Shown here piece by piece: positions 1 through 64,000 of a stretch of DNA of 64,000 bases (positions are counted from its first letter, which is position 1; the number at the start of each line of letters is the position of its first letter). The notes beneath the pieces are model-generated. The model was not told the DNA's origin. It ran no database searches and saw only the letters and a program-made list of their open reading frames with translations. The stretch lies in the IMG/VR virus record IMGVR_UViG_3300040770_000151. One strand, written 5' to 3'. This stretch comes from a virus. The position numbers were made by a program, and so were the translations under genes.

Positions 1-1197
1 ATCAATTGGTATAGGTTGATTAGATAAACTAGCCAAACCTTGAACTATTAAACTATTATCAATTGGATCTACTTGCGGAGTATTGCCTATAAAAACTTTA
101 TTTTCTTTTTTAGGCTTTACCACTTTAGGTAATGGACTAGCTTTTAATTTAATGCTATCTTTCGTTGATCTATCAAGTATATCTTGATATTGTTCTAATA
201 CCTTACTAGTTTTAATCCATTCTTCTCTAATTTCAACAACTCTTTCTTTTGACTTTTCATAAGCAATTAAAGCAGGTTCAACTCCTGCACCGTTAGTACT
301 TGCAGCAGCTTTTAAGTATTCTTTTTCAAGTTTTATCTGCTCTTTTTTTGCTTTAATTAATAAAGCATTTATTTCATAAATTCTATACTGAGCATCTCCA
401 GCTTTACCTGCTACTTTTTCTGCAACTGCTTTTGCTACTAATGCTTTTGACACATCATTAATAACATCTTTTAAGTTACCATATAATATCTGTTCTTGGT
501 TTAAATTACCAAAATAAGCAGGGTATTGCTTTTGTAATTCTTGAACTGCAATTAATCGTTCTTTTTTACTTATCGTTTCATCTTGTGCAACTGATACTAA
601 AGCCTTAATAGTTGATATTTCTTCTTGTGCTGATTTATTAGCTTCTTTTGCAATATTTTTTAACGCTTCTGCACTTTCATTAAATGAACCAGTCATTCTC
701 TTATAAACATCGGCAACAGTAACACCGTTTTGGCTCATATAAGTAAAAGCAGTAGTGACCAAAGAAACAGCGAGCAATATACCTCCTGTACCCATAATAG
801 AACTAGCCATTGCTTTTAAAGCTCCACTTGTTGATCCTGTTTGTTCTTTTAAATATCCAAAACTTTCAGCAGTAGCAGTAATATTATTACCTATACCAAT
901 TATTCCGTAAGGTGCATCTTGTGCTATTCTTGAAAACTGCATTAATGCGTTACCTCCGTTTGCAACTTTTGGAGTAATTTCTTTAAAGCTATTCCCTGTA
1001 TCTTTCAAAGTAGTTCTTAAATCAGTAAGACTAGCTTTAACCGATTTAATATTGCCTTGTATTTCTTTAGTATCTAAACCTAAACTAATTCTTTCTATCT
1101 TTATCCTTGATAGTTCTTTTAAGTTAAGTTCAGCTTCTTTTATCTTTTTCTGTAAGTCTGTTACGTCCCCACCAATCTTAATTTCTAATCCTGCCAT
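1..1197 (-). CDS. Tail tape measure protein (N-terminal part, runs off window)
   Basis: Manually read from ATG at 1197: MAGLEIKIGGDVTDLQKK...FSRIAQDAPYGIIGIGNNI; follows tail chaperones; absent from ORF track because its stop is outside the window. Confidence 0.85.
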   Translation of the reverse strand, partial: MAGLEIKIGGDVTDLQKKIKEAELNLKELSRIKIERISLGLDTKEIQGNIKSVKASLTDLRTTLKDTGNSFKEITPKVANGGNALMQFSRIAQDAPYGIIGIGNNITATAESFGYLKEQTGSTSGALKAMASSIMGTGGILLAVSLVTTAFTYMSQNGVTVADVYKRMTGSFNESAEALKNIAKEANKSAQEEISTIKALVSVAQDETISKKERLIAVQELQKQYPAYFGNLNQEQILYGNLKDVINDVSKALVAKAVAEKVAGKAGDAQYRIYEINALLIKAKKEQIKLEKEYLKAAASTNGAGVEPALIAYEKSKERVVEIREEWIKTSKVLEQYQDILDRSTKDSIKLKASPLPKVVKPKKENKVFIGNTPQVDPIDNSLIVQGLASLSNQPIPID

Positions 1198-1469
1198 TAT
1201 TGCTTAGTATTTAAATATTGTTTGTATATCTCTAAGAAATTTTGTTTTTGTTCTTCACTTACACCGTGTTTTTTAGCCTTTCCACCACTCAAATCCATAA
1301 ACTTATCCATAGACTTCGGTAACTTTTTATAGTCTTGGTATGGTGCTATTAATGCGTTATAAGCTACTAATCTAAACTTCTCCCATTCTCTCACTTGCAT
1401 ACGCTTATAAGCAAAAAGGCGAATTTGGAACTCTGCATAAGTCATGTCATAAACATCTACTAACCGCAT
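1197..1469 (-). CDS. Tail assembly chaperone, frameshift (GT) C-terminal portion
   Basis: Frame is open upstream back to the A9 run at 1535-1543, in the -1 frame of the 1517-1855 ORF; directly precedes TMP. Confidence 0.7.
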   Translation of the reverse strand: MRLVDVYDMTYAEFQIRLFAYKRMQVREWEKFRLVAYNALIAPYQDYKKLPKSMDKFMDLSGGKAKKHGVSEEQKQNFLEIYKQYLNTKQ

Positions 1470-1516
1470 AATTCCAAGTTCGCCACAAGCAAAAGAGATA
1501 ACATCCCTTTTAAAAT

Positions 1517-1855
1517 CTATTTCACTACTTTCGCTTTTTTTTTATCGTTTGGATCAGTAGGCACGTCTTTAAACATAGATTCGTTAAAAGCTACCTTAAA
1601 ATCAATCCAAAACTTACCGCCTACACCGCCATTATCATCAATAAAGTCGTGTAAGTTAGCCATAGTAAAGTCAATATCTTTACCGTTTCTTTTTAATGCG
1701 TACTTGTGAGAATACAACATTAATTTAGGTATCAAAATAATATCATCTTGCGTGCCTAATTCATCAAGTTTTAAACCAGTACCTTCGATTAATTCACTTA
1801 AAAAACCGATTCCAAAATGGAAATCCATTCCTAAAATTGTTTTTAATACACTCAT
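1517..1855 (-). CDS. Tail assembly chaperone (G)
   Basis: Lies between major tail and TMP; ends in KKK encoded by an A9 slippery run. Confidence 0.75.
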   Translation of the reverse strand: MSVLKTILGMDFHFGIGFLSELIEGTGLKLDELGTQDDIILIPKLMLYSHKYALKRNGKDIDFTMANLHDFIDDNGGVGGKFWIDFKVAFNESMFKDVPTDPNDKKKAKVVK

Positions 1856-2292
1856 TATAGTAAAGGGTCTACTTTTACAACTTCTCCGCTACCTTCCATT
1901 GTAATACTAAATGTACTCAATTCATCACCAGCACCTTGCTCTAGTGGTAAATTAGTTATAATAGCAGTACCGTAATAAATCACACCTGTTACTCCTGTGT
2001 CTAATTTCCAATTAACTGGTAATTTAGCAACTAATTTAGTAAATAAGTAATCGTGCGAAGCCTTTGTAGTGTCACCTCCTACACTTGTAGTATCAATGTA
2101 TTCTCCCTCAGCTTCAAGTGTATATGTAAACATTCCTGCTGTTTTCGTAACAACTCCGGGATTACATTTTGTCATTGATTCAATAATTGAAACGTTAGGA
2201 CTAAATGAACTTGAAGTTAAACAAGCTAAAGGTCTGTAAATTGTTCCGTCATTGATGTATAGTAATCCTAATTCTCCTTTAATTGGTCCCAT
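1855..2292 (-). CDS. Major tail (tube) protein
   Basis: 145 aa, CLTSSSF...TKCNPG...G.AIITNL...STFSITMEGSG pattern; synteny. Confidence 0.8.
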   Translation of the reverse strand: MGPIKGELGLLYINDGTIYRPLACLTSSSFSPNVSIIESMTKCNPGVVTKTAGMFTYTLEAEGEYIDTTSVGGDTTKASHDYLFTKLVAKLPVNWKLDTGVTGVIYYGTAIITNLPLEQGAGDELSTFSITMEGSGEVVKVDPLL

Positions 2293-2305
2293 ATTGTATT
2301 GTATT

Positions 2306-2737
2306 TTATATTAGTGTTAAGTTAAGTCTCATTAATGATCTAAAGATAATTTCAGTATCAGTTATCGTTTCTAAATTAGCTTCAAAAGTGATATTTTGCG
2401 TAAGGTTTTCAAATCCTTGTACTGTTATTTTAGGGTTTAATAAATCCAACATCGCTTGCTCAATATCATTTAAAAGCAACCTTGAACCGCTATTTCCTGC
2501 ACTTGATGTTTTAGTAAATATTTCAATTAATAGCGATGTTTCCCATCTATACGCGCATTTAGTAGCCTTATCAACTTCTTTTGTTTGCGATGATAAAAGT
2601 ACATATTCTTTTAAAGTACTATTTCCAGAAAGTCTACTATCATACGAAAATATCTGTTTCCCACTCACAACAATCCCATTAATAAGGTCGTGAACTGATT
2701 TTCTAATAAATTTATCTGGATTGATATTTATTCCCAT
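2306..2737 (-). CDS. Tail terminator/completion protein
   Basis: Position between gp10-like gene and tail tube; size. Confidence 0.6.
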   Translation of the reverse strand: MGININPDKFIRKSVHDLINGIVVSGKQIFSYDSRLSGNSTLKEYVLLSSQTKEVDKATKCAYRWETSLLIEIFTKTSSAGNSGSRLLLNDIEQAMLDLLNPKITVQGFENLTQNITFEANLETITDTEIIFRSLMRLNLTLI

Positions 2738-2750
2738 AAAACAAAGATAA

Positions 2751-3266
2751 TCAAATTTTCTTATTATATGATTTTAATAGTTTAGTCAAATTGTCTAAAT
2801 ATTTCTTTTTACCTTGTATGTAAGCAGGATATAAAAACGGTCTCGGTTCAATTCCAGCTCCTAATATTTTAGCAAATATTGGATAGGCTGCTTTTTCATC
2901 AATTCCTTTAGATCTACACCACACTTTTATTGCTTCCAAACCTTCTTTAAACGTTCCTATTTTTTGTCCTTGAAACTCTTTAGCCATGTTAGCAAACTCA
3001 GCAGGAACTTGTACTTTTGTTCCTGTTCCAAATTCCATATAAGCACCGTAATACTCATTAACTCGAACACTATATAAATCAGCTTTTTCTTTTTTAACGG
3101 ATATACTTTGAGCAAGTTTACTAAAGTTTTTAGGTGCTAACTTTTTAGCATTTCCAGCAATATCATTAGCAGCGTCTTCGGTTTCCGCATTAATCAATTC
3201 AATAGAATCTTTGCCAAACTTACGCAATTCTTTTATAGTTTCGTTTATACCTTTAACTGATGCCAT
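2751..3266 (-). CDS. HK97 gp10-like tail component
   Basis: YGAYMEFGTG and PRPFLYPA motifs. Confidence 0.8.
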   Translation of the reverse strand: MASVKGINETIKELRKFGKDSIELINAETEDAANDIAGNAKKLAPKNFSKLAQSISVKKEKADLYSVRVNEYYGAYMEFGTGTKVQVPAEFANMAKEFQGQKIGTFKEGLEAIKVWCRSKGIDEKAAYPIFAKILGAGIEPRPFLYPAYIQGKKKYLDNLTKLLKSYNKKI

Positions 3267-3579
3267 TTGCGCTTATTGTTACAAATCTAAATAGTTCATC
3301 ATCATAGCGTAAATCATTAACTACATACTTTGCATTTCGATACACAATACTTAAATTAGAAATATCCATATCTAAATTAATGTTTGCTCTAATTTTAAAA
3401 GTATAGTTGTTTTTAATTTGTGAGTTACCTATTGAATTATCTTTAAATGCGCTGTTTTGCTTTACATCAGCCCAATACGCACCAATCAAAACATCCTGAA
3501 CGGTATATCCACCAAAACCATCTGAAACATCAGTAGTTTTAAATATCTGTATTTTACGTGTGTATTGTCTGCTAATCAT
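3253..3579 (-). CDS. Head closure / head-tail adaptor
   Basis: 108 aa, DGFGG...WA...FKIR pattern; synteny. Confidence 0.7.
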   Translation of the reverse strand: MISRQYTRKIQIFKTTDVSDGFGGYTVQDVLIGAYWADVKQNSAFKDNSIGNSQIKNNYTFKIRANINLDMDISNLSIVYRNAKYVVNDLRYDDELFRFVTISANGIS

Positions 3580-4025
3580 TACATAAATCTTTTATAAATA
3601 TCCAAAACTTCGTGAACTGCCATAGGTATTAAAGTTGTATTTACTTGCTTTTCACTTTCGTAATACCAAACCTTCAACATTTGCAAAGCAGCTTGTATCA
3701 AATCATCAGGAACCGTATCAATCGCATAACCTACATTTAAAACTACTTCTTTATCGTTTGGAAATATCTTAAACAAAGAATAATCTAAATTAAAAGGAGT
3801 AGGAGTTGTTACAATTGAGTTAATAGGAAAATCATATACTTTTACCTGACACACACCTCTATACGTTTTATCTTGCTCAAACATTATATGATTAGTTCTC
3901 TTTTCAATAAAACGTAAAGATGCATTTATCATTGATATAATTTCATCGTCATCGTCAGAATTACCTAAGTCGATCCTTAGATAATTCTTTGCACGATCAA
4001 GTGTTATGACATCTAAATAACTCAT
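3579..4025 (-). CDS. Head-tail connector (gp6/gp15-like)
   Basis: ITLDRAKNYLRID...VPDDLIQAALQMLKVWY. Confidence 0.8.
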   Translation of the reverse strand: MSYLDVITLDRAKNYLRIDLGNSDDDDEIISMINASLRFIEKRTNHIMFEQDKTYRGVCQVKVYDFPINSIVTTPTPFNLDYSLFKIFPNDKEVVLNVGYAIDTVPDDLIQAALQMLKVWYYESEKQVNTTLIPMAVHEVLDIYKRFM

Positions 4026-4027
4026 AT

Positions 4028-4354
4028 TTAATAAGATATAACCGCAACACTTACGGATGTAACACCACTATAAGCTACGTTTACTAGTCCTGTAGTAGCA
4101 TTAAAACGACCTGTATCAAGTAATCCAATAACTCTTTCTGATCCTGCTGGTATACTTACGGTTATATCCACATCTGTGCCATAGTTAGATAATTGCTTAC
4201 TATCAATCGTTACTGTAATAGCAGCTACTCCACCGTTTTTTACGTGTAAGTATGTTCTACCATTATTTAAAAAAGTATCACCTCCTACGCTAGCAACGTT
4301 GAAAACTGGAGTAATTCCTGCTAAAGCAATTTTTTGTACTGTAAATTGTGCCAT
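4028..4354 (-). CDS. Putative small virion protein
   Basis: Beta-rich 108 aa between MCP and connector. Confidence 0.45.
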   Translation of the reverse strand: MAQFTVQKIALAGITPVFNVASVGGDTFLNNGRTYLHVKNGGVAAITVTIDSKQLSNYGTDVDITVSIPAGSERVIGLLDTGRFNATTGLVNVAYSGVTSVSVAVISY

Positions 4355-4356
4355 TA

Positions 4357-4515
4357 TTATTTATTTTTATTAGTTACTTTTTCTTTTACCTCAATAAGAT
4401 AATCAAACATTGCTTCAAATTCATCTTCTTTTGTAAGTTCGATTGTGTCCCCTACATTATAATGTTTTTGTTCTGACAACTTAAAAAACTCTTGTACTAC
4501 GCTATATTTTTTCAT
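4357..4515 (-). CDS. Small hypothetical head-associated protein (52 aa)
   Basis: Manual ORF MKKYSVVQEFFKL...YNVGDTIELT... Confidence 0.55.
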   Translation of the reverse strand: MKKYSVVQEFFKLSEQKHYNVGDTIELTKEDEFEAMFDYLIEVKEKVTNKNK

Positions 4516-4569
4516 AGTTAATTTATTTATTTATTCAAAGATACAAAAAAAACCATTCGTTAAAATGGT

Positions 4570-4836
4570 TTATTTAAATTCTGTTTTATGTATTGTAATA
4601 TTATTATAAACTATTGGAAACTTTAACCTTGCTAATGTATGATAGGGTAATTTCTCAAACTCACAACACTTTTTTAAATTTCCGTATGCTTCTACTCGTG
4701 ATCCTTGAATGAATACTATTATATTTTTTCGGTTCATTTTAGGTTTTTTATCAAATCTTTTATTACTTTCTTCAACCCATTTACTAGGCGTTTTACTAAT
4801 TAGTGCTTCTAATTTATCTTTCATATCTTGATTCAT
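4570..4836 (-). CDS. Hypothetical protein, possible small DNA-binding protein (moron)
   Basis: ORF track; lies in the insert between MCP and connector genes. Confidence 0.5.
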   Translation of the reverse strand: MNQDMKDKLEALISKTPSKWVEESNKRFDKKPKMNRKNIIVFIQGSRVEAYGNLKKCCEFEKLPYHTLARLKFPIVYNNITIHKTEFK

Positions 4837-5165
4837 ATGATTTCATTTTAAAAAAGGTAGTTTATGCCAGTCTACTATTTACTTCGAGTTTAATTCACGG
4901 TTTCCGCACCCGTAACACTGCTTTTACACTCTACCTTTGATTAATTAAAAAAAAGCCTTAAAACTTGCTATCAGTTCTATTTTAAGGCTATAACTACTTC
5001 TATTTTTAACGTGTTGAAATTATTAAATTACCTGACTTATTTACTTCTAAATTAATATCAAGTTCCTCTTTTACTTTTCTTATACAGTTTTCTAAGTTAT
5101 AAACTGTTGCAGAGCCTTTAGTCTTAATTTCTTCGACTATTAGCTCTGCTGCTCTTTTTCTTATA

Positions 5166-5372
5166 TTAAGCATTACAAAACGCTTTTGCTAGTTTGTTAG
5201 CGTCGTACTCTCTTGCAAACATTGTTCTAGTTATAAACTTTTTATCTTCATTTTGAACAGAGAAAAAAGTTCTTTTAGTTCCTTCTTTTACCACTTTTAC
5301 AACTGTTGCTTTTTTGTTTGTAGTTGGGTTGTTATAAGTTGTTTTTGAGTTTAATACTATGAAAGTTGACAT
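5166..5372 (-). CDS. Hypothetical protein (moron)
   Basis: Directly behind its own TATCTTTG promoter (5409-5416). Confidence 0.6.
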   Translation of the reverse strand: MSTFIVLNSKTTYNNPTTNKKATVVKVVKEGTKRTFFSVQNEDKKFITRTMFAREYDANKLAKAFCNA

Positions 5373-5478
5373 ATCTTTTAGTTTTAGTGTTTTGCCTTAT
5401 TAGCTCTACAAAGATACAACCAATATCCGTATAAACAATACATTTTATAAAACTTTAACATTTTATTTTTTAAGCATA

Positions 5479-5508
5479 AAAAAAACCGTTACAATACGTA
5501 ACGGTTTT
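5479..5508 (-). terminator. Intrinsic terminator after MCP
   Basis: aaaaaaaaccgttac-aatac-gtaacggtttt hairpin. Confidence 0.75.
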
Positions 5509-5532
5509 AATCCCCTTTCTATTAAGTTAGTA

Positions 5533-6660
5533 CTATACAGCTAAAAAGTTTCCGTAAACTAATGCCAACGGTTGTTCTACTGCTAAAGCTACTTGCGCTT
5601 CAATTCTAGCAGTAATATTATTTTTCACAAAGTTAGTACCCTCTTGCTCTGAAAATTCAAGAGAAAGACCCTCAGTGATAATTTTATTAACTCTTGACCA
5701 ATCACCAACATAATATCTGTTAGCAGCAACCCACGTAGCCACATAAATTGGAATACCGTTAATTCTCAATTGCCCACCTTCAAATGTGACAACCTGTGGC
5801 AATCCGTAACCAGCACCTGTTGATTTTTCGATAGTTAAGATTGACCAATAATCAGAAGGACGAATCACAATTCCATTAACTGAATAGTTGTTGTTTTGCA
5901 ATTTTGCAATCTCATTGATTAACATTTCGATCTTATTCTTACCTGTGATAATCTCAGTTGATGCAGTAGCAGCAGCAGCTAATGTGGTATTAAATGCAGC
6001 ATTCTCAGCAATCGCATAATCTCTACGTAGCGCCTTAGGAATGAATGATGTTAAGAATGGTAAATTGTTAGCCATTTTTTTAGAATAACGTGTAAGTCCT
6101 GCGATAAAATCAGTGTTCACATCTACCATTGTAAAGTCGTAATCTCTTTGTGATTTAGTAGCACCCTCAACCTGTGCACCGATTGAACCTTCGCCAACTC
6201 CCTCTACAGGAAATGTATAAGTACCTCCTGAAATAGTAACAGAACCAACCAAATCAGAAACGTTTACCGCTTGACCTGGAATCATTACAACATCAAAGTT
6301 ATAATCTTTTGGTTGAGCTCCTGTTAAATTTACTGGTAATGTCATATCACCAACTACTTTTACTTGTACTGCAGCACCTTTACGAACTTGTCCAATTTGA
6401 GCAAAGTTCTCCGAAATTCCTTTTACTAAAGTATCTTCTCCTTTTTTCAATTCTAATGATTTCTCTTGTAGTTTTAAATCTAATTTATCAGCGTGTTCTT
6501 GTGTAGCTTTTAAATCGTTTTTTAATCCTTCGATAGTTAAAGTTTGCTCGTTTTTTGCAGATTCCAATAATGCTTTAAAGTCAATCGCTTGCTCACTTGT
6601 TTTAGTTTCTACTTGTGTTTTAATCGCTTCTAAAGCGTTTTTAATTTCTAATGCTTCCAT
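5533..6660 (-). CDS. Major capsid protein, HK97 family
   Basis: Coiled-coil delta-domain N-terminus; VGEG...K; RIEAQVALAVEQPLALVYG C-terminus. Confidence 0.9.
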   Translation of the reverse strand: MEALEIKNALEAIKTQVETKTSEQAIDFKALLESAKNEQTLTIEGLKNDLKATQEHADKLDLKLQEKSLELKKGEDTLVKGISENFAQIGQVRKGAAVQVKVVGDMTLPVNLTGAQPKDYNFDVVMIPGQAVNVSDLVGSVTISGGTYTFPVEGVGEGSIGAQVEGATKSQRDYDFTMVDVNTDFIAGLTRYSKKMANNLPFLTSFIPKALRRDYAIAENAAFNTTLAAAATASTEIITGKNKIEMLINEIAKLQNNNYSVNGIVIRPSDYWSILTIEKSTGAGYGLPQVVTFEGGQLRINGIPIYVATWVAANRYYVGDWSRVNKIITEGLSLEFSEQEGTNFVKNNITARIEAQVALAVEQPLALVYGNFLAV

Positions 6661-6670
6661 TGTGTTTGTT

Positions 6671-7315
6671 TTAAAATTTAAATGATTTTAACGTGTCTAA
6701 AATAATCGGCTTATCATCTAAAGTGATAGTTTCTATCGGCTCATTTGTAAGTGATTTTAATAATGTTTCAATTTGTCTTAGTCTTTCGTCCGAGTAATCC
6801 AAATTATATGATTTTTCAATAAGTTCTAGTATTCCATAAGTAGATTTAATACTTTTTATTCCTTGTACCGTACTTAGTTCGTTAGCACCCCAACTAGACA
6901 AAAAAGAATATTCCATTAACTTATATTCGTTAATAATACTTTTGTTCTTAGAGTCTCTTTGTATTACTTGGTAACCTATGCTTAATTCAGCATTTAAGTT
7001 GTTTTCGTGCATCAATTTTACATCTTGAAACATATCCCTACCTAAATCCTTTTGCATATTGAATTGACTTGTTGTCAATAATCCGTATGTATCTTTAGTA
7101 TCAATCATTAAAGGCACTCCTATCATCATTGTAGGATTATGGTCTTTTAATACACGAATACGTTTGAAGTTTTCATTTACCGTTTTTTCAAACGAACCAA
7201 ATGCCGAAATATCTCCATCACTATCCTTAAAATTATAAGCATTTGCATAAGCAGTCACTACTCCTTTCTTTTCGTCTAATTCCTTTAAATCGTACGATAA
7301 TTGTTTAAAATCCAT
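6671..7315 (-). CDS. HK97 prohead protease
   Basis: YANAYNFKDSDGD, HN, LSIGY, EYSFL motifs. Confidence 0.9.
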   Translation of the reverse strand: MDFKQLSYDLKELDEKKGVVTAYANAYNFKDSDGDISAFGSFEKTVNENFKRIRVLKDHNPTMMIGVPLMIDTKDTYGLLTTSQFNMQKDLGRDMFQDVKLMHENNLNAELSIGYQVIQRDSKNKSIINEYKLMEYSFLSSWGANELSTVQGIKSIKSTYGILELIEKSYNLDYSDERLRQIETLLKSLTNEPIETITLDDKPIILDTLKSFKF

Positions 7316-7511
7316 ATTTCGTTTGTTTTAGATAATTATACAAAAGTTTAGTTTCGTTTTCTAAAGATTCTATTTTTAGTTCAAATTCTTTTTGTTTTAA
7401 TTCAATTTCTTTTTCTAGATATTCTAAATTTAACTCTAGTATTTCTATTGTATTTTTTTGCTCTGCAATCCAACTTTGCACACTTGTTTCGTATTGTTTT
7501 TGAATATCCAT
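7305..7511 (-). CDS. Hypothetical coiled-coil protein
   Basis: ORF track; E/K/L heptads. Confidence 0.55.
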   Translation of the reverse strand: MDIQKQYETSVQSWIAEQKNTIEILELNLEYLEKEIELKQKEFELKIESLENETKLLYNYLKQTKYGF

Positions 7512-7516
7512 ATATC

Positions 7517-8278
7517 TTAACTTTTTCTTATTAACATTCCGTTTTCGTCTCGTTTACCTTTAAAAGCAATAGTACACCTGCAATTTATAACTTGACTAGG
7601 TTTTCCTTTCGTGTCGCCTGGATATAATAAAGAACTTCCATCAGCCATAACAAAAGGCTCTTCTAAATCTATTATTTGCCCATTCTCGATAATATGATCT
7701 CTTCTAGTGCGGTTATCTGTTGCGCTAATCCATTCTTTAGTCATTACTAAATTGCTTTGTCTAGCAGTTTCAAAAGCAGCCAAACCGCTTGCGCTTGTTG
7801 TTTCAGTCCTTGCAATTCGTAACGCTTGCCATTTGTAAAATGATTGCGAACGCTTAACTACATTGTATATCGCATTTTGGATATCTATAACTGTAGCGTT
7901 TTCGCCTAATTGCTTTTTAACCGCTTCAATAACTGATTCAATCAAAGTTTCACGAACCGAAGTTATTTTTATACCGCCCTCGTTAGACAAAAATAACAAT
8001 AATTGTTCTAGTAAAACATCGTTGAACAATATATTTGCTTTAATATCCTTTTCTAAGCTATTTTTAACCTTATTACCGTAATTTAAACCAATTGCGGTGT
8101 ATATCTCTACAAACATATTTTTTACTTGCAAATCGGTTATATTTCCTATTATAAGTAATTCATAAGTTGAGCGTGTCACGTTATTGGTAGGTATCTTTGA
8201 CAATATCTCTTTAACGTGCTTTTGAATGATTCTATACGCTTTACGCTCGTAAATACTTTGTAATTTAGTCCAATTCAT
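7517..8278 (-). CDS. Head morphogenesis protein (Mu F / SPP1 gp7-like)
   Basis: RIARTET...KEW...DNRTRRDH...PGD...INCRC. Confidence 0.88.
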   Translation of the reverse strand: MNWTKLQSIYERKAYRIIQKHVKEILSKIPTNNVTRSTYELLIIGNITDLQVKNMFVEIYTAIGLNYGNKVKNSLEKDIKANILFNDVLLEQLLLFLSNEGGIKITSVRETLIESVIEAVKKQLGENATVIDIQNAIYNVVKRSQSFYKWQALRIARTETTSASGLAAFETARQSNLVMTKEWISATDNRTRRDHIIENGQIIDLEEPFVMADGSSLLYPGDTKGKPSQVINCRCTIAFKGKRDENGMLIRKS

Positions 8279-8350
8279 TTAACAAAAAATTTGAATTATA
8301 ATATGACCAATAACAAAACCAATACAAAATCCTAATAAATACTTTTTCAT
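8279..8350 (-). CDS. 23-aa hydrophobic peptide
   Basis: Manual ORF MKKYLLGFCIGFVIGHIIIQIFC abutting both neighbours. Confidence 0.4.
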   Translation of the reverse strand: MKKYLLGFCIGFVIGHIIIQIFC

Positions 8351-8353
8351 AAT

Positions 8354-8539
8354 TTATACTCTGAATTTTGTTTCTTTTTCTTCAATTACAATCATATAAT
8401 TTACAGGAACAAAAGATTGTATTTTACCGTTTTCGTCTTTTATAGTAAAGCATTGAAAGTCTGAACTAGGAAGCATTATTTCCTTGCAATTAACTGAGTA
8501 AATTAAATTACCTTCGAAATATATTTTTGCTGTTTTCAT
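8354..8539 (-). CDS. Hypothetical protein
   Basis: ORF track; tightly packed in operon. Confidence 0.55.
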   Translation of the reverse strand: MKTAKIYFEGNLIYSVNCKEIMLPSSDFQCFTIKDENGKIQSFVPVNYMIVIEEKETKFRV

Positions 8540-8542
8540 AAC

Positions 8543-9919
8543 TTATAAATTAGCTTCATTAATTACTCCCTCGCTTATATCGTCAATTCTCTTTTTACCG
8601 CTATTTAACCAAACAACATCCATACCATCCTCATTTAGTGTCTCGTATTTAAAAGCAGTACGCATTTCATTTGGTGTTAAAGGTAGTTTATCCAGCCACT
8701 CAACCATTGATACCATATCATCCTGCATTTCTGGCAATTCCGTAACATCCCATTCTATAACTGCATTTTCATAACCTTTGAAACGTTTAATAAAGTTTTT
8801 GTTTAAACTATCTTGCAATATTATTAAATCGGGTTGTATATCGTTCGTTATTAACTCTTTTCTTGCATCGTTTGAATCTGTTTTAGCTAATGATCCTCCA
8901 CTTTTTTCGCCTAACAATTCTTTTGGGTAATTAAGAACATTACAAATCGTATTTCTATCCCATTGTAAGTAATCAAATGGTTTAAGTTCGTCAGTTGTTA
9001 AGGCTATTCTTTGAAAACCGACCTCAACACTAGATGCGCCAATTTTACCAAGTCTTTCCGCATCGTTGTCTTGTTCGATTAACTTTTCTTTTAACGAATT
9101 AGCTTGATCTTGTGTTAATGGAGCACCCTTACCAAATAAGAAGCCATACGCACCACTATTCTGCATCATTTTGATATTGTTATCAATAGCACTATTTTGT
9201 ATATTGATATTACGCAAAGCGGCTTGTAATGGCGAATGACCGTATAAATGCGAACCTTGTGTGTCAAAGTTTGGGTTAGGGTATTTTATATGAATTACGT
9301 TATCAGCACTAAACTCTGTGTAAGTATTACCCTCTGTTAGAATATAGTGAGAAACAGGACTTTCAACGCTTAACATGTCAGCGTTAGGTTTTAATACTAT
9401 TTCAATTAAATGACTAGGTAAAACGTAAACTAATAAAGGAACGCCCGCATTCATTCCATCCTCTGGAGTAACAAAATAAATATAACAGTTTCCTGTTATT
9501 TTCATATAAGTCTTATACAATGCAAATATATCGCTCCAAGTTTGAGTTGGATTTGGTTGCTCTAATGGAAATGGTAAAGTTTCATCGCTATAAGCTTTTG
9601 TTTGTAGCTTTATTTGCTTAACAAATTGATTTAATGATAATGTACCGTTAGTAGCTTGATTAAGTTGTTTCAGGTCGTAATATGACTTTTTATCACTAAC
9701 TTTTTTTATTGAATAAGGAACGGAAACAGTTTTTAGTGATTGCTTATTGATAATCGAATAAACATCAGGATTAATATTATATCCTTTTTCTAAGTAAGTT
9801 TTATTATTCTGATCGTATTTAGTACTTGCGCCACCTAACAATTGATAAAAAGCACGGTTAAAAGCATTTACTTCCGATTGTTTATTTCTGTTAAAAAAGT
9901 TTTTAAAAATGTTTGCCAT
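8543..9919 (-). CDS. Portal protein (HK97-type)
   Basis: TGNCY, VIHIKYPNP...LYGHSPLQAA motifs; follows TerL. Confidence 0.9.
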   Translation of the reverse strand: MANIFKNFFNRNKQSEVNAFNRAFYQLLGGASTKYDQNNKTYLEKGYNINPDVYSIINKQSLKTVSVPYSIKKVSDKKSYYDLKQLNQATNGTLSLNQFVKQIKLQTKAYSDETLPFPLEQPNPTQTWSDIFALYKTYMKITGNCYIYFVTPEDGMNAGVPLLVYVLPSHLIEIVLKPNADMLSVESPVSHYILTEGNTYTEFSADNVIHIKYPNPNFDTQGSHLYGHSPLQAALRNINIQNSAIDNNIKMMQNSGAYGFLFGKGAPLTQDQANSLKEKLIEQDNDAERLGKIGASSVEVGFQRIALTTDELKPFDYLQWDRNTICNVLNYPKELLGEKSGGSLAKTDSNDARKELITNDIQPDLIILQDSLNKNFIKRFKGYENAVIEWDVTELPEMQDDMVSMVEWLDKLPLTPNEMRTAFKYETLNEDGMDVVWLNSGKKRIDDISEGVINEANL

Positions 9920-9934
9920 ATTTTACATAAAATA

Positions 9935-10411
9935 TTATTCTATTTGCTTTAATCTTTTTTGATACGCTAAATGTGCATCATATTCGTATGTAAAGATACC
10001 TAAATATTCTTTTTGTTTACCAATAATTATTTGAGCGCAAAATTTATTTGATTCTTTACTAAAATAAACACCCGTATATTTACTTTTACCTATTTGTTGT
10101 TTTGATATATTATATCTAGGAGTAACTATTTGTAAATTATCGACGTTATTATTTAATTTATTGTCATCAATATGGTCTATTACTTTTTCATATCCGTTAA
10201 TATTGTGACTTAAAAAAGACTGAGCAACTAATTGATGAACTTTTATAGTTTTTTTAATTTTATCTTTATATAAAACGACAACTAAATAACCCGTACTATT
10301 TTTTCCTGGTTTTAAAATATTTTCCTTTCCATATTTTAAACTTTTCACATTACCTAAATTACTTACCTTGTAAATTAATTCATAACCTTTAACATCTTTC
10401 CAATTTTCCAT
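9935..10411 (-). CDS. NUMOD4-HNH homing endonuclease (AP2-like C-terminus)
   Basis: WKDVKGYELIYKVSNLG, VHQLVA, DHIDDNKLNNNVDNLQ, SKYTGV. Confidence 0.9.
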   Translation of the reverse strand: MENWKDVKGYELIYKVSNLGNVKSLKYGKENILKPGKNSTGYLVVVLYKDKIKKTIKVHQLVAQSFLSHNINGYEKVIDHIDDNKLNNNVDNLQIVTPRYNISKQQIGKSKYTGVYFSKESNKFCAQIIIGKQKEYLGIFTYEYDAHLAYQKRLKQIE

Positions 10412-10521
10412 AACAAAAAAAGATACGTTTTCAAGGTTACGGCTCTACTAACGCATCTTTAAATTAATATTTTTAATATCGAACCGTAACTTTCGATAAA
10501 CAAATATACAAAAAAACAAAA

Positions 10522-11862
10522 TCAAACTATAAAAAAAGATTGTCGGAACTCGAAATACATACGCATCATCAAAGCATCTGAATAATCGGGTGATCTACCT
10601 ATTAACTCTTTTACCTTTTCTTTACTCATTATTTGTAACTTACCATCACTATCAATCTTATCTCTTTTTACTTGCTCTAATTCTTTAGTAATATCATCAA
10701 CTATTGAATTTTCTTTGCAATTTACGTAAATTAAATTTAACTGTATTAATTCAGCTAATTTGTAGTAGCATTGTGTTTTAAGGTTTTGATATTGTACTAT
10801 TACATTTTCAACTGGTAATGGTTTTGAATTATTTATAAATCCTTTACATCGTAACATATCAACTACACCGCCACCTACTCCATCTTCATCGGCTATTATA
10901 TTATTCAAAGGTACTGAATGTTTAATAGATAAATCTTTTATAGCTTTTACGGTTTCAATTATACTAGATTTGGCTAACGAAAATATCTCGACCACCCTAA
11001 AACCACTCCAAACCATTATAACCATTTTATCACTACCAAAACGGGCAATATCGGCACTAATATACTTTTCTCCGTGTTGTATAAAATCGTTTGTAAATAT
11101 GTTTTGTATATTTTCGTAATCAATAAGTTTTGCGGGGTCATTATCATATTCCCAATTGCCATAATACAAACGTTGTTTTGAATTGTCATCAAGTGACAAA
11201 AGAGAATCTAAGTATGATTGTGGTAAATGTGGATTATCAGTTGGTAATGCTTGAATAAACTTTTTGTCATTATCAATTTTACCGTTTTTATCTTTTAAAT
11301 AAAACTGAGCATAAACCCAATTTTTAGCAGGGTTACAAGTTCCTAACATTTTAGGCGTTATATCTAATTGCTTTATTTTATAACGAATCCTAGACTTAAC
11401 AATTTGCCACGCTTTATAAGTGATTTGGTTACACTCATCAATAAAAGCCCCTGTAATTTCTAACGAACCTAAACTATCAAAGTTAGGATCACTTGGATAA
11501 GCATATAAATCTTTTAATAAAATTTCGCTTCCATTAGTCCAATAGATAACTCCTGCTTGTGCATTATAATTAAATTGACTTGTTATTTTTAACAAAGTAG
11601 TTTGTTCAAAGAAAGTATTTAAAGTGGTTTCTTTTAATGCTTTTAGTTTTGATCTACCCATTAACCAACGAGTGCCAGGATATGTCTGACATTGTTCAAT
11701 TAACCAAAGCACACCTAAAGCACTTTTGCCACCACCAGCTGCTCCAAAAATTCACCCCTCAAACTTTCGTAAGAGGGGTTAATGTCCACCATATATCACC
11801 TCTTTAGTTTCTGTATCTTTGAGGTAATACACAGCGTTTTCTTGTTTATTTAATAGTTTCAA
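10522..11862 (-). CDS. terL: Terminase large subunit, interrupted by a 42-nt insert (11743-11784); 432 aa if bypassed
   Basis: TTG start 6 nt after the terS stop gives MKLLNKQ...VIYGG|AAGGGKS once the insert is skipped; downstream FIDE Walker B, CNP motif, DIARFGSD nuclease, DYSDALMM. Confidence 0.88.
11743..11784 (-). other. Intervening hairpin element in terL (candidate ribosomal bypass gap)
   Basis: GGA[CAT TAA CCC CTC TTA CGA AAG TTT GAG GGG TGA ATT TTT GGA]GCA; stem ACCCCTC/GAGGGGT with GAAA loop. Confidence 0.8.
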
Positions 11863-11868
11863 ATTATA

Positions 11869-12237
11869 TTAATTTGGTTTCACTCCATTACCTAGAGAAA
11901 TAACGTTTATTTGTTCGCCTTTTGTAGTGTGGTCGATGTGTTGCATAGACAAAGCACGTCTTTCATCGTCGGTTGCAATTAGTTTATACAAAGCAAGTAT
12001 TTCTGCTGCTTTTTCTCCTTCACCTAACTTTTTACGTAGTTTTAATTTAGTTCTAATCTTATTACCATCAAGTAATTCTTTTATATAGTTAAGTTCGTTA
12101 GAATCAATTTTAAAATAGTCGTAAAACGTTGGTTTGCTAATTGGTAAAAAAGAAATAACATCTTCAATAAAATACAAGTTTTCTGTTTCTATTGATGATA
12201 TTGCTAGGTTATATATTTCTTCTTTATTATATGCCAT
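11869..12237 (-). CDS. terS: Terminase small subunit
   Basis: HTH-like ISKPTFYDYF, C-terminal HIDHTTKGEQI; directly upstream of terL. Confidence 0.8.
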   Translation of the reverse strand: MAYNKEEIYNLAISSIETENLYFIEDVISFLPISKPTFYDYFKIDSNELNYIKELLDGNKIRTKLKLRKKLGEGEKAAEILALYKLIATDDERRALSMQHIDHTTKGEQINVISLGNGVKPN

Positions 12238-12639
12238 TTGTGTTTTTATTATTCACAAATTTACAAAAAAAACCCGCTTAAATTACTAAACGGGTTAAAA
12301 AAATATCCAAAACCAAAAAACTAAAAAATTATGAATTACAAATATAACTATTTATTTCTTTACTTTCCAAAAACCTACTGTGTTTTTGTCTCTATGTATT
12401 ATAAAAAAACTATTGAAACAAAAGTGTGCTACCTCATTTAATCCTTTATAGTTTAATACTTCAATTTGATTGGCATTTTTATTATCTAATCCGTAAGTTG
12501 TTATTTTATATCCTGGTTTCATTTCAATAAGTATTTAGTTGGTTTAATATCTTTAAATTCCTTTGCTAATTGTTTAGCTTCTTGTTTTAATCTATAACTT
12601 TCCTCAAAGAATGATTCTCTTTGCTCTACAGGTGTTTTT

Positions 12640-12879
12640 TTAGTTTGTCTCATTAAATCTTCTTTTTAAGTCTAATTGATTCTTTTTAAATCTTTTCTTA
12701 ATTAAATAACCGTTGAACTCGAAAAATCTTCCTAGAATTTCTGAAATATGTTCTATTACTTTATCAAATGATTCGTTTGCATAGAAATTACCTGTTTTCT
12801 TGTTCTTACAAATATAATAGTTTGCTATTATTTTTATTTCAAAACGTTTACGGATTTGTTTTAATAATTTTGCTTTCAT
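12640..12879 (-). CDS. Hypothetical protein
   Basis: ORF track. Confidence 0.55.
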   Translation of the reverse strand: MKAKLLKQIRKRFEIKIIANYYICKNKKTGNFYANESFDKVIEHISEILGRFFEFNGYLIKKRFKKNQLDLKRRFNETN

Positions 12880-13376
12880 AACTGTATACTTAAACCTATT
12901 TTAAAGCCGTTAAACGTATCAACTCCCGCAAAAGCTCCAATATCATCACTAATCGAATATTGAGCGTTAAATCCAGTTAAAGGCACAAAAATAAGCTTGT
13001 CGTTCTTATGATATGCTATTCCGTTATCTTCAAAGTTTCTCATTTGACCATATAATCCTGCGCCGCCTGTAAATGATATTCTAAATGAACCTAAGTAACC
13101 AAAACTAGCTACGCCATACAAACTACACCATTCCTCTTTTGCTACTCCTGTGGTGTGTTTTAATTCATCAGGTGTTATGTGTTTTCCTGCCCATTCACCA
13201 CGTGTTAATGAATTTTTTAATGTTCCACTAAATCCAGCTCCAAAATAATTATCATTTTCTGTTTTGATTATCATTTCCGCTCCTGCCAAGTTTTGACTTG
13301 CTACAAAATAATGCTGCATTACTTGTTGGCTATATCCCATTAAAGGGAATAATAGTAATAATATTAATTTTTTCAT
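12876..13376 (-). CDS. Secreted, outer-membrane beta-barrel-like protein
   Basis: Sec signal MKKLILLLLFPLMGYSQ, alternating beta strands; paralog at 47976. Confidence 0.6.
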   Translation of the reverse strand: MKKLILLLLFPLMGYSQQVMQHYFVASQNLAGAEMIIKTENDNYFGAGFSGTLKNSLTRGEWAGKHITPDELKHTTGVAKEEWCSLYGVASFGYLGSFRISFTGGAGLYGQMRNFEDNGIAYHKNDKLIFVPLTGFNAQYSISDDIGAFAGVDTFNGFKIGLSIQL

Positions 13377-13786
13377 AATTTCTCTATTTTATATCCTAAT
13401 TTATCAGCTAGTTCTTGTAATTGTTTTACTTCTGGATTAATTGTCTTTTTTACTTTTGCATCATGAATTCGTATCCAAGATGTGCCGTCAAAATATTTGA
13501 TTTCTATACTTTCCCATTCTTCATCCTCCACAATATCCAAAGCATCTAAAAATATTGTTCTTTCAAATGTTTCGTAGACTGTTCTATTTGAATTTGATAA
13601 ATCATCATTGTTAATATTTGAAACTAAACCTAATCTATCACAGTAATTAGTAGTTAAATAACAATAATTTTTAAAATTTAGTATATTAAAAACGCTTTCA
13701 ATCAAATCCTTTACGCTATCCCAATCCTCTTGAGTTGCTTTCATTGCTATTGCTCTCATAATTTTATATTTAATTTGTTTGCCCAA
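13373..13786 (-). CDS. Hypothetical protein (paralog 48637)
   Basis: AIAMKATQ..WDSVKDL...NPEVKQLQELADKLGYKI shared. Confidence 0.7.
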   Translation of the reverse strand: MGKQIKYKIMRAIAMKATQEDWDSVKDLIESVFNILNFKNYCYLTTNYCDRLGLVSNINNDDLSNSNRTVYETFERTIFLDALDIVEDEEWESIEIKYFDGTSWIRIHDAKVKKTINPEVKQLQELADKLGYKIEKL

Positions 13787-14044
13787 AAATTAATTAGTGA
13801 TTTTGGAGTATTTAATTCAGTAAATTCAATCGTATCTGATTCTTGATTTTCGTTAATCTTTTCTAGTATTTTTTTCATTATCTATGTGCTAAAGGAGTTA
13901 ATAAATAAACCGCTACTATTATTGAAACGGTTATAATTGCTAGTATTATTTCTGATTTTTTCATAATATTTGTTTTTATTTGTTGTAGCAAAGATATAAC
14001 CAATATTTAGATAAACAATACTTGTTTTTAATTTTAACACATTT

Positions 14045-14245
14045 TTAACACTTCCCATAGTTGAATTGATCAAGTTCCTCTTGCAGCTCCTTTACTTTTT
14101 TACTATCTTGATTGTTTATAGCTTCACGAATTAAAATAGGTAACTTGGATGGTCTATCAGCTATTGCTTCATATTTATTACATTCAGTCTTTCCGTGTTG
14201 CTTGCATTTTAGCTGACAATGTTTACAAAAAATATTTTTAGCCAT
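14045..14245 (-). CDS. Cys-rich hypothetical protein (paralog 49854)
   Basis: CKHC..C...GKTECNKY shared. Confidence 0.7.
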   Translation of the reverse strand: MAKNIFCKHCQLKCKQHGKTECNKYEAIADRPSKLPILIREAINNQDSKKVKELQEELDQFNYGKC

Positions 14246-14247
14246 AA

Positions 14248-14574
14248 TTAATATATTTTAAATTTAATAAATTCCTCTCCTTTTTTTACAATGTTTTTAA
14301 ACACGTGTAATTCATAAATATACCTATCATCTACTTTGTATTTTTTAACCAAACAATCAATAAAAGTTTTTAGGCAGTTATCAATATCACTTGCTGACGA
14401 ACTAAAACCAAATTCAATAGCTAGTTTAATATTTTGATTTTCATTAAAATCTATTGACTTTGGCAACTGTAATAAACAATCAGAAATAAACTTATCATAT
14501 TTAGCAGTCCTAAACTTTCTACCTTTAAACGCCTCGTTAACGCTTAAAGGTTTTATTTTTATAATGTGATTCAT
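14248..14574 (-). CDS. RusA-like Holliday junction resolvase
   Basis: PLSVN...SDIDNCLKTFIDCL...DD..I motif. Confidence 0.75.
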   Translation of the reverse strand: MNHIIKIKPLSVNEAFKGRKFRTAKYDKFISDCLLQLPKSIDFNENQNIKLAIEFGFSSSASDIDNCLKTFIDCLVKKYKVDDRYIYELHVFKNIVKKGEEFIKFKIY

Positions 14575-14576
14575 AA

Positions 14577-16397
14577 TTAAAATGGAACTTCATCATTGTC
14601 ATCTGATACATAAACATCAAATGCTTCTTCTGGTGTTGCTGTTATTTGTTTTGGTTCTTCCGGTTCATTTAATATATTTATAGTTTTGTTTTCTTCTTCC
14701 CATATTACAAATGTTGGTGCTTCGGTGTCTTTAATGAAATAACGTCCGGATGGTAAATGATAATCAAATTCAACCTGACCACCTATTTCGCCTTGAAACT
14801 TCATCTTAGTTTTCAGATTTTCAAAAACTGTTTTCGGATCGTTTTCTTCATCACCAAAAAATCTATAAATACTAAATCCATCATGCGTTTGATTTCTAAA
14901 ATCTGAACTTCCGGAAACATCGTATAATGTTGGAGAGTTATACAGTCCGGATGTATCTTTTTGCATTTTAGTCGGGTGTGCTACTAAAAATATAATTACA
15001 TTGTTTAATTGTGCAAACATTGTTAATTTAGTAAGTACTTCATTTATTTGCTGCAACCGGTTTTGATTACCGGTAAAAGCTAATTTATTAAAAGCATCAA
15101 TTACAAAAATATCAATTCCATAATTAAATAATTGTTCTTTAAACTTTTCAAATAACCAATCCCATGTAGGGAACTGACCGTTTTCTGTGCCGGTTAAATA
15201 AATCTTTTCCTCCGCCCATTCTTGATATTTAGCTATTTCGTACCGGTTTACTCTTTTACAGTCATCGTGATCTTTCCAAAAACTTCTACCTACTGACTTT
15301 TCTATAAAAGTAGTATGATGTAATGAAAATGGGTGATGCTCCGGACTAAAAAAAGAGGCTTTCATATTGTAGTCACGAACTAAATTTAAAACATACCATT
15401 CTGTAAAGTTAGATTTACCGTGTGATGGTATTCCGGTTCCAGTTATAAGATGACCACGCATTACAGAAAATACATTTTTTAACTCACCAAAACATTTATG
15501 TTTAGGGTAAATTGTTTCCGGTAATCCATTTTCATAAAGAGAAACTATATCTTCATAACAATCAGAAACTTTAAATGTTCCGGCAACAGGATACTTCACT
15601 TTGTTATTAATATTTTTTTCTAATGCCCCGGATATTAAGTCATCATTTGCATCTTTACCCTCAAAAATAATCCTTTCGCATCTGTAACGTCCCAATCTTT
15701 GCGCAATCTTTTCAGAAACTTCATTTCCTTTATCATCGTTATCAGTAGCAATATAAAACTTTTTAATGTCTTTGATGTACTTTTCAGAATTAATCCAATA
15801 GTTATCATTATCATTTGCACCGTTTGGAACTGATATAACATTTTTAATCCCTATTTCATAAAGTGATAAAACATCAATTTCACCCTCAACAATATAACAT
15901 TCATCTTGACCTATAATTGAATTAACATTATAAAAAATAGATTTTGCATTTTTTGACTGAGTAAACTTTTTGTTTCCGGACCTGTATTTTTTATTTACAA
16001 GTATATCACCCTCAAAATAATTAAAAACTATATTATTTACTTCTTTTGATAATGCCGGCTGATAAAACTTTTCTTCTGTAATTTCAAAATGCTTTAAAGT
16101 AAATTGATTTACTTTTCTATCTTCAAAATACTTTACTAATTTATCACTTAATGAAGTATAGTTTTTCCAATTTTGAACCGGTAAAGTAAAATTTTCTTTT
16201 ACTACTGATTTTTCAATACTATCCTTAAAAAACAAACCCTCACAATGGAAACACTTTGCTACTCCGGAATTAAAGTTTATATAAAGGCTTTTATCTGCTT
16301 TGTTTCTTCTATCCGGACTACAAACGGGGCATTTTATTTTTGCAGTTCCGGATGTTTTATTTGTTTCTATTAACGCCCAATTATGTATATTACTCAT
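14577..16397 (-). CDS. Primase-helicase (Zn finger + TOPRIM + DnaB/Twinkle-like helicase)
   Basis: CPVC..C..C, VEGEIDVLS, ATDNDDKG, TGIPSHGKS, VAHPTK. Confidence 0.9.
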   Translation of the reverse strand: MSNIHNWALIETNKTSGTAKIKCPVCSPDRRNKADKSLYINFNSGVAKCFHCEGLFFKDSIEKSVVKENFTLPVQNWKNYTSLSDKLVKYFEDRKVNQFTLKHFEITEEKFYQPALSKEVNNIVFNYFEGDILVNKKYRSGNKKFTQSKNAKSIFYNVNSIIGQDECYIVEGEIDVLSLYEIGIKNVISVPNGANDNDNYWINSEKYIKDIKKFYIATDNDDKGNEVSEKIAQRLGRYRCERIIFEGKDANDDLISGALEKNINNKVKYPVAGTFKVSDCYEDIVSLYENGLPETIYPKHKCFGELKNVFSVMRGHLITGTGIPSHGKSNFTEWYVLNLVRDYNMKASFFSPEHHPFSLHHTTFIEKSVGRSFWKDHDDCKRVNRYEIAKYQEWAEEKIYLTGTENGQFPTWDWLFEKFKEQLFNYGIDIFVIDAFNKLAFTGNQNRLQQINEVLTKLTMFAQLNNVIIFLVAHPTKMQKDTSGLYNSPTLYDVSGSSDFRNQTHDGFSIYRFFGDEENDPKTVFENLKTKMKFQGEIGGQVEFDYHLPSGRYFIKDTEAPTFVIWEEENKTINILNEPEEPKQITATPEEAFDVYVSDDNDEVPF

Positions 16398-17080
16398 GAT
16401 ATAACTCTTTTTTTAATTGATGCAACCTGAACGCTTTTATTTATCCATTCTGCTTTAAATCCACCCCATGAATTAACAACGCATTCTTTCAAAACTTCAT
16501 TTATGTTTTTACCGGATTTTACAACCTCTGATTCAAAATTATTAAAAGCCGTTAATGTGTTGGATAATTTTTTTAATTTTCTAACTGCAATCCAATCTGA
16601 TACTAATTGTTTTTCGGCTCCTAAATTAATTAATGAATCAAAAAATTTAAAAGGCAAAGCCTTATTTATATTTTCTTTTATATCTTCTTCTCTTATCTTA
16701 TCTTCTCTTATAGCATTGCTTTTGGATTGCAATTGTAATACACTTGCATTATCTTCTTTGTTTTCCCATCGTTTATTAGCTGCTGATGTTCTTTTTTCGC
16801 TAATTTCTTTAAACTCATTGAGCTGTTTATCTAAAAAACTAATGTTTATTTTGTCATTATTTAACGTTATAATTTTATTATCTATTAACTCTTGTAATAC
16901 ACTTGTATTTTTTTTGCAATACTTATGCAATGCAAATGCATAGTTTATGTTTCCAAGTTTTAACCAATATCCGCTACAAAGATTTATAAAACAAACTATT
17001 GATTCATCTGAGCAAACTTGAATTTCTCCTTCTAACCATTCTGAAGGCTCAAATTTAAAATACGGTAATTCCTTAGCCAT
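16394..17080 (-). CDS. Putative replication initiator
   Basis: MAKELPYFKFEPSEW N-terminus, IREDKIREE linker, WGGFKAEW C-terminus; upstream of helicase. Confidence 0.7.
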   Translation of the reverse strand: MAKELPYFKFEPSEWLEGEIQVCSDESIVCFINLCSGYWLKLGNINYAFALHKYCKKNTSVLQELIDNKIITLNNDKINISFLDKQLNEFKEISEKRTSAANKRWENKEDNASVLQLQSKSNAIREDKIREEDIKENINKALPFKFFDSLINLGAEKQLVSDWIAVRKLKKLSNTLTAFNNFESEVVKSGKNINEVLKECVVNSWGGFKAEWINKSVQVASIKKRVIS

Positions 17081-17315
17081 TTTGACCTCCTTCTTCTTCT
17101 ATAAATCTACCGCAAATTTGTAGATGTTTGTGATACGGATTTAAGTACAAAAACTTGCAAGTTTCTTCATCAAAGAAAATTGTTCTAGGTTTCTTAAACT
17201 TAATAAATGATTCTACTTGCTTTGAAGTCACAAGTATTTGATAAGCTACGTAATCAAATCTAGGTAGCGTTTTAACTCTTTCTAGAGTTTCTTTTGAAAT
17301 GGTTTTTTCTTCCAT
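17073..17315 (-). CDS. Hypothetical protein (paralog 53766); start revised to MEEKTISKE
   Basis: Near-identical to 53766-54017; upstream ORF extension runs through a non-coding hairpin. Confidence 0.7.
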   Translation of the reverse strand: MEEKTISKETLERVKTLPRFDYVAYQILVTSKQVESFIKFKKPRTIFFDEETCKFLYLNPYHKHLQICGRFIEEEGGQNG

Positions 17316-17548
17316 AATTTTAAATAAAAAAAATCCTTTTGGTTTCGTTGTGGTGGCAACTACTCCCAAAAGGATAATAAAAAATTTCTTTAATTGTAAT
17401 AAGTCCACCAAAATATTACACTACAAATATAAACAAAAAAAAACAACTAGGTACTATTTTTCGCTAATTGTTTTTAAATAACCGTTATGTAACGTATTTC
17501 ACTTTTCTAAAATAACACGGTTATTGTGATTGTTTTTTGTTTATTTCA

Positions 17549-19732
17549 TTAGAATAAGGTTAAGATACTATTTTTTTCTTCTACAAATGCTTTATGATTA
17601 TTTTCGTTAATTTTAAAGTAAGATTCTTTTAATTCAATACTAATAGACTTTCTGTTCATTTTAATCGCAGTACAACCCTCTGAACCAATTCCACCAAAGG
17701 GACTTAATACAGTGTCACCCTCATTAGAATATAAATGCAATATCCTTTCAATTGTATCTAGTTGTAAAGGACAAATATGCTTTTCATCATTTCCATCACG
17801 TCCAGAACGATATTGTAATGTTCTTGAATAGTCAATATCATACCAAACAGGCGAAGCATATTTTTGCCATAAATCAACTGGTAAATAATCTAATTTATTA
17901 TGATCTTTATCCTGGTGAGTTATTGGCGATTCATTTTCGCCCTCATTCCTAAAAAACAAAACGTAATCAGGAATACCTACTCTTGACATAATACTATCTT
18001 TTTTAATAGTTTTATGCAATAAACCTAAAGCCTTTGTTCTTTGCATTTCAGTAACAGGATTTTTCCATAAGGTAACTCTTGAATGATAAATAAAACCATG
18101 TTCTTGAAACCAATCAATTAACATTCCGCTAAAATCACGCAACCCAATATATCCCTCTTTACCCTTTTGTATCGGTAAATCCATGCAATGAATAGCGCAC
18201 ATACGACCACTTTTAAGAGTTCTTTTTAATTCTGGAATAAGATATTTAAAATGTTTTTCAAATTGCTTATAATCGCTTACATTACCCATGTCCTCCTCTT
18301 TATCTGAATAAACATATAATTCAGCAAATGGAGGACTAAAAACAACAATATCGGCGCAGTTATCAGGTAGTTTTGCAGTTTCTTGTACGCAATCTCCATT
18401 TATTAAATGGTATTGATCTGTTTTAATTTCTTTATTCATAATTTTAACTTTTGATTTTGCGGTTTTATAATTAGTTTCTGCTGAATAGTTAGACATTTCT
18501 TTTATTCTTTCAAAGTGTTGTTTTTCCTTTTCTAAAATAGTATTTCTAACATTTACTTGGCTTTCTGGAATTAGAATATGAACTGTTACTTTTTGTTTTT
18601 GACCGAATCTATAACAACGTCTTACCGCTTGATAAAATGCTTCAAATTTAAAATCATAAGACATAAAAACCATTTGATTACATTGTTGGTAATTCATACC
18701 AAATGACGCAATAGATGTTTTTGTAATTAAGGTTTTAAAATCATTATTTGAAAATCCATTTAAATACTTCGCTTTGTATTCTGGTTTGTCCGAGCCTTGA
18801 ACATTAATTGCATTATCTAATAACTTTGATAAAGTATCTGTTTCTTGGTTTTTTAAACCCCAAACAATCCATTGTTTATCATTTGAGTTTACGAGTTCTA
18901 AAGTTTTTGCAATACGCAAATCAAATGAACGATTTAAATCTTTGTGTAATTCCGTAGCAGAAACAGCCACATCACCGAATAGATTTTCGCTTAAATTATC
19001 CACTTTAATAATATGCTCAATGTATTCTATTTCAGGTAAATTATAACCATCAGAAACAAAACCTAAACTAGATGGATTATCAATTGCCATAGACCAACCT
19101 GATACGTATTTCCAAAAGTTATCCTGAGCGTGTTTTCTTAATCTCCATTTGCTAGTTTCTCCGCCATCGTGAACAAAGAACATTGCAAGCATTTCTAAAT
19201 AAGACATTCCACCTAAAAATTCAGAATGTTGTCCTAATTCCATATGATCGTTTGGTGAAGGCGTGGCAGTACACGATAATTTATAAGGCGTGTGTTTAAA
19301 AGTTTCAATAATCAAACTAGATATTTTACCATCTTTACCTTTTAGAATTGAACTTTCATCTAAAACTACTCCTGAGTATTGATGTGTTTCAATGTTTTTA
19401 AGTTGATCGTAGTTTGTAATATCAAAACAATCTAAGTCAATACCGAACTTTATAGCTTCATTTTTAGTTTGTTCTACAATTGCCAAAGGTGCTAATATCA
19501 AAACTTTTTTATTAGTGTGTTTTGATACTTGTTTTGCCCATTCTAATTGACAAAATGTTTTACCTAAACCACAATCAAAGAAAAAAGCAAAACGACCTTT
19601 AAAAAGAGCTGTTTTAACTCCAAACTTTTGAAAGTCTTTTAGTTTAGAATTTAATAAACTTTCATCTATTGTAAATCCACTTTCAATAAAACTCTTGGTT
19701 TTGGTTTCTAAGAATTTTTTGTAATCATTCAT
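17549..19732 (-). CDS. SF2 helicase fused to N4/N6 DNA methyltransferase
   Basis: DCGLGKT, DESS, TATPSPND, QAVRRCYRFGQ; then GDC, SPPF, SPFGGIGS. Confidence 0.85.
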   Translation of the reverse strand: MNDYKKFLETKTKSFIESGFTIDESLLNSKLKDFQKFGVKTALFKGRFAFFFDCGLGKTFCQLEWAKQVSKHTNKKVLILAPLAIVEQTKNEAIKFGIDLDCFDITNYDQLKNIETHQYSGVVLDESSILKGKDGKISSLIIETFKHTPYKLSCTATPSPNDHMELGQHSEFLGGMSYLEMLAMFFVHDGGETSKWRLRKHAQDNFWKYVSGWSMAIDNPSSLGFVSDGYNLPEIEYIEHIIKVDNLSENLFGDVAVSATELHKDLNRSFDLRIAKTLELVNSNDKQWIVWGLKNQETDTLSKLLDNAINVQGSDKPEYKAKYLNGFSNNDFKTLITKTSIASFGMNYQQCNQMVFMSYDFKFEAFYQAVRRCYRFGQKQKVTVHILIPESQVNVRNTILEKEKQHFERIKEMSNYSAETNYKTAKSKVKIMNKEIKTDQYHLINGDCVQETAKLPDNCADIVVFSPPFAELYVYSDKEEDMGNVSDYKQFEKHFKYLIPELKRTLKSGRMCAIHCMDLPIQKGKEGYIGLRDFSGMLIDWFQEHGFIYHSRVTLWKNPVTEMQRTKALGLLHKTIKKDSIMSRVGIPDYVLFFRNEGENESPITHQDKDHNKLDYLPVDLWQKYASPVWYDIDYSRTLQYRSGRDGNDEKHICPLQLDTIERILHLYSNEGDTVLSPFGGIGSEGCTAIKMNRKSISIELKESYFKINENNHKAFVEEKNSILTLF

Positions 19733-19979
19733 AATTTTTTAATTTTATATTTTTTTCAAAGGTAATTATTAAAATCACATTTCAACTTAAGTTTTTATAT
19801 TTTAACATTCTTTTAACTATTCCGTTTCATTAAAACATTCTATAATAGTTTCTCTAGCAAATCCAGAACAAATTAATAAGTTCTCAAAGTGTTCAACGTA
19901 ATCAGTAATAATTAAGTCATCGTTTTCGGTTTCAATGCTGTATTTTTTACCGTAGCATTCAAGTGTTAGTTTCATAGTT

Positions 19980-20180
19980 TTATTTATTATAAAGTATTAA
20001 ATATTTTCTTTCAATACACCATTTAGCATACATTAATGGAATACCCCAAAATCTATCTAACACTGGTTTAACAAACCTTTGTTTGTTGTAATCACCACTT
20101 AATAAGTAGCTACTATAACTGTAATCGTGGTCAATATCCCATTTTATAGATTCGATAATTTCTTTTTTATTGTTTTTCAT
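19980..20180 (-). CDS. Hypothetical protein
   Basis: ORF track. Confidence 0.5.
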   Translation of the reverse strand: MKNNKKEIIESIKWDIDHDYSYSSYLLSGDYNKQRFVKPVLDRFWGIPLMYAKWCIERKYLILYNK

Positions 20181-20183
20181 AGT

Positions 20184-21398
20184 TTAAAATATAAATGGAT
20201 TAATAGTTTTTTGTTTTTTGTAGTAATTTAAAGTTACAAAGCTAGATGATGTATTTTTAAAATTTGTTTTTACCCAATCGCTGGGAGGACTAAAAGCACC
20301 AAAGTTTTGATATTCAAAAGAACTTGATGAAGTCCAATCAAAAAGTAGTTGATGACTATCTCCTTTGCTAAATTCTATTTCGTATTGATGTAATTTGTAT
20401 TCGTCAATATAATTCTTAATTTTTTCAATTTGAATAGGGTCTAGTTTAGGTTTAAATCCAAACTTTAAAGATTTATCATCTTTTCCGTGAGTCAGGATAA
20501 AACATTTATTATCAATTATGTAGTGGTCAATAAACTTTCTTTGATTAATTACCGTAACATCACCAGGATAACGTAAAGTAATATAAGTTTTAAAAGCTGA
20601 ATTAACAATGTAGGTAAATGAGCCACCATGATTATCATTACAAATATTTACGCATTCAATGTCATCATAATATTTAATAAATTCGTCAATCATTGCTGTT
20701 TTAAACTTTAAAGCAACATCAAATGCTTTTTGGTTATCCATATTTTGTGGTAACTTATGACCTCCACGCGTTGTAAAACCATCATAACCATCCATTAAAT
20801 CTCCTAAATCGTGAATTAATAATTTATTAGATTTTTGATTTTTTATAGTTTCTTCAACTAAAATTGACAATCTTGCAAATATTTCTTCCTCATTCCAAGA
20901 ACCATCGTATAAGCTATATCCATTTTGATTTACTTCCATACCCACGTGAATATCAGTAATCACTAATCTATCAAATAGACAACCTTGTAATTTTGGTGAA
21001 CTTAATTTTTTTACCGTTATAGGAGTAATTAATTCTTTAAAAATATTTGTAAAATCAATTTCTTTTTGTATCTCAATCTCCTTTATAGGCTCGGTTATTA
21101 CCCATTGTTGTTGAGTAGAAACATTTGTACTAACTCTTTTAATTTGATGGTTGTTTGGAATGCTTATTAACTCATTTGGCGTTAGTTTTTCTACTTTAGA
21201 TATAACTTGACCATCTTTGTCAATTGTTCGCTTAATCTCTTTAAAATTAACTAAATGGTGATTTCGTATTTTTTGAACTTGCAATAGTTGTTCTTCGTTT
21301 ATCCAATATTTAGCAGTTCCGCTTTTATCTACTTTATTTAAATTTAAACCAAGTGCAATTGCTTCGTGCTGCTTTAGTCTTTTGCGTGTTTTTTTCAT
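20184..21398 (-). CDS. Calcineurin-like metallophosphoesterase
   Basis: DIHVG, GDLMDG, NDNH, THG, GDSH. Confidence 0.75.
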   Translation of the reverse strand: MKKTRKRLKQHEAIALGLNLNKVDKSGTAKYWINEEQLLQVQKIRNHHLVNFKEIKRTIDKDGQVISKVEKLTPNELISIPNNHQIKRVSTNVSTQQQWVITEPIKEIEIQKEIDFTNIFKELITPITVKKLSSPKLQGCLFDRLVITDIHVGMEVNQNGYSLYDGSWNEEEIFARLSILVEETIKNQKSNKLLIHDLGDLMDGYDGFTTRGGHKLPQNMDNQKAFDVALKFKTAMIDEFIKYYDDIECVNICNDNHGGSFTYIVNSAFKTYITLRYPGDVTVINQRKFIDHYIIDNKCFILTHGKDDKSLKFGFKPKLDPIQIEKIKNYIDEYKLHQYEIEFSKGDSHQLLFDWTSSSSFEYQNFGAFSPPSDWVKTNFKNTSSSFVTLNYYKKQKTINPFIF

Positions 21399-21682
21399 AG
21401 TCTTTTAAATTCTATTCCGTTATTTAGTTTTTCAATCATTTGATCGCTATAAAATCCATTTTCATCACGACATAACTTTACGCTATCGTATATTTTACCA
21501 TCTGAAATTCGCATCACTTTTAAACCGCTTTTAACTTTTCTTTTTTTTATTTTTAAATCATCTGATTCTAGTAGTTGTCTAAAGAAAAAGTTATCTTCTT
21601 CTGTCCAAATTGATTTATCCCAAAGATAACAATCGGGATGTTTAATCATTTTTTCACGTATTAAGTTAGGATTTGGTTTCAT
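21395..21682 (-). CDS. NUMOD1-like DNA-binding protein (paralog 54184)
   Basis: KVMRISDGKIYDSVK motif. Confidence 0.6.
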   Translation of the reverse strand: MKPNPNLIREKMIKHPDCYLWDKSIWTEEDNFFFRQLLESDDLKIKKRKVKSGLKVMRISDGKIYDSVKLCRDENGFYSDQMIEKLNNGIEFKRL

Positions 21683-22124
21683 CTTTTAAAAATATTCCGT
21701 TAATTGTATTACCAGTTCTATCTTTAATTTCGTTCCAAGCTAAATTTGCGCATTCTGTTAGGTCGTAATCTAGTTTTTTACAAGCATCATTTAATAATTC
21801 AATAGTGTAAAACAAATCTAAGTCATCAAATCCATATTCTAAAATTGCAAATAGAATATTATCAATGTCATTTTTATTTTCTCTTTTACTAAATACTAAT
21901 TCTACATTTGTTTCAACTTGCTCTGCTAGTATAACCAACACTACAAATATATCGCCTAATCCATCTTTAATTTCTTTTACATCGTTTTTTAGAATTGCTC
22001 TTGAAGTTTCTCCAACTTCTTCAAGTAGTTTTAAACGTTGTTTTGGTGCGTTGTCTTGGTTAATTAAATCTTTAGCTTTTGCCCAATCAATGATTTTTTT
22101 TTGTAACTCATTTAGTTTTTTCAT
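21666..22124 (-). CDS. MazG-like nucleotide pyrophosphohydrolase (start revised to MKKLNEL)
   Basis: KLLEEVGE...DGLGD motif; AWNEIKDR. Confidence 0.8.
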   Translation of the reverse strand: MKKLNELQKKIIDWAKAKDLINQDNAPKQRLKLLEEVGETSRAILKNDVKEIKDGLGDIFVVLVILAEQVETNVELVFSKRENKNDIDNILFAILEYGFDDLDLFYTIELLNDACKKLDYDLTECANLAWNEIKDRTGNTINGIFLKDETKS

Positions 22125-22480
22125 AATTCTTTTTTTAAACGTTGTATGTAAATTGTTGCATCCATTAACTCTTCTTGTAAGTGATTTAACCATCCTAACA
22201 AGTCAATATCTTTTCTTTCGGTATTAGTACCGTATTTATTAAAACCTATCTCTGAACGTTGTTTAAATGATTCTATCACTTCATTTACGTTTTGGTCTTG
22301 TGTTATATTTCCTTTATTATTGTGAAAATTATACCAAAATTGGTAACCTTCTTTTGTTTTTCCCCATTCAAAAGCTTGAGATAAATATTTAGTATCTTTA
22401 ATTGATGCTTTATTAGTACATTCTTTTTGTCTTAATAATGCTAATTCTCTTATTTCTGGTGGTAATTCGCTTATTTTCAT
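22121..22480 (-). CDS. MKISELP module fused to dNTP-pyrophosphatase-like domain
   Basis: G..KYGT...W..HLQEELMDA..Y C-terminal motif. Confidence 0.55.
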   Translation of the reverse strand: MKISELPPEIRELALLRQKECTNKASIKDTKYLSQAFEWGKTKEGYQFWYNFHNNKGNITQDQNVNEVIESFKQRSEIGFNKYGTNTERKDIDLLGWLNHLQEELMDATIYIQRLKKEL

Positions 22481-22815
22481 AAATAATTAATTTTAGATTC
22501 AACAATTATACAATTAGTTTCATTATATTCTCTTATGCAATCATAAGATAGTTTTGTACTTATTCTTAATATTTCAGATATTTTACGACCTATTAAACCA
22601 CTTTGATACAATTCAATTATTTGTATTTTTCTGGAATGGATTTTGTAGTTAATTGGTTTGTGGTCTAGTATTTTATAAACTTGATTTTGATCAAAAAAAG
22701 CTATTCCGTTTCTACCTCGATGATTTTTATTCATTCCAAGATAAGACACCCTTTTATAAAGTATTGTTTTTTTAATTCCGTACTTTTTTTCTATATCTTC
22801 ATAAGTGTATTTCAT
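22477..22815 (-). CDS. HTH-like hypothetical protein (partial paralog 55431)
   Basis: Shared IIVESKINYL / ITLQSKMNYL end. Confidence 0.5.
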   Translation of the reverse strand: MKYTYEDIEKKYGIKKTILYKRVSYLGMNKNHRGRNGIAFFDQNQVYKILDHKPINYKIHSRKIQIIELYQSGLIGRKISEILRISTKLSYDCIREYNETNCIIVESKINYL

Positions 22816-22862
22816 AATTTTTTATTTAAAACCGCCTAAATTAATAGGCGGTTAGTTTAGTT

Positions 22863-23231
22863 CTAAAATGGTAAATCGTCATCTGATTCAACTTCTATTT
22901 CAACTGCACCAGAATTATCATTACTATTTGCTTTTTGAAATACTTTTAAATTTCCAAAATAAGGCAGTTTAATTTCTTTTGCAGTATCAGCACCTAGTTT
23001 CTTATAAATTTCACTAGGTAATTTTTGAACTTGAAAACCCCAATTACCGTTAGTATCTTCGCTATCCATTGTCACAATATCAGTTTGCATATAAACAGCA
23101 TCATATTTATGTGTTAGATAGTTGTCATCTATTGGAATAACTAAGCATTTTTGACCGCTTTTAGCATTGATAATAGAATGTTTCAATTTTGTAAGTGATA
23201 CGCTAATTGCGTAAGATTGTAATTTTGCCAT
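22863..23231 (-). CDS. Probable single-stranded DNA-binding protein
   Basis: Acidic DDDLPF tail; recombination module context. Confidence 0.6.
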   Translation of the reverse strand: MAKLQSYAISVSLTKLKHSIINAKSGQKCLVIPIDDNYLTHKYDAVYMQTDIVTMDSEDTNGNWGFQVQKLPSEIYKKLGADTAKEIKLPYFGNLKVFQKANSNDNSGAVEIEVESDDDLPF

Positions 23232-23243
23232 TGTGTTTTTTAT

Positions 23244-23693
23244 TTAAAATTTAATTGTTATACTTGATTTTCTAGGTGTTGTTGATACTTTTGGTACTTC
23301 ATTGCCGTATGTATCCAAAACTTCTTGTTTTTGCGCTAATTTTAGCAACTCTACTCTATCATCCAAATCCTTTTTTAATTCGCAATAAATCGGATCATCT
23401 GAATAGTTAACCGTGTTACCACCGTTAACTGGATTGAACTCTACGCCTAAAACAGTTTGTTTAGGTTCGTCAATAATATGATTCCTAAAAGTTGTAACTG
23501 CTGAACTAACAACTTGCTCTAAACGAACTAAATTAGCTAGTAATTCCATCGGTTCAACTTCACCATCTTCTAATGCGTTTTTAACTAGGTTTTCACCTGT
23601 TTTAATAGCATCTTTTTTTGTGAATGTGCTATCATAAAGAGCGGTCATTTGATCGGATCTTAATTCTAAAAAATTTTCTCTATTTGATATCAT
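23244..23693 (-). CDS. Conserved phage hypothetical protein
   Basis: ORF track; recombination cluster. Confidence 0.55.
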   Translation of the reverse strand: MISNRENFLELRSDQMTALYDSTFTKKDAIKTGENLVKNALEDGEVEPMELLANLVRLEQVVSSAVTTFRNHIIDEPKQTVLGVEFNPVNGGNTVNYSDDPIYCELKKDLDDRVELLKLAQKQEVLDTYGNEVPKVSTTPRKSSITIKF

Positions 23694-24361
23694 AATATTC
23701 TTAATTGCTTTTCTATTAATTTATTGCTTTTACTTAAATTGTCTTTTACAAATAATGGTTGAAAATTAGTGTAGTGATTTAGTTCTAAAACTTCTTTTTC
23801 TGTAGTAGCTGTTGATATAGGTTTAATATGATCTAAATGAATATTGTCCCATTTCATTCCGTTTTTAAATTGGCTTTCTATATATTCTTTAAAAAACAAA
23901 AAGTCACAGCCTAAAATATGAAATGTTCGACTTCTTTTTGTATACCCATTTTTTTTTATAGATTTTCTTATTAAATCAGATATTCTTGCTTTTGATTTTC
24001 TTAAACTACATTCACTATCTTTTTTCTTTTTCAAAAGATTGTTTTTTCTATTTATATATTTTTTATTTTTTTCATAATATTTTTTATTATTAGCTAATAA
24101 TTTATCTTTATTTTTTTTATAATAAATTTTTCTTTTTTCTTTTAATAATTCTTTATTTTTTATTATGTATTCTTTTTTATAATTAGGATTGTCTGTTTTA
24201 TTAATTCTTTTCGGTTTAGTTGAATTTAAAAAAACAGATCTTTTTCTAACTAAATTTTTGAAGCAAGTCTTACAAGAATAATTTAATAAATATTTCGACC
24301 TTGGGTTCTTGTAAAACTCACTTTCTAATTTTTCTAATTTACATTTTGAACAAGTTTTCAT
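23690..24361 (-). CDS. HNH-type homing endonuclease with N-terminal Zn finger
   Basis: CSKC..CKTC; LGC...; HLDHIKP...NHYTNFQPL...NLSK. Confidence 0.8.
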   Translation of the reverse strand: MKTCSKCKLEKLESEFYKNPRSKYLLNYSCKTCFKNLVRKRSVFLNSTKPKRINKTDNPNYKKEYIIKNKELLKEKRKIYYKKNKDKLLANNKKYYEKNKKYINRKNNLLKKKKDSECSLRKSKARISDLIRKSIKKNGYTKRSRTFHILGCDFLFFKEYIESQFKNGMKWDNIHLDHIKPISTATTEKEVLELNHYTNFQPLFVKDNLSKSNKLIEKQLRIL

Positions 24362-24423
24362 TTGTTTTTTTTGTAAATATAGTGATTAATTTTTAATTAC
24401 AAAAATAAAATCTTTACTCATAA

Positions 24424-25101
24424 TTATATATTTCTTAACTCGACGAGTTTATCTTCTAAATCTAATAATTGTACTTGTGTAGCATCTAGTTTTCCTTCTT
24501 CTATAAGATTTAAATACTTTTCAATATTCTCACCGCCTGAATCTAAAAGTTTAGCCATTTGCTTATCGTTTAAAGTTGGAATTGGCTTAGCTTCTATAAT
24601 TTCAACGTGTGTAACTTCAATTGTTTGTTCTGGCATTTCCTCAGGAACGTAAACAGGACCAGCAAAGACATCAGGACAAAACCATTTCACACCATTAGAA
24701 ATAGCACGTGCAAAAAGCATATTTTTAGGGAATTTATCAATATTCTTTGTACCTGCTTTTTTAGCTTCTTCAATAGTAAAAGTACTATTTCCAATATTCT
24801 CACTACCTTGAAAGAAATCAATAGAACATATTTTTTCGCTCATTTCTTTAACCTTGTAATCATATTTACCACTACCTTTTACAGCACTTGCAATAACTCC
24901 AGCACCTAGAGTTGGTTTGCCTTGTATAATATGTATACCGCTCATACTTGCAAATGGTGGTAATCCAATTTCTTGACCTGCTTGTATTTTAACAAACGCT
25001 TGTACTGCTTGTTTTGCATCTGTAAACATTCCACTTTCCGCAAAGTTTTTAGCCATAATCATAATGTCGTTTACTGGCATTGTTGTAATTTCGTTTTTCA
25101 T
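24424..25101 (-). CDS. RecT-like ssDNA-annealing protein
   Basis: IQAGQEIGL.P..SM..IH.IQGKP; MLFARA...FCPDV. Confidence 0.7.
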   Translation of the reverse strand: MKNEITTMPVNDIMIMAKNFAESGMFTDAKQAVQAFVKIQAGQEIGLPPFASMSGIHIIQGKPTLGAGVIASAVKGSGKYDYKVKEMSEKICSIDFFQGSENIGNSTFTIEEAKKAGTKNIDKFPKNMLFARAISNGVKWFCPDVFAGPVYVPEEMPEQTIEVTHVEIIEAKPIPTLNDKQMAKLLDSGGENIEKYLNLIEEGKLDATQVQLLDLEDKLVELRNI

Positions 25102-25106
25102 AATTT

Positions 25107-25361
25107 CTATAAGTATTGGTTTAAAATTTCAATTCTTAACAAGTTTTGGTCGTGTTCTATTTTGCCAAATGTTTGAACATATTGTTCAATAGATGATAAT
25201 TGTTTTAATTGCCAAATCTTGTAATTAAGTCTTTCAGTTTGTGATTTAACTTGATCTTTTAGTATTTCAAGTTCATCAATTACTATTGGTTCGTTTACTT
25301 CAATTTCGTTTGCTGGGTGCATACTGTTGTTTAATCCTAAATAATATTCGTCGTAATTCAT
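25107..25361 (-). CDS. First leftward early gene (paralog 57275)
   Basis: MNYD.YYLG.NNSMHPANEIEV shared. Confidence 0.7.
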   Translation of the reverse strand: MNYDEYYLGLNNSMHPANEIEVNEPIVIDELEILKDQVKSQTERLNYKIWQLKQLSSIEQYVQTFGKIEHDQNLLRIEILNQYL

Positions 25362-25389
25362 AATTTTGTGTTTTAAATGATTAATATTT

Positions 25390-25480
25390 TTGACAAAGAT
25401 AAAGCTAACTTCGACAAAAACAAGTTAAAAAAATGTTAAAATTTAAAAGTAATGTATAAATATATTATCTTTGACAAAAA
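25390..25480. promoter_or_regulatory. Divergent promoter pair, unit A
   Basis: Bacteroidota -7 boxes TATCTTTG at 25395-25402 (minus) and 25466-25473 (plus); TT(T/C)GACAAA repeats. Confidence 0.75.
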
Positions 25481-25495
25481 ATAAAACATAACATT

Positions 25496-25789
25496 ATGAA
25501 CAAAGCATTTACAAAGTCAAAAGAATTAATACTTGACGAACATTACAAAATAATTTCAGATAGTGATAATGGTGTTGTTCTAGTTTTTCAAACAACTAGA
25601 GTTAATAAAAAAGATGAAACAGTACCACACGAGGAACTAATGTATTATCCAAGAATAGCACAAGCATTAAGACATTATTCTAATATGGTAATTAATAACT
25701 CTGAAAGTTTAGATGATTGTATTTATAAATCAGAATCGGTTTATAACTTAATAAAAAGACTAGACAAAGAATTTAAACAGTTTAATTAG
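25496..25789 (+). CDS. First rightward early gene (paralog 57659)
   Basis: Highly similar duplicate in unit B. Confidence 0.75.
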   Translation: MNKAFTKSKELILDEHYKIISDSDNGVVLVFQTTRVNKKDETVPHEELMYYPRIAQALRHYSNMVINNSESLDDCIYKSESVYNLIKRLDKEFKQFN

Positions 25790-25897
25790 TAATTATGATA
25801 AGACCAATATTTTTATTACTAACAATATTTTTAGTAATATATCAAGATAAAATAACGCTATGTATGTGGCTTATTGGATTAGTAGGGTATTTAAGTT

Positions 25898-26098
25898 ATG
25901 AATTTAAGAAGTAAGATTATGAAAACTAAACAACACAAATTAATTAACGGTAGATGGGTAATTAAAAACATTTACGATGCATTACAAGCTAGTTCATTTG
26001 ATATTTATATAAATACTCATAGAAAACTAGAAACGCCCGTATTAAGGTATAAAATAACAAAAGAACATAACTATAAATTTAAATTTGAAAAAAGATGA
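25898..26098 (+). CDS. Hypothetical protein (paralog 57958)
   Basis: KTK.HK..NG.W.IKNIYDALQAS shared. Confidence 0.65.
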   Translation: MNLRSKIMKTKQHKLINGRWVIKNIYDALQASSFDIYINTHRKLETPVLRYKITKEHNYKFKFEKR

Positions 26099-26484
26099 TA
26101 AAATCAAATGAACTTCGAATAAGCAACTACATTCTAAGAAATGGATTGCCTTGTACAGTTGAAATAATTAATGGAGAAACTTCAGAAATTCACTTCTTAG
26201 GAAAAGACTTTTATTTCAGTGATTTTGACGAAAACTTAGAAGCAATCCCACTTACAGAAGAATGGTTGCTAAAGTTTGGGTTTACATCGGACAATTTTTA
26301 CGATGATTATAAATTAGATAATTTTACTATTTCTTCATCTGTACGAATAATATCAACTAATGTAAGAAGTTGTTTTCATACATCTTTTTTAGGCGAATAT
26401 TTTGATGTTAAAATAGACTTTGTGCATCAACTACAAAATCTATATTTTTCTTTAACCAACAACGAATTAAATATACAATTATGA
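26095..26484 (+). CDS. Hypothetical phage protein (related to 52123)
   Basis: ELRI.NY...IPL.EE.L.K.GF...HQLQNLYF shared. Confidence 0.7.
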   Translation: MIKSNELRISNYILRNGLPCTVEIINGETSEIHFLGKDFYFSDFDENLEAIPLTEEWLLKFGFTSDNFYDDYKLDNFTISSSVRIISTNVRSCFHTSFLGEYFDVKIDFVHQLQNLYFSLTNNELNIQL

Positions 26485-26729
26485 TTACAGAACAATTAAT
26501 ACCACTTTTAAAGAACAAAAGAGAAAATTTAAAAGGAACTACACTACCAACGGTTAAACTATGGGAATCTGGTACACGATCACCATTATTAAAAAACGTA
26601 GACCAAATATGTAAATTAAACGATATTAAAGTTTTAGTTTATGATGGTAATTTAGATACTTTGATAAATTTTGCTCATAAAGTAGCTAAAGAACAAGGAT
26701 TAAAAATGGTACTTAATTTTGAGGTTTAA
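26481..26729 (+). CDS. XRE-like HTH regulator (paralog 58436)
   Basis: TLPTVKLWESGTRSPLLKNVDQIC. Confidence 0.7.
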   Translation: MITEQLIPLLKNKRENLKGTTLPTVKLWESGTRSPLLKNVDQICKLNDIKVLVYDGNLDTLINFAHKVAKEQGLKMVLNFEV

Positions 26730-26782
26730 TAACACAAAATAATAACAACAAATAAGAACTAATCTTTAAATTAAAAAAAAAG

Positions 26783-26998
26783 ATGAAAAAAGAAACACAA
26801 ATACCGCAATTGCTTGAAGATTCTGTTAGTGGAATTGCTTATTTAGCTTTTATGAGGATTGATTATGAAGGAATTTACGAATCATCTATGAATTTATTTA
26901 ATAATAAAAAAGATGCTGAAAAACATTTAGACGAATTAAAAGAGTTACACGGCACTTGGTCTAATACTTATGAGGTCGTTGAGATGCATTGCCAATAA
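26783..26998 (+). CDS. Cassette ORF A1 (starts inside a half element)
   Basis: GTT crossover at 26825 is codon 15 (Val); stop overlaps TAAC. Confidence 0.7.
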   Translation: MKKETQIPQLLEDSVSGIAYLAFMRIDYEGIYESSMNLFNNKKDAEKHLDELKELHGTWSNTYEVVEMHCQ

Positions 26999-27087
26999 CG
27001 TTTTGCAGATAGGCGATGTAAAAGCCTTGTAGGATGTTGAATATTAGTAGTAAATTTGATGGCTTTTATATTGCCTATGTGCTTTTA
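26996..27087 (+). repeat. attC-like hairpin site A1 (core G mutated to T at 27084)
   Basis: gcagataggcgatgtaaaagcc / ggcttttatattgcctatgtgc arms. Confidence 0.7.
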
Positions 27088-27102
27088 TAAGCCGTTAATT
27101 TT

Positions 27103-27175
27103 GGAAACGTAGCAAAGATGGTCTATGCGGAGGACTGAAAATCCTTAGATGTTGGTTCGATACCAACCGTTTCCA
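27103..27175 (+). tRNA. trnF: tRNA-Phe (GAA)
   Basis: Acceptor GGAAACG/CGTTTCC-A, anticodon arm GAGGA-CTGAAAA-TCCTT, T arm GTTGG-TTCGATA-CCAAC; no encoded CCA. Confidence 0.9.
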
Positions 27176-27289
27176 CGAATGCAGTTCGATTCTGCTCGTT
27201 GACCGAGATTATGGTAAAGTCCGATGCGTGGTTCAATTCCACCGTTACGAAAGTAAACTGGGTAAACGGAGGTCTTTTTTAATAGCTTA

Positions 27290-27415
27290 TAACGTCCTGC
27301 CGCTTGGCGATGTTAGCGATAAGTAAGCCAAATATTCGAGTACTCACGAATAAAAACAGGTACAAAACCATTTATTAATTGAGCCTGATGCGCTAATCTT
27401 GCCAAACGGCTGTTA
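27290..27415 (+). repeat. attC-like hairpin site A2 (126 nt)
   Basis: TAAC-gtcct-gccgcttggcgatgttagcg...cgctaatcttgccaaacggc-t-GTTA. Confidence 0.8.
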
Positions 27416-27430
27416 TAACTCGTTTTTCTT

Positions 27431-27652
27431 ATGGAAACATTTACAAGTCTTGAAAACAGATTGCAAGTATTATCTAAATCTTTAAAAAGTTTAAAAAAAA
27501 TTGAAGCAGATAATAAAAAAGCATATGATATTATTTATGAAAAATTAATAAATTCACAAACAGATGTGAGACAAAAAGAGATTGAAATAGAGCCTTTAAA
27601 AAACTCACTTAAAGACTTATATTCTAAAAAATTAGATATTTTAACTCGGTAG
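27431..27652 (+). CDS. Cassette ORF A3 (coiled coil)
   Basis: Bracketed by GTTATAACTC ... GAGTTATAAC. Confidence 0.7.
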   Translation: METFTSLENRLQVLSKSLKSLKKIEADNKKAYDIIYEKLINSQTDVRQKEIEIEPLKNSLKDLYSKKLDILTR

Positions 27653-27665
27653 CCAAAATGAGTTA

Positions 27666-27792
27666 TAACGTTTTGTAGCTTGTTTCAGTGGCGTGCAAGT
27701 AAGCGAGTATTTTCGGTTTAAAAACTATAATAACAGAGAAGCCAAATCATTAAATTAAACACGATACCAGCCATTGCTACAAACTACTGTTA
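27666..27792 (+). repeat. attC-like hairpin site A3 (127 nt)
   Basis: TAAC-gtttt-gtagcttgtttcagtggc...gccattgctacaaactac-t-GTTA. Confidence 0.8.
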
Positions 27793-27825
27793 TGTTTAGT
27801 GTCGGGTTATTAAAACTAAATTATT

Positions 27826-28017
27826 ATGTGTAGTAGATACTGCGAAGATTGTGGATGTGGCAAATCAAATGGAATTTGCACAAATTGTAACGAAGAACTT
27901 TACATTATGGATTATCAATATCCTGAAATGGACGAAGAAATTGATTTTAGCGATGAGTTTGTTGAAAAGGTAAATGAGCAAAGAGAACGTCTGCATAAAA
28001 ATAAATGTAGCCATTAA
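27826..28017 (+). CDS. Cassette ORF A4 (CxxC Zn-ribbon-like)
   Basis: CEDC..C.NC; bracketed by GTTATGTTTAGTG ... CATTAAACATAAC. Confidence 0.7.
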   Translation: MCSRYCEDCGCGKSNGICTNCNEELYIMDYQYPEMDEEIDFSDEFVEKVNEQRERLHKNKCSH

Positions 28018-28020
28018 ACA

Positions 28021-28093
28021 TAACGTTCCGCAGCTACACGATGCCAGCCTATGCGGTTGCGTTGATTCGGCTGGTATTGTGTAACTGCTGTTA
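28021..28093 (+). repeat. attC-like hairpin site A4 (73 nt)
   Basis: TAAC-gttcc-gcagctacacgatgccagcc...ggctggtattgtgtaactgc-t-GTTA. Confidence 0.8.
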
Positions 28094-28289
28094 TGGCTTC
28101 GTTCTTTTTTAAACTAACAAAAAATAACAACTTGTAAAAAAATAATTAATTGTAATACGGGTAAAATTATAAAATGCACAAAAAACGGAGGTAGTTTAGG
28201 TTACTACATTAACTCCGTTTTCTTTAAAAAATATGATATTAATAATTTCATTGAAGTGATACCGAAATCAAAATATCCTTTTTAAAACT

Positions 28290-28318
28290 AAAAACGCTCC
28301 AATTAAGAGCGTTTTTTT
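28290..28318. terminator. Bidirectional terminator between early operon A and lysis genes
   Basis: aaaaacgctc-caattaa-gagcgttttttt. Confidence 0.8.
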
Positions 28319-28464
28319 ATTTTAATACCTAATTCATTCTTTACTTTATTTAATCTCTTAATCCACCTTAAAACACGCCCTACAAGTGTAGTTGGTGGTT
28401 TATCGCTTATTAACTCTGTTGCAACATCTATTATAATGTTTGGGTCAATTTGTTCTTGTTTCAT
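28303..28464 (-). CDS. Small basic amphipathic lysis-associated protein (53 aa; paralog 63065)
   Basis: Manual ORF MKQEQIDPNIIIDVATELISDKPPTTLVGRVLRWIKRLNK...; conserved in both lysis modules. Confidence 0.6.
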   Translation of the reverse strand: MKQEQIDPNIIIDVATELISDKPPTTLVGRVLRWIKRLNKVKNELGIKIKKRS

Positions 28465-28470
28465 ATCTAT

Positions 28471-28935
28471 TTAATTTTTAATTTCAAAATGCATTGCATC
28501 GTATCCCTTTTCTTTACCTAACGAAATAAATCCGTGTTTGTAAAAAATATCTATCATAGCCTTATACTCAGGTTTTGAGAATTGAGCATTTTTCCAAGTT
28601 GTTTTTAATGCATTTTTTTCAGGCGAAAGATCAATTGCAATTCCCCAACTATGTTTACTCGGTTGCGTTCCTCCACGCATAGCACGAAAATTAAAACAAC
28701 CTCCAAATAAGTCAATTCCTAATTCAAATATTTTTTGGTAACCGTAATGTGCTAAAATATCAGTAAAAACACTTGACAATTGATTGTGTATTAATTTGTG
28801 ACATTGCATTTTATTTACTTTTACGTTTTTATCCCAAGACAAACGCATTGGATAAGGTAAGTTTAAAGTAGTCAAGTAATTTGGGTTCTTACTAGGAATG
28901 CCATATTTCGCTATTGCTTGATCGGTTGTTATCAT
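28471..28935 (-). CDS. Endolysin, peptidase M15 family
   Basis: FGGCFNFR...SKHSWGIAID...DAMHFE. Confidence 0.88.
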   Translation of the reverse strand: MITTDQAIAKYGIPSKNPNYLTTLNLPYPMRLSWDKNVKVNKMQCHKLIHNQLSSVFTDILAHYGYQKIFELGIDLFGGCFNFRAMRGGTQPSKHSWGIAIDLSPEKNALKTTWKNAQFSKPEYKAMIDIFYKHGFISLGKEKGYDAMHFEIKN

Positions 28936-28938
28936 AAT

Positions 28939-29256
28939 TTATATTTTTGTTGATTCACTTATTACCATAAACATTAAACTAATTAAAGCGGTTATTAATA
29001 AGCCTGCAATAAATTTACCTGCTCTCATATGTTCTTTTAATAAAATATTTTCATCTTCTATTATTTCAACTTTTGTGTTTAGCTTGTCAAGTAGTTGAAT
29101 AAGTCCTTTATTACCGTTTATATTACTGCCAGCTAATGCTATTTTAACCTCTTGCATAAAATCTTTAACTTCGGTCATATCTTTCTTATATATCCTAAAA
29201 TGATGCTCTAAACGCTCAACATTTAGCTTGATTTCTGTAATGTCTTTTTGTTCCAT
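28939..29256 (-). CDS. Lysis-module protein with C-terminal TM helix (paralog 63680)
   Basis: Coiled coil plus TM; near-identical duplicate. Confidence 0.7.
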   Translation of the reverse strand: MEQKDITEIKLNVERLEHHFRIYKKDMTEVKDFMQEVKIALAGSNINGNKGLIQLLDKLNTKVEIIEDENILLKEHMRAGKFIAGLLITALISLMFMVISESTKI

Positions 29257-29569
29257 CAGTTATAAAAATTTGAGCATATATTGTTAAAAGTATCAATGTT
29301 GAATAAATAAAATAATACGTATCGTTTGTTATATGTTTGTATAATAATTGCAATGACAAAACGCTAATAATACATATAACAAAAATAACTTTTTTTATTG
29401 AATACTTTTGAATATTAAAAGTAAAATGAATAATTGAAAATACAATAAAAGGAATGTCTATTAAATTTATAATTTCAAAGTTGCTTAAATAAAAATCAGT
29501 GTCAACTAAAAAAAATATAAAAACCCACCATAAAAAAATAAAATATGGTAGGTTTAAAATTAATCTCAT
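29216..29569 (-). CDS. Multi-pass membrane protein
   Basis: Several hydrophobic segments. Confidence 0.55.
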   Translation of the reverse strand: MRLILNLPYFIFLWWVFIFFLVDTDFYLSNFEIINLIDIPFIVFSIIHFTFNIQKYSIKKVIFVICIISVLSLQLLYKHITNDTYYFIYSTLILLTIYAQIFITDGTKRHYRNQAKC

Positions 29570-29829
29570 TTCTTTGGTTTTGTTGGGAATGGTTGCCCTA
29601 TTAACTCATTATCTTCTGAACTTGCAAAAGATTGCGCTTTATTTGACGTGAAAAAATTCTTTGTCAAATAAGCAATTGCAGTCACTAATAACACTTTAAT
29701 TTCTGGACTAACATTTAATGAGGGAACGAACGTTTCTTGCAACCAATTAAAAACTGTTGCTAAAATTGCTATTAACAACCCTTTACCCAAATCTAGCCAA
29801 TTAAGGCTTAAAAAACTACTCTGTTTCAT
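29566..29829 (-). CDS. Holin
   Basis: FLSLNWLDLGKGLLIAI...AYLTKNFFT; two TM segments near endolysin. Confidence 0.75.
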   Translation of the reverse strand: MKQSSFLSLNWLDLGKGLLIAILATVFNWLQETFVPSLNVSPEIKVLLVTAIAYLTKNFFTSNKAQSFASSEDNELIGQPFPTKPKK

Positions 29830-29844
29830 ATTATATTTATTTAA

Positions 29845-30381
29845 TTAATTACGTGAAATCCCTTGAATGCTTAATGATGAATATTCTATTGATGTAACCC
29901 CTACTGTTGCAGTGTTTAGTCTAACAAATATTTTAAAACCATTTACTTTTAAAGCGTCACCGATATATAGAGGTAATGTAAAAGGTTTGTTTTTAAAGTT
30001 TGTATTAAATAAAGTTACATCGTAAACATCAGTAAATCCACCTTGATTTTCAAAAGGGAAATTTAACGGTACGCCTGCGCTAATTCCGTTCGGTATTTGT
30101 ATTCTCAATTGCAAAGACGCTCTTGTACTTATAATTGTGCTTAACGTTTCAAACTCAAATAACAAATTGAAGTTATGAGGGTATACATCGTTATAAGTAA
30201 ATAAATTTGTGCCTACATTATAATCAAACATAAATTTACCGCTTATAGGGTCTTTTCCGTAAGTATTCATAGTTTTACCCGATTCCGTGCCATTGTAGAC
30301 CAATTCTTGAAAAGTAGTTGTAAGCACTAAGGGCGTTGTTCTACTTACTATTAAACGAGGGTCTGCGCTAGATTGTGCCAT
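29845..30381 (-). CDS. Putative tail-fibre-associated protein
   Basis: Beta-rich; immediately after tail spike. Confidence 0.45.
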   Translation of the reverse strand: MAQSSADPRLIVSRTTPLVLTTTFQELVYNGTESGKTMNTYGKDPISGKFMFDYNVGTNLFTYNDVYPHNFNLLFEFETLSTIISTRASLQLRIQIPNGISAGVPLNFPFENQGGFTDVYDVTLFNTNFKNKPFTLPLYIGDALKVNGFKIFVRLNTATVGVTSIEYSSLSIQGISRN

Positions 30382-30384
30382 ATT

Positions 30385-32871
30385 TTATAAAATTATATAT
30401 TGTGATAAATTTGCCCCTATTGTTGTTTTTGAGTATTGACCGCTAACAACTAGTGTACTTGCTCCGTCAATATTAACCCCTCCTACGCTTTGAATTAATA
30501 CGCTATTTGCTGAGCTATCCATTTTTTTAACGGTTAATTTATAGCCTTGTAAAGCCGTAAAAGTAGGTAGAGTAACAGTAATATTCCCACTTGTTGTGTT
30601 TACACTTAAAATTAACTCGTTATTGTTTACAAAGTCACCTATTACAACTGTTTTGTTAGCTGTGATTGTTTGATTTGCGTATAAAGTTTGACCTTTAGTA
30701 ACGAAGTGGTTAAAAGCGGTAGCATTTGCCCCTTGCATTGTACCATCAAGATTAACTCTCGCTTTTTCATTGTTATTTACGTCTCTAAATGTAGCGATTA
30801 TACTTCCTGTTCCGTTATTTCTTATGTTTGCTCCAACAACCCCTACAGTAACTATACCGTAATCATTATTTGACTCAAAACTAGCACCAGCCGCAGCACC
30901 TGTCCCAGTGTTAATAGCAGTAAAAGCAGGATTTCCATTATTGGCTAAATTTATTGTTTTTACACCTGTTATAGTTTGAACTCCTGTCAACTTAACATTC
31001 CCACTATCAGCATTTGTTACAAAAGAAGTAGTAGCAATTGTACTACTTAAAACTTTCTCAAAAATTCCTGTACTTGAGTTCCGTGTTAAAAAGTCATAAG
31101 ACCCTGCACTTGTGGTTGGCGTATCTGATAAGGTGATCCCCGCAATTTGCATTTTCTCCCCTCCTAAGAAATCTCCGTACATATTAGATAGATTAGCAAG
31201 CTGAACGGTATACTCACTTATATCCGATCCCTCAACTCTGTTCCCTAATATAGTAGAATAACCTGCCCCGTTACCTCCAACTCCAAAAAATGCAATACCA
31301 TAGTCTCCGCAATTTATAATGATGTTGTTTGAAATCACGTTATACTTACCGTTAGTCGATCTAATTCCAGATCTATTCAATGCCGTATCTCTTACGCTAT
31401 TCCCTATTACATAAACATTGCTGGCGTTTTCTAAATTAATCGCTTCTAAACCACTATTTGACACGGTATTTCCTGATACTAAGCAGGGAGAAGATATAGG
31501 AGTGAATGGTATGCCGTCAACCGTAGGATCTACAGTTATACCTATTAATGTAGAATTATGCACCGTATTGCCTAACACTTTAGTGTTTTGATTTTGAGTT
31601 TTAGAAGGGTCTCCACCGCCTATCTGTATACCGTTAGTTCCGTTGTTTTTAAAAGTACTGTTTTCAATAGAGCAATTCAAGGAATATGTTACGCTGTAAC
31701 CACTGCTTAACGTGTTATTAGCTTGGCTGTTTATAACTGATATTTCGCCCGCATCGGTAAAATAGAAGCCCAAATCTGAACCCTCAGAAACACAACCGTC
31801 TAAAGTAATGTTTCTAACGTGTTTAATGTGAAAATTGTTTACGTCGCAATTATAGACTTTACAATTAGTAAGCTTACTATTGACATCTGGCGCATTATTG
31901 TTAAAAGGACTCCCCCCTTGACCACTTAGAAAAAATCCAAACTGCCACCCGTTAATAATAGTAACGTCCTCAGCAATAAAATTAGTCCAAGAAGGAGGAT
32001 TCATATATATACCATTGCCTAATATCTGACTTGCTGGATTAGTGGTATTGGCTTTATTCAAATCAATTGTAACCCCTTTAATAACACACCCATTTGTAGC
32101 TACTAATACACCGTTGAAATTTACGGTAGCGGAATTTTTTATTTTAATTGTAGCACCATAGCCTAACAGTGTTAAACCTGTTGTATTAATAGCCCCAGAA
32201 ACAAGATATATTTTTTTAGGCGTTAATTGAACTATTTCCCCAATAGAGGCGCTCATTGTTAATATCAATGCAGCCGTATCATCTGTTGCGTTATCCCCTT
32301 TAGCACCGAACCATTCTGGGCGTATGTGTAAGAAGTCTCTCTTAAAAAACTCACCGCCTAATTGAAAAAAAATAATTCCGTCAACCGTTGGTGTTCCCGT
32401 TACTTTTGATAAAGTAATTTCTTCACCCGTGTATTGGTCTAAGATGCCGTACAAAACATCCCCTTTTCTTTGAGCTAAAGAAAGGGATTCGTTTGATTTA
32501 ATCCATGCAAAATTTATTGTAGTCCACGTACCAGCACTACGACCAAACACCCCCGCTGTAGTTACATCTTCAACAAAATCTAAATTGTTATCAAATTGAG
32601 ATAATAAAGTAGGTTTGTTTTTTATAAAAGCAGGGTTTAAAGGATCGTTTATTGCGAAATCACTTTGACTTGACACGCTAGGGTCGATACTGTCTAACTT
32701 AGCTTTGTCTACAGCTGAAAAATTAACGTCCGTTAAACTTTTACCTGTTACTTTATCAACCTTATTTGCGTATAATTCGTCAAAATTATCGTCTGATTTA
32801 ACAAAAGCTTGTCTTAATGGGTCTCCCAATCCATCATTTGCAAAGCTATAATTTATTTTCTTTTGTGCCAT
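30385..32871 (-). CDS. Tail spike/fibre with parallel beta-helix (pectate-lyase-like depolymerase)
   Basis: DGLGDPLRQAF anchor, PEWFGAKGD..TDDTAA, Asn/Gly-rich PbH1-type repeats. Confidence 0.8.
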   Translation of the reverse strand: MAQKKINYSFANDGLGDPLRQAFVKSDDNFDELYANKVDKVTGKSLTDVNFSAVDKAKLDSIDPSVSSQSDFAINDPLNPAFIKNKPTLLSQFDNNLDFVEDVTTAGVFGRSAGTWTTINFAWIKSNESLSLAQRKGDVLYGILDQYTGEEITLSKVTGTPTVDGIIFFQLGGEFFKRDFLHIRPEWFGAKGDNATDDTAALILTMSASIGEIVQLTPKKIYLVSGAINTTGLTLLGYGATIKIKNSATVNFNGVLVATNGCVIKGVTIDLNKANTTNPASQILGNGIYMNPPSWTNFIAEDVTIINGWQFGFFLSGQGGSPFNNNAPDVNSKLTNCKVYNCDVNNFHIKHVRNITLDGCVSEGSDLGFYFTDAGEISVINSQANNTLSSGYSVTYSLNCSIENSTFKNNGTNGIQIGGGDPSKTQNQNTKVLGNTVHNSTLIGITVDPTVDGIPFTPISSPCLVSGNTVSNSGLEAINLENASNVYVIGNSVRDTALNRSGIRSTNGKYNVISNNIIINCGDYGIAFFGVGGNGAGYSTILGNRVEGSDISEYTVQLANLSNMYGDFLGGEKMQIAGITLSDTPTTSAGSYDFLTRNSSTGIFEKVLSSTIATTSFVTNADSGNVKLTGVQTITGVKTINLANNGNPAFTAINTGTGAAAGASFESNNDYGIVTVGVVGANIRNNGTGSIIATFRDVNNNEKARVNLDGTMQGANATAFNHFVTKGQTLYANQTITANKTVVIGDFVNNNELILSVNTTSGNITVTLPTFTALQGYKLTVKKMDSSANSVLIQSVGGVNIDGASTLVVSGQYSKTTIGANLSQYIIL

Positions 32872-33336
32872 CTAGTAGAAATCATTAAAATTAGTGGTTT
32901 CTTCGTCTTTCTTTTCGTAATCCCATTCTGGAATGGTTGTATTTCCCATAAATTTACGAAAATTATCTTCAATAGTTACGGCTAAATTCTTGTATTGATC
33001 TGCTAATTGATAAGTTTTTTGAGTAGGCTGACCGTTTGCCACTGATAAAATAGTATTCCCAATGTTAGACTGCTTTACCTCATTGAATAAAGTAAAATAA
33101 TAAGCAGTATAAAATACGTGCATATCAATAATGTACTTATCATAAATTGTCTTGTAAATACCTTGTAAATTAGCAAAATCATTAGTTATTTTATCAACTA
33201 AAGACTGACCTAAAACCCTAGTAACATCTGAAATTTGAGCGTAGTATATTTTCTGTAAAATAAGTTCGTTATCCGTTGCGCTACTTATTGAAGTTGTTGC
33301 TTTAAATTGTTCCGCTGTTATAAATAATTTTGTCAT
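32872..33336 (-). CDS. Head-tail adaptor-like protein
   Basis: Follows portal; AQISDV..VLG..L pattern. Confidence 0.55.
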   Translation of the reverse strand: MTKLFITAEQFKATTSISSATDNELILQKIYYAQISDVTRVLGQSLVDKITNDFANLQGIYKTIYDKYIIDMHVFYTAYYFTLFNEVKQSNIGNTILSVANGQPTQKTYQLADQYKNLAVTIEDNFRKFMGNTTIPEWDYEKKDEETTNFNDFY

Positions 33337-34487
33337 ATAGTTTCGTTATTTGTACTTTGTGGAACTTCTTCTGCTTTCTTAAACTCTTCAAAATCTTCAA
33401 ACTCTAAAACAATATTAACATCAATCAATTTGAATAACTTTGTCAATCCATCAATTACAACTTTTCGCAAAGGGTTTATATTCCTTCTATACATTTCCTT
33501 TGTAGCTACTAAAATTTCGTCAGCGTTTGAACTAAAACCACTCGCATTATTTGAACCACTAAAAAGTATTTTAGGAGCACTATGAGCTACAATAATTTTT
33601 CTTTCGCATTCCTCTGCAAAAAATACATTTTGCTGGTTTAAATTAGGCGTTTCTACTTGGTCAATTGTAGTTGCATCCAGTTCGTTTGTATTATAAGAAA
33701 CAACTACGTGATGCTTAGGACTTCCACCCGTGTAATCATCTTTTATTTTTTTAGCTTTTTCTTCTTTTACTGTTTCGCTCATCCCTTTTGATCCATTGAA
33801 ATTAATAACCGTAGTTATTTTATTTTCAAATTGAAAGTGCGTTTTAGTATTTTGACCTAAATAACCCTCAGCAATGCAATAATTAATTCCGCTAAAATAG
33901 TCTGGCAAAGGGTAGTATTTGTTTTTAGTTACTCTTTGAACTATAACTAATTCACAACCAGCTTGAAACGTACCGTCGAATTTTTTACATGCTGTAGGTC
34001 TATATGTTCCGCTTCTTTTCCAATCCTCAGAATGCCAATAAGCAACTACTCTAGGCTTTACCATTCTATCATCTATTTCCACTGCTATCTCTTCAATAGG
34101 CACATATTCAAATCTCAATATTTGTCTGTCTTTTTCTGAATCATTCCAAATAACTTGTAAACAAAAACCTCCAAACAGTTTAACATCTAAGCATATTAAT
34201 TCAACCGTATCTTCGTCTAAATATCTTGAAATATCCAAACTCGATCCTGTGTTTTTTAACCCATTTGCATACATGAAATTTACAAATGAATTAATTATAC
34301 TTTGATTAGTAGGGCTGTCGTCGTAAGCGTCACGCAAAGTTTTGTAATTTGAATTGTTAGCGCCATTACAAACTATATTAAATCCATTCTGAGTAACTAA
34401 AGGATTTATTTCAATAGGTTGCCAAGCTGACATTTTAACGACATCATTACTCATTGAATACACATTATTTTCTTTTTTTACTGCCAT
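33333..34487 (-). CDS. Portal protein, unit B
   Basis: YDDSPTNQSIIN, KLFGGF...W, YYPLPDY, AHS.P..LF. Confidence 0.8.
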   Translation of the reverse strand: MAVKKENNVYSMSNDVVKMSAWQPIEINPLVTQNGFNIVCNGANNSNYKTLRDAYDDSPTNQSIINSFVNFMYANGLKNTGSSLDISRYLDEDTVELICLDVKLFGGFCLQVIWNDSEKDRQILRFEYVPIEEIAVEIDDRMVKPRVVAYWHSEDWKRSGTYRPTACKKFDGTFQAGCELVIVQRVTKNKYYPLPDYFSGINYCIAEGYLGQNTKTHFQFENKITTVINFNGSKGMSETVKEEKAKKIKDDYTGGSPKHHVVVSYNTNELDATTIDQVETPNLNQQNVFFAEECERKIIVAHSAPKILFSGSNNASGFSSNADEILVATKEMYRRNINPLRKVVIDGLTKLFKLIDVNIVLEFEDFEEFKKAEEVPQSTNNETI

Positions 34488-34762
34488 CTTTTTGTATCTT
34501 GAGTTTGTGCGCTATAATTTTGAATATCAGTTCCGTTTTTTAAAAATATAATTTTGCCTTTATAAACTATTTCGTTATTTGAAGTAATTGTAAAAGCATA
34601 ATTTTGTCCCTCTGTAAATAATGAAGTGTTCAATATTGTAACTTGATTATTACTAACAACATTTTGAACTTCTAATCCTTCATCAAAAGTTAAAACAGCT
34701 GAATTAAAAGTAAATCGAGGAACAAATTTAAAAATAGTAGTATTAGGCGTGATTACTTTCAT
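34478..34762 (-). CDS. Hypothetical structural protein
   Basis: In virion operon. Confidence 0.5.
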   Translation of the reverse strand: MKVITPNTTIFKFVPRFTFNSAVLTFDEGLEVQNVVSNNQVTILNTSLFTEGQNYAFTITSNNEIVYKGKIIFLKNGTDIQNYSAQTQDTKRWQ

Positions 34763-34802
34763 ATTTTAAGGTAAAAAAGGCGGGATTAACCGCCTTTTAT
34801 TG

Positions 34803-35681
34803 TTAATACGCTAATCTTGAATCAGTAAATTCTGCAACCGCTGTAGGTGTCAATAGATACTTTCTAAAAGAATCTGACTCTTCGGTATTAATTGTAATAG
34901 TAACACCGTCAAGTTCGCCATCTGTAGCACCTGTTGAATCAACTACGCTAGAAATCATACACCCAAATTGACTACCTACTGCGAAAATTTCGCCTGTTTT
35001 GTACTCAATAAATCCTACGAAATCAGTTTTAGTTATTTCATCAACTAATTCAGATAAAGCAATGTTATCCATTCCACCACCTGAGAATAATGTTAGACTA
35101 AATTCGCCTTTACGTCCTCCTGATCTGGTGTCAGGGTTTTGAGTTAAGGTATCGTTAAAACCTGTAGTTGTGCTTTTAACGTCAAATCTTGCTATTTTTC
35201 CACCCGATGGAGCTGTAGCAAACTGCATATAACTAGGTAAAGTTAAAACTCCACCACTACCAACGTTCTGACCTATTGTAGATACCGCAATTGATCCTGT
35301 AGCTCCTGTAGTTCCAGCTGAATAAATAGGGTCTAATCTATCGCCTATTGTGTTAGCTGTGAATATTACGTTTGTTCCTGTTCCGCTTGTCGTATATCCC
35401 GTAAATGATGTAGCTCTTATTTTAGTAGCTACTATGCTAGCTGCATCGCCTGTCAATACTGCTACTGTTGTAGCTGCACCGTTTAAAGTAACCGTTACAT
35501 TTGATGAAGTAGTAGCTGCTGCCGTAATGTTTAAACTCACAACTTGCGCAACTCCTAAAGATGAACTATTTGCAACAATTCTACTTAATGAATCAAATCG
35601 AGCAATAGAAAAGGATCTTATACCTATTTTCTTTTTTACGCAATTAAGATTGCGTGATTTTGGTAGTGCTAATGTACACAT
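34803..35681 (-). CDS. Probable major tail protein with internal Thr/Gly-rich insertion
   Basis: N-terminal C..R...C..K.GI and C-terminal G.TGA..GELDG.TITI..EE pattern; follows MCP. Confidence 0.6.
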   Translation of the reverse strand: MCTLALPKSRNLNCVKKKIGIRSFSIARFDSLSRIVANSSSLGVAQVVSLNITAAATTSSNVTVTLNGAATTVAVLTGDAASIVATKIRATSFTGYTTSGTGTNVIFTANTIGDRLDPIYSAGTTGATGSIAVSTIGQNVGSGGVLTLPSYMQFATAPSGGKIARFDVKSTTTGFNDTLTQNPDTRSGGRKGEFSLTLFSGGGMDNIALSELVDEITKTDFVGFIEYKTGEIFAVGSQFGCMISSVVDSTGATDGELDGVTITINTEESDSFRKYLLTPTAVAEFTDSRLAY

Positions 35682-35729
35682 ATAATTTAAGGTATTAAAA
35701 GGGAGTTTTCACGCTCCCTTTGATTAATG

Positions 35730-36752
35730 TTATCCTACGTATAAAACGTTAAATTTTTGATTAGCTACGTGTGCACCAATTGATAATACAGATTTAATAA
35801 ACATATCTTCTCTGTTTTCTGCAATTTTATCAATTTTCATTGTGTTGTTATCGCTTGCTAAATCAGTAACCCAGAATAAGTGAGATTTTAAAGCTACAAT
35901 AATCACATTGTTAGGAATTGGAACGAACTCAATTAACACACCGTTAAAATAAAATTCAGTTGCTGCAGTATTTACATCAAAAGGTTTTTTAAAATCAGTA
36001 ACAACATTGTTAGCTGCTACAATTATTTGCTTGATGTTTTTAGGCGCATATATGATAGGCTGTTCTGTACCATCTAAAACCTCTGCAGGAATTGCTGCGT
36101 AAATTTTATCAAATTCTGCTTTTACGTTAGAAGCTGTAATTGTAGTTCCTGCAACCTTAATACGTGTCCCTAAAGCTGCTGTTTGCGTAGCATTAGAATC
36201 ATTGTAAATCATTTTAACTAAAATACCATCAATTTGCGAGGCTGTCAAAGCGGCTACCGCTGTTTTTTCTGCAGCACCTACTGCGTTATTTGTTGTCCCT
36301 GCTGTTAGAGCTGCTACCGCTGTCTTAGTAACTGCTGTCGCACCATTCCAGAATTCATTTTCCAAAGCTAAAGACATTTTTTTAGCGTAAATTCCACCGA
36401 TTACAATTCTTTCAAATTCTGAACTCATATTGTTCCACGCTCCTGCTGCCATATCTCTTTTGAAACGAGAGAAACGTAAATTGTCAGGGCAAAACTCTTG
36501 GTAAAACATCGCTTTTTTAGGAGTCACTACTGAATCAAAAGCGCTTAAAGCTCCTGAGCTTGTAGGTAATCCACAAACAAATTCTTGTAGCGTAGCTGTT
36601 GCACTAGCTTCGGTAAATATTGTTTCTGCTTTTACGTCAGTTTCAAATGTAACTAACCCTTTTGAAATCGTAAGGTTTTCAAATAAAACCTCTTCTATAA
36701 TAGGCTCCGCTGCTACGCCTCTAATATCTACTTTATTATAAGTAATTGCCAT
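35730..36752 (-). CDS. Major capsid protein, unit B
   Basis: 340 aa directly after protease/scaffold; followed by terminator hairpin. Confidence 0.7.
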   Translation of the reverse strand: MAITYNKVDIRGVAAEPIIEEVLFENLTISKGLVTFETDVKAETIFTEASATATLQEFVCGLPTSSGALSAFDSVVTPKKAMFYQEFCPDNLRFSRFKRDMAAGAWNNMSSEFERIVIGGIYAKKMSLALENEFWNGATAVTKTAVAALTAGTTNNAVGAAEKTAVAALTASQIDGILVKMIYNDSNATQTAALGTRIKVAGTTITASNVKAEFDKIYAAIPAEVLDGTEQPIIYAPKNIKQIIVAANNVVTDFKKPFDVNTAATEFYFNGVLIEFVPIPNNVIIVALKSHLFWVTDLASDNNTMKIDKIAENREDMFIKSVLSIGAHVANQKFNVLYVG

Positions 36753-36779
36753 ACTTTTATTGTTTTTTAATTATTAAAT

Positions 36780-37712
36780 TTACTTTGTTGCTCTAAATTT
36801 CTCTAAAGGTGTCATTTTACTATAATCTTTTTTCTCTACAGGAACATCAGCCAATCTTTGACTTGACATTTTAACTGCTTTGTAACTGTCAAAAGCCTTA
36901 GTAACTTCTTCAAGTTGTGCGCTCATTAAAGTAGCATCGTTTTCATTTTTAGCTTTTTCAGCTTCTAAATCATCGATTTTCTTTTGCAACTCTACAATAG
37001 TAGCCTGTGCAATTTCTAATTCGCTTGGTTCTGCTGGCATTTCTTCCGCCATTTCTTCAGGTTCTTCTTTAACCTCTTCTACAGCTTCGGAAGTTTCGTA
37101 TACAGGCTTTTCATCATCGCTAATGGCACTCATCAGGATAGCCTTGAAATCTTCCAATTTTTCTAAGATTGTTTTTTTCATATTAATATTACTAAATTTA
37201 GAGATAGGACTATCCGTATCTTCTTCCGTATCTAAGTGACCTTCAATTGAAAGTCCTTGCAATAATTGATTTTGTATTTTGTTTAAAACATCTTCGCTTT
37301 CACACTTGTACCCCATTATCCAAGTGCCTTGTTTTTGCAATGGCATTCCTAAAGCCTTGCTTTTATCATTTCCAGGGTCTGTGACTATCCAACTTTCAAC
37401 AGGATAAACTCCCTCGGTATCTGTGTCTTGGTGTTCTATATTTGTATTAGCGTTACCATTTTGTTTAAAATAGTTGTTTGCTAGTTGCTCTACTGTTTCT
37501 GAATCATAATAAACTAAATATTTTTCGCCTGTGTTGGGGTCTATCCTTTGTATCTTAACATCTGGAATCATTACAGGCGAATAAAACACGCCTTTAATTT
37601 CTTGCGCTGCCATAAGCACCAAGTCGCCCTCTCCTACTGCTGGATTTTTAACTATAGAAACTTTAAAGACTCCTTTTTTATCAGGATTGTATTTATATTT
37701 TAGTATTTTCAT
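36780..37712 (-). CDS. Prohead protease (XkdF-like) fused to scaffold
   Basis: VMIPD, NIEH, VESWIV, GTW, GLSIEG; acidic coiled-coil C-terminus. Confidence 0.8.
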   Translation of the reverse strand: MKILKYKYNPDKKGVFKVSIVKNPAVGEGDLVLMAAQEIKGVFYSPVMIPDVKIQRIDPNTGEKYLVYYDSETVEQLANNYFKQNGNANTNIEHQDTDTEGVYPVESWIVTDPGNDKSKALGMPLQKQGTWIMGYKCESEDVLNKIQNQLLQGLSIEGHLDTEEDTDSPISKFSNINMKKTILEKLEDFKAILMSAISDDEKPVYETSEAVEEVKEEPEEMAEEMPAEPSELEIAQATIVELQKKIDDLEAEKAKNENDATLMSAQLEEVTKAFDSYKAVKMSSQRLADVPVEKKDYSKMTPLEKFRATK

Positions 37713-37851
37713 TTGCGTATAACGATAAAAAGCCTACTCGCAATTAAGCAAGTAGGCTTTTATTTTTGAATTACTAACTAATACCATATATTTTGGTTGA
37801 TACGTGCCACTTCACACGCTGAGTTAAGCAAACTTACAAAAAATATTTTAA

Positions 37852-38190
37852 TTAATCGCTGTAATTAAATAAAATATTTTTATCAAACAAAGCTTTAAAT
37901 ATGTCTTCGTTACTTTCTTTTTTCAAACAAACATTCATAGCATCGTCATACCTTTCATTCATTCCGTTAAAAAGTATTTTAGGTCTTGGATAAATCAAAG
38001 TAGGTGGCTTTTTAAATTCATGCAACCCCCATACTATAACTATATAACCCTTAACGTATCTAATGTCTAAACCGCCATCTTGTAAAGTAGAAAAGTCATT
38101 TATATTATTTTCTACATACGTACTGTTTATTCTGCGAAAAGGCTTAAATCCTAAATCTTCTAATAAGTATTTTGTAAAATGTTTTTTCAT
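37852..38190 (-). CDS. Hypothetical protein (moron)
   Basis: Flanked by hairpins and TAnnTTTG boxes. Confidence 0.55.
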   Translation of the reverse strand: MKKHFTKYLLEDLGFKPFRRINSTYVENNINDFSTLQDGGLDIRYVKGYIVIVWGLHEFKKPPTLIYPRPKILFNGMNERYDDAMNVCLKKESNEDIFKALFDKNILFNYSD

Positions 38191-38341
38191 TAATTTTATA
38201 AATTAAAAAAGCACCCGATTAAAGGTGCTTTAGATTATTGAATAGTTGCGTAAAACTTCATACGCTTGGAAACTTAAAAAAAATAACAGCCGGGAAGACT
38301 TATAAATTTATGATGTAGCAAATATAGATACTTTATTCCAA

Positions 38342-40270
38342 TTAAAAGCTATTTACCAATTCTTTTTTTCTTGCTAGTTCTTCTGCATCACGAACTGATT
38401 GACTAACTACAAACGCCTGTAATGGTGGTTGGTTCCTTTGTTGATTAGCTACTGCATTCCCTATTTGGTTTTCGCTACTTGCTTGAAATCCTACCTGAGC
38501 CACGTTTCTACTAGGTTGTGGTGTTTGGCTGCCTCCATTTGCTCCAGCACTTGCGCCACCTGAGCCACCGCCAGAAAGCAATTGTTTTGCACGTGCTATA
38601 TTACTGACTACGGATAAAGTCGTGCCTGTATAGCTTAAAACTCTTGCAACTGTTCCAATGCCTGGCACGAATGGTAGTGCTGTTTGTGCTGCAACCCCTT
38701 CCGCATTTGCTAAAGTACTAGCTTTTGACAATGCTACTGCTGAGTCAATCCCTATCTGAGTTAACGCAATGCCTTTTGAAACTACTTGACCTGCTTTTGT
38801 TTTAGCTATTCCAGAATCTTGTAAACCGTTTGAAACCCTGTTTAAGTTTTCTTTTGATGTTGCAATTGCTTCATTTTTTAATTTTTCCGCTTCAACTTCT
38901 TGCTCTTTTAATCTTTTCGATTTTTCGACTCTTTCTGTTTCAATTGCGTCAACCTGATCTGTTATAGTTTTTAAATTCTCTGCTTGTAATTCCGCATCAA
39001 CTAAATCTTGATTTAATTTTGCTTTAAAAGTATTTATTTGAAATTCATTTAAAGCCTTTTGATCTTCTTGTTTCTTTTTTAATTGATCCTCAAATTCTTT
39101 TTTTTGTCTTTCTTTTCTATCTTCAATTTCTTTTTTTTCCGCTTCTTCACGTTTTAACCTTGCATCTGTTTCCGCTTGAACTTTTGCTACCTCTGCATTA
39201 TTTCTAATATCTTCTAAATCGTTAAAAGAATTATCAACAAAATCTTGCATTCTTTTGTAATTTTCTTTTGCACTTTGCAAAGACTTTTCAGTGAAGTCAG
39301 TAGGATTATCGCTGTTTAACTGTTGTGCTTTTAATAGCAATCTATAGGCTTCCGCACTTGCGTTTATACCCATTTGTATTTCCTGTTCTTTTAAAGCTTT
39401 TGTCTCTCTTAATATCTGAGCTTCACTAGCTCCACTTGCTTTTAATAATGCAATTTTAAAATCATTATTTCTACTATTGCTATCACTATTCTTTTCAAAA
39501 GTTTTACTTTGATGTTCAATAGCTTGATCTAATTGCATACTAGCAACCTTTGCTTTTTCCTCCGCTTTTACTGCATCGCCTGTTATTTTAATGTAAGCGT
39601 AAATAGCAGCACCAGCCGCAACAATACCAGCCGTAATTAATACAATTGGATTAGCCAATAATGCAGCGTTCCAACTCCAAGTAGTTACAGTTGCTTCGGT
39701 ATTTGCCACTGCTAACGCTTCTGTTGTTCCTATTTCAACTACATCAGCAGCACTTTTAGCACGCTTTGAAGCCGTTAAAACTGCATAAGCATCTGACATA
39801 CCAGCAACAGCACTTGTAACGCCTAGTATAGCCTGTGCGCTTCCTATTACTTTGTCTAATACTTCACTTTCAATTCCTAGTGCCGTGAATCCATCCTTAA
39901 CCCCCCCAAGTGCTAACGCTGCGACTCCTGCTGTTTGCGTTAATGCTCTGAATTTATCATCAGGATTAAACGAGTCTACTAAATCCTTTTGCAAACCTAT
40001 TTCATCTTTTATTCCTGCTACTGCCTTAGCTGCTTTAATAGCTTGCTGGCTTGTTGCCCCGAACTTATCAGCTAGTTTTTGTTGCTCAACAATAGCTTCA
40101 CGTAATTGAACTTTTAAAGACTTAAAAGAATCTTCGCTTTTTTTGTTTTCTATTACGGTATTATTAATTGACTTATTTAAACCTTGTACTTTTTCAGTAG
40201 CTTCGGATGTTCCTGTTTCGTTTACGTCAATTTGTATGACTTGTTTTATCGGATCTAAATTTTCAGACAT
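38342..40270 (-). CDS. Tail tape measure protein, unit B
   Basis: Ala-rich helical, WNAALLANPI motif, long coiled coil. Confidence 0.85.
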   Translation of the reverse strand: MSENLDPIKQVIQIDVNETGTSEATEKVQGLNKSINNTVIENKKSEDSFKSLKVQLREAIVEQQKLADKFGATSQQAIKAAKAVAGIKDEIGLQKDLVDSFNPDDKFRALTQTAGVAALALGGVKDGFTALGIESEVLDKVIGSAQAILGVTSAVAGMSDAYAVLTASKRAKSAADVVEIGTTEALAVANTEATVTTWSWNAALLANPIVLITAGIVAAGAAIYAYIKITGDAVKAEEKAKVASMQLDQAIEHQSKTFEKNSDSNSRNNDFKIALLKASGASEAQILRETKALKEQEIQMGINASAEAYRLLLKAQQLNSDNPTDFTEKSLQSAKENYKRMQDFVDNSFNDLEDIRNNAEVAKVQAETDARLKREEAEKKEIEDRKERQKKEFEDQLKKKQEDQKALNEFQINTFKAKLNQDLVDAELQAENLKTITDQVDAIETERVEKSKRLKEQEVEAEKLKNEAIATSKENLNRVSNGLQDSGIAKTKAGQVVSKGIALTQIGIDSAVALSKASTLANAEGVAAQTALPFVPGIGTVARVLSYTGTTLSVVSNIARAKQLLSGGGSGGASAGANGGSQTPQPSRNVAQVGFQASSENQIGNAVANQQRNQPPLQAFVVSQSVRDAEELARKKELVNSF

Positions 40271-40272
40271 CT

Positions 40273-42423
40273 TTATTTATTTAAAAGAGTTAATTTTGTT
40301 TTGCCATCAGTTAAAGATATATTACTTTCAAGGATGCTATATTTATTTTCTTTAATAATTATTTCTTGATTATCATCAAAATTTTGCAATTCAGTTGTTG
40401 GTAAATCCAAATCAATTGTGTGAATCAATTTTTTACCGCTTAATGTATCTTCAATATAAATCTTATAACCTTGTTGATACAATGTATTTTGATCTATGTA
40501 ATCCCCTGTAACAATATTGAACAAGCTACTAATATAATTATCTACCCCCGTAAATGTACGCCTGCTTTTATGTCCTATTTCGTTGTATTTATTAATTGCT
40601 ACAACTTGTTTTAACTCAGTATCTACAAACGCATAAGCTGTTGAAATTGATTTGCTACCTTGATAATAAAATATAGGGAACTCTTTTGTGATTGTATCAT
40701 AAATAAATCTAGTTTCACTTTCATTTAATTTAGCTTCACTTCCAAAAGGATAAAATGTATAAACATTTGCATCTGCATCCGTAGCAATAGGACTGAAAAC
40801 AGGCGCTGTAAATTTAGTCTCAATCTTAAATTCACTTTTTGGTTTTATTCCCAATGGATATTTTAATTGACCCCACTCTTGACCATTAGCAATCGCAAAC
40901 GATTTATTTTGTTGGTAATCACTTGTAAAATGCTTTAAATCATAAGCATCATATTTAGTATTTGTTTTTTTAGTTACTTTAGATAAATCTGCAAAAGGTG
41001 TTAAATCATTTTCTGTTCTTTCGCCTTGATGTTCTATAAAATCAACTGTTTTTTTTGTATAATAAAAATCGTTTAAAACCCCCTCATTAAATTTTTTGTA
41101 TGCAAACATTGTATAAATTGACTTTACAAAGTCAATCAACTTCATTTCTGGTAAACTCTTAAATAAATTAACAACTGTTGCTTTTGCATTAGGTTGCACA
41201 TTTGCCACGCTTGTTTTAACCCAATTTTCTTGCGCCCATACAAATAAATAATCAGTTGTTTTCCATCCGCTTAATCCATCAGAACTGACGAAAACGGCTA
41301 TTAAAGGCTTTATTAATGTACTAGGTTCGCTTCCTCCATTTGGAGTGAATACATCTAATCCTATCCCTATCCTTAAAAAACTACTTCTATTTTCTGACCC
41401 TTGAATTATTGAATAATTTAATTTTTTAAGTTTTAATCCCGCTGCATTTACTTCCCAAACTTCAATATAATTTATAGAGCTGTCAATAGCTAATGTAGAA
41501 TTATTAATTCTGAGCCTTATAAGCATTTCAAAAGTTGCGTCATGTCTACTTCCGCCTCCATAACCTAAATACCTTAATTCAAAAGCATTTATTAATGGCT
41601 TAGGTATAATGTCAAATCGCTCCTCTCTAAACGCATCGAAAAACCAAACAGGACTTTGTACCGTCGTTTGGACTTCATTAGTAGCAACATTAGCACTTAC
41701 ACACATAACCGCTAAATCTGTCAATTGCGTTGAAGTACCAATAAAAGGTAAAGGATCAATCTTAATATCGTATTTTGAATTCATTGACTGTAATATTTCG
41801 CTTAAAAAAATAGCCGGGCGTAATTCATGAGGCAATAAAACATCTTCGCTAGTTATAGGTTTGTCATTTCTATAAACTATATTGTCGGTCGGTAACGCTA
41901 CTAGCGAATTATAAAGCGTAAATATACGCTCAGTTGATACAAAAGGAATAAACCATCTTGTACCATCGCTTGCGCTTTGTATTGTTTGTAATCCTGCTTT
42001 TATTGTCCTGCTATTCCAAGTAATATCGCCGCCAATTAAATTTTTAAAAGTGTCTTCCGCTAATATTTCGGTTAAATTTTGTTTACCATCAGAAAATGAC
42101 AACTCAAATAGGCTAGGTTCTTCATTTATCCAACTTGAACCCTCAATAGTTACAATCCCTTCTTTATATAATTGATTGTCTATAAATAATTTAGCTCTTT
42201 TTTTTACATTAGTAGGCTGTAATCTATTAGTATAACCAAAATAATCCAATAGTTTAACATTATTCGGAGAAGCTTGCACGCTAAAATTGTTCGTGAAGCC
42301 TTTAAATACTGCTGTTATATCTTGAGTATAAAGCGTTTTAGTATTTAAAACAATAGTTTCATTTAGGAACGTATCTATAATTCCGTAAACTCCTGCCTCG
42401 TCTGTTTCGATATACAACTCCAT
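40273..42423 (-). CDS. Tail tip/hub protein
   Basis: DITAVFKGFTNNFSVQAS..N; adjacent to TMP. Confidence 0.65.
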   Translation of the reverse strand: MELYIETDEAGVYGIIDTFLNETIVLNTKTLYTQDITAVFKGFTNNFSVQASPNNVKLLDYFGYTNRLQPTNVKKRAKLFIDNQLYKEGIVTIEGSSWINEEPSLFELSFSDGKQNLTEILAEDTFKNLIGGDITWNSRTIKAGLQTIQSASDGTRWFIPFVSTERIFTLYNSLVALPTDNIVYRNDKPITSEDVLLPHELRPAIFLSEILQSMNSKYDIKIDPLPFIGTSTQLTDLAVMCVSANVATNEVQTTVQSPVWFFDAFREERFDIIPKPLINAFELRYLGYGGGSRHDATFEMLIRLRINNSTLAIDSSINYIEVWEVNAAGLKLKKLNYSIIQGSENRSSFLRIGIGLDVFTPNGGSEPSTLIKPLIAVFVSSDGLSGWKTTDYLFVWAQENWVKTSVANVQPNAKATVVNLFKSLPEMKLIDFVKSIYTMFAYKKFNEGVLNDFYYTKKTVDFIEHQGERTENDLTPFADLSKVTKKTNTKYDAYDLKHFTSDYQQNKSFAIANGQEWGQLKYPLGIKPKSEFKIETKFTAPVFSPIATDADANVYTFYPFGSEAKLNESETRFIYDTITKEFPIFYYQGSKSISTAYAFVDTELKQVVAINKYNEIGHKSRRTFTGVDNYISSLFNIVTGDYIDQNTLYQQGYKIYIEDTLSGKKLIHTIDLDLPTTELQNFDDNQEIIIKENKYSILESNISLTDGKTKLTLLNK

Positions 42424-42424
42424 A

Positions 42425-42751
42425 CTATTGTTTTAATGTTTTTTCAATTTTATCATAAAGCCACCCTGTCAAGTACGCCTGTGACTCATCGTTTTCTAAA
42501 TCTAGTTCCACACCCCTATCTTTAAATATATGATTTACTAAGTGAACAACTTCATGCGCTATTATACCTTCTTTACTATGCGTGAAAGCAACTATATAAT
42601 GAAAAGGTCTCCAAGGGTCTCGTAAAACTACAGCGCCATAATTTGTTAATGGTCTTGTCCTATATTTTTCACATATATAACTTAAATCATTATCGTATAT
42701 AATAGTTAAATCACAGTTGTATATTGGTATTTGTATTTTTTTTTTAATCAT
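42425..42751 (-). CDS. Small HExxH metallopeptidase-like protein
   Basis: IIAHEVVHLV...DESQAYLTG. Confidence 0.55.
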   Translation of the reverse strand: MIKKKIQIPIYNCDLTIIYDNDLSYICEKYRTRPLTNYGAVVLRDPWRPFHYIVAFTHSKEGIIAHEVVHLVNHIFKDRGVELDLENDESQAYLTGWLYDKIEKTLKQ

Positions 42752-42753
42752 CG

Positions 42754-43917
42754 TTATTGTTTTTTAATTTTTGAAGCCGTTTCTTTGAATTTTAACGTAT
42801 ATGAAATATCTCTTTTATCATTAATCAAGTTCTTTTGCGTAAAGTCAGTATCAACACAAGTAACAGGAACTTGTAAATAGGTAGAATAGTAGCCTATATC
42901 GGCATTTGTTACCGTATCACTATCAATTGATATAGTGGTGTTATCAACTGTAATAATAGTATTATCAACTGTAATGCCTTGTTGTGATGCAGTCCAACGA
43001 TCCCCGAAGAAACGGACTAAATAAACTTTTGGACTATACAAAAGTTCTTCAATTAATCCATTCATACTATTATCAAGAATACCTGTGTTAACTGTATACG
43101 TTCTAAATGCCTCATCAATCGAAGTGTTTTTATAATGCGTTGAATATGGGTTAACCATTCCATTATCTCTAAACACTTTGTTACTTTCATTTCTTTTTAT
43201 TTCATTACTTATTGAGACTTTACCAGAGGTTGTAATGTATTCAAACAAACCTTGTCTATTTATAAATATTATCAACAAAGGTTCTTTGATACATTCTACT
43301 TTTGTCGGGTTTACTTTTTCAGTAGTAATAAAATTAAAACTGTTTCTATCGTTACCAAAATTAAACGATTGCTTTGCGTAATAAGGTATAAACTCAGCAA
43401 ACCTTTTATTAGGAGTAGTAGCCACGTTGAAGCCATTTGTATTTCCAATATAATTGCCGTAAAATGATGGTGCTTCACTATCGATTCTAAAACCTAATGT
43501 AGCAACTCTATCTGTTACATTAATAGCTGTTGCACTTGATAATTCATCATAAGCATAATATGAATATCGATAAAATAAACACATCCCTTGCGTATAAGGT
43601 AAAGATGTGTTATTATAAAGTAATACAGGAAAATCTACATTGTTAAAGTTTTCACGCCTTACTAAGTCGTTTTTCAATTCGTTATCAATACGTATTGTTA
43701 CCTGCTTGTCATTCTTTGAGACTCTCGGTACATCTATCAAATGTACATTTACATTTTCTTCAACTCCTAATGCGCTAATATCAAAAGTAGTTAATTGCAA
43801 ACGTACGCGTGTATTTTTTACAGGCGGAAAATAAGTAGGGAATTCATTTTGCAAATCAACACGAATATAAACAGGAGAGTTTACATAAGATAGTTGCGAG
43901 GAGTTATTTATATTCAT
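42754..43917 (-). CDS. Minor tail protein
   Basis: FINRQGLFEY, VNTG...LLYSPKVYL; TVDNT repeats. Confidence 0.6.
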   Translation of the reverse strand: MNINNSSQLSYVNSPVYIRVDLQNEFPTYFPPVKNTRVRLQLTTFDISALGVEENVNVHLIDVPRVSKNDKQVTIRIDNELKNDLVRRENFNNVDFPVLLYNNTSLPYTQGMCLFYRYSYYAYDELSSATAINVTDRVATLGFRIDSEAPSFYGNYIGNTNGFNVATTPNKRFAEFIPYYAKQSFNFGNDRNSFNFITTEKVNPTKVECIKEPLLIIFINRQGLFEYITTSGKVSISNEIKRNESNKVFRDNGMVNPYSTHYKNTSIDEAFRTYTVNTGILDNSMNGLIEELLYSPKVYLVRFFGDRWTASQQGITVDNTIITVDNTTISIDSDTVTNADIGYYSTYLQVPVTCVDTDFTQKNLINDKRDISYTLKFKETASKIKKQ

Positions 43918-44098
43918 CTATTTTATTTTTAATAATAGCACAATCTTCATACATTTCTGCATCTTCAAACGCCTGCAAGGTACAAATTAAATCTTGTTTT
44001 GTTCCTGTTTCTAACCAACTTTCAAACTCGTTATCTGAAACAAAAAAAGCCTTGATATTCTCAGGCTTTATAATTTGTTCGTATACATTATTTATCAT
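43904..44098 (-). CDS. Hypothetical protein
   Basis: ORF track. Confidence 0.5.
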   Translation of the reverse strand: MINNVYEQIIKPENIKAFFVSDNEFESWLETGTKQDLICTLQAFEDAEMYEDCAIIKNKIDEYK

Positions 44099-44468
44099 TG
44101 CTAACTATTGATTTAATTAAACTCTTTGATATTACATTTATTGTATTAGGTATATTTTGCGCTATACTTGTAGCCATTGGGTTATCCCATAATTCAGATG
44201 TAGCGCTTGCTGGTGGGTTCCAAGGAATTGAGCCAAGTTCTTTTGGTTTTTGCCATTTACCGTAAAACAACTGCGACATAGTTAATCTTTTCCCTTTTGC
44301 GAACGGTAAAACAGAATCCCGAAGTGATCCACCTCTATTTATCGGCTCTCCGTTTTTCGCAAACGTATCTTTTGAAACTCTTACGTTTTGTCTAGTATCT
44401 TCATAAACGATTTCACCAAGTCTAGTCAGCTCCTCTTCTATTATCTTTGTTGGTGTTTTCTTCTTCAT
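44088..44468 (-). CDS. Putative neck/tail completion protein
   Basis: GSLRDS motif; virion operon. Confidence 0.45.
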   Translation of the reverse strand: MKKKTPTKIIEEELTRLGEIVYEDTRQNVRVSKDTFAKNGEPINRGGSLRDSVLPFAKGKRLTMSQLFYGKWQKPKELGSIPWNPPASATSELWDNPMATSIAQNIPNTINVISKSLIKSIVSNDK

Positions 44469-44823
44469 CCCTTTTCTTACGACCTTTAATAGCTAATAAT
44501 CTAGCTTGATTTTCTCTATTGACTTTACGCTCATATCTTTGAACTCTTCCGCTTTGTGCTTTATTTACCGATTGAACAATATCGCCCTCTTCATCAAATC
44601 TTTCAATCTTATACGGTACACTTCCCATCATTTCACGTGCATTCTGTTCTAGTGTGCTGTTGTCGTTATACTCACCATAATAATACTCTCTAAACACTAT
44701 AACGCCTCTTTGTACCTTTTGATTAATAGAACGCCTTAAACGCCCTGTATCAACGTGAGCTTCACGTTTAGACTTAACAACTACTTGCTCTGCTAGTTGC
44801 TCATCTTCTAATCTTACGGACAC
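44422..44823 (-). CDS. Putative tail completion protein
   Basis: VDTGRLRRSI motif typical of gp10-like proteins. Confidence 0.5.
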   Translation of the reverse strand: MSVRLEDEQLAEQVVVKSKREAHVDTGRLRRSINQKVQRGVIVFREYYYGEYNDNSTLEQNAREMMGSVPYKIERFDEEGDIVQSVNKAQSGRVQRYERKVNRENQARLLAIKGRKKRDEEENTNKDNRRGAD

Positions 44824-45266
44824 GCTACACCAATATTAGGAATAGACAAAACAATATCAAAACTGTGACCGCTTAGACCGTTTAGCTTTTCAAACTTTAT
44901 AGGCGTTAATACTGTTTTGCTTTGAATTTCTATATTATCATTATTGTATTGTCTAAATGAATTAATAAACGATTGGCATACGTTAAAAGTCTCGTTCATT
45001 ATATCTTGATGGTTAGTATTAATTAATAGTTTCGAATCAGTAGGCGTGGTATATACATCTTCTTGATCCATACACTTAATGCGATACGAGACTAAAATAA
45101 TATCTTCTAATACATCGGTATTAATGTATTCGAGATTAACCAATGGGTATATAGTTTCTTTGTTAGTATCAATCAAATCATCTGTTAACGTGGTAACAGT
45201 ATTAACTAAGTCATTAGCTTGAAACCAATTAATAAGATACGTATTTATTTTGTTTAATTCGTTCAT
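44814..45266 (-). CDS. Putative tail terminator
   Basis: YPLVNL...DQ...; synteny. Confidence 0.5.
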   Translation of the reverse strand: MNELNKINTYLINWFQANDLVNTVTTLTDDLIDTNKETIYPLVNLEYINTDVLEDIILVSYRIKCMDQEDVYTTPTDSKLLINTNHQDIMNETFNVCQSFINSFRQYNNDNIEIQSKTVLTPIKFEKLNGLSGHSFDIVLSIPNIGVACP

Positions 45267-45268
45267 AA

Positions 45269-45865
45269 CTACTCAACGCCTTCAACGGCTCTTTTTCTAA
45301 TTAAATACTCCCCTGTTGCTAGATAATCTGATAACTTCATTTTGTTAACTTCATCAAACTTTAAAGGATTACCGTTTGAAATCAAATAAGTAATCTCTGC
45401 ATATGCTCCGTAATGTTCTTGGAACTCCTGCCTTAATTGTTTGCCTAAAGTAAACTTTGCTGAACTAGGTAAACTTGGCGGGTCAAATATCCATTCGTAT
45501 TTTTCTTTGAAATAGTCCACACTTTCAAGGTACAACCGTTTAACCTCAGTTGCTAATTGCAAAGATATTGATTTTAAATTACTATTACTCAAATGATTAT
45601 ATAAACTTACTAAATCTAATCTGCTTAAATAAGCATCTGCTGTAATGTAATATTCTGCCGCTTTATTCTCAAAGTCTAAATCTAGTTTTAATTTACCTTT
45701 AAATGGATTAGATAATTCTTTGTTAAACTCTTCAATACATAATACCCAAGGTCGTGTGTCATTAGGATAGAAATCTTTTAAAATAGCCATACATGAATCT
45801 TCATAACTAGGATTTTCGCCTAGCTCATTCGTCATTAAAACAAATTTTTCGTAATCTATAGTCAT
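45269..45865 (-). CDS. Conserved virion-morphogenesis protein
   Basis: YGAY...L..G......V..M pattern; follows TerL. Confidence 0.45.
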   Translation of the reverse strand: MTIDYEKFVLMTNELGENPSYEDSCMAILKDFYPNDTRPWVLCIEEFNKELSNPFKGKLKLDLDFENKAAEYYITADAYLSRLDLVSLYNHLSNSNLKSISLQLATEVKRLYLESVDYFKEKYEWIFDPPSLPSSAKFTLGKQLRQEFQEHYGAYAEITYLISNGNPLKFDEVNKMKLSDYLATGEYLIRKRAVEGVE

Positions 45866-45866
45866 A

Positions 45867-47069
45867 TTAATCTAATCCACTTGTATATATTTGCTCTACA
45901 ACCGCATAAGTTCCAGCATCATTAATGTGATCCAAACCACTCGTCTTGTCAGGTAGTCCATTGTTGTATGTTTGTTGACTCAAAGCTTCCGAGTAGTTGG
46001 GGCACATTTCCAAATTTACAAAATATTTTCCATCTTCCAACGCTTTATTTACAGAGCGAACACGATTTAATATTTCAGGGTTTTTTCTTCTAATTGTTAC
46101 AATAAAATTATACTTTTCATCTATAATAATATCATAATCAGAAAGTCCTGCTGTATTTCTGTTTCTACAACTTGCATCAGGGTTAATCTCTATTTGATTA
46201 CGTGGGTATTTTAATCTTATAGAATCACATAAATCAAACGTATCATACATCTTAACAAATTCATCAACTGCGATTAATTGACCATTACGGATAACGTGTA
46301 TAATTGCGTGCATATTGCTAACGTTAAAATCCATCCCAATATAAAGATTTTCGTTTAGGTCAACAATAGCGTTACTATTATGTAATTCTCTGTTATAAGA
46401 CTTGTAAACTGATCCGCTTGTAAGGTTGCAAAACTCCCCATTAATATACGCGGTTAACTCTTCAATAGTGTATTGAGCCGTTAAAGTAGCAATATAATCT
46501 TCTGGAAGATACGGGTTGTCTAAAGTTTTGGCGCGTATTAAATGTTTTTCGTCCGTCTTCTCTTTAACTGAAAAATTATAAAGGAAATTAAAACCCTCTG
46601 GAGTGCTAACTAAATCTATTGCGTTCTTTTTACCTGCTGGGTCTATTTGCCTATTACGCGCGATAATTTTATTGAATACTGCCTTTGCCTTACCTTTAGG
46701 CAAAATATCAATCTCATCAATTATAGCGTAAAAAGTTTCGTAACCTACTATAGTCTCAGGCTTAGTCATATTTCTAAGTAAAATACTCCCGTATTTAGTC
46801 CTAAACACCTTTTCGCTTGAATTGTATTTGTATGCTATACTATGGTCTTCAAAGAATTGTTGAAACCTTGGCACTGCAATATCGTTTATAAGTGGGTAGT
46901 TTGGTAGATAGTACCCTACGTTTAAGTTAGGTGGTGTAGTAATTAGTTTAACAACTGCCTTACTTACCGCTGCTTCTGTCTTACCAGATCCAAAACCAGC
47001 TACTAATACAGTGTGCTTAGCATCTGAAAAAATAAATTCCTCTTGATGCACTAATAGCTTAAGTTCCAT
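45867..47069 (-). CDS. terL: Terminase large subunit, unit B (uninterrupted)
   Basis: VAGFGSGKT Walker A, IIDE Walker B, GMDFN, DHINDA. Confidence 0.9.
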   Translation of the reverse strand: MELKLLVHQEEFIFSDAKHTVLVAGFGSGKTEAAVSKAVVKLITTPPNLNVGYYLPNYPLINDIAVPRFQQFFEDHSIAYKYNSSEKVFRTKYGSILLRNMTKPETIVGYETFYAIIDEIDILPKGKAKAVFNKIIARNRQIDPAGKKNAIDLVSTPEGFNFLYNFSVKEKTDEKHLIRAKTLDNPYLPEDYIATLTAQYTIEELTAYINGEFCNLTSGSVYKSYNRELHNSNAIVDLNENLYIGMDFNVSNMHAIIHVIRNGQLIAVDEFVKMYDTFDLCDSIRLKYPRNQIEINPDASCRNRNTAGLSDYDIIIDEKYNFIVTIRRKNPEILNRVRSVNKALEDGKYFVNLEMCPNYSEALSQQTYNNGLPDKTSGLDHINDAGTYAVVEQIYTSGLD

Positions 47070-47328
47070 CGGCTCGGCTTATTTTAATTTCAAATATCTG
47101 ATTATCTTGAACTTGCTCTACTATTTGTTTCGGCATTCCATAACGATAATTAAGCCATGTTTTTTGAGCTGTAACGTCCCCGCTTTCAACTTTCAATGCT
47201 AGAGCTTGCCAAACCTCAACAGGTGCTAAGACGGCATCCATTTGTTCTATAAGCTTTATTTCATCTATCTTTGGTTTTCTTCCTGCATTCTTATTACCAC
47301 CATTATTTTTTCTACCATCTTCTTTCAT
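47059..47328 (-). CDS. terS: Terminase small subunit, unit B
   Basis: GRKNNGG..NAGRKPK...GMPKQ; upstream of terL. Confidence 0.7.
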   Translation of the reverse strand: MKEDGRKNNGGNKNAGRKPKIDEIKLIEQMDAVLAPVEVWQALALKVESGDVTAQKTWLNYRYGMPKQIVEQVQDNQIFEIKISRADGT

Positions 47329-47575
47329 AAAAAATCATTAATGAATCCAAAATTAATAAAAAAAACCCACTTATTTGATAAGTGGGTCAAAAAAAATATC
47401 AAAAACCAAAAACTAAAAAATTATGAAGTAACAAATATAGTTAATTATTTTAATAAATACCTATCTACTTTTTTATTTTTATTCAGTTCTGCTAATTGTT
47501 TTGCTTTTTCTCTATTATCATAAGGTAAATCAAAGATATAGACTTTTTTTGTTTCTGGATTTCTTTTTTTTGTTC

Positions 47576-47971
47576 TCATAATAATTCTGGATTTTCGTAA
47601 ATATTTCCGATTACTTGATAATCATTTACTTTAAAATATAAATCATGACTAACTCCATTAGCTCCTAACCATTCATTTTTTTTAGCAGTATACCATTGCG
47701 TATAAATAAATTTTCCATAAGAAAAACTAACTTTAGCTAATATTTCTCCATAAACATTTTGCATTTTAATTATATCCCCTTCATAAATATCTACTCCGTT
47801 TTTGTCTTTTAGTCCTGTGAACTGCATTATAGCCTCAAATTCATTTATATCTAATTTCAAAGCAGTTCCAATTCCTACTATTACTTTTATGTATTTGTTA
47901 CAAAATGAAAAAACTTCACGCATTTCTTTTTCTTTCTTTAAATATGCTCTAAACTTAATTTCTCTACTCAT
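47576..47971 (-). CDS. YopX family protein
   Basis: REIKFRA, MQFTGLKDKNG.DIYEGDI, VIGNIYENPEL. Confidence 0.9.
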   Translation of the reverse strand: MSREIKFRAYLKKEKEMREVFSFCNKYIKVIVGIGTALKLDINEFEAIMQFTGLKDKNGVDIYEGDIIKMQNVYGEILAKVSFSYGKFIYTQWYTAKKNEWLGANGVSHDLYFKVNDYQVIGNIYENPELL

Positions 47972-47975
47972 AATT

Positions 47976-48476
47976 TTATAATTGAATTGTTAAACCGAAT
48001 TTTAATTTATTAAACGTATCAACTCCAGCGAATACACCAATATCTTTTGTAATTGAGCACTGAGCATTAAGTCCAACTAATGGCACAAGTATCAATTTAT
48101 CGTTCTTGTGATACTCATAATCATTAATTTTAAAGTTACGCATCTGACCGTATAACCCTGCGCCACCTGTAAATGATATTCTAAAAGCACCTAAGTAACC
48201 AAAACTTGCTACACCATACAATGAGCACCATTCTTCTTTTGCCACTCCTGTTGTGTATTTCATTTCGTCGGATGTTATATGCTTACCTGCCCATTCACCT
48301 TTAGTCAATGAATTTTTTAATGTTCCGCTAAATCCTGCGCCAAAATAATTATCATTTTTAGTTTTTAAAATCATTTCCGCCCCTGCTAAATTTTGACTTG
48401 CTATAAAGTAATGTTGAATTACTTCTTGACTAAATCCAATCATCGGGAATAATAGTATTAATATTAATTTTTTCAT
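47976..48476 (-). CDS. Secreted beta-barrel-like protein (paralog 12876)
   Basis: Signal peptide; high similarity to 12876. Confidence 0.6.
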   Translation of the reverse strand: MKKLILILLFPMIGFSQEVIQHYFIASQNLAGAEMILKTKNDNYFGAGFSGTLKNSLTKGEWAGKHITSDEMKYTTGVAKEEWCSLYGVASFGYLGAFRISFTGGAGLYGQMRNFKINDYEYHKNDKLILVPLVGLNAQCSITKDIGVFAGVDTFNKLKFGLTIQL

Positions 48477-48636
48477 AACTTCTCTATATTTTTTAAATCA
48501 ATCAAAAAACCATCAACAAATTTTTTTACAGTAATAAATCTTTCTAAATCTGCTTTCGTTTGTTTAATGTTAATTAGATCTTTTAATACATTTGATTGTG
48601 TTTCTGTTTTCTTTATAAGTAATCTTAATTCTTCTT

Positions 48637-49035
48637 TCATAACTTATCTATTTTATACCCTAATTTATCGGCTAGTTCTTGTAATTGTTTTACTTCTGGA
48701 TTGATTGGTTTTAGTCGGTATTCTGAAAAAACAGCATCACGCCATTCGTTATCAGTACTTGGATTTCTATACTGTAATTCGCCTCTATAAAAAATCTTTT
48801 CCTCAACAATATCCAAAGCATCTAAAAATATTGATCTGTCAAATTTTTCGTGTACTGTTCTTTCGAAATTAGATTTAATAATTTCCTCTACATTAGTAAC
48901 ACGACCTAAAATGCTGTCAGAATTAGTTACTAAATACGGATAAGAATCAAAATCATCTATTGGTATTATATTTTCAACCAAATCCTTTACGCTATCCCAA
49001 CCTTGTTGAGTTGCTTTCATTGCTATTGCTTTCAT
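48637..49035 (-). CDS. Hypothetical protein (paralog 13373)
   Basis: Sequence similarity. Confidence 0.7.
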   Translation of the reverse strand: MKAIAMKATQQGWDSVKDLVENIIPIDDFDSYPYLVTNSDSILGRVTNVEEIIKSNFERTVHEKFDRSIFLDALDIVEEKIFYRGELQYRNPSTDNEWRDAVFSEYRLKPINPEVKQLQELADKLGYKIDKL

Positions 49036-49400
49036 AATTTTTCTTTTTTAAATTGTTCTACCCAAAACTCAATCAAATTGTACGGTACTGTTTCAATTGT
49101 AAACTGTTCAACATCACTTTCTTGTCCTTCATTTACTTTTTTTACAATATACTCCTCAATATCCAAGCCTTTTTTAAACGTTCTAACCATTTTGACGTGT
49201 TTTTCTTGTACGTATAACTGCAATCTCTCTCGGTTTGATGTTCTAGGTCGTCCTCGTTCTTTTTCTTCGATTACAGAGCCTATTTTAAATGGAATGTTTT
49301 TTTTTATAAACATTGCAAAATAAGCATAGTACCCTAATTGGTTTTCGTTATACACAACCCCATTCACATCGATTGCATTATTTTCAATTACTTTTATCAT
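49032..49400 (-). CDS. Putative DNA-binding protein
   Basis: RGRPR AT-hook-like motif. Confidence 0.5.
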   Translation of the reverse strand: MIKVIENNAIDVNGVVYNENQLGYYAYFAMFIKKNIPFKIGSVIEEKERGRPRTSNRERLQLYVQEKHVKMVRTFKKGLDIEEYIVKKVNEGQESDVEQFTIETVPYNLIEFWVEQFKKEKL

Positions 49401-49687
49401 TTTGCTAGTATTAAATCTGAATCATTCCAAACGTACATTTTTATTTGTGATTGAGTGCCGTCTTTTTTTTCTTTAAAACAAACAGGCTTTACTTCATTAC
49501 TGTAATTAATTTCAAATGAAACTACATATCCAAATGTTTTTTTTGATTGACACATTACTCTATCGCCAATTTCAAAAGGCTTATTTGCTTCTATGTAATT
49601 TTCTTTTGCAATTTTAAGAGACTCCCTAAGATTATATATTTTAGAGTTAATTTCTTTTTCTAATTCGATGTATTCTTGTTTTCCCAT
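49397..49687 (-). CDS. Hypothetical protein
   Basis: ORF track. Confidence 0.55.
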   Translation of the reverse strand: MGKQEYIELEKEINSKIYNLRESLKIAKENYIEANKPFEIGDRVMCQSKKTFGYVVSFEINYSNEVKPVCFKEKKDGTQSQIKMYVWNDSDLILAK

Positions 49688-49853
49688 TATCTATGTTGTT
49701 GAGGTGTTAATAAAATAAATGCTATTATTATAGCTATTGTTAAGACTGCGATTATTTTTTCTGATGTTTTCATAATATTTGTTTTTATTTATTAAGTCAA
49801 AGATACAACAACTATTTACATTTACAACTCTTAATATTAATTTTAATATAAGT

Positions 49854-50054
49854 TTAACATTTGCCGTAATAAAACTGATCCAATTCTTCTTTCAAATCTT
49901 TTACTTTTTTATTGTCGCCTTTGTTTATAGCTTCACGAATAAGCACAGGTAACTGATTTGGTCTGTCTGCGATTGCGTTGTATTTATTGCATTCTGTTTT
50001 TCCTTGAATGCGACAAGAGTTTTGACAATGTTTGCAATAAATATTCTTAGCCAT
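49854..50054 (-). CDS. Cys-rich hypothetical protein (paralog 14045)
   Basis: Sequence similarity. Confidence 0.7.
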   Translation of the reverse strand: MAKNIYCKHCQNSCRIQGKTECNKYNAIADRPNQLPVLIREAINKGDNKKVKDLKEELDQFYYGKC

Positions 50055-50055
50055 A

Positions 50056-50721
50056 TTAAAATAATTTAGTTTGTGACATATGATTGTTTATTCTTTGAAT
50101 AGAAGTATTAAAAAATTGTTTATTTAATTCACAACCAATAAAACTTCTATCTGTATTATAACATGCAATAGCTGTTGAACCAGAACCACTAAAACAATCC
50201 ATTACTAAATCATATTTATTTGTTGATTTTTCTATTAAGTATTCCATTAAATTAACTGGCTTTTGAGTTGGATGAAATTCGTTTCCTGTTTTTTTAGCTT
50301 TAATAATATTACTATCTCTGCCGCCCTTTAATTTTTTAGTTCCATTACTACAAAAAATAATCATTTCATATTTTGGCGCATAATCACCCTCTAAATCACC
50401 CATTCCCGTATTGTTTTTTTCCCATATTAATATATTTTTTACATTAAAATAATTTTCTATTTGACTTTTAAAAACTTCTACTTTGTGCCAACTGCAGAAA
50501 ATATATAAATGTGCGTCTTCTTTCATAACTCTTTTAATTTCCTTGATCCATTCTGATAACCAATTTAAATTATTATCATTTTCTATTTTTTCATGCTTAA
50601 ATTTTCTATGATTACTTTGAAAGTTCATTCCAAAAGGTGGGTCTGTTAATAATAAATCAATAGAATTATTATCTAAACGTTTCATTAGCTCCATATTACA
50701 TTCGTTTGTGATTTTTATCAT
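50056..50721 (-). CDS. N4/N6 DNA methyltransferase (beta class)
   Basis: TDPPF, HPTQKP, DCFSGSGST. Confidence 0.9.
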   Translation of the reverse strand: MIKITNECNMELMKRLDNNSIDLLLTDPPFGMNFQSNHRKFKHEKIENDNNLNWLSEWIKEIKRVMKEDAHLYIFCSWHKVEVFKSQIENYFNVKNILIWEKNNTGMGDLEGDYAPKYEMIIFCSNGTKKLKGGRDSNIIKAKKTGNEFHPTQKPVNLMEYLIEKSTNKYDLVMDCFSGSGSTAIACYNTDRSFIGCELNKQFFNTSIQRINNHMSQTKLF

Positions 50722-50857
50722 AATTTTTTATTTAAGGTTATTTTTTTTATTTATAATATTTCTATAGATATTATTTACATTCTCTTTATTTACCCCCATC
50801 GCTCTATAATATTCTAAAATAGCTATTATTCTTTCTAGTTTGCTTTTCATATTTTTA

Positions 50858-51241
50858 TTATTTATCTTTCATATAAGCGTGAATAAGTTTTTTTATATCT
50901 TCAAAATCCCATTTAAAAAAAGCGAAATACCCTTTTTTAATTAAATCATTTATTGATTTTTCTTGAGCCTGTAAATGTTCGTTTTTGTATAATTGACCAT
51001 TTTTTTTATACGGACTTTTTATCTTTAGTTCTATAAACAAACCATTCCATAATCTATTAGGCTCTAAAATCAACAAATCAGGGCATTTAAAACCGTTCTT
51101 TTGTATTTGCTTATTTCTGTATGCTTGTGATTCAGTTAGTTTAATGTTCCCAATTGTATCGCTTAAAAATAATACGTTTGGATATTCTTTCTCTAAAAAT
51201 CTGCAAACTGCTTTTTGTAAAATGTATTCTTGATGCTTCAT
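50858..51241 (-). CDS. VRR-NUC-like nuclease
   Basis: G.PDL..L...GLFIELK...Q. Confidence 0.75.
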   Translation of the reverse strand: MKHQEYILQKAVCRFLEKEYPNVLFLSDTIGNIKLTESQAYRNKQIQKNGFKCPDLLILEPNRLWNGLFIELKIKSPYKKNGQLYKNEHLQAQEKSINDLIKKGYFAFFKWDFEDIKKLIHAYMKDK

Positions 51242-51244
51242 AAT

Positions 51245-52129
51245 TTAAAATTTAGCTGGTGTTTTATTTTTTGGTAGTTTGTCAAAATTACCTTGTTCTA
51301 TTTCAAAAGGTAGCCAATCAGAATTAACATCGAAATGAATATCATTAAAAGGCATATTACGGCTGTATTCACATTTTGCGATGCTTAAATTATCTTCTTT
51401 TTCAATAAACACAACTGTCTCGGCTTTTTTTAATACTGATGATCCTAAGTGACCTACAGGCTTTGAAGTTCCAAAATTCTTATGAAGTATACCAGTTATG
51501 TGCATGTCACCACGTGCAGTCCATTGCAATAGCTTTTCGGTTAGTCCTGATGACTGCTCTAAGCTATTAAAGTCTGTTACTAAATCTACAAAACCATCAA
51601 TTGAAAGCAAACCAATTTTGTTTTTATATTCACTTTCATTTATGATATAATCAATAAATTGTAAACGTTCTTTTGGTTCGTACGCTCTGAGTGCAAACGT
51701 CTTGTAATTGTGGTAAATATCGCTTTCAACCATTTCCATAACTCGACGTTGTACTCTTTGAGTATGAAATTTTGACTGTTCCGTATCAAATGATATAACA
51801 TACTTTTCTTGCGTGTCGTGTCCTTTAAAACTAGGGCAAAATTTATTTGCATTACCTCCTAAATAACTCGCTTCAATCATTGATTTAAAGAAAGTCTTTC
51901 TACTTTTTGATGCTCCTACTATACAAGAAAAGTCGCCATAAGAACCAAAAGCAATTGGATAATTTTTCCCTTTGTATTCGCTTGTTCCGATGCTAATTGC
52001 TACTGGTTGCGGTTTCATTTCCTCAGATGGATCTATATAACTATCAATCAACATCTTTGAAAAATCAACCGTAACTATCTCATGCGTTCCTGTTGTTTTT
52101 AATTGGTCTAATTCGTTTAAGTCTAGCAT
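51245..52129 (-). CDS. AAA/RecA-like helicase
   Basis: GASKSRKT, FDTEQS, IDG, ILH...GHLGS. Confidence 0.75.
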   Translation of the reverse strand: MLDLNELDQLKTTGTHEIVTVDFSKMLIDSYIDPSEEMKPQPVAISIGTSEYKGKNYPIAFGSYGDFSCIVGASKSRKTFFKSMIEASYLGGNANKFCPSFKGHDTQEKYVISFDTEQSKFHTQRVQRRVMEMVESDIYHNYKTFALRAYEPKERLQFIDYIINESEYKNKIGLLSIDGFVDLVTDFNSLEQSSGLTEKLLQWTARGDMHITGILHKNFGTSKPVGHLGSSVLKKAETVVFIEKEDNLSIAKCEYSRNMPFNDIHFDVNSDWLPFEIEQGNFDKLPKNKTPAKF

Positions 52130-52509
52130 AACAATAACTCCTCTCCTGTTAATGCAAAGTATAGGTTTTGCAGTTGATGCATTGACTTTAATTCTAAATC
52201 TCCTTTAAAAAATTTACCTGATTGATCTGTAGTTTTCCAAAAAGTAAAAGTTAAATCAGAATTAAAGATTCCATTGACAACATATCCATATCTTTTACCA
52301 GCTGAATTTTCATTGATTACATAAAATCCTATTTTTTTTAACAATTCTTCACTTAGCGGTATTGGTTCACATTCTTTTAATTCAGTTGTACCACAATGCC
52401 AATTTTCTATAAAAAATTCCTCTCCGTAAAATTTATCAATACAACCTAAAGTGCTATCTTCTGAATGTTGAATATAATTACCAATTCTTAATTCTTTAAT
52501 ATTTATCAT
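52123..52509 (-). CDS. Hypothetical phage protein (related to 26095)
   Basis: ELRIGNY...HQLQNLYFALTGEEL. Confidence 0.7.
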   Translation of the reverse strand: MINIKELRIGNYIQHSEDSTLGCIDKFYGEEFFIENWHCGTTELKECEPIPLSEELLKKIGFYVINENSAGKRYGYVVNGIFNSDLTFTFWKTTDQSGKFFKGDLELKSMHQLQNLYFALTGEELLLC

Positions 52510-52520
52510 AATTTTATTTT

Positions 52521-53036
52521 TTAAATATAGTTATCAGTTTGTTGTAAAAATTCGTTTGCGGTATTATAAAATGATTTACTTACATTCTCATAAGTCCAAT
52601 TCGTTTGCATCTTTTCGATTATTTCCTTTTGGTTTTCTTTTAGGATTTTATCGTTTGTTTCTTGCTTTTCTTTGCTGTGGTCTAAGTGGTCTAAATTCAA
52701 CCCTAAACTTTTTAAATAATTGTCTATTCCTTTTTGGTTTAGATTATTTTTAAACATTTGTAAATGATAATTTAAAGGCTCTTTGAGTATATCAGCAACT
52801 ATTTTAATTGATGCTTTAATGTCTCCATTATGATGTACATTTCGGTCTAAAACATAAACTAATAATTTCGCAAAGAGTAAATTATCATTAACATTCGATT
52901 TTGACGCATTTTCAATAGCTAGGTTTAAAGTTTTTATAGCTTCTATATCATTATCCCACAACTTACCGTTTTGTTCTTTAAATCTCTTATAAACGCTAAA
53001 CACTCTTTTTAATGCGTTTTGGTTAGTCCATGACAT
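52521..53036 (-). CDS. Hypothetical protein
   Basis: ORF track. Confidence 0.6.
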   Translation of the reverse strand: MSWTNQNALKRVFSVYKRFKEQNGKLWDNDIEAIKTLNLAIENASKSNVNDNLLFAKLLVYVLDRNVHHNGDIKASIKIVADILKEPLNYHLQMFKNNLNQKGIDNYLKSLGLNLDHLDHSKEKQETNDKILKENQKEIIEKMQTNWTYENVSKSFYNTANEFLQQTDNYI

Positions 53037-53053
53037 AATTTTAATTTTTAAGT

Positions 53054-53779
53054 TTATAATCTATCGTTTTTAATTTGTGGTTTAACTATTGTTTCTTTAA
53101 AATCGAAATACATTGCAAACTTATCGGGTCTGCTTATAAATTCTAAAGTTAAATTTTTATGACCGTTGCTTTTGTGAAATTCTGAATTATAACAATTGGT
53201 TATTGCGTTTACAATGTCGTTCTTGGTATATCCATCTTTTAGCCTTGCAAGAAATTGTTTTTTAGTCTTATCGTCTACAACCTTTGCTTTTTTTCCTGTT
53301 ATTTCGTTGAATTGATTTAAAAGTCCCTCCCAATTCACCGTAGGTATTTTTTCTTGTTCTTCTTCTTGTTCTTCTTCTTCTTCTTCTTCTTCTTCTTCTT
53401 GCGATACAGTATCAATACTGCTTATATACTCTATCAGTACTTTATTTTTAATCTCTTTAAGCTCTGATTCTATGCACTTTACTACTTTTGGAGACGTTGA
53501 GTAATTAAATTTTTTCCAATTCTTAATTGCGACCTCATTTGTAGTATCTGAATACTGAATTTTGCCTATTTTTATAAAGTATTGTAAGTGTTTAGATACT
53601 GTATCTATACTGCATCCTAAATCAAAAGATATTTGCCTTTTAGATATTTCATAAATACCGCATTGCTTTGTTCTTTCATTGGTCAATAAGTACAAATAAA
53701 AAAGTTTTCTATCGTTTGATAGTTCAGAAGTAAAAGTATCGCTCCAGAAAGTAACGTGTATTTTTCTAAATATCGCCAC
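53054..53779 (-). CDS. Replication initiator (DnaD-like N-terminus, poly-Glu linker)
   Basis: FWSD...LFYLYLLTN...CGIY; C-terminal LEFISRPDKF. Confidence 0.75.
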   Translation of the reverse strand: MAIFRKIHVTFWSDTFTSELSNDRKLFYLYLLTNERTKQCGIYEISKRQISFDLGCSIDTVSKHLQYFIKIGKIQYSDTTNEVAIKNWKKFNYSTSPKVVKCIESELKEIKNKVLIEYISSIDTVSQEEEEEEEEEEQEEEQEKIPTVNWEGLLNQFNEITGKKAKVVDDKTKKQFLARLKDGYTKNDIVNAITNCYNSEFHKSNGHKNLTLEFISRPDKFAMYFDFKETIVKPQIKNDRL

Positions 53780-54017
53780 AACTACCTCCTTCCTCGTCTT
53801 CTATAAATCTACCGCAAATTTGTAGGTGTTTGTGATATGGATTTAAGTATAAAAACTTGCAAGTTTCTTCATCAAAGAAAATTGTTCTAGGCTTTTTAAA
53901 CTTAATAAATGATTCTACTTGCTTTGAAGTTACAAGTATCTGATAAGCTACATAATCAAATCTAGGTAACTTTTTAACTCTTTCGAGAGTTTCTTTTGAA
54001 ATGGTTTTTTCTTCCAT
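53766..54017 (-). CDS. Hypothetical protein (paralog 17073)
   Basis: Near-identical. Confidence 0.7.
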   Translation of the reverse strand: MEEKTISKETLERVKKLPRFDYVAYQILVTSKQVESFIKFKKPRTIFFDEETCKFLYLNPYHKHLQICGRFIEDEEGGSCGDI

Positions 54018-54183
54018 AATTTTAAAATAAAAAATCCTATCGGTTTGAAGGTTGCAGCTTCTCCCCGATAGGATAATGAAAAATTTCTTTATTTGTAAAA
54101 AGCCTGCAACGAATTTTACTTTAGCAAATATAAAACAAAAAAAAACAATTAGCTACTATTTTTCACTAATTGTTTTTAAAAAT

Positions 54184-54450
54184 TTATAGTCTTTTAAATT
54201 CTATTTCATTGTTTAATTTTTTATACATTGTTTTTTTACAGAAATTATTTTGATTCAAACATTCTTTAACACTTTCATAAATAAACCCATCTGATAGCCT
54301 AATTACTTTTATTTTAAATCTATTCTCTGGAATGTTTAGCCTTTGATTGAAATATAAGTTATCTTCCTTAGTCCATACTGATTTATCCCATAAATAACAG
54401 TCTGGGTATTTAATCATTTTTTCACGTATTATGTTAGGTTTTGGCTTCAT
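54184..54450 (-). CDS. NUMOD1-like protein (paralog 21395)
   Basis: Similarity. Confidence 0.6.
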   Translation of the reverse strand: MKPKPNIIREKMIKYPDCYLWDKSVWTKEDNLYFNQRLNIPENRFKIKVIRLSDGFIYESVKECLNQNNFCKKTMYKKLNNEIEFKRL

Positions 54451-54650
54451 CTTTTAGTAAAATATCTTCTTATAAAATAACCTCTTAAAATACTAGATAC
54501 AAAAAACACAAATGTTATAATTAAATTCTGTTTAAAGGTAACAGGAATATCCATTAAAGGGTACAGAATTAATTGAATTAATATCGATGTCACTAAGCCT
54601 ATTAACGTTTGTGTTATCGATTCGAGTAACGAGAGTTTTTTTGATTGCAT
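54447..54650 (-). CDS. Small two-TM phage membrane protein
   Basis: QSKK.SLLES...QNL.IT..F...S..RGY..RR. Confidence 0.65.
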   Translation of the reverse strand: MQSKKLSLLESITQTLIGLVTSILIQLILYPLMDIPVTFKQNLIITFVFFVSSILRGYFIRRYFTKR

Positions 54651-54668
54651 AATTATTTTTTTTATGAA

Positions 54669-55085
54669 TTATTTTCCGCTTGATCCATAACCGCCTAAAG
54701 CTCTTTCGCTATCTGATAATTCATCAGTTAGTTCAAACTCGATTTGTGGGTAAGGTAAAATTAATATTTGCGCAGCACGGTTACCAACTTTATATTTTTG
54801 AGAAGAAGTCCCAATCATTACCGCTGATAATTCGCCACGATAACCGCTGTCAATAACTCCAACGCAATTAGACAAAATTTGTCTTTGTTTGTAACAACTT
54901 GAACGAGGAAATATTAAGCCAACATAACCGAAAGGAATTTCAATTGCTATTCCGAAATTATACTTTATGTGTTCATTATCTAGTATTCCAGTACTTACTA
55001 CTGTCAAATCCATTCCAGCGTCTCCATTTTTAGCATAAATTGGTATTACTGCGTTTTCGTGTAACTTCTTAATTTTTATTTTCAT
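54669..55085 (-). CDS. dut: dUTPase (trimeric)
   Basis: AGMDL, PRSS, GVIDSGYRGE, RAAQ, R..GGYGSSG. Confidence 0.92.
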   Translation of the reverse strand: MKIKIKKLHENAVIPIYAKNGDAGMDLTVVSTGILDNEHIKYNFGIAIEIPFGYVGLIFPRSSCYKQRQILSNCVGVIDSGYRGELSAVMIGTSSQKYKVGNRAAQILILPYPQIEFELTDELSDSERALGGYGSSGK

Positions 55086-55434
55086 ATTCTTTTTTATAAA
55101 GTTCTAATAAGTAAATTGTTTTGTCAATATCTTCAATAAAATTAGCTTTTTTTCTGCAACGCATAACACGTTTAATAATATCAAATTCGTACGTATTAAG
55201 CTGTTTATCTTCGCAAAACTGGTAAAGCGATCCTTTGCTATTGTCGTAGTTTTTTTGAGTCGTTAAATCGGGTTCTTTATCATTCCATTCTGCCCAAAAA
55301 TCAATACCTTCTTTTGTGTCTCCCCAAACAAAAGCCTTTTCTAAAGAATTTGTATCTTTGTCGCTTGTAACTGATTTTCTCTGATACTCTAACGCCTTTT
55401 CTTTTATTTCCTGTGGTAATTCGCTTATTTTCAT
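55069..55434 (-). CDS. MKISELP module fused to DUF3310-like domain
   Basis: IIKR..R.RKK....EDIDK..Y C-terminal pattern. Confidence 0.5.
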   Translation of the reverse strand: MKISELPQEIKEKALEYQRKSVTSDKDTNSLEKAFVWGDTKEGIDFWAEWNDKEPDLTTQKNYDNSKGSLYQFCEDKQLNTYEFDIIKRVMRCRKKANFIEDIDKTIYLLELYKKEYENKN

Positions 55435-55649
55435 AAATAATTCATTTTAGATTGTAAAGTTATTTCTTGAATTTTTCCAATAAAGTATAAATGTTGGTGT
55501 AATAAATCTTCCTGGTACTTGTCTAAATATAAAGCGTAATTGTTAATTCGCTTTACTTTTGTAGGTATGATTTTAATGCTTTTTATACATCTAGAAATTT
55601 CGTTATACATCATATCGCATTCTATAGCAATTTGCATTAAAGACTTCAT
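55431..55649 (-). CDS. Hypothetical protein
   Basis: ORF track. Confidence 0.55.
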   Translation of the reverse strand: MKSLMQIAIECDMMYNEISRCIKSIKIIPTKVKRINNYALYLDKYQEDLLHQHLYFIGKIQEITLQSKMNYL

Positions 55650-55752
55650 AACGCTAACATTTTAGCTATTTTAATAATAAATTGTTCTATTTTGTTTCTC
55701 ATAATTTTTTATTTAAACCGTCCTAAATTTTAGGACGGTTGGTTTTTTGTTT

Positions 55753-56085
55753 TTAAAAAGGAATATCAGATTCTTCTTCTTCTGAAACAGGTGTGGCATT
55801 AAATACCGTTTCTTTTTGATCCCATATAGTAGTAACTCCTTCGCCTATAAAAATAGTCTCTGCTTTCGCTTCTCTTTCTTCTTTAGTTTGTATTACGCTT
55901 GCAAAATGTGATTTCTGTAATTTATAACCGCTACCCTCGTGTATTATTTTAGGCTCTTTTACTTCTACAAGTTCAAATCTGACTTCTTGGACTTTCATTT
56001 TAATCCCTTCTTTTGAATCGAACTCTCTTTTTGTTACTAGATTACGTAATTTAGTAGCGTCTAATGTGATTGTTATTTTTGACAT
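55753..56085 (-). CDS. Probable SSB
   Basis: Acidic EESDIPF tail. Confidence 0.6.
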   Translation of the reverse strand: MSKITITLDATKLRNLVTKREFDSKEGIKMKVQEVRFELVEVKEPKIIHEGSGYKLQKSHFASVIQTKEEREAKAETIFIGEGVTTIWDQKETVFNATPVSEEEESDIPF

Positions 56086-56087
56086 AT

Positions 56088-56738
56088 TTAAAATTTTAAT
56101 TTGTTTAATTCAATTGTTATTTGTTCTTTTAATAATTCCCCTTCTTTTTTAGCTATTTCAACCCACTCATTGACAGTTTTTATAATTGGTTTGGCTTTTG
56201 TTCCTAAATTAATTAAGCTTTCTCTAGTAAGCTCTTTTACAAAAATAGGTTTATAAATGTTTTCGGGTCTGTAGCTACAAAAATAATGTTTTTGTAATTT
56301 AGGGTTTATCGTAAAATAGTGTAAACATTGGTGTATATTGTCGTTTGGAATATCATTTGCTCGAATAGTAGATAAATGTTTTTTTTTTGCAAAACATTTT
56401 ATTTCTGCTGATATTGTTTCATCTTCACTTATTCCATCTGGAGAAATGCCTAAGTATTCGTTTTCTTCGCATTGCAACCAACCAACCTCTAAAAGTTCAA
56501 TGCCTAAATATGCGCTTAATGCTTTTCTTGCTTCTGGCTCTAATTCTGAACCTCTTACCATATCATAAGATTGATAATTTTCTTGTAAGTCAAATTCTTC
56601 GCATAGTTCGCTTAAAACATCTTCTAATAAAGTATCTGATTTTACAAATAAACCTTTTGATAAAGTACCACCTATTTTCCCATATCTTACTTCGTGCCAT
56701 TCCTCAGAATGTTGTTCAATATCATTTCTAATTATCAT
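56088..56738 (-). CDS. YqaJ/lambda-exonuclease family nuclease
   Basis: QHSEEW..VR.GKIG, RG.ELEP.AR, GISPDG, EIKC. Confidence 0.88.
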   Translation of the reverse strand: MIIRNDIEQHSEEWHEVRYGKIGGTLSKGLFVKSDTLLEDVLSELCEEFDLQENYQSYDMVRGSELEPEARKALSAYLGIELLEVGWLQCEENEYLGISPDGISEDETISAEIKCFAKKKHLSTIRANDIPNDNIHQCLHYFTINPKLQKHYFCSYRPENIYKPIFVKELTRESLINLGTKAKPIIKTVNEWVEIAKKEGELLKEQITIELNKLKF

Positions 56739-57268
56739 TTTAAAGTAGTTTTAAGTTTTTCTTTTAAAGCAATTACAGTTGGTAAATGCTGTTCGGAAGG
56801 AGTTAATATTTTCCAAGCTATTTGTAAAGCTTCTAAAGAAGTACACATGTTTAAAGCAGAAATTGCAGTAACATCTGAAATAACTTTTTTAACAACAGGC
56901 TTAACTTTTATACCTCCTGTTACTTTACCCATCATTTTAACGCTAGGATCAAAAAACAAATCTATTTTAATACCTTTCCATTTAGGTAATTTTCTACTTT
57001 CTGCTGAACTGCAATTTAATTCTTGCTTTACAATTTCATTTATTATTTTTCTATTTCCACTATTAGCAACCATATCTTTAACAGGCTCTATAAATGAAAT
57101 AAAATAACCATCTGTTTTATTTCCAGAAACATCTACGCCTCTATCATAATAGGCTTCCTTAATTGTTAAAATACAATTTCCTTTTTCCTCCACAATTGCA
57201 TCTACATCAATCCCCGCTAAATGCGTTGACTTTCTGTATTTCATACTATCAATATCTAACTCTCTCAT
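56735..57268 (-). CDS. Hypothetical protein, possible ssDNA-annealing partner
   Basis: Adjacent to exonuclease; same slot as the RecT-like gene in unit A. Confidence 0.4.
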   Translation of the reverse strand: MRELDIDSMKYRKSTHLAGIDVDAIVEEKGNCILTIKEAYYDRGVDVSGNKTDGYFISFIEPVKDMVANSGNRKIINEIVKQELNCSSAESRKLPKWKGIKIDLFFDPSVKMMGKVTGGIKVKPVVKKVISDVTAISALNMCTSLEALQIAWKILTPSEQHLPTVIALKEKLKTTLK

Positions 57269-57274
57269 AATTTT

Positions 57275-57523
57275 CTATTTTAATTTTTCTATTAATCTTC
57301 TAACTTTTCCAGCTAAACCACTATCAACTGATTCTAAACAATAAAGTATATGGTTTGCTTCTTCTATAATATTTCTTTGCATTTCGTTAAATACTTCAAC
57401 ATAACCGTTGTCGTATGCTTCTGTTAAATTTATAATAGTTTCTACTATTTCAGCATCTACTTCAATCTCGTTTGCAGGATGCATACTGTTGTTCGTTCCT
57501 AAATAATTGTCGTCGTAATTCAT
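57275..57523 (-). CDS. First leftward early gene (paralog 25107)
   Basis: N-terminal similarity. Confidence 0.7.
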   Translation of the reverse strand: MNYDDNYLGTNNSMHPANEIEVDAEIVETIINLTEAYDNGYVEVFNEMQRNIIEEANHILYCLESVDSGLAGKVRRLIEKLK

Positions 57524-57549
57524 AATAATTTTTATTTAAATGATTAATA

Positions 57550-57645
57550 TTTTTTACAAAGATACATTTGTTTTTGACAAATCAATGTTAAAATTATGTT
57601 AAAAAGGAAAAGTAATGTATAAAAGCGCTATCTTTGACAAAAAAT
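57550..57645. promoter_or_regulatory. Divergent promoter pair, unit B
   Basis: TATCTTTG at 57557-57564 (minus) and 57629-57636 (plus). Confidence 0.75.
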
Positions 57646-57658
57646 AAATCACAACAAT

Positions 57659-57952
57659 ATGAACAAAGCATTTACAAAATCAAAAGAAATAGTATTAGAT
57701 GAAAATTACAAAATTATTCCTGATACTGACAATGGTGTTGTTTTAGTTTTTAAAACAAGTAGAGTTAATAAAAAAGATGAAACAGTACCGCACGAGGAAT
57801 TGTTTTATTACCCTAGAATTTCACAAGCACTAAAGCATTATGCAGATAAAACAATTAATAATTCTGAGAGTTTAGATGATTGTATTTATAAATCAGAATC
57901 AGTTTATAATTTGATAAAAAGATTAGACCAACAATTTAAACAATTTAATTAG
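57659..57952 (+). CDS. First rightward early gene (paralog 25496)
   Basis: Similarity. Confidence 0.75.
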   Translation: MNKAFTKSKEIVLDENYKIIPDTDNGVVLVFKTSRVNKKDETVPHEELFYYPRISQALKHYADKTINNSESLDDCIYKSESVYNLIKRLDQQFKQFN

Positions 57953-57957
57953 TAAAT

Positions 57958-58137
57958 ATGAAAACCAAGAAACACAAAATAGTAAATGGTAAATGGCAAA
58001 TTAAAAACATTTACGACGCTTTACAAGCTAGTTTATTTGATATTTATATAAATACCCATCGTGAATTAGAAACGCCTGCATTAAGGTCTAAAATAACGAA
58101 AGAATACAACTATAAATTTAATTTTACAAACAGATGA
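57958..58137 (+). CDS. Hypothetical protein (59 aa; paralog 25898)
   Basis: Manual ORF MKTKKHKIVNGKWQIKNIYDALQAS. Confidence 0.65.
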   Translation: MKTKKHKIVNGKWQIKNIYDALQASLFDIYINTHRELETPALRSKITKEYNYKFNFTNR

Positions 58138-58421
58138 AAAATTTAAAAATAAAAGAAATTAATTTTTTAAAAGGAGAAGAAAGAGGTTTGACAAAAAATT
58201 ACCCTTCAAACGGTTTTTTTATTTCAAGGTTCGAAAACGGAACTAGCGACTTTATTCTTGTTGACAAGAATGCTGAGCGTGTTATTTTTCTTTGTCCAGA
58301 AGAAATATTTAATTCAATTTCTGAATACGAAGAAGAAACAATAATTTCAGAACCTAATACCGATACCTATAAAGGTGATTTTATTCTTGAATTTGCTAGA
58401 ATTTTATTAAACAGAAAATAA
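58134..58421 (+). CDS. Hypothetical protein
   Basis: Occupies the slot of 26095 in unit A but is unrelated. Confidence 0.6.
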   Translation: MKNLKIKEINFLKGEERGLTKNYPSNGFFISRFENGTSDFILVDKNAERVIFLCPEEIFNSISEYEEETIISEPNTDTYKGDFILEFARILLNRK

Positions 58422-58435
58422 CTAAAAATAAAACA

Positions 58436-58684
58436 ATGATAACAGAACAACTAATACCACTTTTGAAGAATAAAAGAGAAAATTTAAAAGGAACAACACT
58501 ACCAACGGTTAAACTTTGGGAATCTGGTACACGTTCGCCATTATTAAAAAACGTTGACCAAATATGTAAAGCAAACGATTTAAAAGTTTTGGTTTATGAT
58601 GGTAACTTAGATACTTTGATAAATTTTGCGCATAAAGTCGCTAAAGAACAAGGTATGAAAATGATTCTTAATTTTGAGGCTTAA
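58436..58684 (+). CDS. XRE-like HTH regulator (paralog 26481)
   Basis: Near-identical; stop codon lies in TAAC of site B1. Confidence 0.7.
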   Translation: MITEQLIPLLKNKRENLKGTTLPTVKLWESGTRSPLLKNVDQICKANDLKVLVYDGNLDTLINFAHKVAKEQGMKMILNFEA

Positions 58685-58786
58685 CGTCCTGCAGCTACAC
58701 GATGCTAGTCTAAGTGCTTAGTAGATTCGGCTGCTGAATTATGTTATGTGTTATAAGTAGTACGGGTAATTAAAAAAAATGTAATT

Positions 58787-58963
58787 ATGAAAGAAAAATT
58801 TAAAAGTTATTTAGAAAGATTAAAGTCTTTTAATAAAGCGGAAAATTATAATTATACAGATGACGATTTTGATAAGTATAAAGATTATATTAGAGATTGT
58901 TGGCTAAGTAATTTAAGCGTACATAAATGCCTTGAATTTATGTATTTTGAAACGGAATCGTAG
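58787..58963 (+). CDS. Cassette ORF B1 (58 aa)
   Basis: Manual ORF MKEKFKSYLERLK...FMYFETES. Confidence 0.65.
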   Translation: MKEKFKSYLERLKSFNKAENYNYTDDDFDKYKDYIRDCWLSNLSVHKCLEFMYFETES

Positions 58964-59137
58964 TATTACTTATAATGGATCAGTGATATGAGAGGATTTT
59001 CGGAACGGAAATCACGAATATTTACTGCCAAAACTAATATTACCCAGTACAAAACAATAAATCAATAATCACAAATGCCGAAAATCGCTCATATCACTTG
59101 TTACTGGCTGTGCTTTTTCGGCTCAAAAAATTAAAAA

Positions 59138-59560
59138 ATGGATATTAAAACTATCAAAATTAAAAAAGTGGATACTGAAAAATTAATTGAATTTTTAGCA
59201 ATCCCATTGAATGAGAATGAAAAATTATCAATAGATGTTTTTGGAGTTTTTGAAAACAAATTCGGAATCGATACTGATTGTTGTTTCTGGGAAATAAATC
59301 AAGCGTTCTTTAATGAAAAAATACAAGATGTAATTGATATTGAATGTAGAATTAAGAAGTATAACGATAAAGGAGGTTATTCAATTAGAATGGATAAAGC
59401 TGATTTTGTAAAAACAATTTCTTTAGAAGATTATTTGAAATTATCTGAAGAAGTTATGCTTGTAGATTTTATAAGATTGGATTATAATCCGAGAATTACA
59501 GGCAATCAAAAATTATTGATGAAACATATTAGACAAAGTTATGCCGTTCCAACCGCATAG
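59138..59560 (+). CDS. Cassette ORF B2
   Basis: ORF track; between sites B2 and B3. Confidence 0.7.
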   Translation: MDIKTIKIKKVDTEKLIEFLAIPLNENEKLSIDVFGVFENKFGIDTDCCFWEINQAFFNEKIQDVIDIECRIKKYNDKGGYSIRMDKADFVKTISLEDYLKLSEEVMLVDFIRLDYNPRITGNQKLLMKHIRQSYAVPTA

Positions 59561-59686
59561 CCAGTAACGCCTACCGCTACAGCACGCCGCCTAAGTGGTT
59601 GCGTAGGTTCGGCGGTGGTTTGTAACGGTTGTTATGCCTTCGCCTTTTTATTTACAACATATTATTAACTAATAAATTATAAAAAA

Positions 59687-60163
59687 ATGAACAATTATTT
59701 ATTTAAAAAAATAGAACAAGCTCACGGAGCTTATTTTGAAAACTTAACTTTTATTGCAAATGAAGTTTGTCGTGAAAGACAATCAGAATCGTTTGAAGAA
59801 TTTACTGAATTAGAACCTGCTGAAATAGCAAAAGTTTTAGGATGGAATGACAAAAAAGAAACCCTATCTCTAATTGAAAGCGAAATAAAAGACAAAAGTT
59901 TATCTGGATTATTATTGAGATACGATATGACTGGATTTTTAGCACAATGTATGATGCCTGAATGTTCAAATTTTAGATTTGAAGAAGGAAAAGAAAGACC
60001 TTGCTCGTGGAGTGTTCACGGTGGAATTTGCAGAATATTTTGGATTTATGCTGAATCAATAGGCGAGCTAGTTGAAAAGTTAGAGCAAAAAGCAGAGAAT
60101 TTATTTTTAGAAGCCGTAAATAAATCAAGGTCAGTTGTAGATTCCAACCAAGCTGACGCATAA
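59687..60163 (+). CDS. Cassette ORF B3
   Basis: Stop overlaps TAAC of B4. Confidence 0.7.
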   Translation: MNNYLFKKIEQAHGAYFENLTFIANEVCRERQSESFEEFTELEPAEIAKVLGWNDKKETLSLIESEIKDKSLSGLLLRYDMTGFLAQCMMPECSNFRFEEGKERPCSWSVHGGICRIFWIYAESIGELVEKLEQKAENLFLEAVNKSRSVVDSNQADA

Positions 60164-60315
60164 CGGTCGAGTGCTTGGCGAAGAAGCGGAAAAGTACATG
60201 CTATTTTTCGATTAAGCCTAAATTTTAAAGACACAAAATATATTATAAATTAATAACCGAACCCGCTTTTTTGCCAAACACTTGTTATGGTTAGTGCGGT
60301 TCATAAAAACAAAAA

Positions 60316-60795
60316 GTGATGAAACAATTAAATCAAATTATCAAAACATTAAGAGAAGAAACGGCTTTTTCATTTACCGAAAAGAAATTAGAAATACTTA
60401 GAAGTCAAAAAGATTATTCAGAAATGATGAAACAATGTTATAGCGGGAAAGATAATACTACTATTGAAGAATGTGAAGAAAACGCTATTAGAACGTTTGT
60501 TTCTGAATATCAAAAAATGTGTGAGATTTATTCAGGATGGTTGAAAAATGGAAAGGTTTTTATTTTAGATAAAAGAGACCATTTTATTCTTGCACTATAC
60601 AAAGTTGATGATATTGCACATAAGGCAATTGCACAATACAATCCATTGAATGTAGATTGCATTGAGCAATCAATTTCAAATAAACATTTTTTCGAGCAAT
60701 TAAATATCCGTTTTGATATTTCTACAAATGAAGAATTATTAATTAAAGAATGTGATTTGTTAATCAAAAATTCAATTGTTTACCCAGCACCGTAG
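60316..60795 (+). CDS. Cassette ORF B4
   Basis: Between sites B4 and B5. Confidence 0.7.
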   Translation: MMKQLNQIIKTLREETAFSFTEKKLEILRSQKDYSEMMKQCYSGKDNTTIEECEENAIRTFVSEYQKMCEIYSGWLKNGKVFILDKRDHFILALYKVDDIAHKAIAQYNPLNVDCIEQSISNKHFFEQLNIRFDISTNEELLIKECDLLIKNSIVYPAP

Positions 60796-61066
60796 CATTA
60801 ACCATAACGGAATGTGGCTTTATTTCAGTTGCAAAATTCGTAACCGATAATTTTCGGCTAATAAAAAACGACTTTCGAAAGATAATTTTGATTTTATCAG
60901 ATATTTTGCAATTGAATAAAACCACTGTTATCGCTAGTTGCAAGTAGTTCAGAAAAATACTTTAGAAAATAATTTAAATATTTTATAAAAACACTTGTTT
61001 ATTATAAAATAAGTTATATATTTGCTAAAGAAATAACAACGAAGTTATTTTGTAATTTTTATTATT

Positions 61067-61312
61067 ATGAATAATGTTTATACAAATAGTCGTCCAACTG
61101 AAAGTTTTTGCAAACTAAAAGCTACTTGTGGATTACACGGTAATTTAGACATTCACGGAATGGAATGGAGCGAAAGAGTTATTTTAAAAGTAGTTGCTTT
61201 TGATAGAACTAACGGAGTTTTAATCGTTGAAAATGATAACGGATTAAAATGGAATACAGATTTGAAGAAAATGCAATTCTGTTTAGAGAATGGCAATTCA
61301 GTTCCAAACTAA
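61067..61312 (+). CDS. Cassette B5 ORF 1
   Basis: Behind internal TATATTTG promoter 61017-61024. Confidence 0.65.
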   Translation: MNNVYTNSRPTESFCKLKATCGLHGNLDIHGMEWSERVILKVVAFDRTNGVLIVENDNGLKWNTDLKKMQFCLENGNSVPN

Positions 61313-61514
61313 AATGCCATTCATCCTAAAAAATAAAGAAACCGAGCAATATAGATTGTTCGGTTCTTTACCTATCCTTTGCCGAAGCATTGGATTTGAC
61401 GAAAAAAAAGAGAAAAATTTGCTTTACACTTTCTCTCAAAAAAAAGAAATAAAGTTTGAAAATAACGAGTTTCTAATTGTAAAAGTCTTTTTAGAACGTG
61501 GTGGCAGCAATTAG
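61290..61514 (+). CDS. Cassette B5 ORF 2, possible small DNA-binding protein
   Basis: Overlaps ORF 1; FGSLPILC motif resembles the C-terminus of 4570-4836. Confidence 0.55.
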   Translation: MAIQFQTKMPFILKNKETEQYRLFGSLPILCRSIGFDEKKEKNLLYTFSQKKEIKFENNEFLIVKVFLERGGSN

Positions 61515-61590
61515 CGATAACGTTTTGCGGCTTTGTCGTCGTTGTGGCGTTTGAACACAAATATTAACAAAGAAAACAAATCATTAAATT

Positions 61591-61788
61591 ATGCCAAATA
61601 CTTCCAAAAATGCCCAAGTGCCACAATGCGACAAAACCGCTGTTAGCAGTAGTTATTCGTTAGATGAAGTTAGAAATATTGTTCTTGAAATGCGTAATGA
61701 AGCGATATCTGGTTTAAGAGGTGAGAGGCGTTGGGACATGCAAAAACGACTTGGTAAAATAAGAGATAAATGGAAGTTGGGGTATTAA
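61591..61788 (+). CDS. Cassette ORF B6 (starts inside site B6)
   Basis: GTT crossover at 61642 is codon 18 (Val). Confidence 0.6.
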   Translation: MPNTSKNAQVPQCDKTAVSSSYSLDEVRNIVLEMRNEAISGLRGERRWDMQKRLGKIRDKWKLGY

Positions 61789-61902
61789 TTACTGCTAACG
61801 TTCCCGCGATAGGGGCTGTTTGCCTATGCGGAAACCTACTTTCGGCAAATAGACCTTATCGTGTGTTATCAATATTATGAATTATTAAAACAAAAATAAA
61901 TT

Positions 61903-62163
61903 ATGGAAACTAAAAAACCAAACAATCCAAGTGCATTTCCTGTAATAGCTACAGAACAATCGTTTTTTAATCAAAGCCCATTAATGCCTGAATCAGGAAT
62001 GACTTTAAGAGACCATTTTGCTGGATTAGCAATGCAGGGATTAATGTCAATGGAAGAAAAAGGAGAGTATCAAACAATTGATGATGCTTGGAGGAAAATA
62101 GCTGAATACTCGTATCAAATGGCTAACGCTATGCTAAAAGTTCGTGAAGAAACGGAATCGTAA
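61903..62163 (+). CDS. Cassette ORF B7, widespread phage AFP...GMTLRD family
   Basis: SAFP...GMTLRDHFAGLAMQG...YQMANAMLK.RE. Confidence 0.75.
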   Translation: METKKPNNPSAFPVIATEQSFFNQSPLMPESGMTLRDHFAGLAMQGLMSMEEKGEYQTIDDAWRKIAEYSYQMANAMLKVREETES

Positions 62164-62333
62164 TATTATTGATAACGGTTCGCTAGTAGGCGATGGTTAG
62201 GGTCAGGATTCTAATTGTGGCGAATTCTCCTTAATTAAACCAAGTACAAAAAACTAATTAAATTAATCACGATGCCCAACTATTGCTTACTAGCTGTTAG
62301 CATTTGTGCGGGTAACTAAAACTAAATATTATT

Positions 62334-62546
62334 ATGAAAGCAATAGGAAATTATTTGCCGTGGGAATCTGGATATTATGAAAGTTCAGGTTCATATAAAA
62401 AAAGCAATGGAGAATTAATATTTTGTTATACTTATTATTTCTCTGGAAAAGCGGAACAAATTGAAACAAGACACCCTATAGATTGTGGTAAATTAAATAA
62501 AGAGATTGAAGAAAAATGTAATTCAAAAACGAAAATACAGCATTGA
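62334..62546 (+). CDS. Cassette ORF B8
   Basis: Between B8 and truncated B9. Confidence 0.65.
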   Translation: MKAIGNYLPWESGYYESSGSYKKSNGELIFCYTYYFSGKAEQIETRHPIDCGKLNKEIEEKCNSKTKIQH

Positions 62547-62595
62547 TGCTAACTCATCCATACAACTAACTAACCTATTCAATACCCTGTAAACA

Positions 62596-62880
62596 ATGAC
62601 TTCAAACCTTGACAAAAATTATTTTATCACTTATTCAAACTATTTTAAAATAGATAATAAGACGTTTGCATTTAGAAAAAAAGTTTTGTTTGACATCACT
62701 AATTTACCTATCAAACTAGAGTTAAAAGACAATAATAATTGTTTAGGTTATTGGATAAATCGAAAATGGTATAGTTTAAGTAAATTAGAGCCATTAGTTA
62801 AAAAAGAGAATATTAAAAAAGATGTTAGTATATTGCAATGGAATGAACAAATACATTTAGATTATGTGTTTAATATCTAA
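62596..62880 (+). CDS. Hypothetical protein
   Basis: ORF track. Confidence 0.6.
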   Translation: MTSNLDKNYFITYSNYFKIDNKTFAFRKKVLFDITNLPIKLELKDNNNCLGYWINRKWYSLSKLEPLVKKENIKKDVSILQWNEQIHLDYVFNI

Positions 62881-63052
62881 TTAAGGCGAATTCGCCACAA
62901 TTAAAAAAATAAAATTATGGGAAATATAATAAGATTCATATTTAGAACCAACTATAGATATAACAAAATAGATCAGTTTTTTATATTTTTGGGATTTTTT
63001 GGAATTATACAATGGTTGTTGATATTAATATTTTTAATTTTTAAATAAAAAT

Positions 63053-63083
63053 AAAAAAACGCTCTTAATTGGAGCGTTTTTTT
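63053..63083. terminator. Bidirectional terminator
   Basis: aaaaaaacgctc-ttaattg-gagcgttttttt. Confidence 0.8.
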
Positions 63084-63235
63084 ATTTTTATACCTAAGTC
63101 ATTCTTTACTTTATTTATTCCTTTAATCCATCTTAAAATACGTCCTACAATTGTTTTTGGTGGTTTATCGCTTATTAGTCCTGTGGCTACATCTATTATT
63201 ATGTTTGGGTCTATTTGTTCTTGATCTTGTTTCAT
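63065..63235 (-). CDS. Small basic amphipathic lysis-associated protein (56 aa; paralog 28303)
   Basis: Manual ORF MKQDQEQIDPNIIIDVATGLISDKPPKTIVGRILRWIK. Confidence 0.6.
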   Translation of the reverse strand: MKQDQEQIDPNIIIDVATGLISDKPPKTIVGRILRWIKGINKVKNDLGIKIKKRSN

Positions 63236-63672
63236 AGTTGTTTTCTAAAATATTGTTCTACTTCTGATTTTCTGCGACCTATTAACTCTTTGTTTTTAGT
63301 CCACATCATAAACGCACTTTTAATAGTAGGGTCGTTTGGATTTGCATTTACGCGTCTTAAAACAGTACTTTTAGCAAATCCATTTATTCCGATGTTATAA
63401 GCTAACGATACAAGGGCATTGAATTGGTTTTGCGTAACTTCTTTAGTTAACAGTGCATTTACTTGCTTTGCGAAATTATCGCTTGTTACACTTCCTAACT
63501 TGTAAGCTTCACGCATTGTAAGTACTTTATCTTTCATTGTTACTTTTTTACCGTCAAGATAATAAGTATTTCCCATTGCAATAGTTGGTATTCCTTGCGT
63601 GTCTAAATAAGGCTTTAATTTCAATCCTTCTCTTTCGTGTAGAGCGTTATATCCGTTATCGTCTAGTCTCAT
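63232..63672 (-). CDS. Endolysin, GH24 lysozyme
   Basis: EGLKLKPYLDTQGIPTIAMG (E-x8-D-x5-T), QNQFNALVS, GRRKSE. Confidence 0.9.
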   Translation of the reverse strand: MRLDDNGYNALHEREGLKLKPYLDTQGIPTIAMGNTYYLDGKKVTMKDKVLTMREAYKLGSVTSDNFAKQVNALLTKEVTQNQFNALVSLAYNIGINGFAKSTVLRRVNANPNDPTIKSAFMMWTKNKELIGRRKSEVEQYFRKQL

Positions 63673-63679
63673 AATTTAT

Positions 63680-63997
63680 TTATAATTTTGTTGATTCACT
63701 TATTACCATAAACATTAAACTGATTAAAGCGGTTATTAATACGCCTGCAATAAATTTACCTGCTCTCATATGTTCTTTTAATAGTATATTTTCATCTTCA
63801 ATAGTTTCAACTTTTGAATTTAGTTTATCAAGTAATTGAATTAATCCTTTATTGCCATTTATATTACTACCTGCTAGGGCAATTTTAACTTCCTGCATAA
63901 AGTCTTTTACTTCGGTCATATCTTGCTTGTATATTCTAAAATGATGCTCTAAACGCTCAACGTTTAACTTGATTTCTGAAATATCCCTTTGATCCAT
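63680..63997 (-). CDS. Lysis-module protein (paralog 28939)
   Basis: Near-identical to 28939. Confidence 0.7.
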   Translation of the reverse strand: MDQRDISEIKLNVERLEHHFRIYKQDMTEVKDFMQEVKIALAGSNINGNKGLIQLLDKLNSKVETIEDENILLKEHMRAGKFIAGVLITALISLMFMVISESTKL

Positions 63998-64000
63998 TTG

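Follow-up and report, generated by a model that had tools for sequence, protein, structure and literature searches.

Hairpin sites as a putative source of start codons and N-terminal residues for some cassette genes of Flavobacterium-type phages

In some of the small, swappable genes of Flavobacterium-type phages, the hairpin between neighbouring cassettes appears to supply the start codon and the first 14-17 residues of the protein encoded behind it. This reading is drawn from the sequence of a viral DNA of 64,000 nt (IMG/VR record IMGVR_UViG_3300040770_000151, hereafter "the window"; Table 1) and from comparison with related arrays. We consider it probable that attC-like recombination sites double as a 5' expression adaptor of the following gene, that exchange usually moves the site together with the ORF behind it, with the cut at the AAC box, and that re-joining at GTT is older or rarer.

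Table 1. Sites and open reading frames of the two cassette arrays in the window.
Feature	Position	Strand	Description
Degenerate site A0	26734-26824	+	A-rich loop-like leader, ATG 26783, 14-codon leader from 3' arm; 5' arm absent
ORF 26783, 71 aa	26783-26998	+	Start in site A0; GTT 26825-26827 read as Val
Array 1, remaining sites	26990-28102	+	A1 26990-27106, A2 27284-27424, A3 27660-27801, A4 28015-28102
Array 2, sites B1 to B8	58676-62552	+	Left bound is an AAC box that overlaps the stop codon of backbone gene 58436-58684
Site B2	58967-59112	+	uORF 59075-59134 crosses core G 59100, outside the GTT frame
Site B6	61512-61654	+	Long class, 97.8 bits; AAC box 61519-61521; core GTT 61642-61644
ORF 61591, 65 aa	61591-61788	+	Start codon and 17-residue leader encoded by B6
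Site B8	62167-62319	+	uORF 62272-62319 crosses core G 62296 in the GTT frame

The first-pass annotation had placed the starts of ORFs 26783 and 61591 upstream of the crossover, inside the preceding hairpin, with GTT read as valine in both. The coordinates and the valine are correct: the ATG lies 42 nt upstream of core G 26825 in the former and 51 nt upstream of core G 61642 in the latter, and GTT is in frame in each. The hairpin is present for ORF 61591, whose ATG sits in the apical region of B6 behind an A-rich leader, with the 17 leader codons running along the 3' arm, but not for ORF 26783, upstream of which no complete hairpin is found: the 5' arm is absent, and no site is called there by the covariance model. 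The degenerate site A0 follows directly after an AAC box (26731-26733), which in turn follows the stop of a backbone gene (26481-26729), and loops similar to its A-rich stretch are present in other sites. The TAA of ORF 26783 (26996-26998) falls within the next AAC box. The proposal that the upstream site supplies the start codon is supported for both ORFs and for about one third of the forward cassettes elsewhere.

Homologues of both window ORFs share a conserved body and possess unrelated leaders, and the similarity ends exactly at GTT. Those of ORF 26783 are conserved from the valine onward. In the homologues of the two ORFs, one and the same body is seen behind six to eight unrelated leaders with a sharp break at GTT. 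Homologues taken from protein databases over-represent ORFs that gene callers were able to open, and only four loci (L215-L218), from DNA-level searches with the two window bodies, are free of this bias. One of them, L217, is a homologue of ORF 26783 with its own start, which begins two residues before the conserved YLAF, so that the internal Met of ORF 26783 cannot be the start. In ORF 61591, the stretch from the R box to the first internal Met carries 12 synonymous versus 2 non-synonymous changes. The own-start homologue and this synonymous excess together imply that translation must start upstream.

The larger set comprised 174 forward cassettes, drawn from MAGs and viral contigs as well as from the window. 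An in-frame, in-site ATG behind an A-rich leader was found in 54 of them (31%), at offsets clustered around -41/-42, -45, -50/-51 and -57 to -63; the 2 cassettes of this kind among the 11 of the window would by themselves be compatible with chance. The frame across the core, which might have been random in a larger sample, is not: the downstream ORF uses the frame offered by its site in 69 of 101 cases versus 42.3 expected (p=7e-8). It would be possible in principle that the upstream extensions are a mechanical product of ORF calling, open by chance, with the true starts at the first ATG past GTT, and in-frame ATGs at +27 and +48 in the window ORFs do lie near the usual +19 to +56. However, this explanation is largely refuted and we regard it as very improbable, given the frame match and the evidence from L217 and the synonymous changes. 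Base composition speaks against it as well: the 20 nt upstream of in-site ATGs hold 55% A and 5% G, and those upstream of genuine cassette starts 47% A and 9% G, whereas the same interval upstream of the alternative downstream ATGs (35% A, 18% G) equals the background (39%, 19%), so that these ATGs resemble internal Met codons. Furthermore, the N-terminal boundary of enzyme domains lies well before the first internal Met: DNA methyltransferase domains start 50-80 residues ahead of it, the Pfam domain N6_N4_Mtase begins at residue 37-38 with the first internal Met at 111, 92, 62 or 117, and the C5 methylase domain (Pfam) begins 4-8 residues past GTT. Among the 54 in-site cassettes, 23 are without any ATG within +90 nt, and 10 without ATG, GTG or TTG there. 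An in-frame ATG within +90 nt is also present in 31 of the 54 (at +3 in nine of these), and some starts may therefore lie downstream. The shared N-terminal motif noted in the first-pass annotation was considered as a selected peptide and rejected; the motif is the conserved 3' arm DNA translated in one frame, and translation of this DNA in the next frame gives a second leader family.

The site model matched 12 times in the window, 98 more times in MAG contigs and 279 times in viral contigs, and GTT stands at the expected position or one base before it in 378 of 383 model matches. The 12 window sites fold as imperfect hairpins between inverse core (..YAAC) and core (GTTR..) boxes, and TAA.G and GTTA are invariant in the site alignment. 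The right half of each GTT box matches the next AAC box and not its own, so that the site on an excised circle would be fully paired. Taken with the comparative breakpoints, these features suggest that the hairpins are integron-type (attC-like) recombination sites. Their layout is not that of a canonical attC: the sites show a one-sided bulge of 4-5 nt beside the AAC box, G-T pairs and a C-A mismatch, and since the bulge is on the arm where a canonical attC is without extra bases, the strand assignment comes from linkage only.

The two arrays are bounded differently. Array 1 has a half-site as its first element and a full site as its last; array 2 begins with a site on the left and ends on the right in a lone AAC box (62550-62552) that no hairpin follows. 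Behind ORF 26783, the cassettes of array 1 use starts of their own (at +19 and +37), and a tRNA-Phe is carried by one cassette. Searches in viral contigs with the backbone protein 26481-26729 returned weak relatives only, none with sites, and with two further window cassettes one relative or none; for the downstream backbone protein 54 genome loci were found, with sites in only 2.

What is exchanged between arrays can be read from breakpoints, and the unit structure rests on three informative ones in closely related pairs, all three at an AAC box; array 1 alone would fit the opposite phase too. Comparison of the window with L224 shows the B6 site and its ORF conserved as a single block that ends at an AAC box on either side, and between L216 and L225 divergence begins right after an AAC box. 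These closest pairs show the hairpin inherited with the gene behind it, and ordinary shuffling should thus keep leader and body together. The claim of the first-pass annotation that the N-terminus depends on cassette order is not supported as stated: in these pairs the hairpin does not travel with the preceding cassette. Its broader claim, that shuffling creates fusion N-termini, survives in part: the same bodies do stand behind unrelated leaders, but the usual exchange would leave the N-terminus unchanged. An all-against-all search for near-identical cassettes in the set yielded no more than 8 pairs, a number that does not suffice to decide where the breaks lie; where the left break lies at a box, 4 of 5 are at AAC and one pair breaks at GTT. 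Of the start-less cassettes, 54 of 55 lie behind a frame-compatible site, which is expected if site and gene form one unit. Re-pairing of leader and body at GTT has occurred, but it is older or rarer than exchange at AAC. The finding of similar sites beside unrelated bodies was rejected as evidence of GTT exchange, given that attC sites of one host are alike anyway.

Two other readings of the hairpins have to be weighed against this evidence. If the hairpin belonged to the preceding cassette and the regular crossover lay at GTT, each reshuffle would give the next gene a new start and N-terminus; the many leaders of one body, the order of half-site and full site in array 1 and the pair broken at GTT would all follow. 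Nevertheless, we think this unlikely: the closest pairs and most of the others break at AAC, and random re-pairing, given that frame 0 is available from the site in 34% of cases and frame 1 in 21%, predicts mostly incompatible sites, in contrast to the 1 incompatible site among 55. A similarly low probability is given to the view that the hairpins are not integrase substrates at all, but conserved linkers (terminator or translation start) that serve as homology patches for co-infecting phages, under which the in-site start would still be real. In its favour, no integrase was detected in the window by a Pfam scan of 10 large ORFs or by tblastn, which would also fit the integrase-less CALIN subtype; similarity between related sites stops at both boxes; and breaks occur at GTT as well as at AAC. 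Against it stand inverted repeats of 7-14 nt at both ends of each ORF module, as expected of circular cassette intermediates, and the more than 83 sites in long arrays of one Flavobacterium MAG. Integron-integrase-like genes also lie near sites in two MAGs (G001, contig C302; G002, contig C48), though at 122 and 110 bits they are below the family cut-off of 265. A variant of the favoured reading is a dual-use module with both boxes as crossovers, in which ready-to-express units move at AAC and a rarer cut at GTT grafts start and leader onto a start-less fragment; we hold this to be a tentative possibility, which, if true, would offer a route by which new cassettes arise from gene pieces.

Under the favoured reading of the site as an expression adaptor, the apical loop of the long-site class would hold an A-rich, G-poor translation initiation region followed by the ATG. 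Initiation regions of this kind are used by Bacteroidota. The 3' arm of the hairpin would be read as a hydrophilic leader of 13-20 codons, and reading would pass GTT as Val or, one base later, as Leu. The leader frame would then enter an ORF without a start of its own, often with its TAA within the next AAC box; ORFs 26783 and 61591 would belong to this class. Ribosomes may bind at the open loop and then unwind the 3' arm during elongation. In the usual exchange, a site would move with the ORF behind it, with the cut at the AAC box, which on the opposite strand would correspond to the canonical integron crossover. On this view, the bottom strand that takes part in recombination would be the + strand of the window, and the orientation of the phage genes would be antisense relative to that of classical cassettes. 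On a longer time scale, bodies would also have been joined anew to other sites at GTT, resulting in new leader-body fusions.

Two short uORFs had also been reported to cross crossovers, and both exist where they were placed. In B2 the uORF starts 25 nt before the core G and its stop lies 3 nt ahead of ATG 59138, the own start (at +38) of the main ORF 59138-59560; in B8 the uORF, in which GTT is indeed in frame, starts 24 nt before the core G and stops 14 nt ahead of ATG 62334, the start (likewise +38) of the main ORF 62334-62546. The geometry of both fits coupling, and uORF enrichment is marginal (p=0.048). An ATG at -24 is found in 7 of 43 sites of reverse arrays too, and the uORF ATG is a stem motif. 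The case for translational coupling by these two uORFs is weak.

Integron cassettes are usually seen as promoterless genes with a recombination site behind each of them, and any effect of this site on translation is taken to be a hindrance. In the present case the site would provide the translation start and the first residues for about one third of the cassettes carried by phages, among them DNA methyltransferases whose probable role is to counteract restriction by the host. Such starts would show how phages pack expressible genes into units of 300-700 nt. Any gene caller or cassette catalogue that sets its boundary at the core will lose such genes or record them in truncated form. Because the joint between site and gene has a fixed reading frame, it becomes possible to test how cassettes come by their sites, a long-standing question.

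We found no published description of in-site starts for integron-type sites. Phage genomes are known to carry CALINs, attC arrays without an integrase and often with DNA methyltransferases (Qi et al. 2023, PMC9892861), and the present arrays are alike in being phage-borne attC without integrase. Start codons in sites are not mentioned in PMC9892861, and the site model had zero matches in Polaribacter phage P12002L from that study or in any cultured phage record.

Among class 1 integrons, ORF-11, ORF-17 and ORF-18 in attI1 place an initiation region and an ATG within the recombination site (PMC8876359). The ORF-11 type shares with the phage sites the ATG in the site and a TAG at positions 3-5 of the GTT core that closes one frame; its short ORF crosses the crossover and helps to express the next cassette. 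However, it encodes a short peptide that stops in or just after the core and acts by coupling, from an attI with a Shine-Dalgarno sequence, whereas in the phage sites the ORF runs on as the cassette protein, from a hairpin site with an A-rich leader and no Shine-Dalgarno. Termination in or just after the core with restart at an own ATG is not the case for ORFs 26783 and 61591 and 52 others. According to the summary of Jacquier et al. 2009 in PMC8876359, short ORFs within attC lessen the obstacle that the stem-loop poses to translation of the following cassette, with translation opening the hairpin for downstream expression, which makes them the best precedent for the two window uORFs. As summarised there, that mechanism is termination-reinitiation in a few resistance cassettes and defines no site class, in contrast to the in-frame fusion of the phage case. 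N-terminal fusions are likewise known from class 1 integrons, in gcuF1-blaOXA-28 (PMC3375312) and in aac(6')-Ib variants (PMC8876359), and like the phage ORFs these cassette proteins take their N-terminus from upstream sequence. The class 1 fusions, however, are accidents of attC loss or insertion that often harm expression, whereas the phage arrangement is systematic, at 31% of forward cassettes.

Two related phage genomes of Flavobacterium type lie in tandem in the window, each with capsid and terminase genes. Their common backbone recurs about 32 kb apart in a self-comparison, and the closest relatives in culture are phages of Flavobacterium. Both carry, at an identical place in the backbone, a row of small plus-strand ORFs with imperfect hairpins in between, each opening at an AAC box (5' end ..TAACG) and closing at a GTT core (3' end ..CTGTTA). 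A covariance model of the site, built from 12 of these hairpins, recovers all 12 and has no other match within the window. In array 2 the first site lies at the stop of a backbone gene, and a solitary AAC box closes the row. The sole gene between the first two hairpins of array 1 is a tRNA, and this cassette has no ORF. Between the last recognised box and the common terminator the two phages differ; these stretches may represent additional cassettes that lack a recognisable site.

Features of the two arrays (offsets are counted from the core G)
Feature	Window position	Remark
Core G, array 1	27094, 27412, 27789, 28090	
Core G, array 2	58750, 59100, 59631, 60284, 60927, 61642, 61865, 62296	
Thirteenth GTT	26825	preceded only by a loop-like stretch and a 3' arm
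ORF 26783	26783	start 42 nt upstream of its core
ORF 61591	61591	start 51 nt upstream of its core
uORF 59075	59075-59134	stop 3 nt before ATG 59138
uORF 62272	62272-62319	stop 14 nt before ATG 62334
tRNA-Phe (GAA)	27103-27176	A1-A2 cassette
Stretches before the terminator	62553-63045, 28103-28290	ORF 62596-62880 in the former
ORF stop at next AAC box	26996-26999	TAA of TAAC
Ends of similarity	61642, 61797-61799	alignments A8, A9, A10, A11
Leaders past the hairpin	27789-27828, 58750-58789, 62296-62336	

The first-pass annotation had described two ORFs (26783 and 61591) that start inside a site and read its GTT as valine, and two uORFs that cross a core, and all four coordinates are exact. Of the uORFs, that at 62272 likewise reads GTT as valine, and that at 59075 traverses its core in another frame. 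The remaining window cassettes start +19 to +56 past the core, with a single one at +140. Since in-frame ATGs are also available past the core, at +27 and +48, in both ORFs, in-site starts in 2 of 11 cassettes could, judged on the window alone, be due to chance.

Database homologues of the two ORFs are 70-94% identical in the body, from the valine on, whereas their leaders, 13-18 residues long, are of six to eight unrelated kinds for each ORF (alignments A6, A7), the DNA similarity setting in exactly at GTT (A8, A9). A DNA search turned up L217, a member of the 26783 family that lies off any site and whose own ATG stands two residues ahead of the conserved YLAF, so that the internal Met of ORF 26783 cannot be the start. 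In the 61591 family, 12 synonymous versus 2 non-synonymous differences occur over the 12 codons from the box to the first internal Met, and there is no start codon between the core and this stretch, which on sequence comparison means that both predicted proteins must begin at the in-site ATG. According to the deep comparisons, bodies have moreover become attached to other sites at GTT.

The covariance model finds more than 83 sites in an uncultured Flavobacterium MAG (G001) and 12 in one Chitinophagales MAG; 120 viral contigs retrieved by the 5'-arm pattern carry 279 additional sites, and the resulting set comprises 266 unique complete cassettes. Among 174 forward cassettes, whose ORF runs in the direction of the site, 57 have an upstream in-frame ATG with an open frame, and 54 of these ATGs lie within -90 to -10, clustered at -41/-42, -45, -50/-51 and -57 to -63. 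A random frame across the core, which the first-pass annotation had considered, is not what this larger set displays: in 69 of the 101 cases with a site ATG whose frame stays open across the core, the main ORF follows in that frame (42.3 expected, p=7e-8). ORFs pass the core in either of two frames, with GTT as Val or, a base further on, with TTR as Leu; the third is shut by TAG in GTTAG cores.

The in-site ATGs also resemble genuine starts in their surroundings. The 20 nt upstream of them hold 55% A and 5% G, compared with 47% and 9% before the own starts of other cassettes, 35% and 18% before the first downstream ATG of in-site cassettes, and 39% and 19% before any internal ATG. Up to +90 nt, 23 of the 54 in-site cassettes lack an in-frame ATG, and 10 have neither ATG, GTG nor TTG. 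The Pfam domain of four N6/N4 DNA methyltransferases sets in at residue 37-38, ahead of a first internal Met at residue 111, 92, 62 or 117; that of two C5 methyltransferases starts 4-8 residues past the core. Homologous bodies are known in two forms, one whose own ATG immediately precedes the conserved N-terminus and one in which a leader encoded by the site takes its place. RNA folds place the start region mostly unpaired and apical, with the leader codons along the 3' arm.

Cargo of in-site-start cassettes (L125, L178, L180, L188, L202, L167, L211) includes such N6/N4 and C5 DNA methyltransferases and a PAPS-reductase-like protein, which suggests an anti-restriction role of the arrays. A conserved leader past the hairpin, whose ATG falls at +34 to +40, recurs in unrelated own-start cassettes of the window and in 17 cassettes of the larger set, which has the look of a second site design where the start signal follows the stem rather than sitting in the loop.

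The mechanism proposed in the first-pass annotation stands in that the site provides start and leader. It had also assigned each hairpin to the preceding cassette, which is probably a misassignment, and the dependence of the N-terminus on cassette order is then probably wrong too. L224, the nearest relative of the 61591 cassette, is near-identical to the window from just past the AAC box of the preceding site (B6) to the next AAC box, a block that takes in the whole site, core and ORF between unrelated flanks (A10). Two loci with a 26783-type ORF (L216, L225) are the same up to the AAC box past it and continue with different site-plus-gene units (A11). Frame 0 is available from sites in 34% of cases and frame 1 in 21%, yet only 1 of 55 start-less cassettes stands behind an incompatible site. 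Together with the ends of array 2, these few breakpoints and counts make it fairly probable that the usual unit consists of a site and the ORF behind it, with the cut at the AAC box. Just one start-less forward cassette (L107, core at 9357 in site orientation) has no in-frame ATG in its site; it may be silenced by a mismatched joint.

Viewed from the opposite strand, the site-plus-following-ORF unit would be a canonical cassette made up of gene body and attC, with the cut at the core, and the phage gene would lie antisense within it, starting in its own site. This fits the opposite gene direction of the MAG arrays, in which G001 (L069-L088) has 14 forward versus 38 reverse cassettes, contrary to the viral contigs (L095-L214) with 153 ORFs along the site direction and 5 against it, and it fits the IntI-like gene adjoining a site on G001 contig C302. 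Such integron-integrase-like genes, below the family cut-off, adjoin sites in two MAGs (G001:C302 = L091; G002:C48). In the long G001 arrays (contigs C42, C55, C110, C227 and others) sites are near-identical within each array. Cassette ORFs at many loci very often stop in or right before the next AAC box, so that a unit extends from its in-site ATG as far as a stop codon at the crossover. Similarity between homologous cassettes stops at the AAC box in close pairs and at AAC box and GTT core in distant ones, as if both boxes were usable as crossovers or site interiors were replaced.

An in-site ATG whose frame reaches the core occurs in 32 of 85 own-start cassettes, and the uORF stops -10 to +20 nt from the main ATG in 21 of 37 cases versus 85 of 218 control frames (p=0.048). 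The ATG at -24/-25 belongs to a stem motif and is also present in 7 of 43 reverse-array sites, with no forward gene behind.

Our analysis confirms in-site starts and extends them beyond the two window ORFs. In the literature searched, we found no account of attC-type sites as a systematic source of the start and leader of cassette proteins, and the covariance model detects no site in cultured phage records or in the Polaribacter phage of PMC9892861. For integrons, a review of cassette expression (PMC8876359) covers ORF-11, ORF-17 and ORF-18, which are located in attI1, the relief of the hairpin barrier by short attC ORFs, and cassettes fused by accident. Translational coupling via short ORFs is described for class 1 integrons, whereas here it is only possible, for the uORFs. 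CALINs, attC clusters without an integrase, have already been published from phages (PMC9892861). The window arrays are of this integron/CALIN kind, as a variant in which a part of the sites encodes both start and leader; the published account makes no mention of starts inside sites.

Follow-up and report, generated by a model that had tools for sequence, protein, structure and literature searches.

How genes in two parts of a viral sequence came to lie in rows between recurring hairpins, and whether they move, are the questions raised by the window analysed here, the 64,000 nt of IMG/VR record IMGVR_UViG_3300040770_000151. The explanation that we consider probable is that the + strand rows at approximately 26730-28290 (array 1) and 58682-62553 (array 2) would be mobile, integron-like cassette arrays of two lytic-type phages with Flavobacterium-like hosts, with folded hairpin sites, exchange at the AAC upstream of each hairpin and an Xer-like recombinase from outside the window.

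The window contains 13 hairpin sites, all on the coding (+) strand. They have the form AAC-G...T-GTT and fall into a short class of approximately 70 nt and a long class of approximately 126 nt. RNAalifold found 17 pairs, 15 of them with compensatory changes, and this covariation shows that the structures are genuine. R1, a covariance model trained on 19 sites, matched one strand only at each locus. One reading of such sites is that hairpins and paired ends act in polycistronic mRNA, in processing, stability or translational insulation, with the DNA pattern as a by-product. Consistent with this, every window site is on the coding strand, + strand folds are more stable than - strand folds at 11/12 sites, start codons lie inside long sites, and the conserved G.T pairs sit on the sense strand, which is the mRNA strand, where they are G.U-compatible. 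However, the sites matched no Rfam family, sites in chromosomal arrays are antisense to the ORFs in 14/17 cassettes, and one cassette of viral contig L005 has a reversed ORF. An mRNA role would also leave the sharp core breakpoints and the recombinase association described below unexplained, and we consider it very unlikely.

Array 1 begins directly after the stop codon of a conserved 82-aa gene with a degenerate site (26730-26828) that has lost the 5' half of its stem, within which ORF 26783-26998 begins; in its 3' portion it is similar to long sites found in L006 and L035. The first cassette, a0 (26825-26999), has left arm GTTAGTGGAATTGC and right arm GCATTGCCAATAAC, which match at 7/11 of positions 5-15 by hand count, and is followed by site a0 (26996-27087; 30.1 bits with R1), the 3' core of which is mutated to TTTA. 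The cassette at 27084-27293 carries a tRNA-Phe(GAA) gene (27103-27176, ARAGORN) between arms TTTATAAGC and GCTTATAAC. Long-class sites a1 (27290-27415; 126 nt, 42.2 bits) and a2 (27666-27792; 33.1 bits) flank the cassette at 27412-27669 (ORF 27431-27652), whose ends match at 10/10 positions (arms 10/11). The cassette at 27789-28024 (ORF 27826-28017; ends 12/13, arms 9/11) precedes short-class site a3 (28021-28093; 73 nt, 92.9 bits), the body of which is 100% identical to sites in viral contigs L008, L009 and L059, where it lies between different arms. The last cassette (28090-28290) is truncated, with a left arm, GTTATGGCTTCGTTC, that also heads full cassettes in L005 and L035 and without a right arm, and a terminator-like hairpin follows it.

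The first site of array 2, b0 (58682-58753; 33.6 bits), overlaps the stop codon of the conserved 82-aa gene, is degenerate in its 3' half and has the weakest fold (-6.7 kcal/mol). It is followed by the cassette at 58750-58976 (ORF 58787-58963, right core TAAT; ends 12/14), long-class site b1 (58973-59103), which has a mutated 5' core and was not called by R1 at default filters, a cassette at 59100-59568 (140-aa ORF 59138-59560; ends 13/14) and short-class site b2 (59565-59634; 80 bits). The 158-aa ORF (59687-60163) of the cassette at 59631-60164, the arms of which match at only 7/11 positions, belongs to a family that is also found as an ordinary non-cassette phage gene. Long-class site b3 (60161-60287), whose 3' part is at very high contig depth in other metagenomes, precedes the cassette at 60284-60808 (159-aa ORF 60316-60795; ends 13/14), and long-class site b4 (60805-60930; 28.8 bits) precedes one with two ORFs (60927-61521; ends 14/15), of which ORF 61067-61312 is swapped for other sequence in other samples and the second is at 61290-61514. 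ORF 61591-61788 begins within long-class site b5 (61518-61645; 31.8 bits). The 158 nt cassette that follows (61642-61799; ends 13/14) has arms GTTAGCAGTAGTT and AATTACTGCTAAC, which elsewhere bracket genes unrelated to this one, at least three in number (in L005/L007, L009 and L042). Short-class site b6 (61796-61868; 74.8 bits), a cassette at 61865-62176 (86-aa ORF 61903-62163; ends 10/10) and long-class site b7 (62173-62299) lead to the last cassette (62296-62553; 70-aa ORF 62334-62546), which ends in TAAC and is not followed by a hairpin. The conserved flank at 62554-62595, also present in L005, occupies the position of the primary (attI-like) site; in the window it is followed by a 94-aa ORF and not by a recombinase gene.

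The preliminary description had listed eight left-end/right-end pairs, and all were found where it had placed them, with the match counts quoted above. Three cassettes that it had not listed also fit the pattern, namely that at 62296/62553 (11/14), that at 59631/60164, with a weaker end match, and the tRNA cassette if its left core is set at 27084 (TTTATAAGC, which carries a G-to-T change). Over positions 5-15, which exclude the constant GTTA/TAAC, cognate ends of the 11 window cassettes match at a mean of 8.1/11 positions, compared with 3.7/11 for non-cognate ends, and the observed cognate sum was reached by 0/200,000 permutations. As had been claimed, a right end pairs with the start of its own cassette and not with the far flank of its own hairpin, the two flanks of the same hairpin matching at only 3.7/11. 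In other phage contigs, 37 pairs of neighbouring sites formed an independent set, which gave 7.4 for cognate and 3.2 for non-cognate ends (0/100,000 permutations), and a chromosomal Flavobacterium array follows the same rule, with 10/11 matches in most cassettes. The complementarity of cassette ends is real.

The recurrent G.T mismatch at position 11 was also confirmed, with G on the left and T on the right in 8/11 window cassettes. Among the 25 clear cassettes of the independent set, this position is never Watson-Crick paired (0/25); T is invariant in the right arm, and the base in the left arm is G in 19 cassettes, C in five and T in one. With DNA energy parameters, the arms contribute -1.9 kcal/mol to the hairpin as arrayed, and cognate arms joined as in a circle contribute -8.6 to -8.8 kcal/mol. 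As the complementary arms bracket the same gene, the outer stem of a site would be complete only with the ends of that gene joined, as in an excised circle, and a folded site of this kind is the best explanation for the matched ends. The sequence of a right arm joined to a left arm is an 11+6+11 palindrome around AACGTT. This palindrome, and the Xer-like nature of the recombinase, would also suit double-stranded Xer-type sites, pdif-like or of an invertase, with the inverted arms as protein-binding half-sites and no folding; pdif modules with inverted flanking sites are known. However, the arms vary between cassettes and match within them, which points to pairing and not to recognition of a fixed sequence, and the hairpin stems covary. 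Frequent inversion is unlikely because all cassettes of one array share their orientation. We regard duplex sites as highly improbable, and return to the folded site.

Homology between related arrays breaks at the cores. One identical 65-nt body recurs beside five or more different right arms and also beside different left arms, and single cassettes in river, wastewater and virome assemblies match with ends exactly at TAAC(G), at 60165, 61799 and 62553. Hairpin body and downstream cassette are linked in 13-19% of cases (same body and same left arm in 18% of pairs), far below the approximately 100% expected of a strict unit, and the same right arm is followed by the same downstream body in 3/103 pairs (3%), against a baseline of 1-2%. 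The linkage of body to left arm is above baseline, but arms, hairpin bodies and genes are more independent than in classical cassettes. Identical arms also surround genes that are unrelated, and homology there is lost 13 nt from the core, which a simple cassette model does not predict.

This independence could reflect Red-like homologous recombination by the phage at conserved linkers, with no site-specific enzyme and with arms and hairpins kept for another reason. Such shuffling has been proposed for the promoter-stem-loop elements of T4-type phages. The phage does encode a YqaJ/RecE-like exonuclease, adjoining an early promoter, and different genes between identical arms, chimeric bodies whose 5' and 3' parts are not always of one type, and hairpin bodies at 5-10 times gene depth in the source sample are all in its favour. 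However, Red-like exchange would keep an arm with its half-body, and here the same arms adjoin unrelated bodies, with the break in the shared 4-5 nt core. It also leaves unexplained the complementary gene ends, the fixed mismatch at position 11, the association of all 82 sites with a recombinase gene and the exact TAAC boundary. We consider it unlikely as an account of the arrays, and site-specific exchange remains our preferred reading.

Arrays start with an often degenerate hairpin and end with a hairpin-less cassette: in array 2, L005, approximately 40 recombinase-bearing loci and one chromosome, the first hairpin comes directly after a conserved gene and the last cassette has no hairpin. 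Array polarity, the linkage statistics and the chromosomal arrays suggest that the crossover is most likely at the AAC before each hairpin on the + strand, which corresponds to G/TT on the complementary strand. The cassette would then consist of a gene and its upstream hairpin, not the downstream one. The preliminary description, in which the hairpin is completed only on circularization through G/TT, was right in the logic of joined ends; G/TT is, however, better placed on the complementary strand, at the upstream AAC. As on the bottom strand of classical attC sites, AAC is followed by G (PMC2727003). We place the exchange inside the GTT/AAC triplet because the fourth base covaries in a 57-nt mini-cassette (GTTG...CAAC).

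The classical arrangement, in which an integron integrase would cross over at G/TT of the GTTA after each + strand hairpin and move a gene with its downstream hairpin, draws on the resemblance of an ORF followed by AAC...GTT to an ORF with its attC and on array 1, which happens to end with a hairpin; cognate arms fit it equally well. Against it are the hairpin-first, hairpin-less-last loci listed above, the 3/103 figure, and the chromosomal arrays, in which ORFs lie on the other strand, antisense to the sites as in classical cassettes. Of 301 Flavobacterium genomes, one has an integron integrase that scores above the curated cut-off; none was found in the phage records. We judge this arrangement distinctly unlikely.

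No recombinase was found in the window, nor among five related viral records, of which two are estimated to be complete. In L092, the array stops 48 nt before a gene for a 267-aa Xer-like tyrosine recombinase that is internal to a prophage, with a separate 407-aa integrase 29 kb away. In 80 viral loci found with the L092 protein, 82/82 sites precede the recombinase gene and share its orientation, and none is downstream. In approximately 40 of these loci, the last stretch before the recombinase reads variable arm-TAAC|TACTATATGTA...ATG, so that in recombinase-bearing relatives variable cassettes meet the conserved flank exactly after TAAC. This association and this boundary are direct observations; the adjacency could partly mirror the conserved gene order of one phage lineage. 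Sites were present in 51/151 sampled Flavobacterium genomes, and in Flavobacterium chromosomes recombinases of 41-44% identity adjoin the arrays, with the gene in the opposite orientation to that in phages. The 267-aa phage enzyme and the 346-aa chromosomal enzyme scored 138 and 203 bits with TIGR02249 (cut-off 265), and the IntI-specific segment is unmatched in the Xer-like recombinase. From these comparisons, the enzyme that serves these cassettes is probably a small recombinase of Xer-like type and not a classical integron integrase.

Taken together, the preferred explanation would run as follows. The recombination sites would be hairpins folded from a single strand, and the 10-15 bases outside the AAC/GTT core would belong to the cassettes, such that the arm after GTT and the arm before the next AAC bracket one gene and an arrayed hairpin carries mismatched outer arms. 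Exchange would occur within the AAC/GTT triplet, mainly at the AAC before the hairpin, on the gene-sense strand, which would behave like the bottom strand of a classical attC. The moving unit would be C-hairpin-GTTA-left arm-gene-right arm-TAA, and new units would be added at the last TAAC, the far end of the array. The predicted enzyme is the small Xer-like tyrosine recombinase whose gene adjoins that end in temperate relatives and in Flavobacterium chromosomes; the window phages, like integrase-less attC clusters (CALINs), would rely on one from the host or a resident prophage. No circular molecule or excision junction was present among the sequences aligned to the window, which were assembled contigs only. 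We infer the circles, whose footprint had been seen in the matched ends, as well as the single-strand folding, the strand cut and the identity of this recombinase as the enzyme.

Classical integrons, above all the sedentary chromosomal ones, share much with these arrays, and the preliminary comparison with integron cassettes stands for the kind of mechanism but not for the enzyme family or the site architecture. In both, mostly single-gene units lie between imperfect hairpin sites with an AAC...GTT core, as also in CALINs, out-of-core bases belong to the neighbouring cassette, and the cassette start complements the bases before its own AAC. Such end complementarity is standard textbook knowledge for the inverse core and the 7-bp core. 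Further likenesses are that one array end carries a conserved primary site together with a tyrosine recombinase gene, that chromosomal arrays have near-identical sites, that arrays without a recombinase exist, as in CALINs, and that G follows AAC on the recombined strand. The enzyme here, however, is Xer-like and does not reach the integron-integrase cut-off; the sites carry a 5-nt bulge on one side, where classical sites have an unpaired spacer on both, and 1x1 mismatches take the place of extrahelical bases; cognate pairing extends over 14-15 nt (27 nt in Polaribacter phage P12002L) with an obligatory non-Watson-Crick position 11; and arms, bodies and genes are semi-independent. As the phage genes are on the bottom-like strand, each follows its site, opposite to classical integron cassettes.

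In the literature searched, we found no description of this cassette system except for two sites called in P12002L. Qi et al. (2023; PMC9892861) reported CALINs in phage genomes, including that of P12002L, where only these two sites were called and were read as divergent, matched arms were not described, and attC1 was the one tested site that IntI1 did not recombine. P12002L_attC1 (TGCTAACGG...CCATTGTTAGGC) is a member of the window site family, and the only member that Qi et al. tested. P12002L cassettes, which include methyltransferases, have cognate arms, and its array-end flank is repeated; its two called sites compare with 13 in the two window arrays.

As in CTX-type phage integration, an Xer-family enzyme would act here on a hairpin of one strand, with a single strand exchange finished by replication. 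At dif, Xer recombination on folded single-stranded DNA is completed in that way, but it brings a whole phage genome into the chromosome, without the cassette arrays or matched arms seen in the window. The pdif modules of Acinetobacter plasmids, for which the mechanism of movement is unproven, also have genes bracketed by inverted Xer-type sites that neighbours share. In pdif, the arms are invariant sequences on duplex DNA to which XerC and XerD bind, whereas arms in the window vary and are matched within each cassette, with structured hairpins between units.

The two ends of a cassette match each other, and not the ends of their neighbours. Thirteen hairpin sites of the form TAAC-G...T-GTTA, in size classes of approximately 70 and 126 nt, were located in the window; the bases after GTT (left arm) and those before the next AAC (right arm) flank one gene and are here called cognate. 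The preliminary description stated that a cassette's left end is complementary to its own right end, and the eight pairs on which it relied were recovered with the same coordinates and match counts. Three more window cassettes obey the arm rule, more weakly. With the constant GTTA and TAAC left out of the matching and 11 positions scored, cognate ends match at 8.1/11 positions versus 3.7/11 for non-cognate ends, and the observed total was reached in none of 200,000 permutations. The two flanks of a single hairpin match at only 3.7/11 positions, in line with the claim that the ends are not complementary across their own hairpin. For 37 pairs of neighbouring sites from outside the window, the values were 7.4/11 for cognate ends versus 3.2 (0/100,000 permutations). 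Using DNA parameters, the arms contribute -1.9 kcal/mol in the array context and about -8.7 kcal/mol when joined as a cognate pair.

A G.T mismatch at the 11th position from the core, previously noted in six cassettes, is seen in 8/11 window cassettes. Position 11 is Watson-Crick in 0/25 clear external cassettes, where the right arm always carries T and the left arm G, C or T. Reading this position as the trace of a stop codon, TAG within the left arm and TAA on the opposite strand, fits many arms but fails for some, such as CTG/CTA, and the mismatch itself therefore seems to be the conserved feature. Arms and hairpin together set a full recombination site of about 100-160 nt that includes this fixed mismatch. 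The matched ends are the clearest sequence-level sign that the cassettes moved as discrete mobile units, as had been proposed, rather than being ordinary operon genes. A mobile hairpin of the REP/RAYT type was considered and dropped, as it cannot account for arms that are cognate across a gene; the IS200/IS605 Y1 transposase is absent from five related viral records. Circularisation of the cassettes, with the hairpin completed by crossover in the circle, would be the best explanation of the matched ends, and this part of the preliminary description holds. However, the boundary it assumed is most likely one hairpin off, and the probable recombinase resembles Xer proteins and scores below the threshold for integron integrases.

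A search with the short-class loop motif showed that ten low-GC viral contigs carry sites of this family. When 19 short sites were aligned, the fold contained 17 pairs, with compensatory changes at 15 of them, and a covariance model made from these sites detects both short and long sites, always on one strand per locus. Judged by sequence, the hairpins are real, widespread structures. They match no family in Rfam. The sites have cores, a stem and a variable terminal loop, with G next after AAC; the spacer is one-sided (5 nt versus 1 nt), and the consensus includes 1x1 mismatches and lacks single-base bulges. Wobble pairs do not decide strand choice, since either strand has one at a position that is mismatched in the other. 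A 57-nt 'empty' mini-cassette at 3999-4054 of the reverse-oriented locus L008 contains nothing but a pair of 16-nt arms and a loop of 25 nt, and its GTTG and CAAC cores covary. As the fourth base thus belongs to the arms, exchange would occur within GTT/AAC; the same fourth-base covariation is found in a chromosome.

Long sites contain AT-rich loops that match the -7 promoter box of Bacteroidota; one such match is TAATTTTG in site b4 of the second array (60870-60895), and promoters for the following gene may lie inside them. ORFs that begin inside a long site and read over the GTTA core into the cassette were seen at 61591-61788 and 26783-26998 in the window and at 3821-4045 in locus L005. Comparison of 58400-63100 with four metagenomes, sequencing run X1 among them, showed unitigs breaking at sites and hairpin bodies at 5-10 times gene depth; this comparison used assembled contigs, which cannot reveal circles or rare junctions. 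In assemblies from wastewater and viromes, the 3' part of site b3 (60127-60283) reaches an extremely high abundance.

Four lines agree in placing the putative crossover at the AAC that precedes each hairpin on the window's + strand. The arrays begin with a hairpin after a conserved gene and end with a hairpin-less cassette. Among 144 sites, cross-locus pairs with the same right arm also share the downstream body in 3% of cases, and pairs with the same body also share the following left arm in 18%, with a baseline of 1-2%. G follows AAC, as on the recombined strand of classical attC (PMC2727003). Finally, in a chromosomal array the ORFs are on the strand opposite to the sites in 14/17 cassettes, which is the classical order of ORF then site. 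The phage cassettes would therefore be reversed, with the gene coming after its own site, and the preliminary description's assignment of each cassette to its downstream hairpin would have to move by one hairpin. Both arrays open with a degenerate site (26730-26828 and 58682-58753), as expected if this site is the oldest.

Linkage of body to cassette is weak, and some bodies are chimeric. The arms GTTAGCAGTAGTT and AATTACTGCTAAC bracket four or more unrelated genes, and homology between the loci ends 13 nt away from the core. The arm pair GCAGTAGTT and AATTACTGC surrounds at least four unrelated genes at 61642-61799 in the window and at 4167-4470 in L005, 5690-5993 in L007, 2345-2601 in L009 and 1129-1372 in L042. 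In 4/5 of these loci the left arm is accompanied by a stretch of approximately 50 nt from the long site upstream of it. Removal of the extrahelical bases from a classical attC relaxed strand choice and moved the crossover to the other core (PMC2727003); by analogy, use of both strands of sites that lack extrahelical bases could be the cause of the semi-independent assortment of bodies and cassettes. A gene-level test of co-travel by nucleotide BLAST yielded a single usable pair. A 158-aa cassette gene (59687-60163 in the window, 6001-6483 in L092 and 3001-3456 in L096) has homologues in about 50 clusters. In some phages the homologue is a tightly packed ordinary gene with no adjoining hairpins, which is no help for mapping cassette boundaries. 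The cassette and non-cassette states could show how cassettes arise.

The window sequence, from an ice metagenome, is approximately 30% G+C and contains two phage genomes in tandem, head to tail, at 1-28300 and 28300-63100. Each has a long minus-strand block with structural, lysis and replication genes. Both also contain a divergent promoter region and a small number of conserved early genes on the + strand, followed by a row of small + strand genes with hairpins between them. The pair encodes a capsid and a portal protein as well as large terminases of two different kinds. The two genomes have early genes and a terminator-like hairpin (near 28290 and 63065) in common, and their virion modules and terminases are unrelated. 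Their head-to-tail layout could be genuine or could result from assembly across the shared sequence. Megablast and tblastn against a phage collection found no match for the window among isolated phages, and the window shows no enrichment of the canonical GTTRRRY motif. The cassette at 27084-27293 holds no ORF and carries tRNA-Phe(GAA) at 27103-27176 on the + strand; its left core is TTTA for GTTA, and two T-arm-like fragments follow the tRNA.

No tyrosine recombinase is encoded in the window, nor in five related viral records that include genomes of 43 and 160 kb estimated to be complete, and no phage protein common to all site-bearing records was found. A search for homologues of one cassette gene brought up L092, a contig of a Flavobacterium metagenome-assembled genome, where the array ends in ...GTCTTGCTACTAAC and the gene for a 267-aa Xer-like recombinase starts 48 nt past this end. 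This gene lies between phage genes, and an integrase of normal size is encoded 29 kb away, so the Xer-like protein is probably not the lysogeny integrase. The viral contigs searched contain 247 relatives of the 267-aa protein. At the 80 loci fetched, 82/82 model-detected sites lie upstream of the recombinase gene and are co-oriented with it. In about 40 of them, a variable right arm ends in TAAC, and a conserved flank, TACTATATGTA..., continues from there without a gap into the recombinase start codon. The phage flank starts immediately behind the final TAAC and 52 nt upstream of the start codon. A pattern scan of viral contigs for the array-end flank returned no match.

The best model for the array-associated recombinase is NF040815 (XerA-type), with 184.8 bits for the phage protein and 216.4 for the chromosomal one against a cut-off of 220; the XerC and XerD models give about 155-180 bits, with cut-offs near 330. 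By these scores, the enzyme would be close to the Xer family, yet under every curated cut-off. Its best PDB relatives are XerA proteins, and IntI4 is matched in two pieces.

The covariance model detected sites, of the long class, in 51/151 Flavobacterium genomes sampled. This refutes a restriction of the sites to phages, which had been considered when a loop-motif scan of 185,579 species genomes returned only two small contigs. Recombinase homologues with 41-44% identity adjoin the arrays in three of the five genomes checked. Chromosomal array L189 includes 18 nearly identical 126-nt sites with cognate arms matching at 10/11 positions and the same position-11 rule; it terminates in CCCATAAC followed directly by TAATATATAGG, beside a gene for a 346-aa recombinase. 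The chromosomal recombinase has an additional N-terminal segment of approximately 73 aa relative to the viral protein. The gene is directed away from the array-end flank in phages (loci L098-L177) and towards it in chromosomes (Flavobacterium contigs G028:C12, G036:C1 and G091:C1).

We lean somewhat towards a joint reading in which the chromosomes and phages of Flavobacterium, and probably of the wider Bacteroidota, would share an integron-like gene exchange with an Xer-like recombinase that is without the integron-integrase insertion. The folded sites would mark strand and register by fixed mismatches (position 11 of the outer arm, C.A and G.T in the stem) in place of extrahelical bases, and the accessory early genes of the phages would be reverse-oriented cassettes, tradable among phages and with host arrays via a host or prophage recombinase. 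The literature searched does not describe an integron-like exchange system of Flavobacterium and its phages as such. Sites occur in a third of the sampled Flavobacterium genomes, an integron integrase in almost none, and phages of 35 to 160 kb that are unrelated to one another carry the same sites. Should the Xer-like enzyme prove to be the recombinase, gene capture of the integron type would be wider and mechanistically more varied than current detection tools report. Such a system would let phages swap accessory genes between unrelated genomes; cassettes in the relatives include methyltransferases.

Compared with integrons, the recombinase differs from the integron integrases. It scores 137.6 bits (phage) and 202.8 bits (chromosome) with TIGR02249, for which the cut-off is 265, and the model matches in two stretches that skip about positions 180-254, leaving the IntI-specific segment unmatched. 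An integron integrase above the curated cut-off was found in 1/301 Flavobacterium genomes sampled, and IntegronFinder 2.0 reported almost nothing for Bacteroidetes (PMC9024848). Classical attC sites have AAC/GTT cores (R boxes), an inner L stem, a two-sided unpaired central spacer and 2-3 extrahelical bases on one arm, whereas the spacer of the phage sites is one-sided. Clusters of attC have been reported in phages by Qi et al. (PMC9892861), and HattCI called a site of the window's family in Polaribacter phage P12002L. This site, P12002L_attC1, is placed in the window's family by sequence comparison, and recombination by IntI1 failed for it alone (PMC9892861). IntI1 did recombine the array-end sequence of P12002L, 'attC2', at G/TTAGGC (PMC9892861). 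In P12002L the same sequence of approximately 65 nt, corresponding to 'attC2', follows the last TAAC of two separate arrays (29166-29247 and 37200-37304). Two cassettes of this phage, that of gp53 (annotation: Mom-like DNA modification protein) and that of the DNA methyltransferase gp54, have cognate arms 27 nt long that leave a small bubble at positions 9-12. With 13 sites in two arrays and no integrase nearby, the window corresponds to a CALIN (a cluster of at least two attC-type sites that lacks an integrase) if its sites count as attC-type. The integron platform, a recombinase gene with an attI-like site at the entry end, is present in the relatives and not in the window; its layout is that of the conserved flank running from the last TAAC into the recombinase start. 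The rule for the ends of integron cassettes, that the bases after GTT complement those before the cassette's own AAC, also applies here, with pairing longer than in the classical case.

Follow-up and report, generated by a model that had tools for sequence, protein, structure and literature searches.

The locus under study lies in a 64-kb stretch of viral DNA, hereafter the window, and carries two small RNA genes that follow one another between two imperfect hairpins (Table 1). The upstream gene encodes a tRNA-Phe. The downstream gene encodes a tRNA-like small RNA (TLE) with two T-arm-like hairpins. The preliminary description had presented the region as a cassette with a tRNA gene as its content. 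The tRNA is confirmed, but the cargo is composed of two RNA genes, the second of which had been missed.

Table 1. Features of the tRNA unit and its surroundings, and tyrosine recombinase genes in other contigs. Positions are those of the window unless a contig is named.
Feature	Position	Strand	Evidence
Site A1, 93-nt imperfect hairpin; 5' core TAAC 26996-26999, 3' core TTTAT 27084-27088	26996-27088	+	R1 59.0 bits, E 3.8e-11
Likely mobile unit: A1 and two RNA genes, starting at the C of a TAAC core and extending through the TAA of the following one	26999-27292	+	
Left cargo end (TTATAAGCCGTTAATTTT), complementary to the right end; tRNA 5' leader	27085-27102	+	
tRNA-Phe, anticodon GAA, discriminator A, CCA not encoded	27103-27175	+	ARAGORN, Rfam
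tRNA-like small RNA gene (TLE)	27177-27277	+	homology, covariation
TLE, T-arm-like hairpin 1	27181-27195	+	
TLE, invariant stretch with D-loop-like GG, between the two hairpins	27196-27219	+	
TLE, T-arm-like hairpin 2	27229-27243	+	
TLE, distal GGTC, can pair with GACC 27201-27204	27268-27271	+	
TLE, T-run	27272-27277	+	
Right cargo end (TAATAGCTTATAAC); its last bases are TAAC, the 5' core of the site that follows	27280-27293	+	
Site A2, 127-nt hairpin, cores intact	27290-27416	+	R1 58.7 bits
Tyrosine recombinase gene	L054:10242-11039	-	
Tyrosine recombinase gene	L042:3483-4262	-	
Tyrosine recombinase gene	L035:6686-7051	-	
Tyrosine recombinase gene	L029:8045-9196	-	

ARAGORN calls a tRNA-Phe(GAA) at 27103-27176, the sole tRNA within 64 kb. 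With Rfam family RF00005 (gathering score, 29), the interval 27103-27175 reaches 65.7 bits, and the sequence has a readable anticodon and a 7-bp acceptor stem. The tRNA-Phe(GAA) reported earlier is therefore real, and its boundaries are as described. The absence of an ORF from the cassette was also borne out: ORFs reaching 40 aa are absent from 27085-27412, where only frames of 30-39 aa are found, overlapping the RNA genes or the site. A chromosomal tRNA-Phe of Lacibacter sp. is identical at 69 of 74 positions, with the acceptor-stem changes paired. The anticodon arm is identical to that of cellular Bacteroidota tRNA-Phe genes and thus gives no sign of a nuclease-escape variant. Judged from its sequence, the tRNA looks like extra supply rather than an escape variant. 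Phe codons account for about 5% of codons in both phages, the one with the tRNA and the one without, and TTT far outnumbers TTC. This indicates that the demand is real, though not higher in the tRNA-bearing phage. A promoter for the tRNA inside the unit was considered and rejected: a TAATTTTG box ends at the first base of the tRNA and has no matching TTTG upstream. In L047, another phage contig with the tRNA unit, a tmRNA (4304-4721, minus strand) and a tRNA-Ser(AGA) (1103-1190, minus strand) are predicted, both outside the array.

The TLE belongs to a family of sequences conserved in unrelated phages. Intergenic, unannotated DNA in Rosemountvirus phages of Salmonella and E. coli matches it at 83% identity across about 70 nt and at 93% across 41 nt, and it also matches unannotated stretches in Cellulophaga phages. 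An invariant 27-mer, GCAGTTCRATTCTGC TCGYTGACCGAG, is found as an exact pattern at window 27181-27207. It is present in 16 IMG/VR contigs, or in 19 if the pattern is loosened. The family is defined by this 27-mer, with a GG loop and another T-arm-like hairpin behind it and, usually, a tRNA in front, and the window's TLE has all of these features. The 27-mer starts mostly 4-6 nt past the tRNA 3' end, inside tRNA arrays of phages, large ones among them; the loci of the family include L001:1497-1600, L006-L021, L055 and L056. Both hairpins are supported by sequence changes. Hairpin 1 changes from GCAG/CTGC to GCGG/CCGC in two contigs, a compensatory exchange, and hairpin 2 covaries at four pairs. 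A divergent, longer variant is found in L058, after an identical tRNA-Phe.

Rfam gave no match to the TLE at E<=10 in the window, and none at the gathering score in the carrier loci. With neither an Rfam match nor a linked Ro60 gene, the TLE is not placed among the YrlA-type Y RNAs (RF02553); a search of five TLE-carrier phages found no Ro60/TROVE gene. A contig of the source metagenome that touches window 27176-27210 has the TLE start directly behind a TATATTTG box and not behind a tRNA. TATATTTG is the Bacteroidota -7 promoter motif, suggesting that the TLE forms its own transcription unit elsewhere.

The source sample is an ice metagenome according to the run record, and the source-run data are contigs. 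The window is AT-rich, with a G+C content of about 30%, and contains two phage-type genomes in tandem, at 1-28400 and 28400-64000. Two sets of terminase, portal and capsid genes are present and are unrelated to each other. The early and replication modules are common to both genomes. The early modules are homologous and located about 32 kb apart, and one protein common to both is 84% identical. Each early module ends in a run of small plus-strand genes with imperfect hairpins between them, yet the cargo sets in these two homologous operons are entirely different. The tRNA unit is located in the first run, array A, and is its first hairpin-bounded unit. The sole strong terminator is found at 28290-28316, so the array appears to be one operon. 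The two arrays contain 4 and 8 sites, and no recombinase was found in the 64 kb, a layout to which the label CALIN applies only if the sites are taken to be attC sites. Pfam and PHROGs assigned no function to the cassette proteins, and the 82-aa gene upstream of the array, used as a query, returned weak, unrelated loci only.

Several further features of the arrays were observed. Array A is bracketed by short direct repeats starting with TAAC, at window 26730-26746 and 28115-28131. The two-unit array of contig G006 is bracketed by a repeat of about 40 nt (TATAACTAA.AAATAAGCGAACAA...), at about 6800 and 5835 in L048 (minus strand). These bracketing repeats may be an insertion target or a copied flank. 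A gene in the early operon (window 26095-26484, 129 aa) that looks like part of the backbone has a 34% identical homolog at L043:10937-11299, and this homolog sits between two hairpin sites. Some 'backbone' genes may thus be former cassettes.

The hairpins form a family with a common structure. We aligned 31 sites, 12 hairpins from the window and 19 from viral contigs found by an exact pattern scan, and built a covariance model (R1) from the alignment. The sites have a common layout: TAAC, 5 unpaired nucleotides, a stem of about 18 pairs, a variable loop, 1 unpaired nucleotide and GTTA. About 13 nt at each site end are nearly invariant. In the stem, 88% of the cells in the alignment are paired, and 17 of the 18 stem pairs change on both sides. 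None of 500 shuffles matched this covariation, and sliding the partner destroyed the signal. In the window, R1 finds exactly 12 sites, all on the plus strand, with E values between 7e-16 and 6e-4; no other hit has E<=1. Outside the window it recovers another 77 sites from 24 viral loci, where the arrays contain as many as 14. The two sites between which the tRNA had been placed, A1 and A2, were both recovered by this model (Table 1). The arms of A1 (27005-27026 and 27061-27082) are 86% complementary, and intact A1 homologs are found at L033:3109-3201 and in L058 and L059.

Simpler searches were less useful. A hand-written hairpin scanner returned 207 hits in the AT-rich window and was uninformative, and the covariance model was used instead. 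Counts of the short motifs GTTATAAC and TTATAACG are at chance level window-wide; significance is found only for the clustered, structured sites. With site A4 as the query, no match was found among deposited phages. Polaribacter phage P12002L, which contains a published CALIN, has no R1-family site.

The sites have some of the properties of attC sites. They are imperfect palindromes of 63-132 nt, the 12 in the window measuring 71-132 nt, within the range of roughly 55-140 nt expected of attC sites, with TAAC...GTTA inverse cores and a stem backed by covariation. Their cores depart from the attC consensus RYYYAAC/GTTRRRY, being mostly GTTAT or GTTAG followed by non-purines, with xxATAAC on the other side. 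The structured strand of attC sites is the bottom strand. Here the top (sense) strand is more stable: it folds better in 28 of the 31 sites, by a mean of 2.0 kcal/mol (p = 2e-5), a comparison of folding energies and not of recombination. Fixed positions in the stem keep a C.A mismatch and two G.T wobbles (alignment A3, columns 14/142, 20/136 and 23/133), and a T.G wobble recurs at the seventh position beyond the cores in the cargo ends. These features favor folding of the sense strand.

The cargo ends are complementary to each other. The letters quoted for them in the preliminary description are in place, with a T at 27084 followed by TTATAAGC, and GCTTATAAC at 27285-27293. The ends had been said to match like those of the other cassettes. 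For each pair of neighboring sites, the eight bases that follow GTTA in the first were set against the eight that precede TAAC in the second. The tRNA unit is complementary at 6 of the 8 bases beyond the 4-base core, in agreement with that statement. The mean over 51 units is 5.73 of 8, compared to 3.0 for flanks of the same hairpin and 2.73 for random pairs. Complementary ends of this kind are characteristic of attC-bounded cassettes and are the footprint of a circular cassette.

The 3' core of A1 differs from those of its relatives by a single base. As noted earlier, the core G is replaced by T at 27084. G is found at this position in 30 of the 31 aligned sites and in all four other copies of the unit. 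The window has CTTTTAT, whereas the A1 homolog in L033 and the four other tRNA-unit copies have CTGTTAT. The L033 homolog is a near-identical, intact copy of A1 (CTGCTGTTAT; window, GTGCTTTTAT). By comparison with these copies, the G-to-T change is a derived mutation of the window copy only. A1 is alone among the 31 aligned sites in having neither a C-G nor a U-G pair at the core, and its predicted fold no longer closes the core. In class 1 integrons, recombination by IntI1 is blocked when the first nucleotide of GTT differs between the partner sites (PMC2811028). By analogy, it is reasonable to regard the TTT core as a 'lock', which had also been suggested before: A1 would be a poor partner for GTT sites, and the unit would be fixed in place.

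The same cargo is found in other contigs. Pattern scans located the tRNA and the tRNA-like RNA in G006 from IMG/VR and in the metagenome contigs L057, L058 and L059; a first metagenome scan, with a pattern for the tRNA/TLE junction, gave no match. The tRNA is identical to that in the window at 74 of 74 positions in G006, L057 and L058 and at 73 of 74 in L059. The 18-nt leader is identical in L057, L058 and L059 and differs by one base in G006. In all four contigs an R1 site with an intact CTGTTAT core is located directly upstream of the cargo, and the gene upstream of that site is different in every contig. Between the window and G006, identity is about 97% from the core to exactly ...CTTATAAC, with no similarity beyond. 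The identity with both G006 and L057 stops exactly at the right cargo end. No backbone proteins common to G006 and the window were found. Contigs of two further metagenomes, lake and freshwater ones from other studies, contain 227-242 nt of the cargo at 96-98% identity. In the source-run contigs, neither an excised circle nor an empty joint was seen; their lone 'skip' joint was considered as a deletion and rejected, as it carries letters of another site.

The position of the unit also varies between contigs. It is the last unit in the G006 array, with no hairpin after it, and the second of at least three in L058. The preliminary description had proposed looking for the tRNA cassette at other array positions, and G006 and L058 provide it; with the window, first, middle and last positions are all represented. 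The contrary case that it had named, the tRNA in relatives without flanking sites, was not found. These comparisons support movement of the tRNA unit between array contexts. With the unit found at hairpin-marked joints of no fewer than four further contigs, viral or metagenomic, the cassette system appears to move RNA genes as well as protein genes.

We searched for an enzyme that could act on these sites. No tyrosine recombinase was found in the window by Pfam scans of 20 larger ORFs or by tblastn with three recombinases. A complete integron would have an adjacent intI gene encoding the integron-specific extra segment, along with attI and a cassette promoter, and no such integrase gene was found there. 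In G001, L042, L035 and G005, tyrosine recombinase genes are located 0.5-1 kb beyond the last site. The linked recombinase genes sit at the array end towards which the genes point. The G001 recombinase, a 265-aa protein with homologs adjoining the L042 and L035 arrays, reaches 159 bits with the integron-integrase model, below the cut-off of 265, and scores best on Xer models. G005 contains an unrelated tyrosine recombinase of 383 aa after its array. No Y1 (IS200/IS605-type) transposase was found in five array-bearing contigs. The linked tyrosine recombinases are candidate enzymes for the whole site family.

The limits of the mobile unit depend on which hairpin travels with the cargo. The earlier proposal combined the cargo with the downstream hairpin, at 27085-27412. 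That the tRNA is cargo of a discrete, core-bounded unit was upheld, but this frame is probably shifted. The downstream site of an attC cassette travels with its gene, and the tRNA cargo does not behave in this way: at the position of A2, L058 has a different hairpin and G006 has none. An A1-like hairpin is found upstream in three of the five contexts (the window, L058 and L059), and the other two contexts have two other hairpins. A rare arm end, GTGCT, is found in all five upstream hairpins and in 1 of 31 among family members. Taken together, the five contexts, the bias in strand folding and the position of the recombinase at the far end of related arrays suggest that the mobile unit is likely the A1-containing interval in Table 1 and not 27085-27412. 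A1 is then probably the tRNA unit's own site, and A2 is probably part of the next unit (ORF 27431-27652). As two upstream hairpins out of five differ, some exchanges must have occurred elsewhere, or been homologous between the conserved arm ends. Three other groups of cassettes with common ends were compared for a travelling hairpin, and their cargos are not homologous. The upstream hairpin, the use of the sense strand and the far-end recombinase together create a layout like that of an integron in mirror. In this mirrored frame, we infer that the mutated base of A1 is the one that partners the C adjacent to the cut.

We conclude that the stretch is probably an RNA-cargo unit of an integron-like cassette array, moved by site-specific recombination and located where the early, rightward operon of a Flavobacterium-type phage ends. 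According to this model, the cargo would consist of a tRNA-Phe(GAA) of Bacteroidota type, followed after five bases by a tRNA-like RNA with two T-arm-like hairpins, and would be bounded by the short cores (GTTA... and ...TAAC) of imperfect hairpin sites. Site-specific recombination would excise and insert such units, acting on one folded DNA strand, most probably the sense strand, and would be catalyzed by an Xer/IntI-like tyrosine recombinase, encoded by some related phage arrays and not by the window. The hairpin upstream of the cargo most likely moves along with it. In the window, the base mutated from G to T would be the crossover nucleotide or the one that pairs with it, and the change would have made the site a poor partner and fixed the unit in place. 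Both RNAs may be cut from a long early transcript by host tRNA-processing enzymes, and the tRNA may add Phe-decoding capacity where the host tRNA pool is limiting or under attack.

Movement without a dedicated recombinase or a circular intermediate was also considered. The hairpins could be mainly RNA elements of the early transcript, involved in processing or acting as stabilizers or weak terminators, with the cargo shuffled by homologous recombination between arm ends in co-infection. The better folding of the sense strand and the conserved G.T wobbles would fit such a role in RNA, and no recombinase was found in the window. The nearly invariant 13 or so nucleotides at each site end suffice for short-homology exchange, and the variation of the upstream hairpin, with the GTGCT arm end staying linked, suggests breakpoints inside the hairpin. 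However, homologous shuffling does not explain why six variable bases beyond the cores are complementary, with a conserved wobble, or why identity between contexts stops exactly at the cores. It also leaves unexplained the tyrosine recombinase genes adjoining four arrays. We consider this explanation unlikely as a whole.

Two explanations dispense with movement of a cassette. The tRNA and its neighbor could be ordinary, fixed phage RNA genes in a repeat-rich variable region, whose cassette-like appearance is a coincidence or the relic of a single old insertion. Phage tRNAs are often found in variable regions, the site next to this tRNA is mutated, and cargo between sites makes up only about 5% of the window, so that placement by chance is not impossible. 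Against this, the same bounded cargo is found in five independent contexts with different neighbors, always with an R1 site upstream, which makes fixed genes very improbable. The tRNA-like sequences could instead represent a phage attachment site, a copied host tRNA end that serves for integration and is not expressed. T-arm-like fragments right behind a tRNA are reminiscent of prophage borders, where tRNA ends are duplicated, and the window resembles two prophage-like genomes in tandem. But the tRNA is complete and high-scoring, the TLE has been conserved, with compensatory changes, both in virulent-type phages from other phyla and within tRNA arrays, and no integrase was found in the window. 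We see hardly any likelihood in this last explanation.

Movement of RNA genes by site-specific recombination would bear on several questions. Integron-type cassettes are known as carriers of protein genes, and 'ORF-less' cassettes are poorly understood. The patchy distribution of phage tRNAs is a long-standing puzzle, and two RNA genes moving as one unit would provide a concrete route for the gain and loss of single tRNAs by phages. The presence of the TLE family in an exchangeable pool suggests an accessory, conditionally useful function. The natural G-to-T core mutant and its wild-type copies provide material for a direct test of recombination by the site family.

The RNA genes can be compared to known phage RNAs. 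Phage tRNAs are reported to counter tRNA-cleaving defenses or host tRNA loss, including a T5 tRNA against PARIS (PMC11464382) and tRNAs against retron effectors (PMC11555353). Similar to these, the tRNA-Phe is a single accessory tRNA in a phage early region, among small genes annotated without function. Known escape tRNAs differ from those of the host, whereas the anticodon arm in the window equals the cellular one, and no defense system that targets tRNA-Phe is linked to the window's tRNA. The nearest described relatives of the TLE are the tRNA-like domain of the YrlA Y RNAs (PMC4201824) and the stable RNAs C and D of T4. The TLE of Rosemountvirus phages has the same conserved 27-mer, two T-arm-like hairpins, D-loop-like GG and place directly after a tRNA. 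Unlike it, the TLE in the window is cassette cargo in a Bacteroidota-type phage.

Two other systems also combine hairpins with mobile phage DNA. In integration of the CTX-phi type, Xer recombinases use folded single-strand attachment sites. Similarly, a hairpin of one strand of the R1 family would present two recombinase-binding arms around a mismatched center, with the recombinase supplied in trans. The CTX-phi type, however, integrates a whole phage genome at chromosomal dif and builds no arrays of small cassettes. In T4-type phages, promoter stem-loops are thought to shuffle small genes by homology. There, as in the window, the small accessory genes of a hyperplastic early region have hairpin repeats on either side. 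The T4-type repeats differ in that they carry promoters and lack both the geometry of cores plus complementary flanks and linked recombinases.

Integrons provide the remaining comparison. Clusters of attC sites without an integrase (CALINs) have been reported in phage genomes (Qi et al., 2023; PMC9892861), and an integron-like phage array is therefore not new in kind. As in integrons and CALINs, the arrays are composed of small, unrelated genes in the same direction, set apart by imperfect palindromes with AAC...GTT cores, and the flank of one site is complementary to that of the next, as circular intermediates predict. As in CALINs, no integrase is located nearby in the window. Compared to attC sites, the cores in the window fall outside RYYYAAC/GTTRRRY, and a 5-nt bulge opposite a 1-nt bulge takes the place of the usual spacer. 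The sense strand folds better, rather than the bottom strand, and the hairpin linked to the cargo is upstream rather than downstream. The recombinases of the relatives are short and Xer-like, are located at the far end of the array and score below the integron-integrase cut-off. The cargo in the window is also different in consisting of RNA genes; a full-text literature search found no report of a tRNA gene as integron cargo. We tentatively suggest, as a possibility somewhat short of an even chance, that Bacteroidota phages contain a mirror-image relative of the integron, with sense-strand sites upstream of the cargo and a short Xer-like recombinase at the far end, which trades protein and RNA genes between unrelated genomes. 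If so, RNAs related to translation would be part of a shared, exchangeable pool of phage accessory genes.
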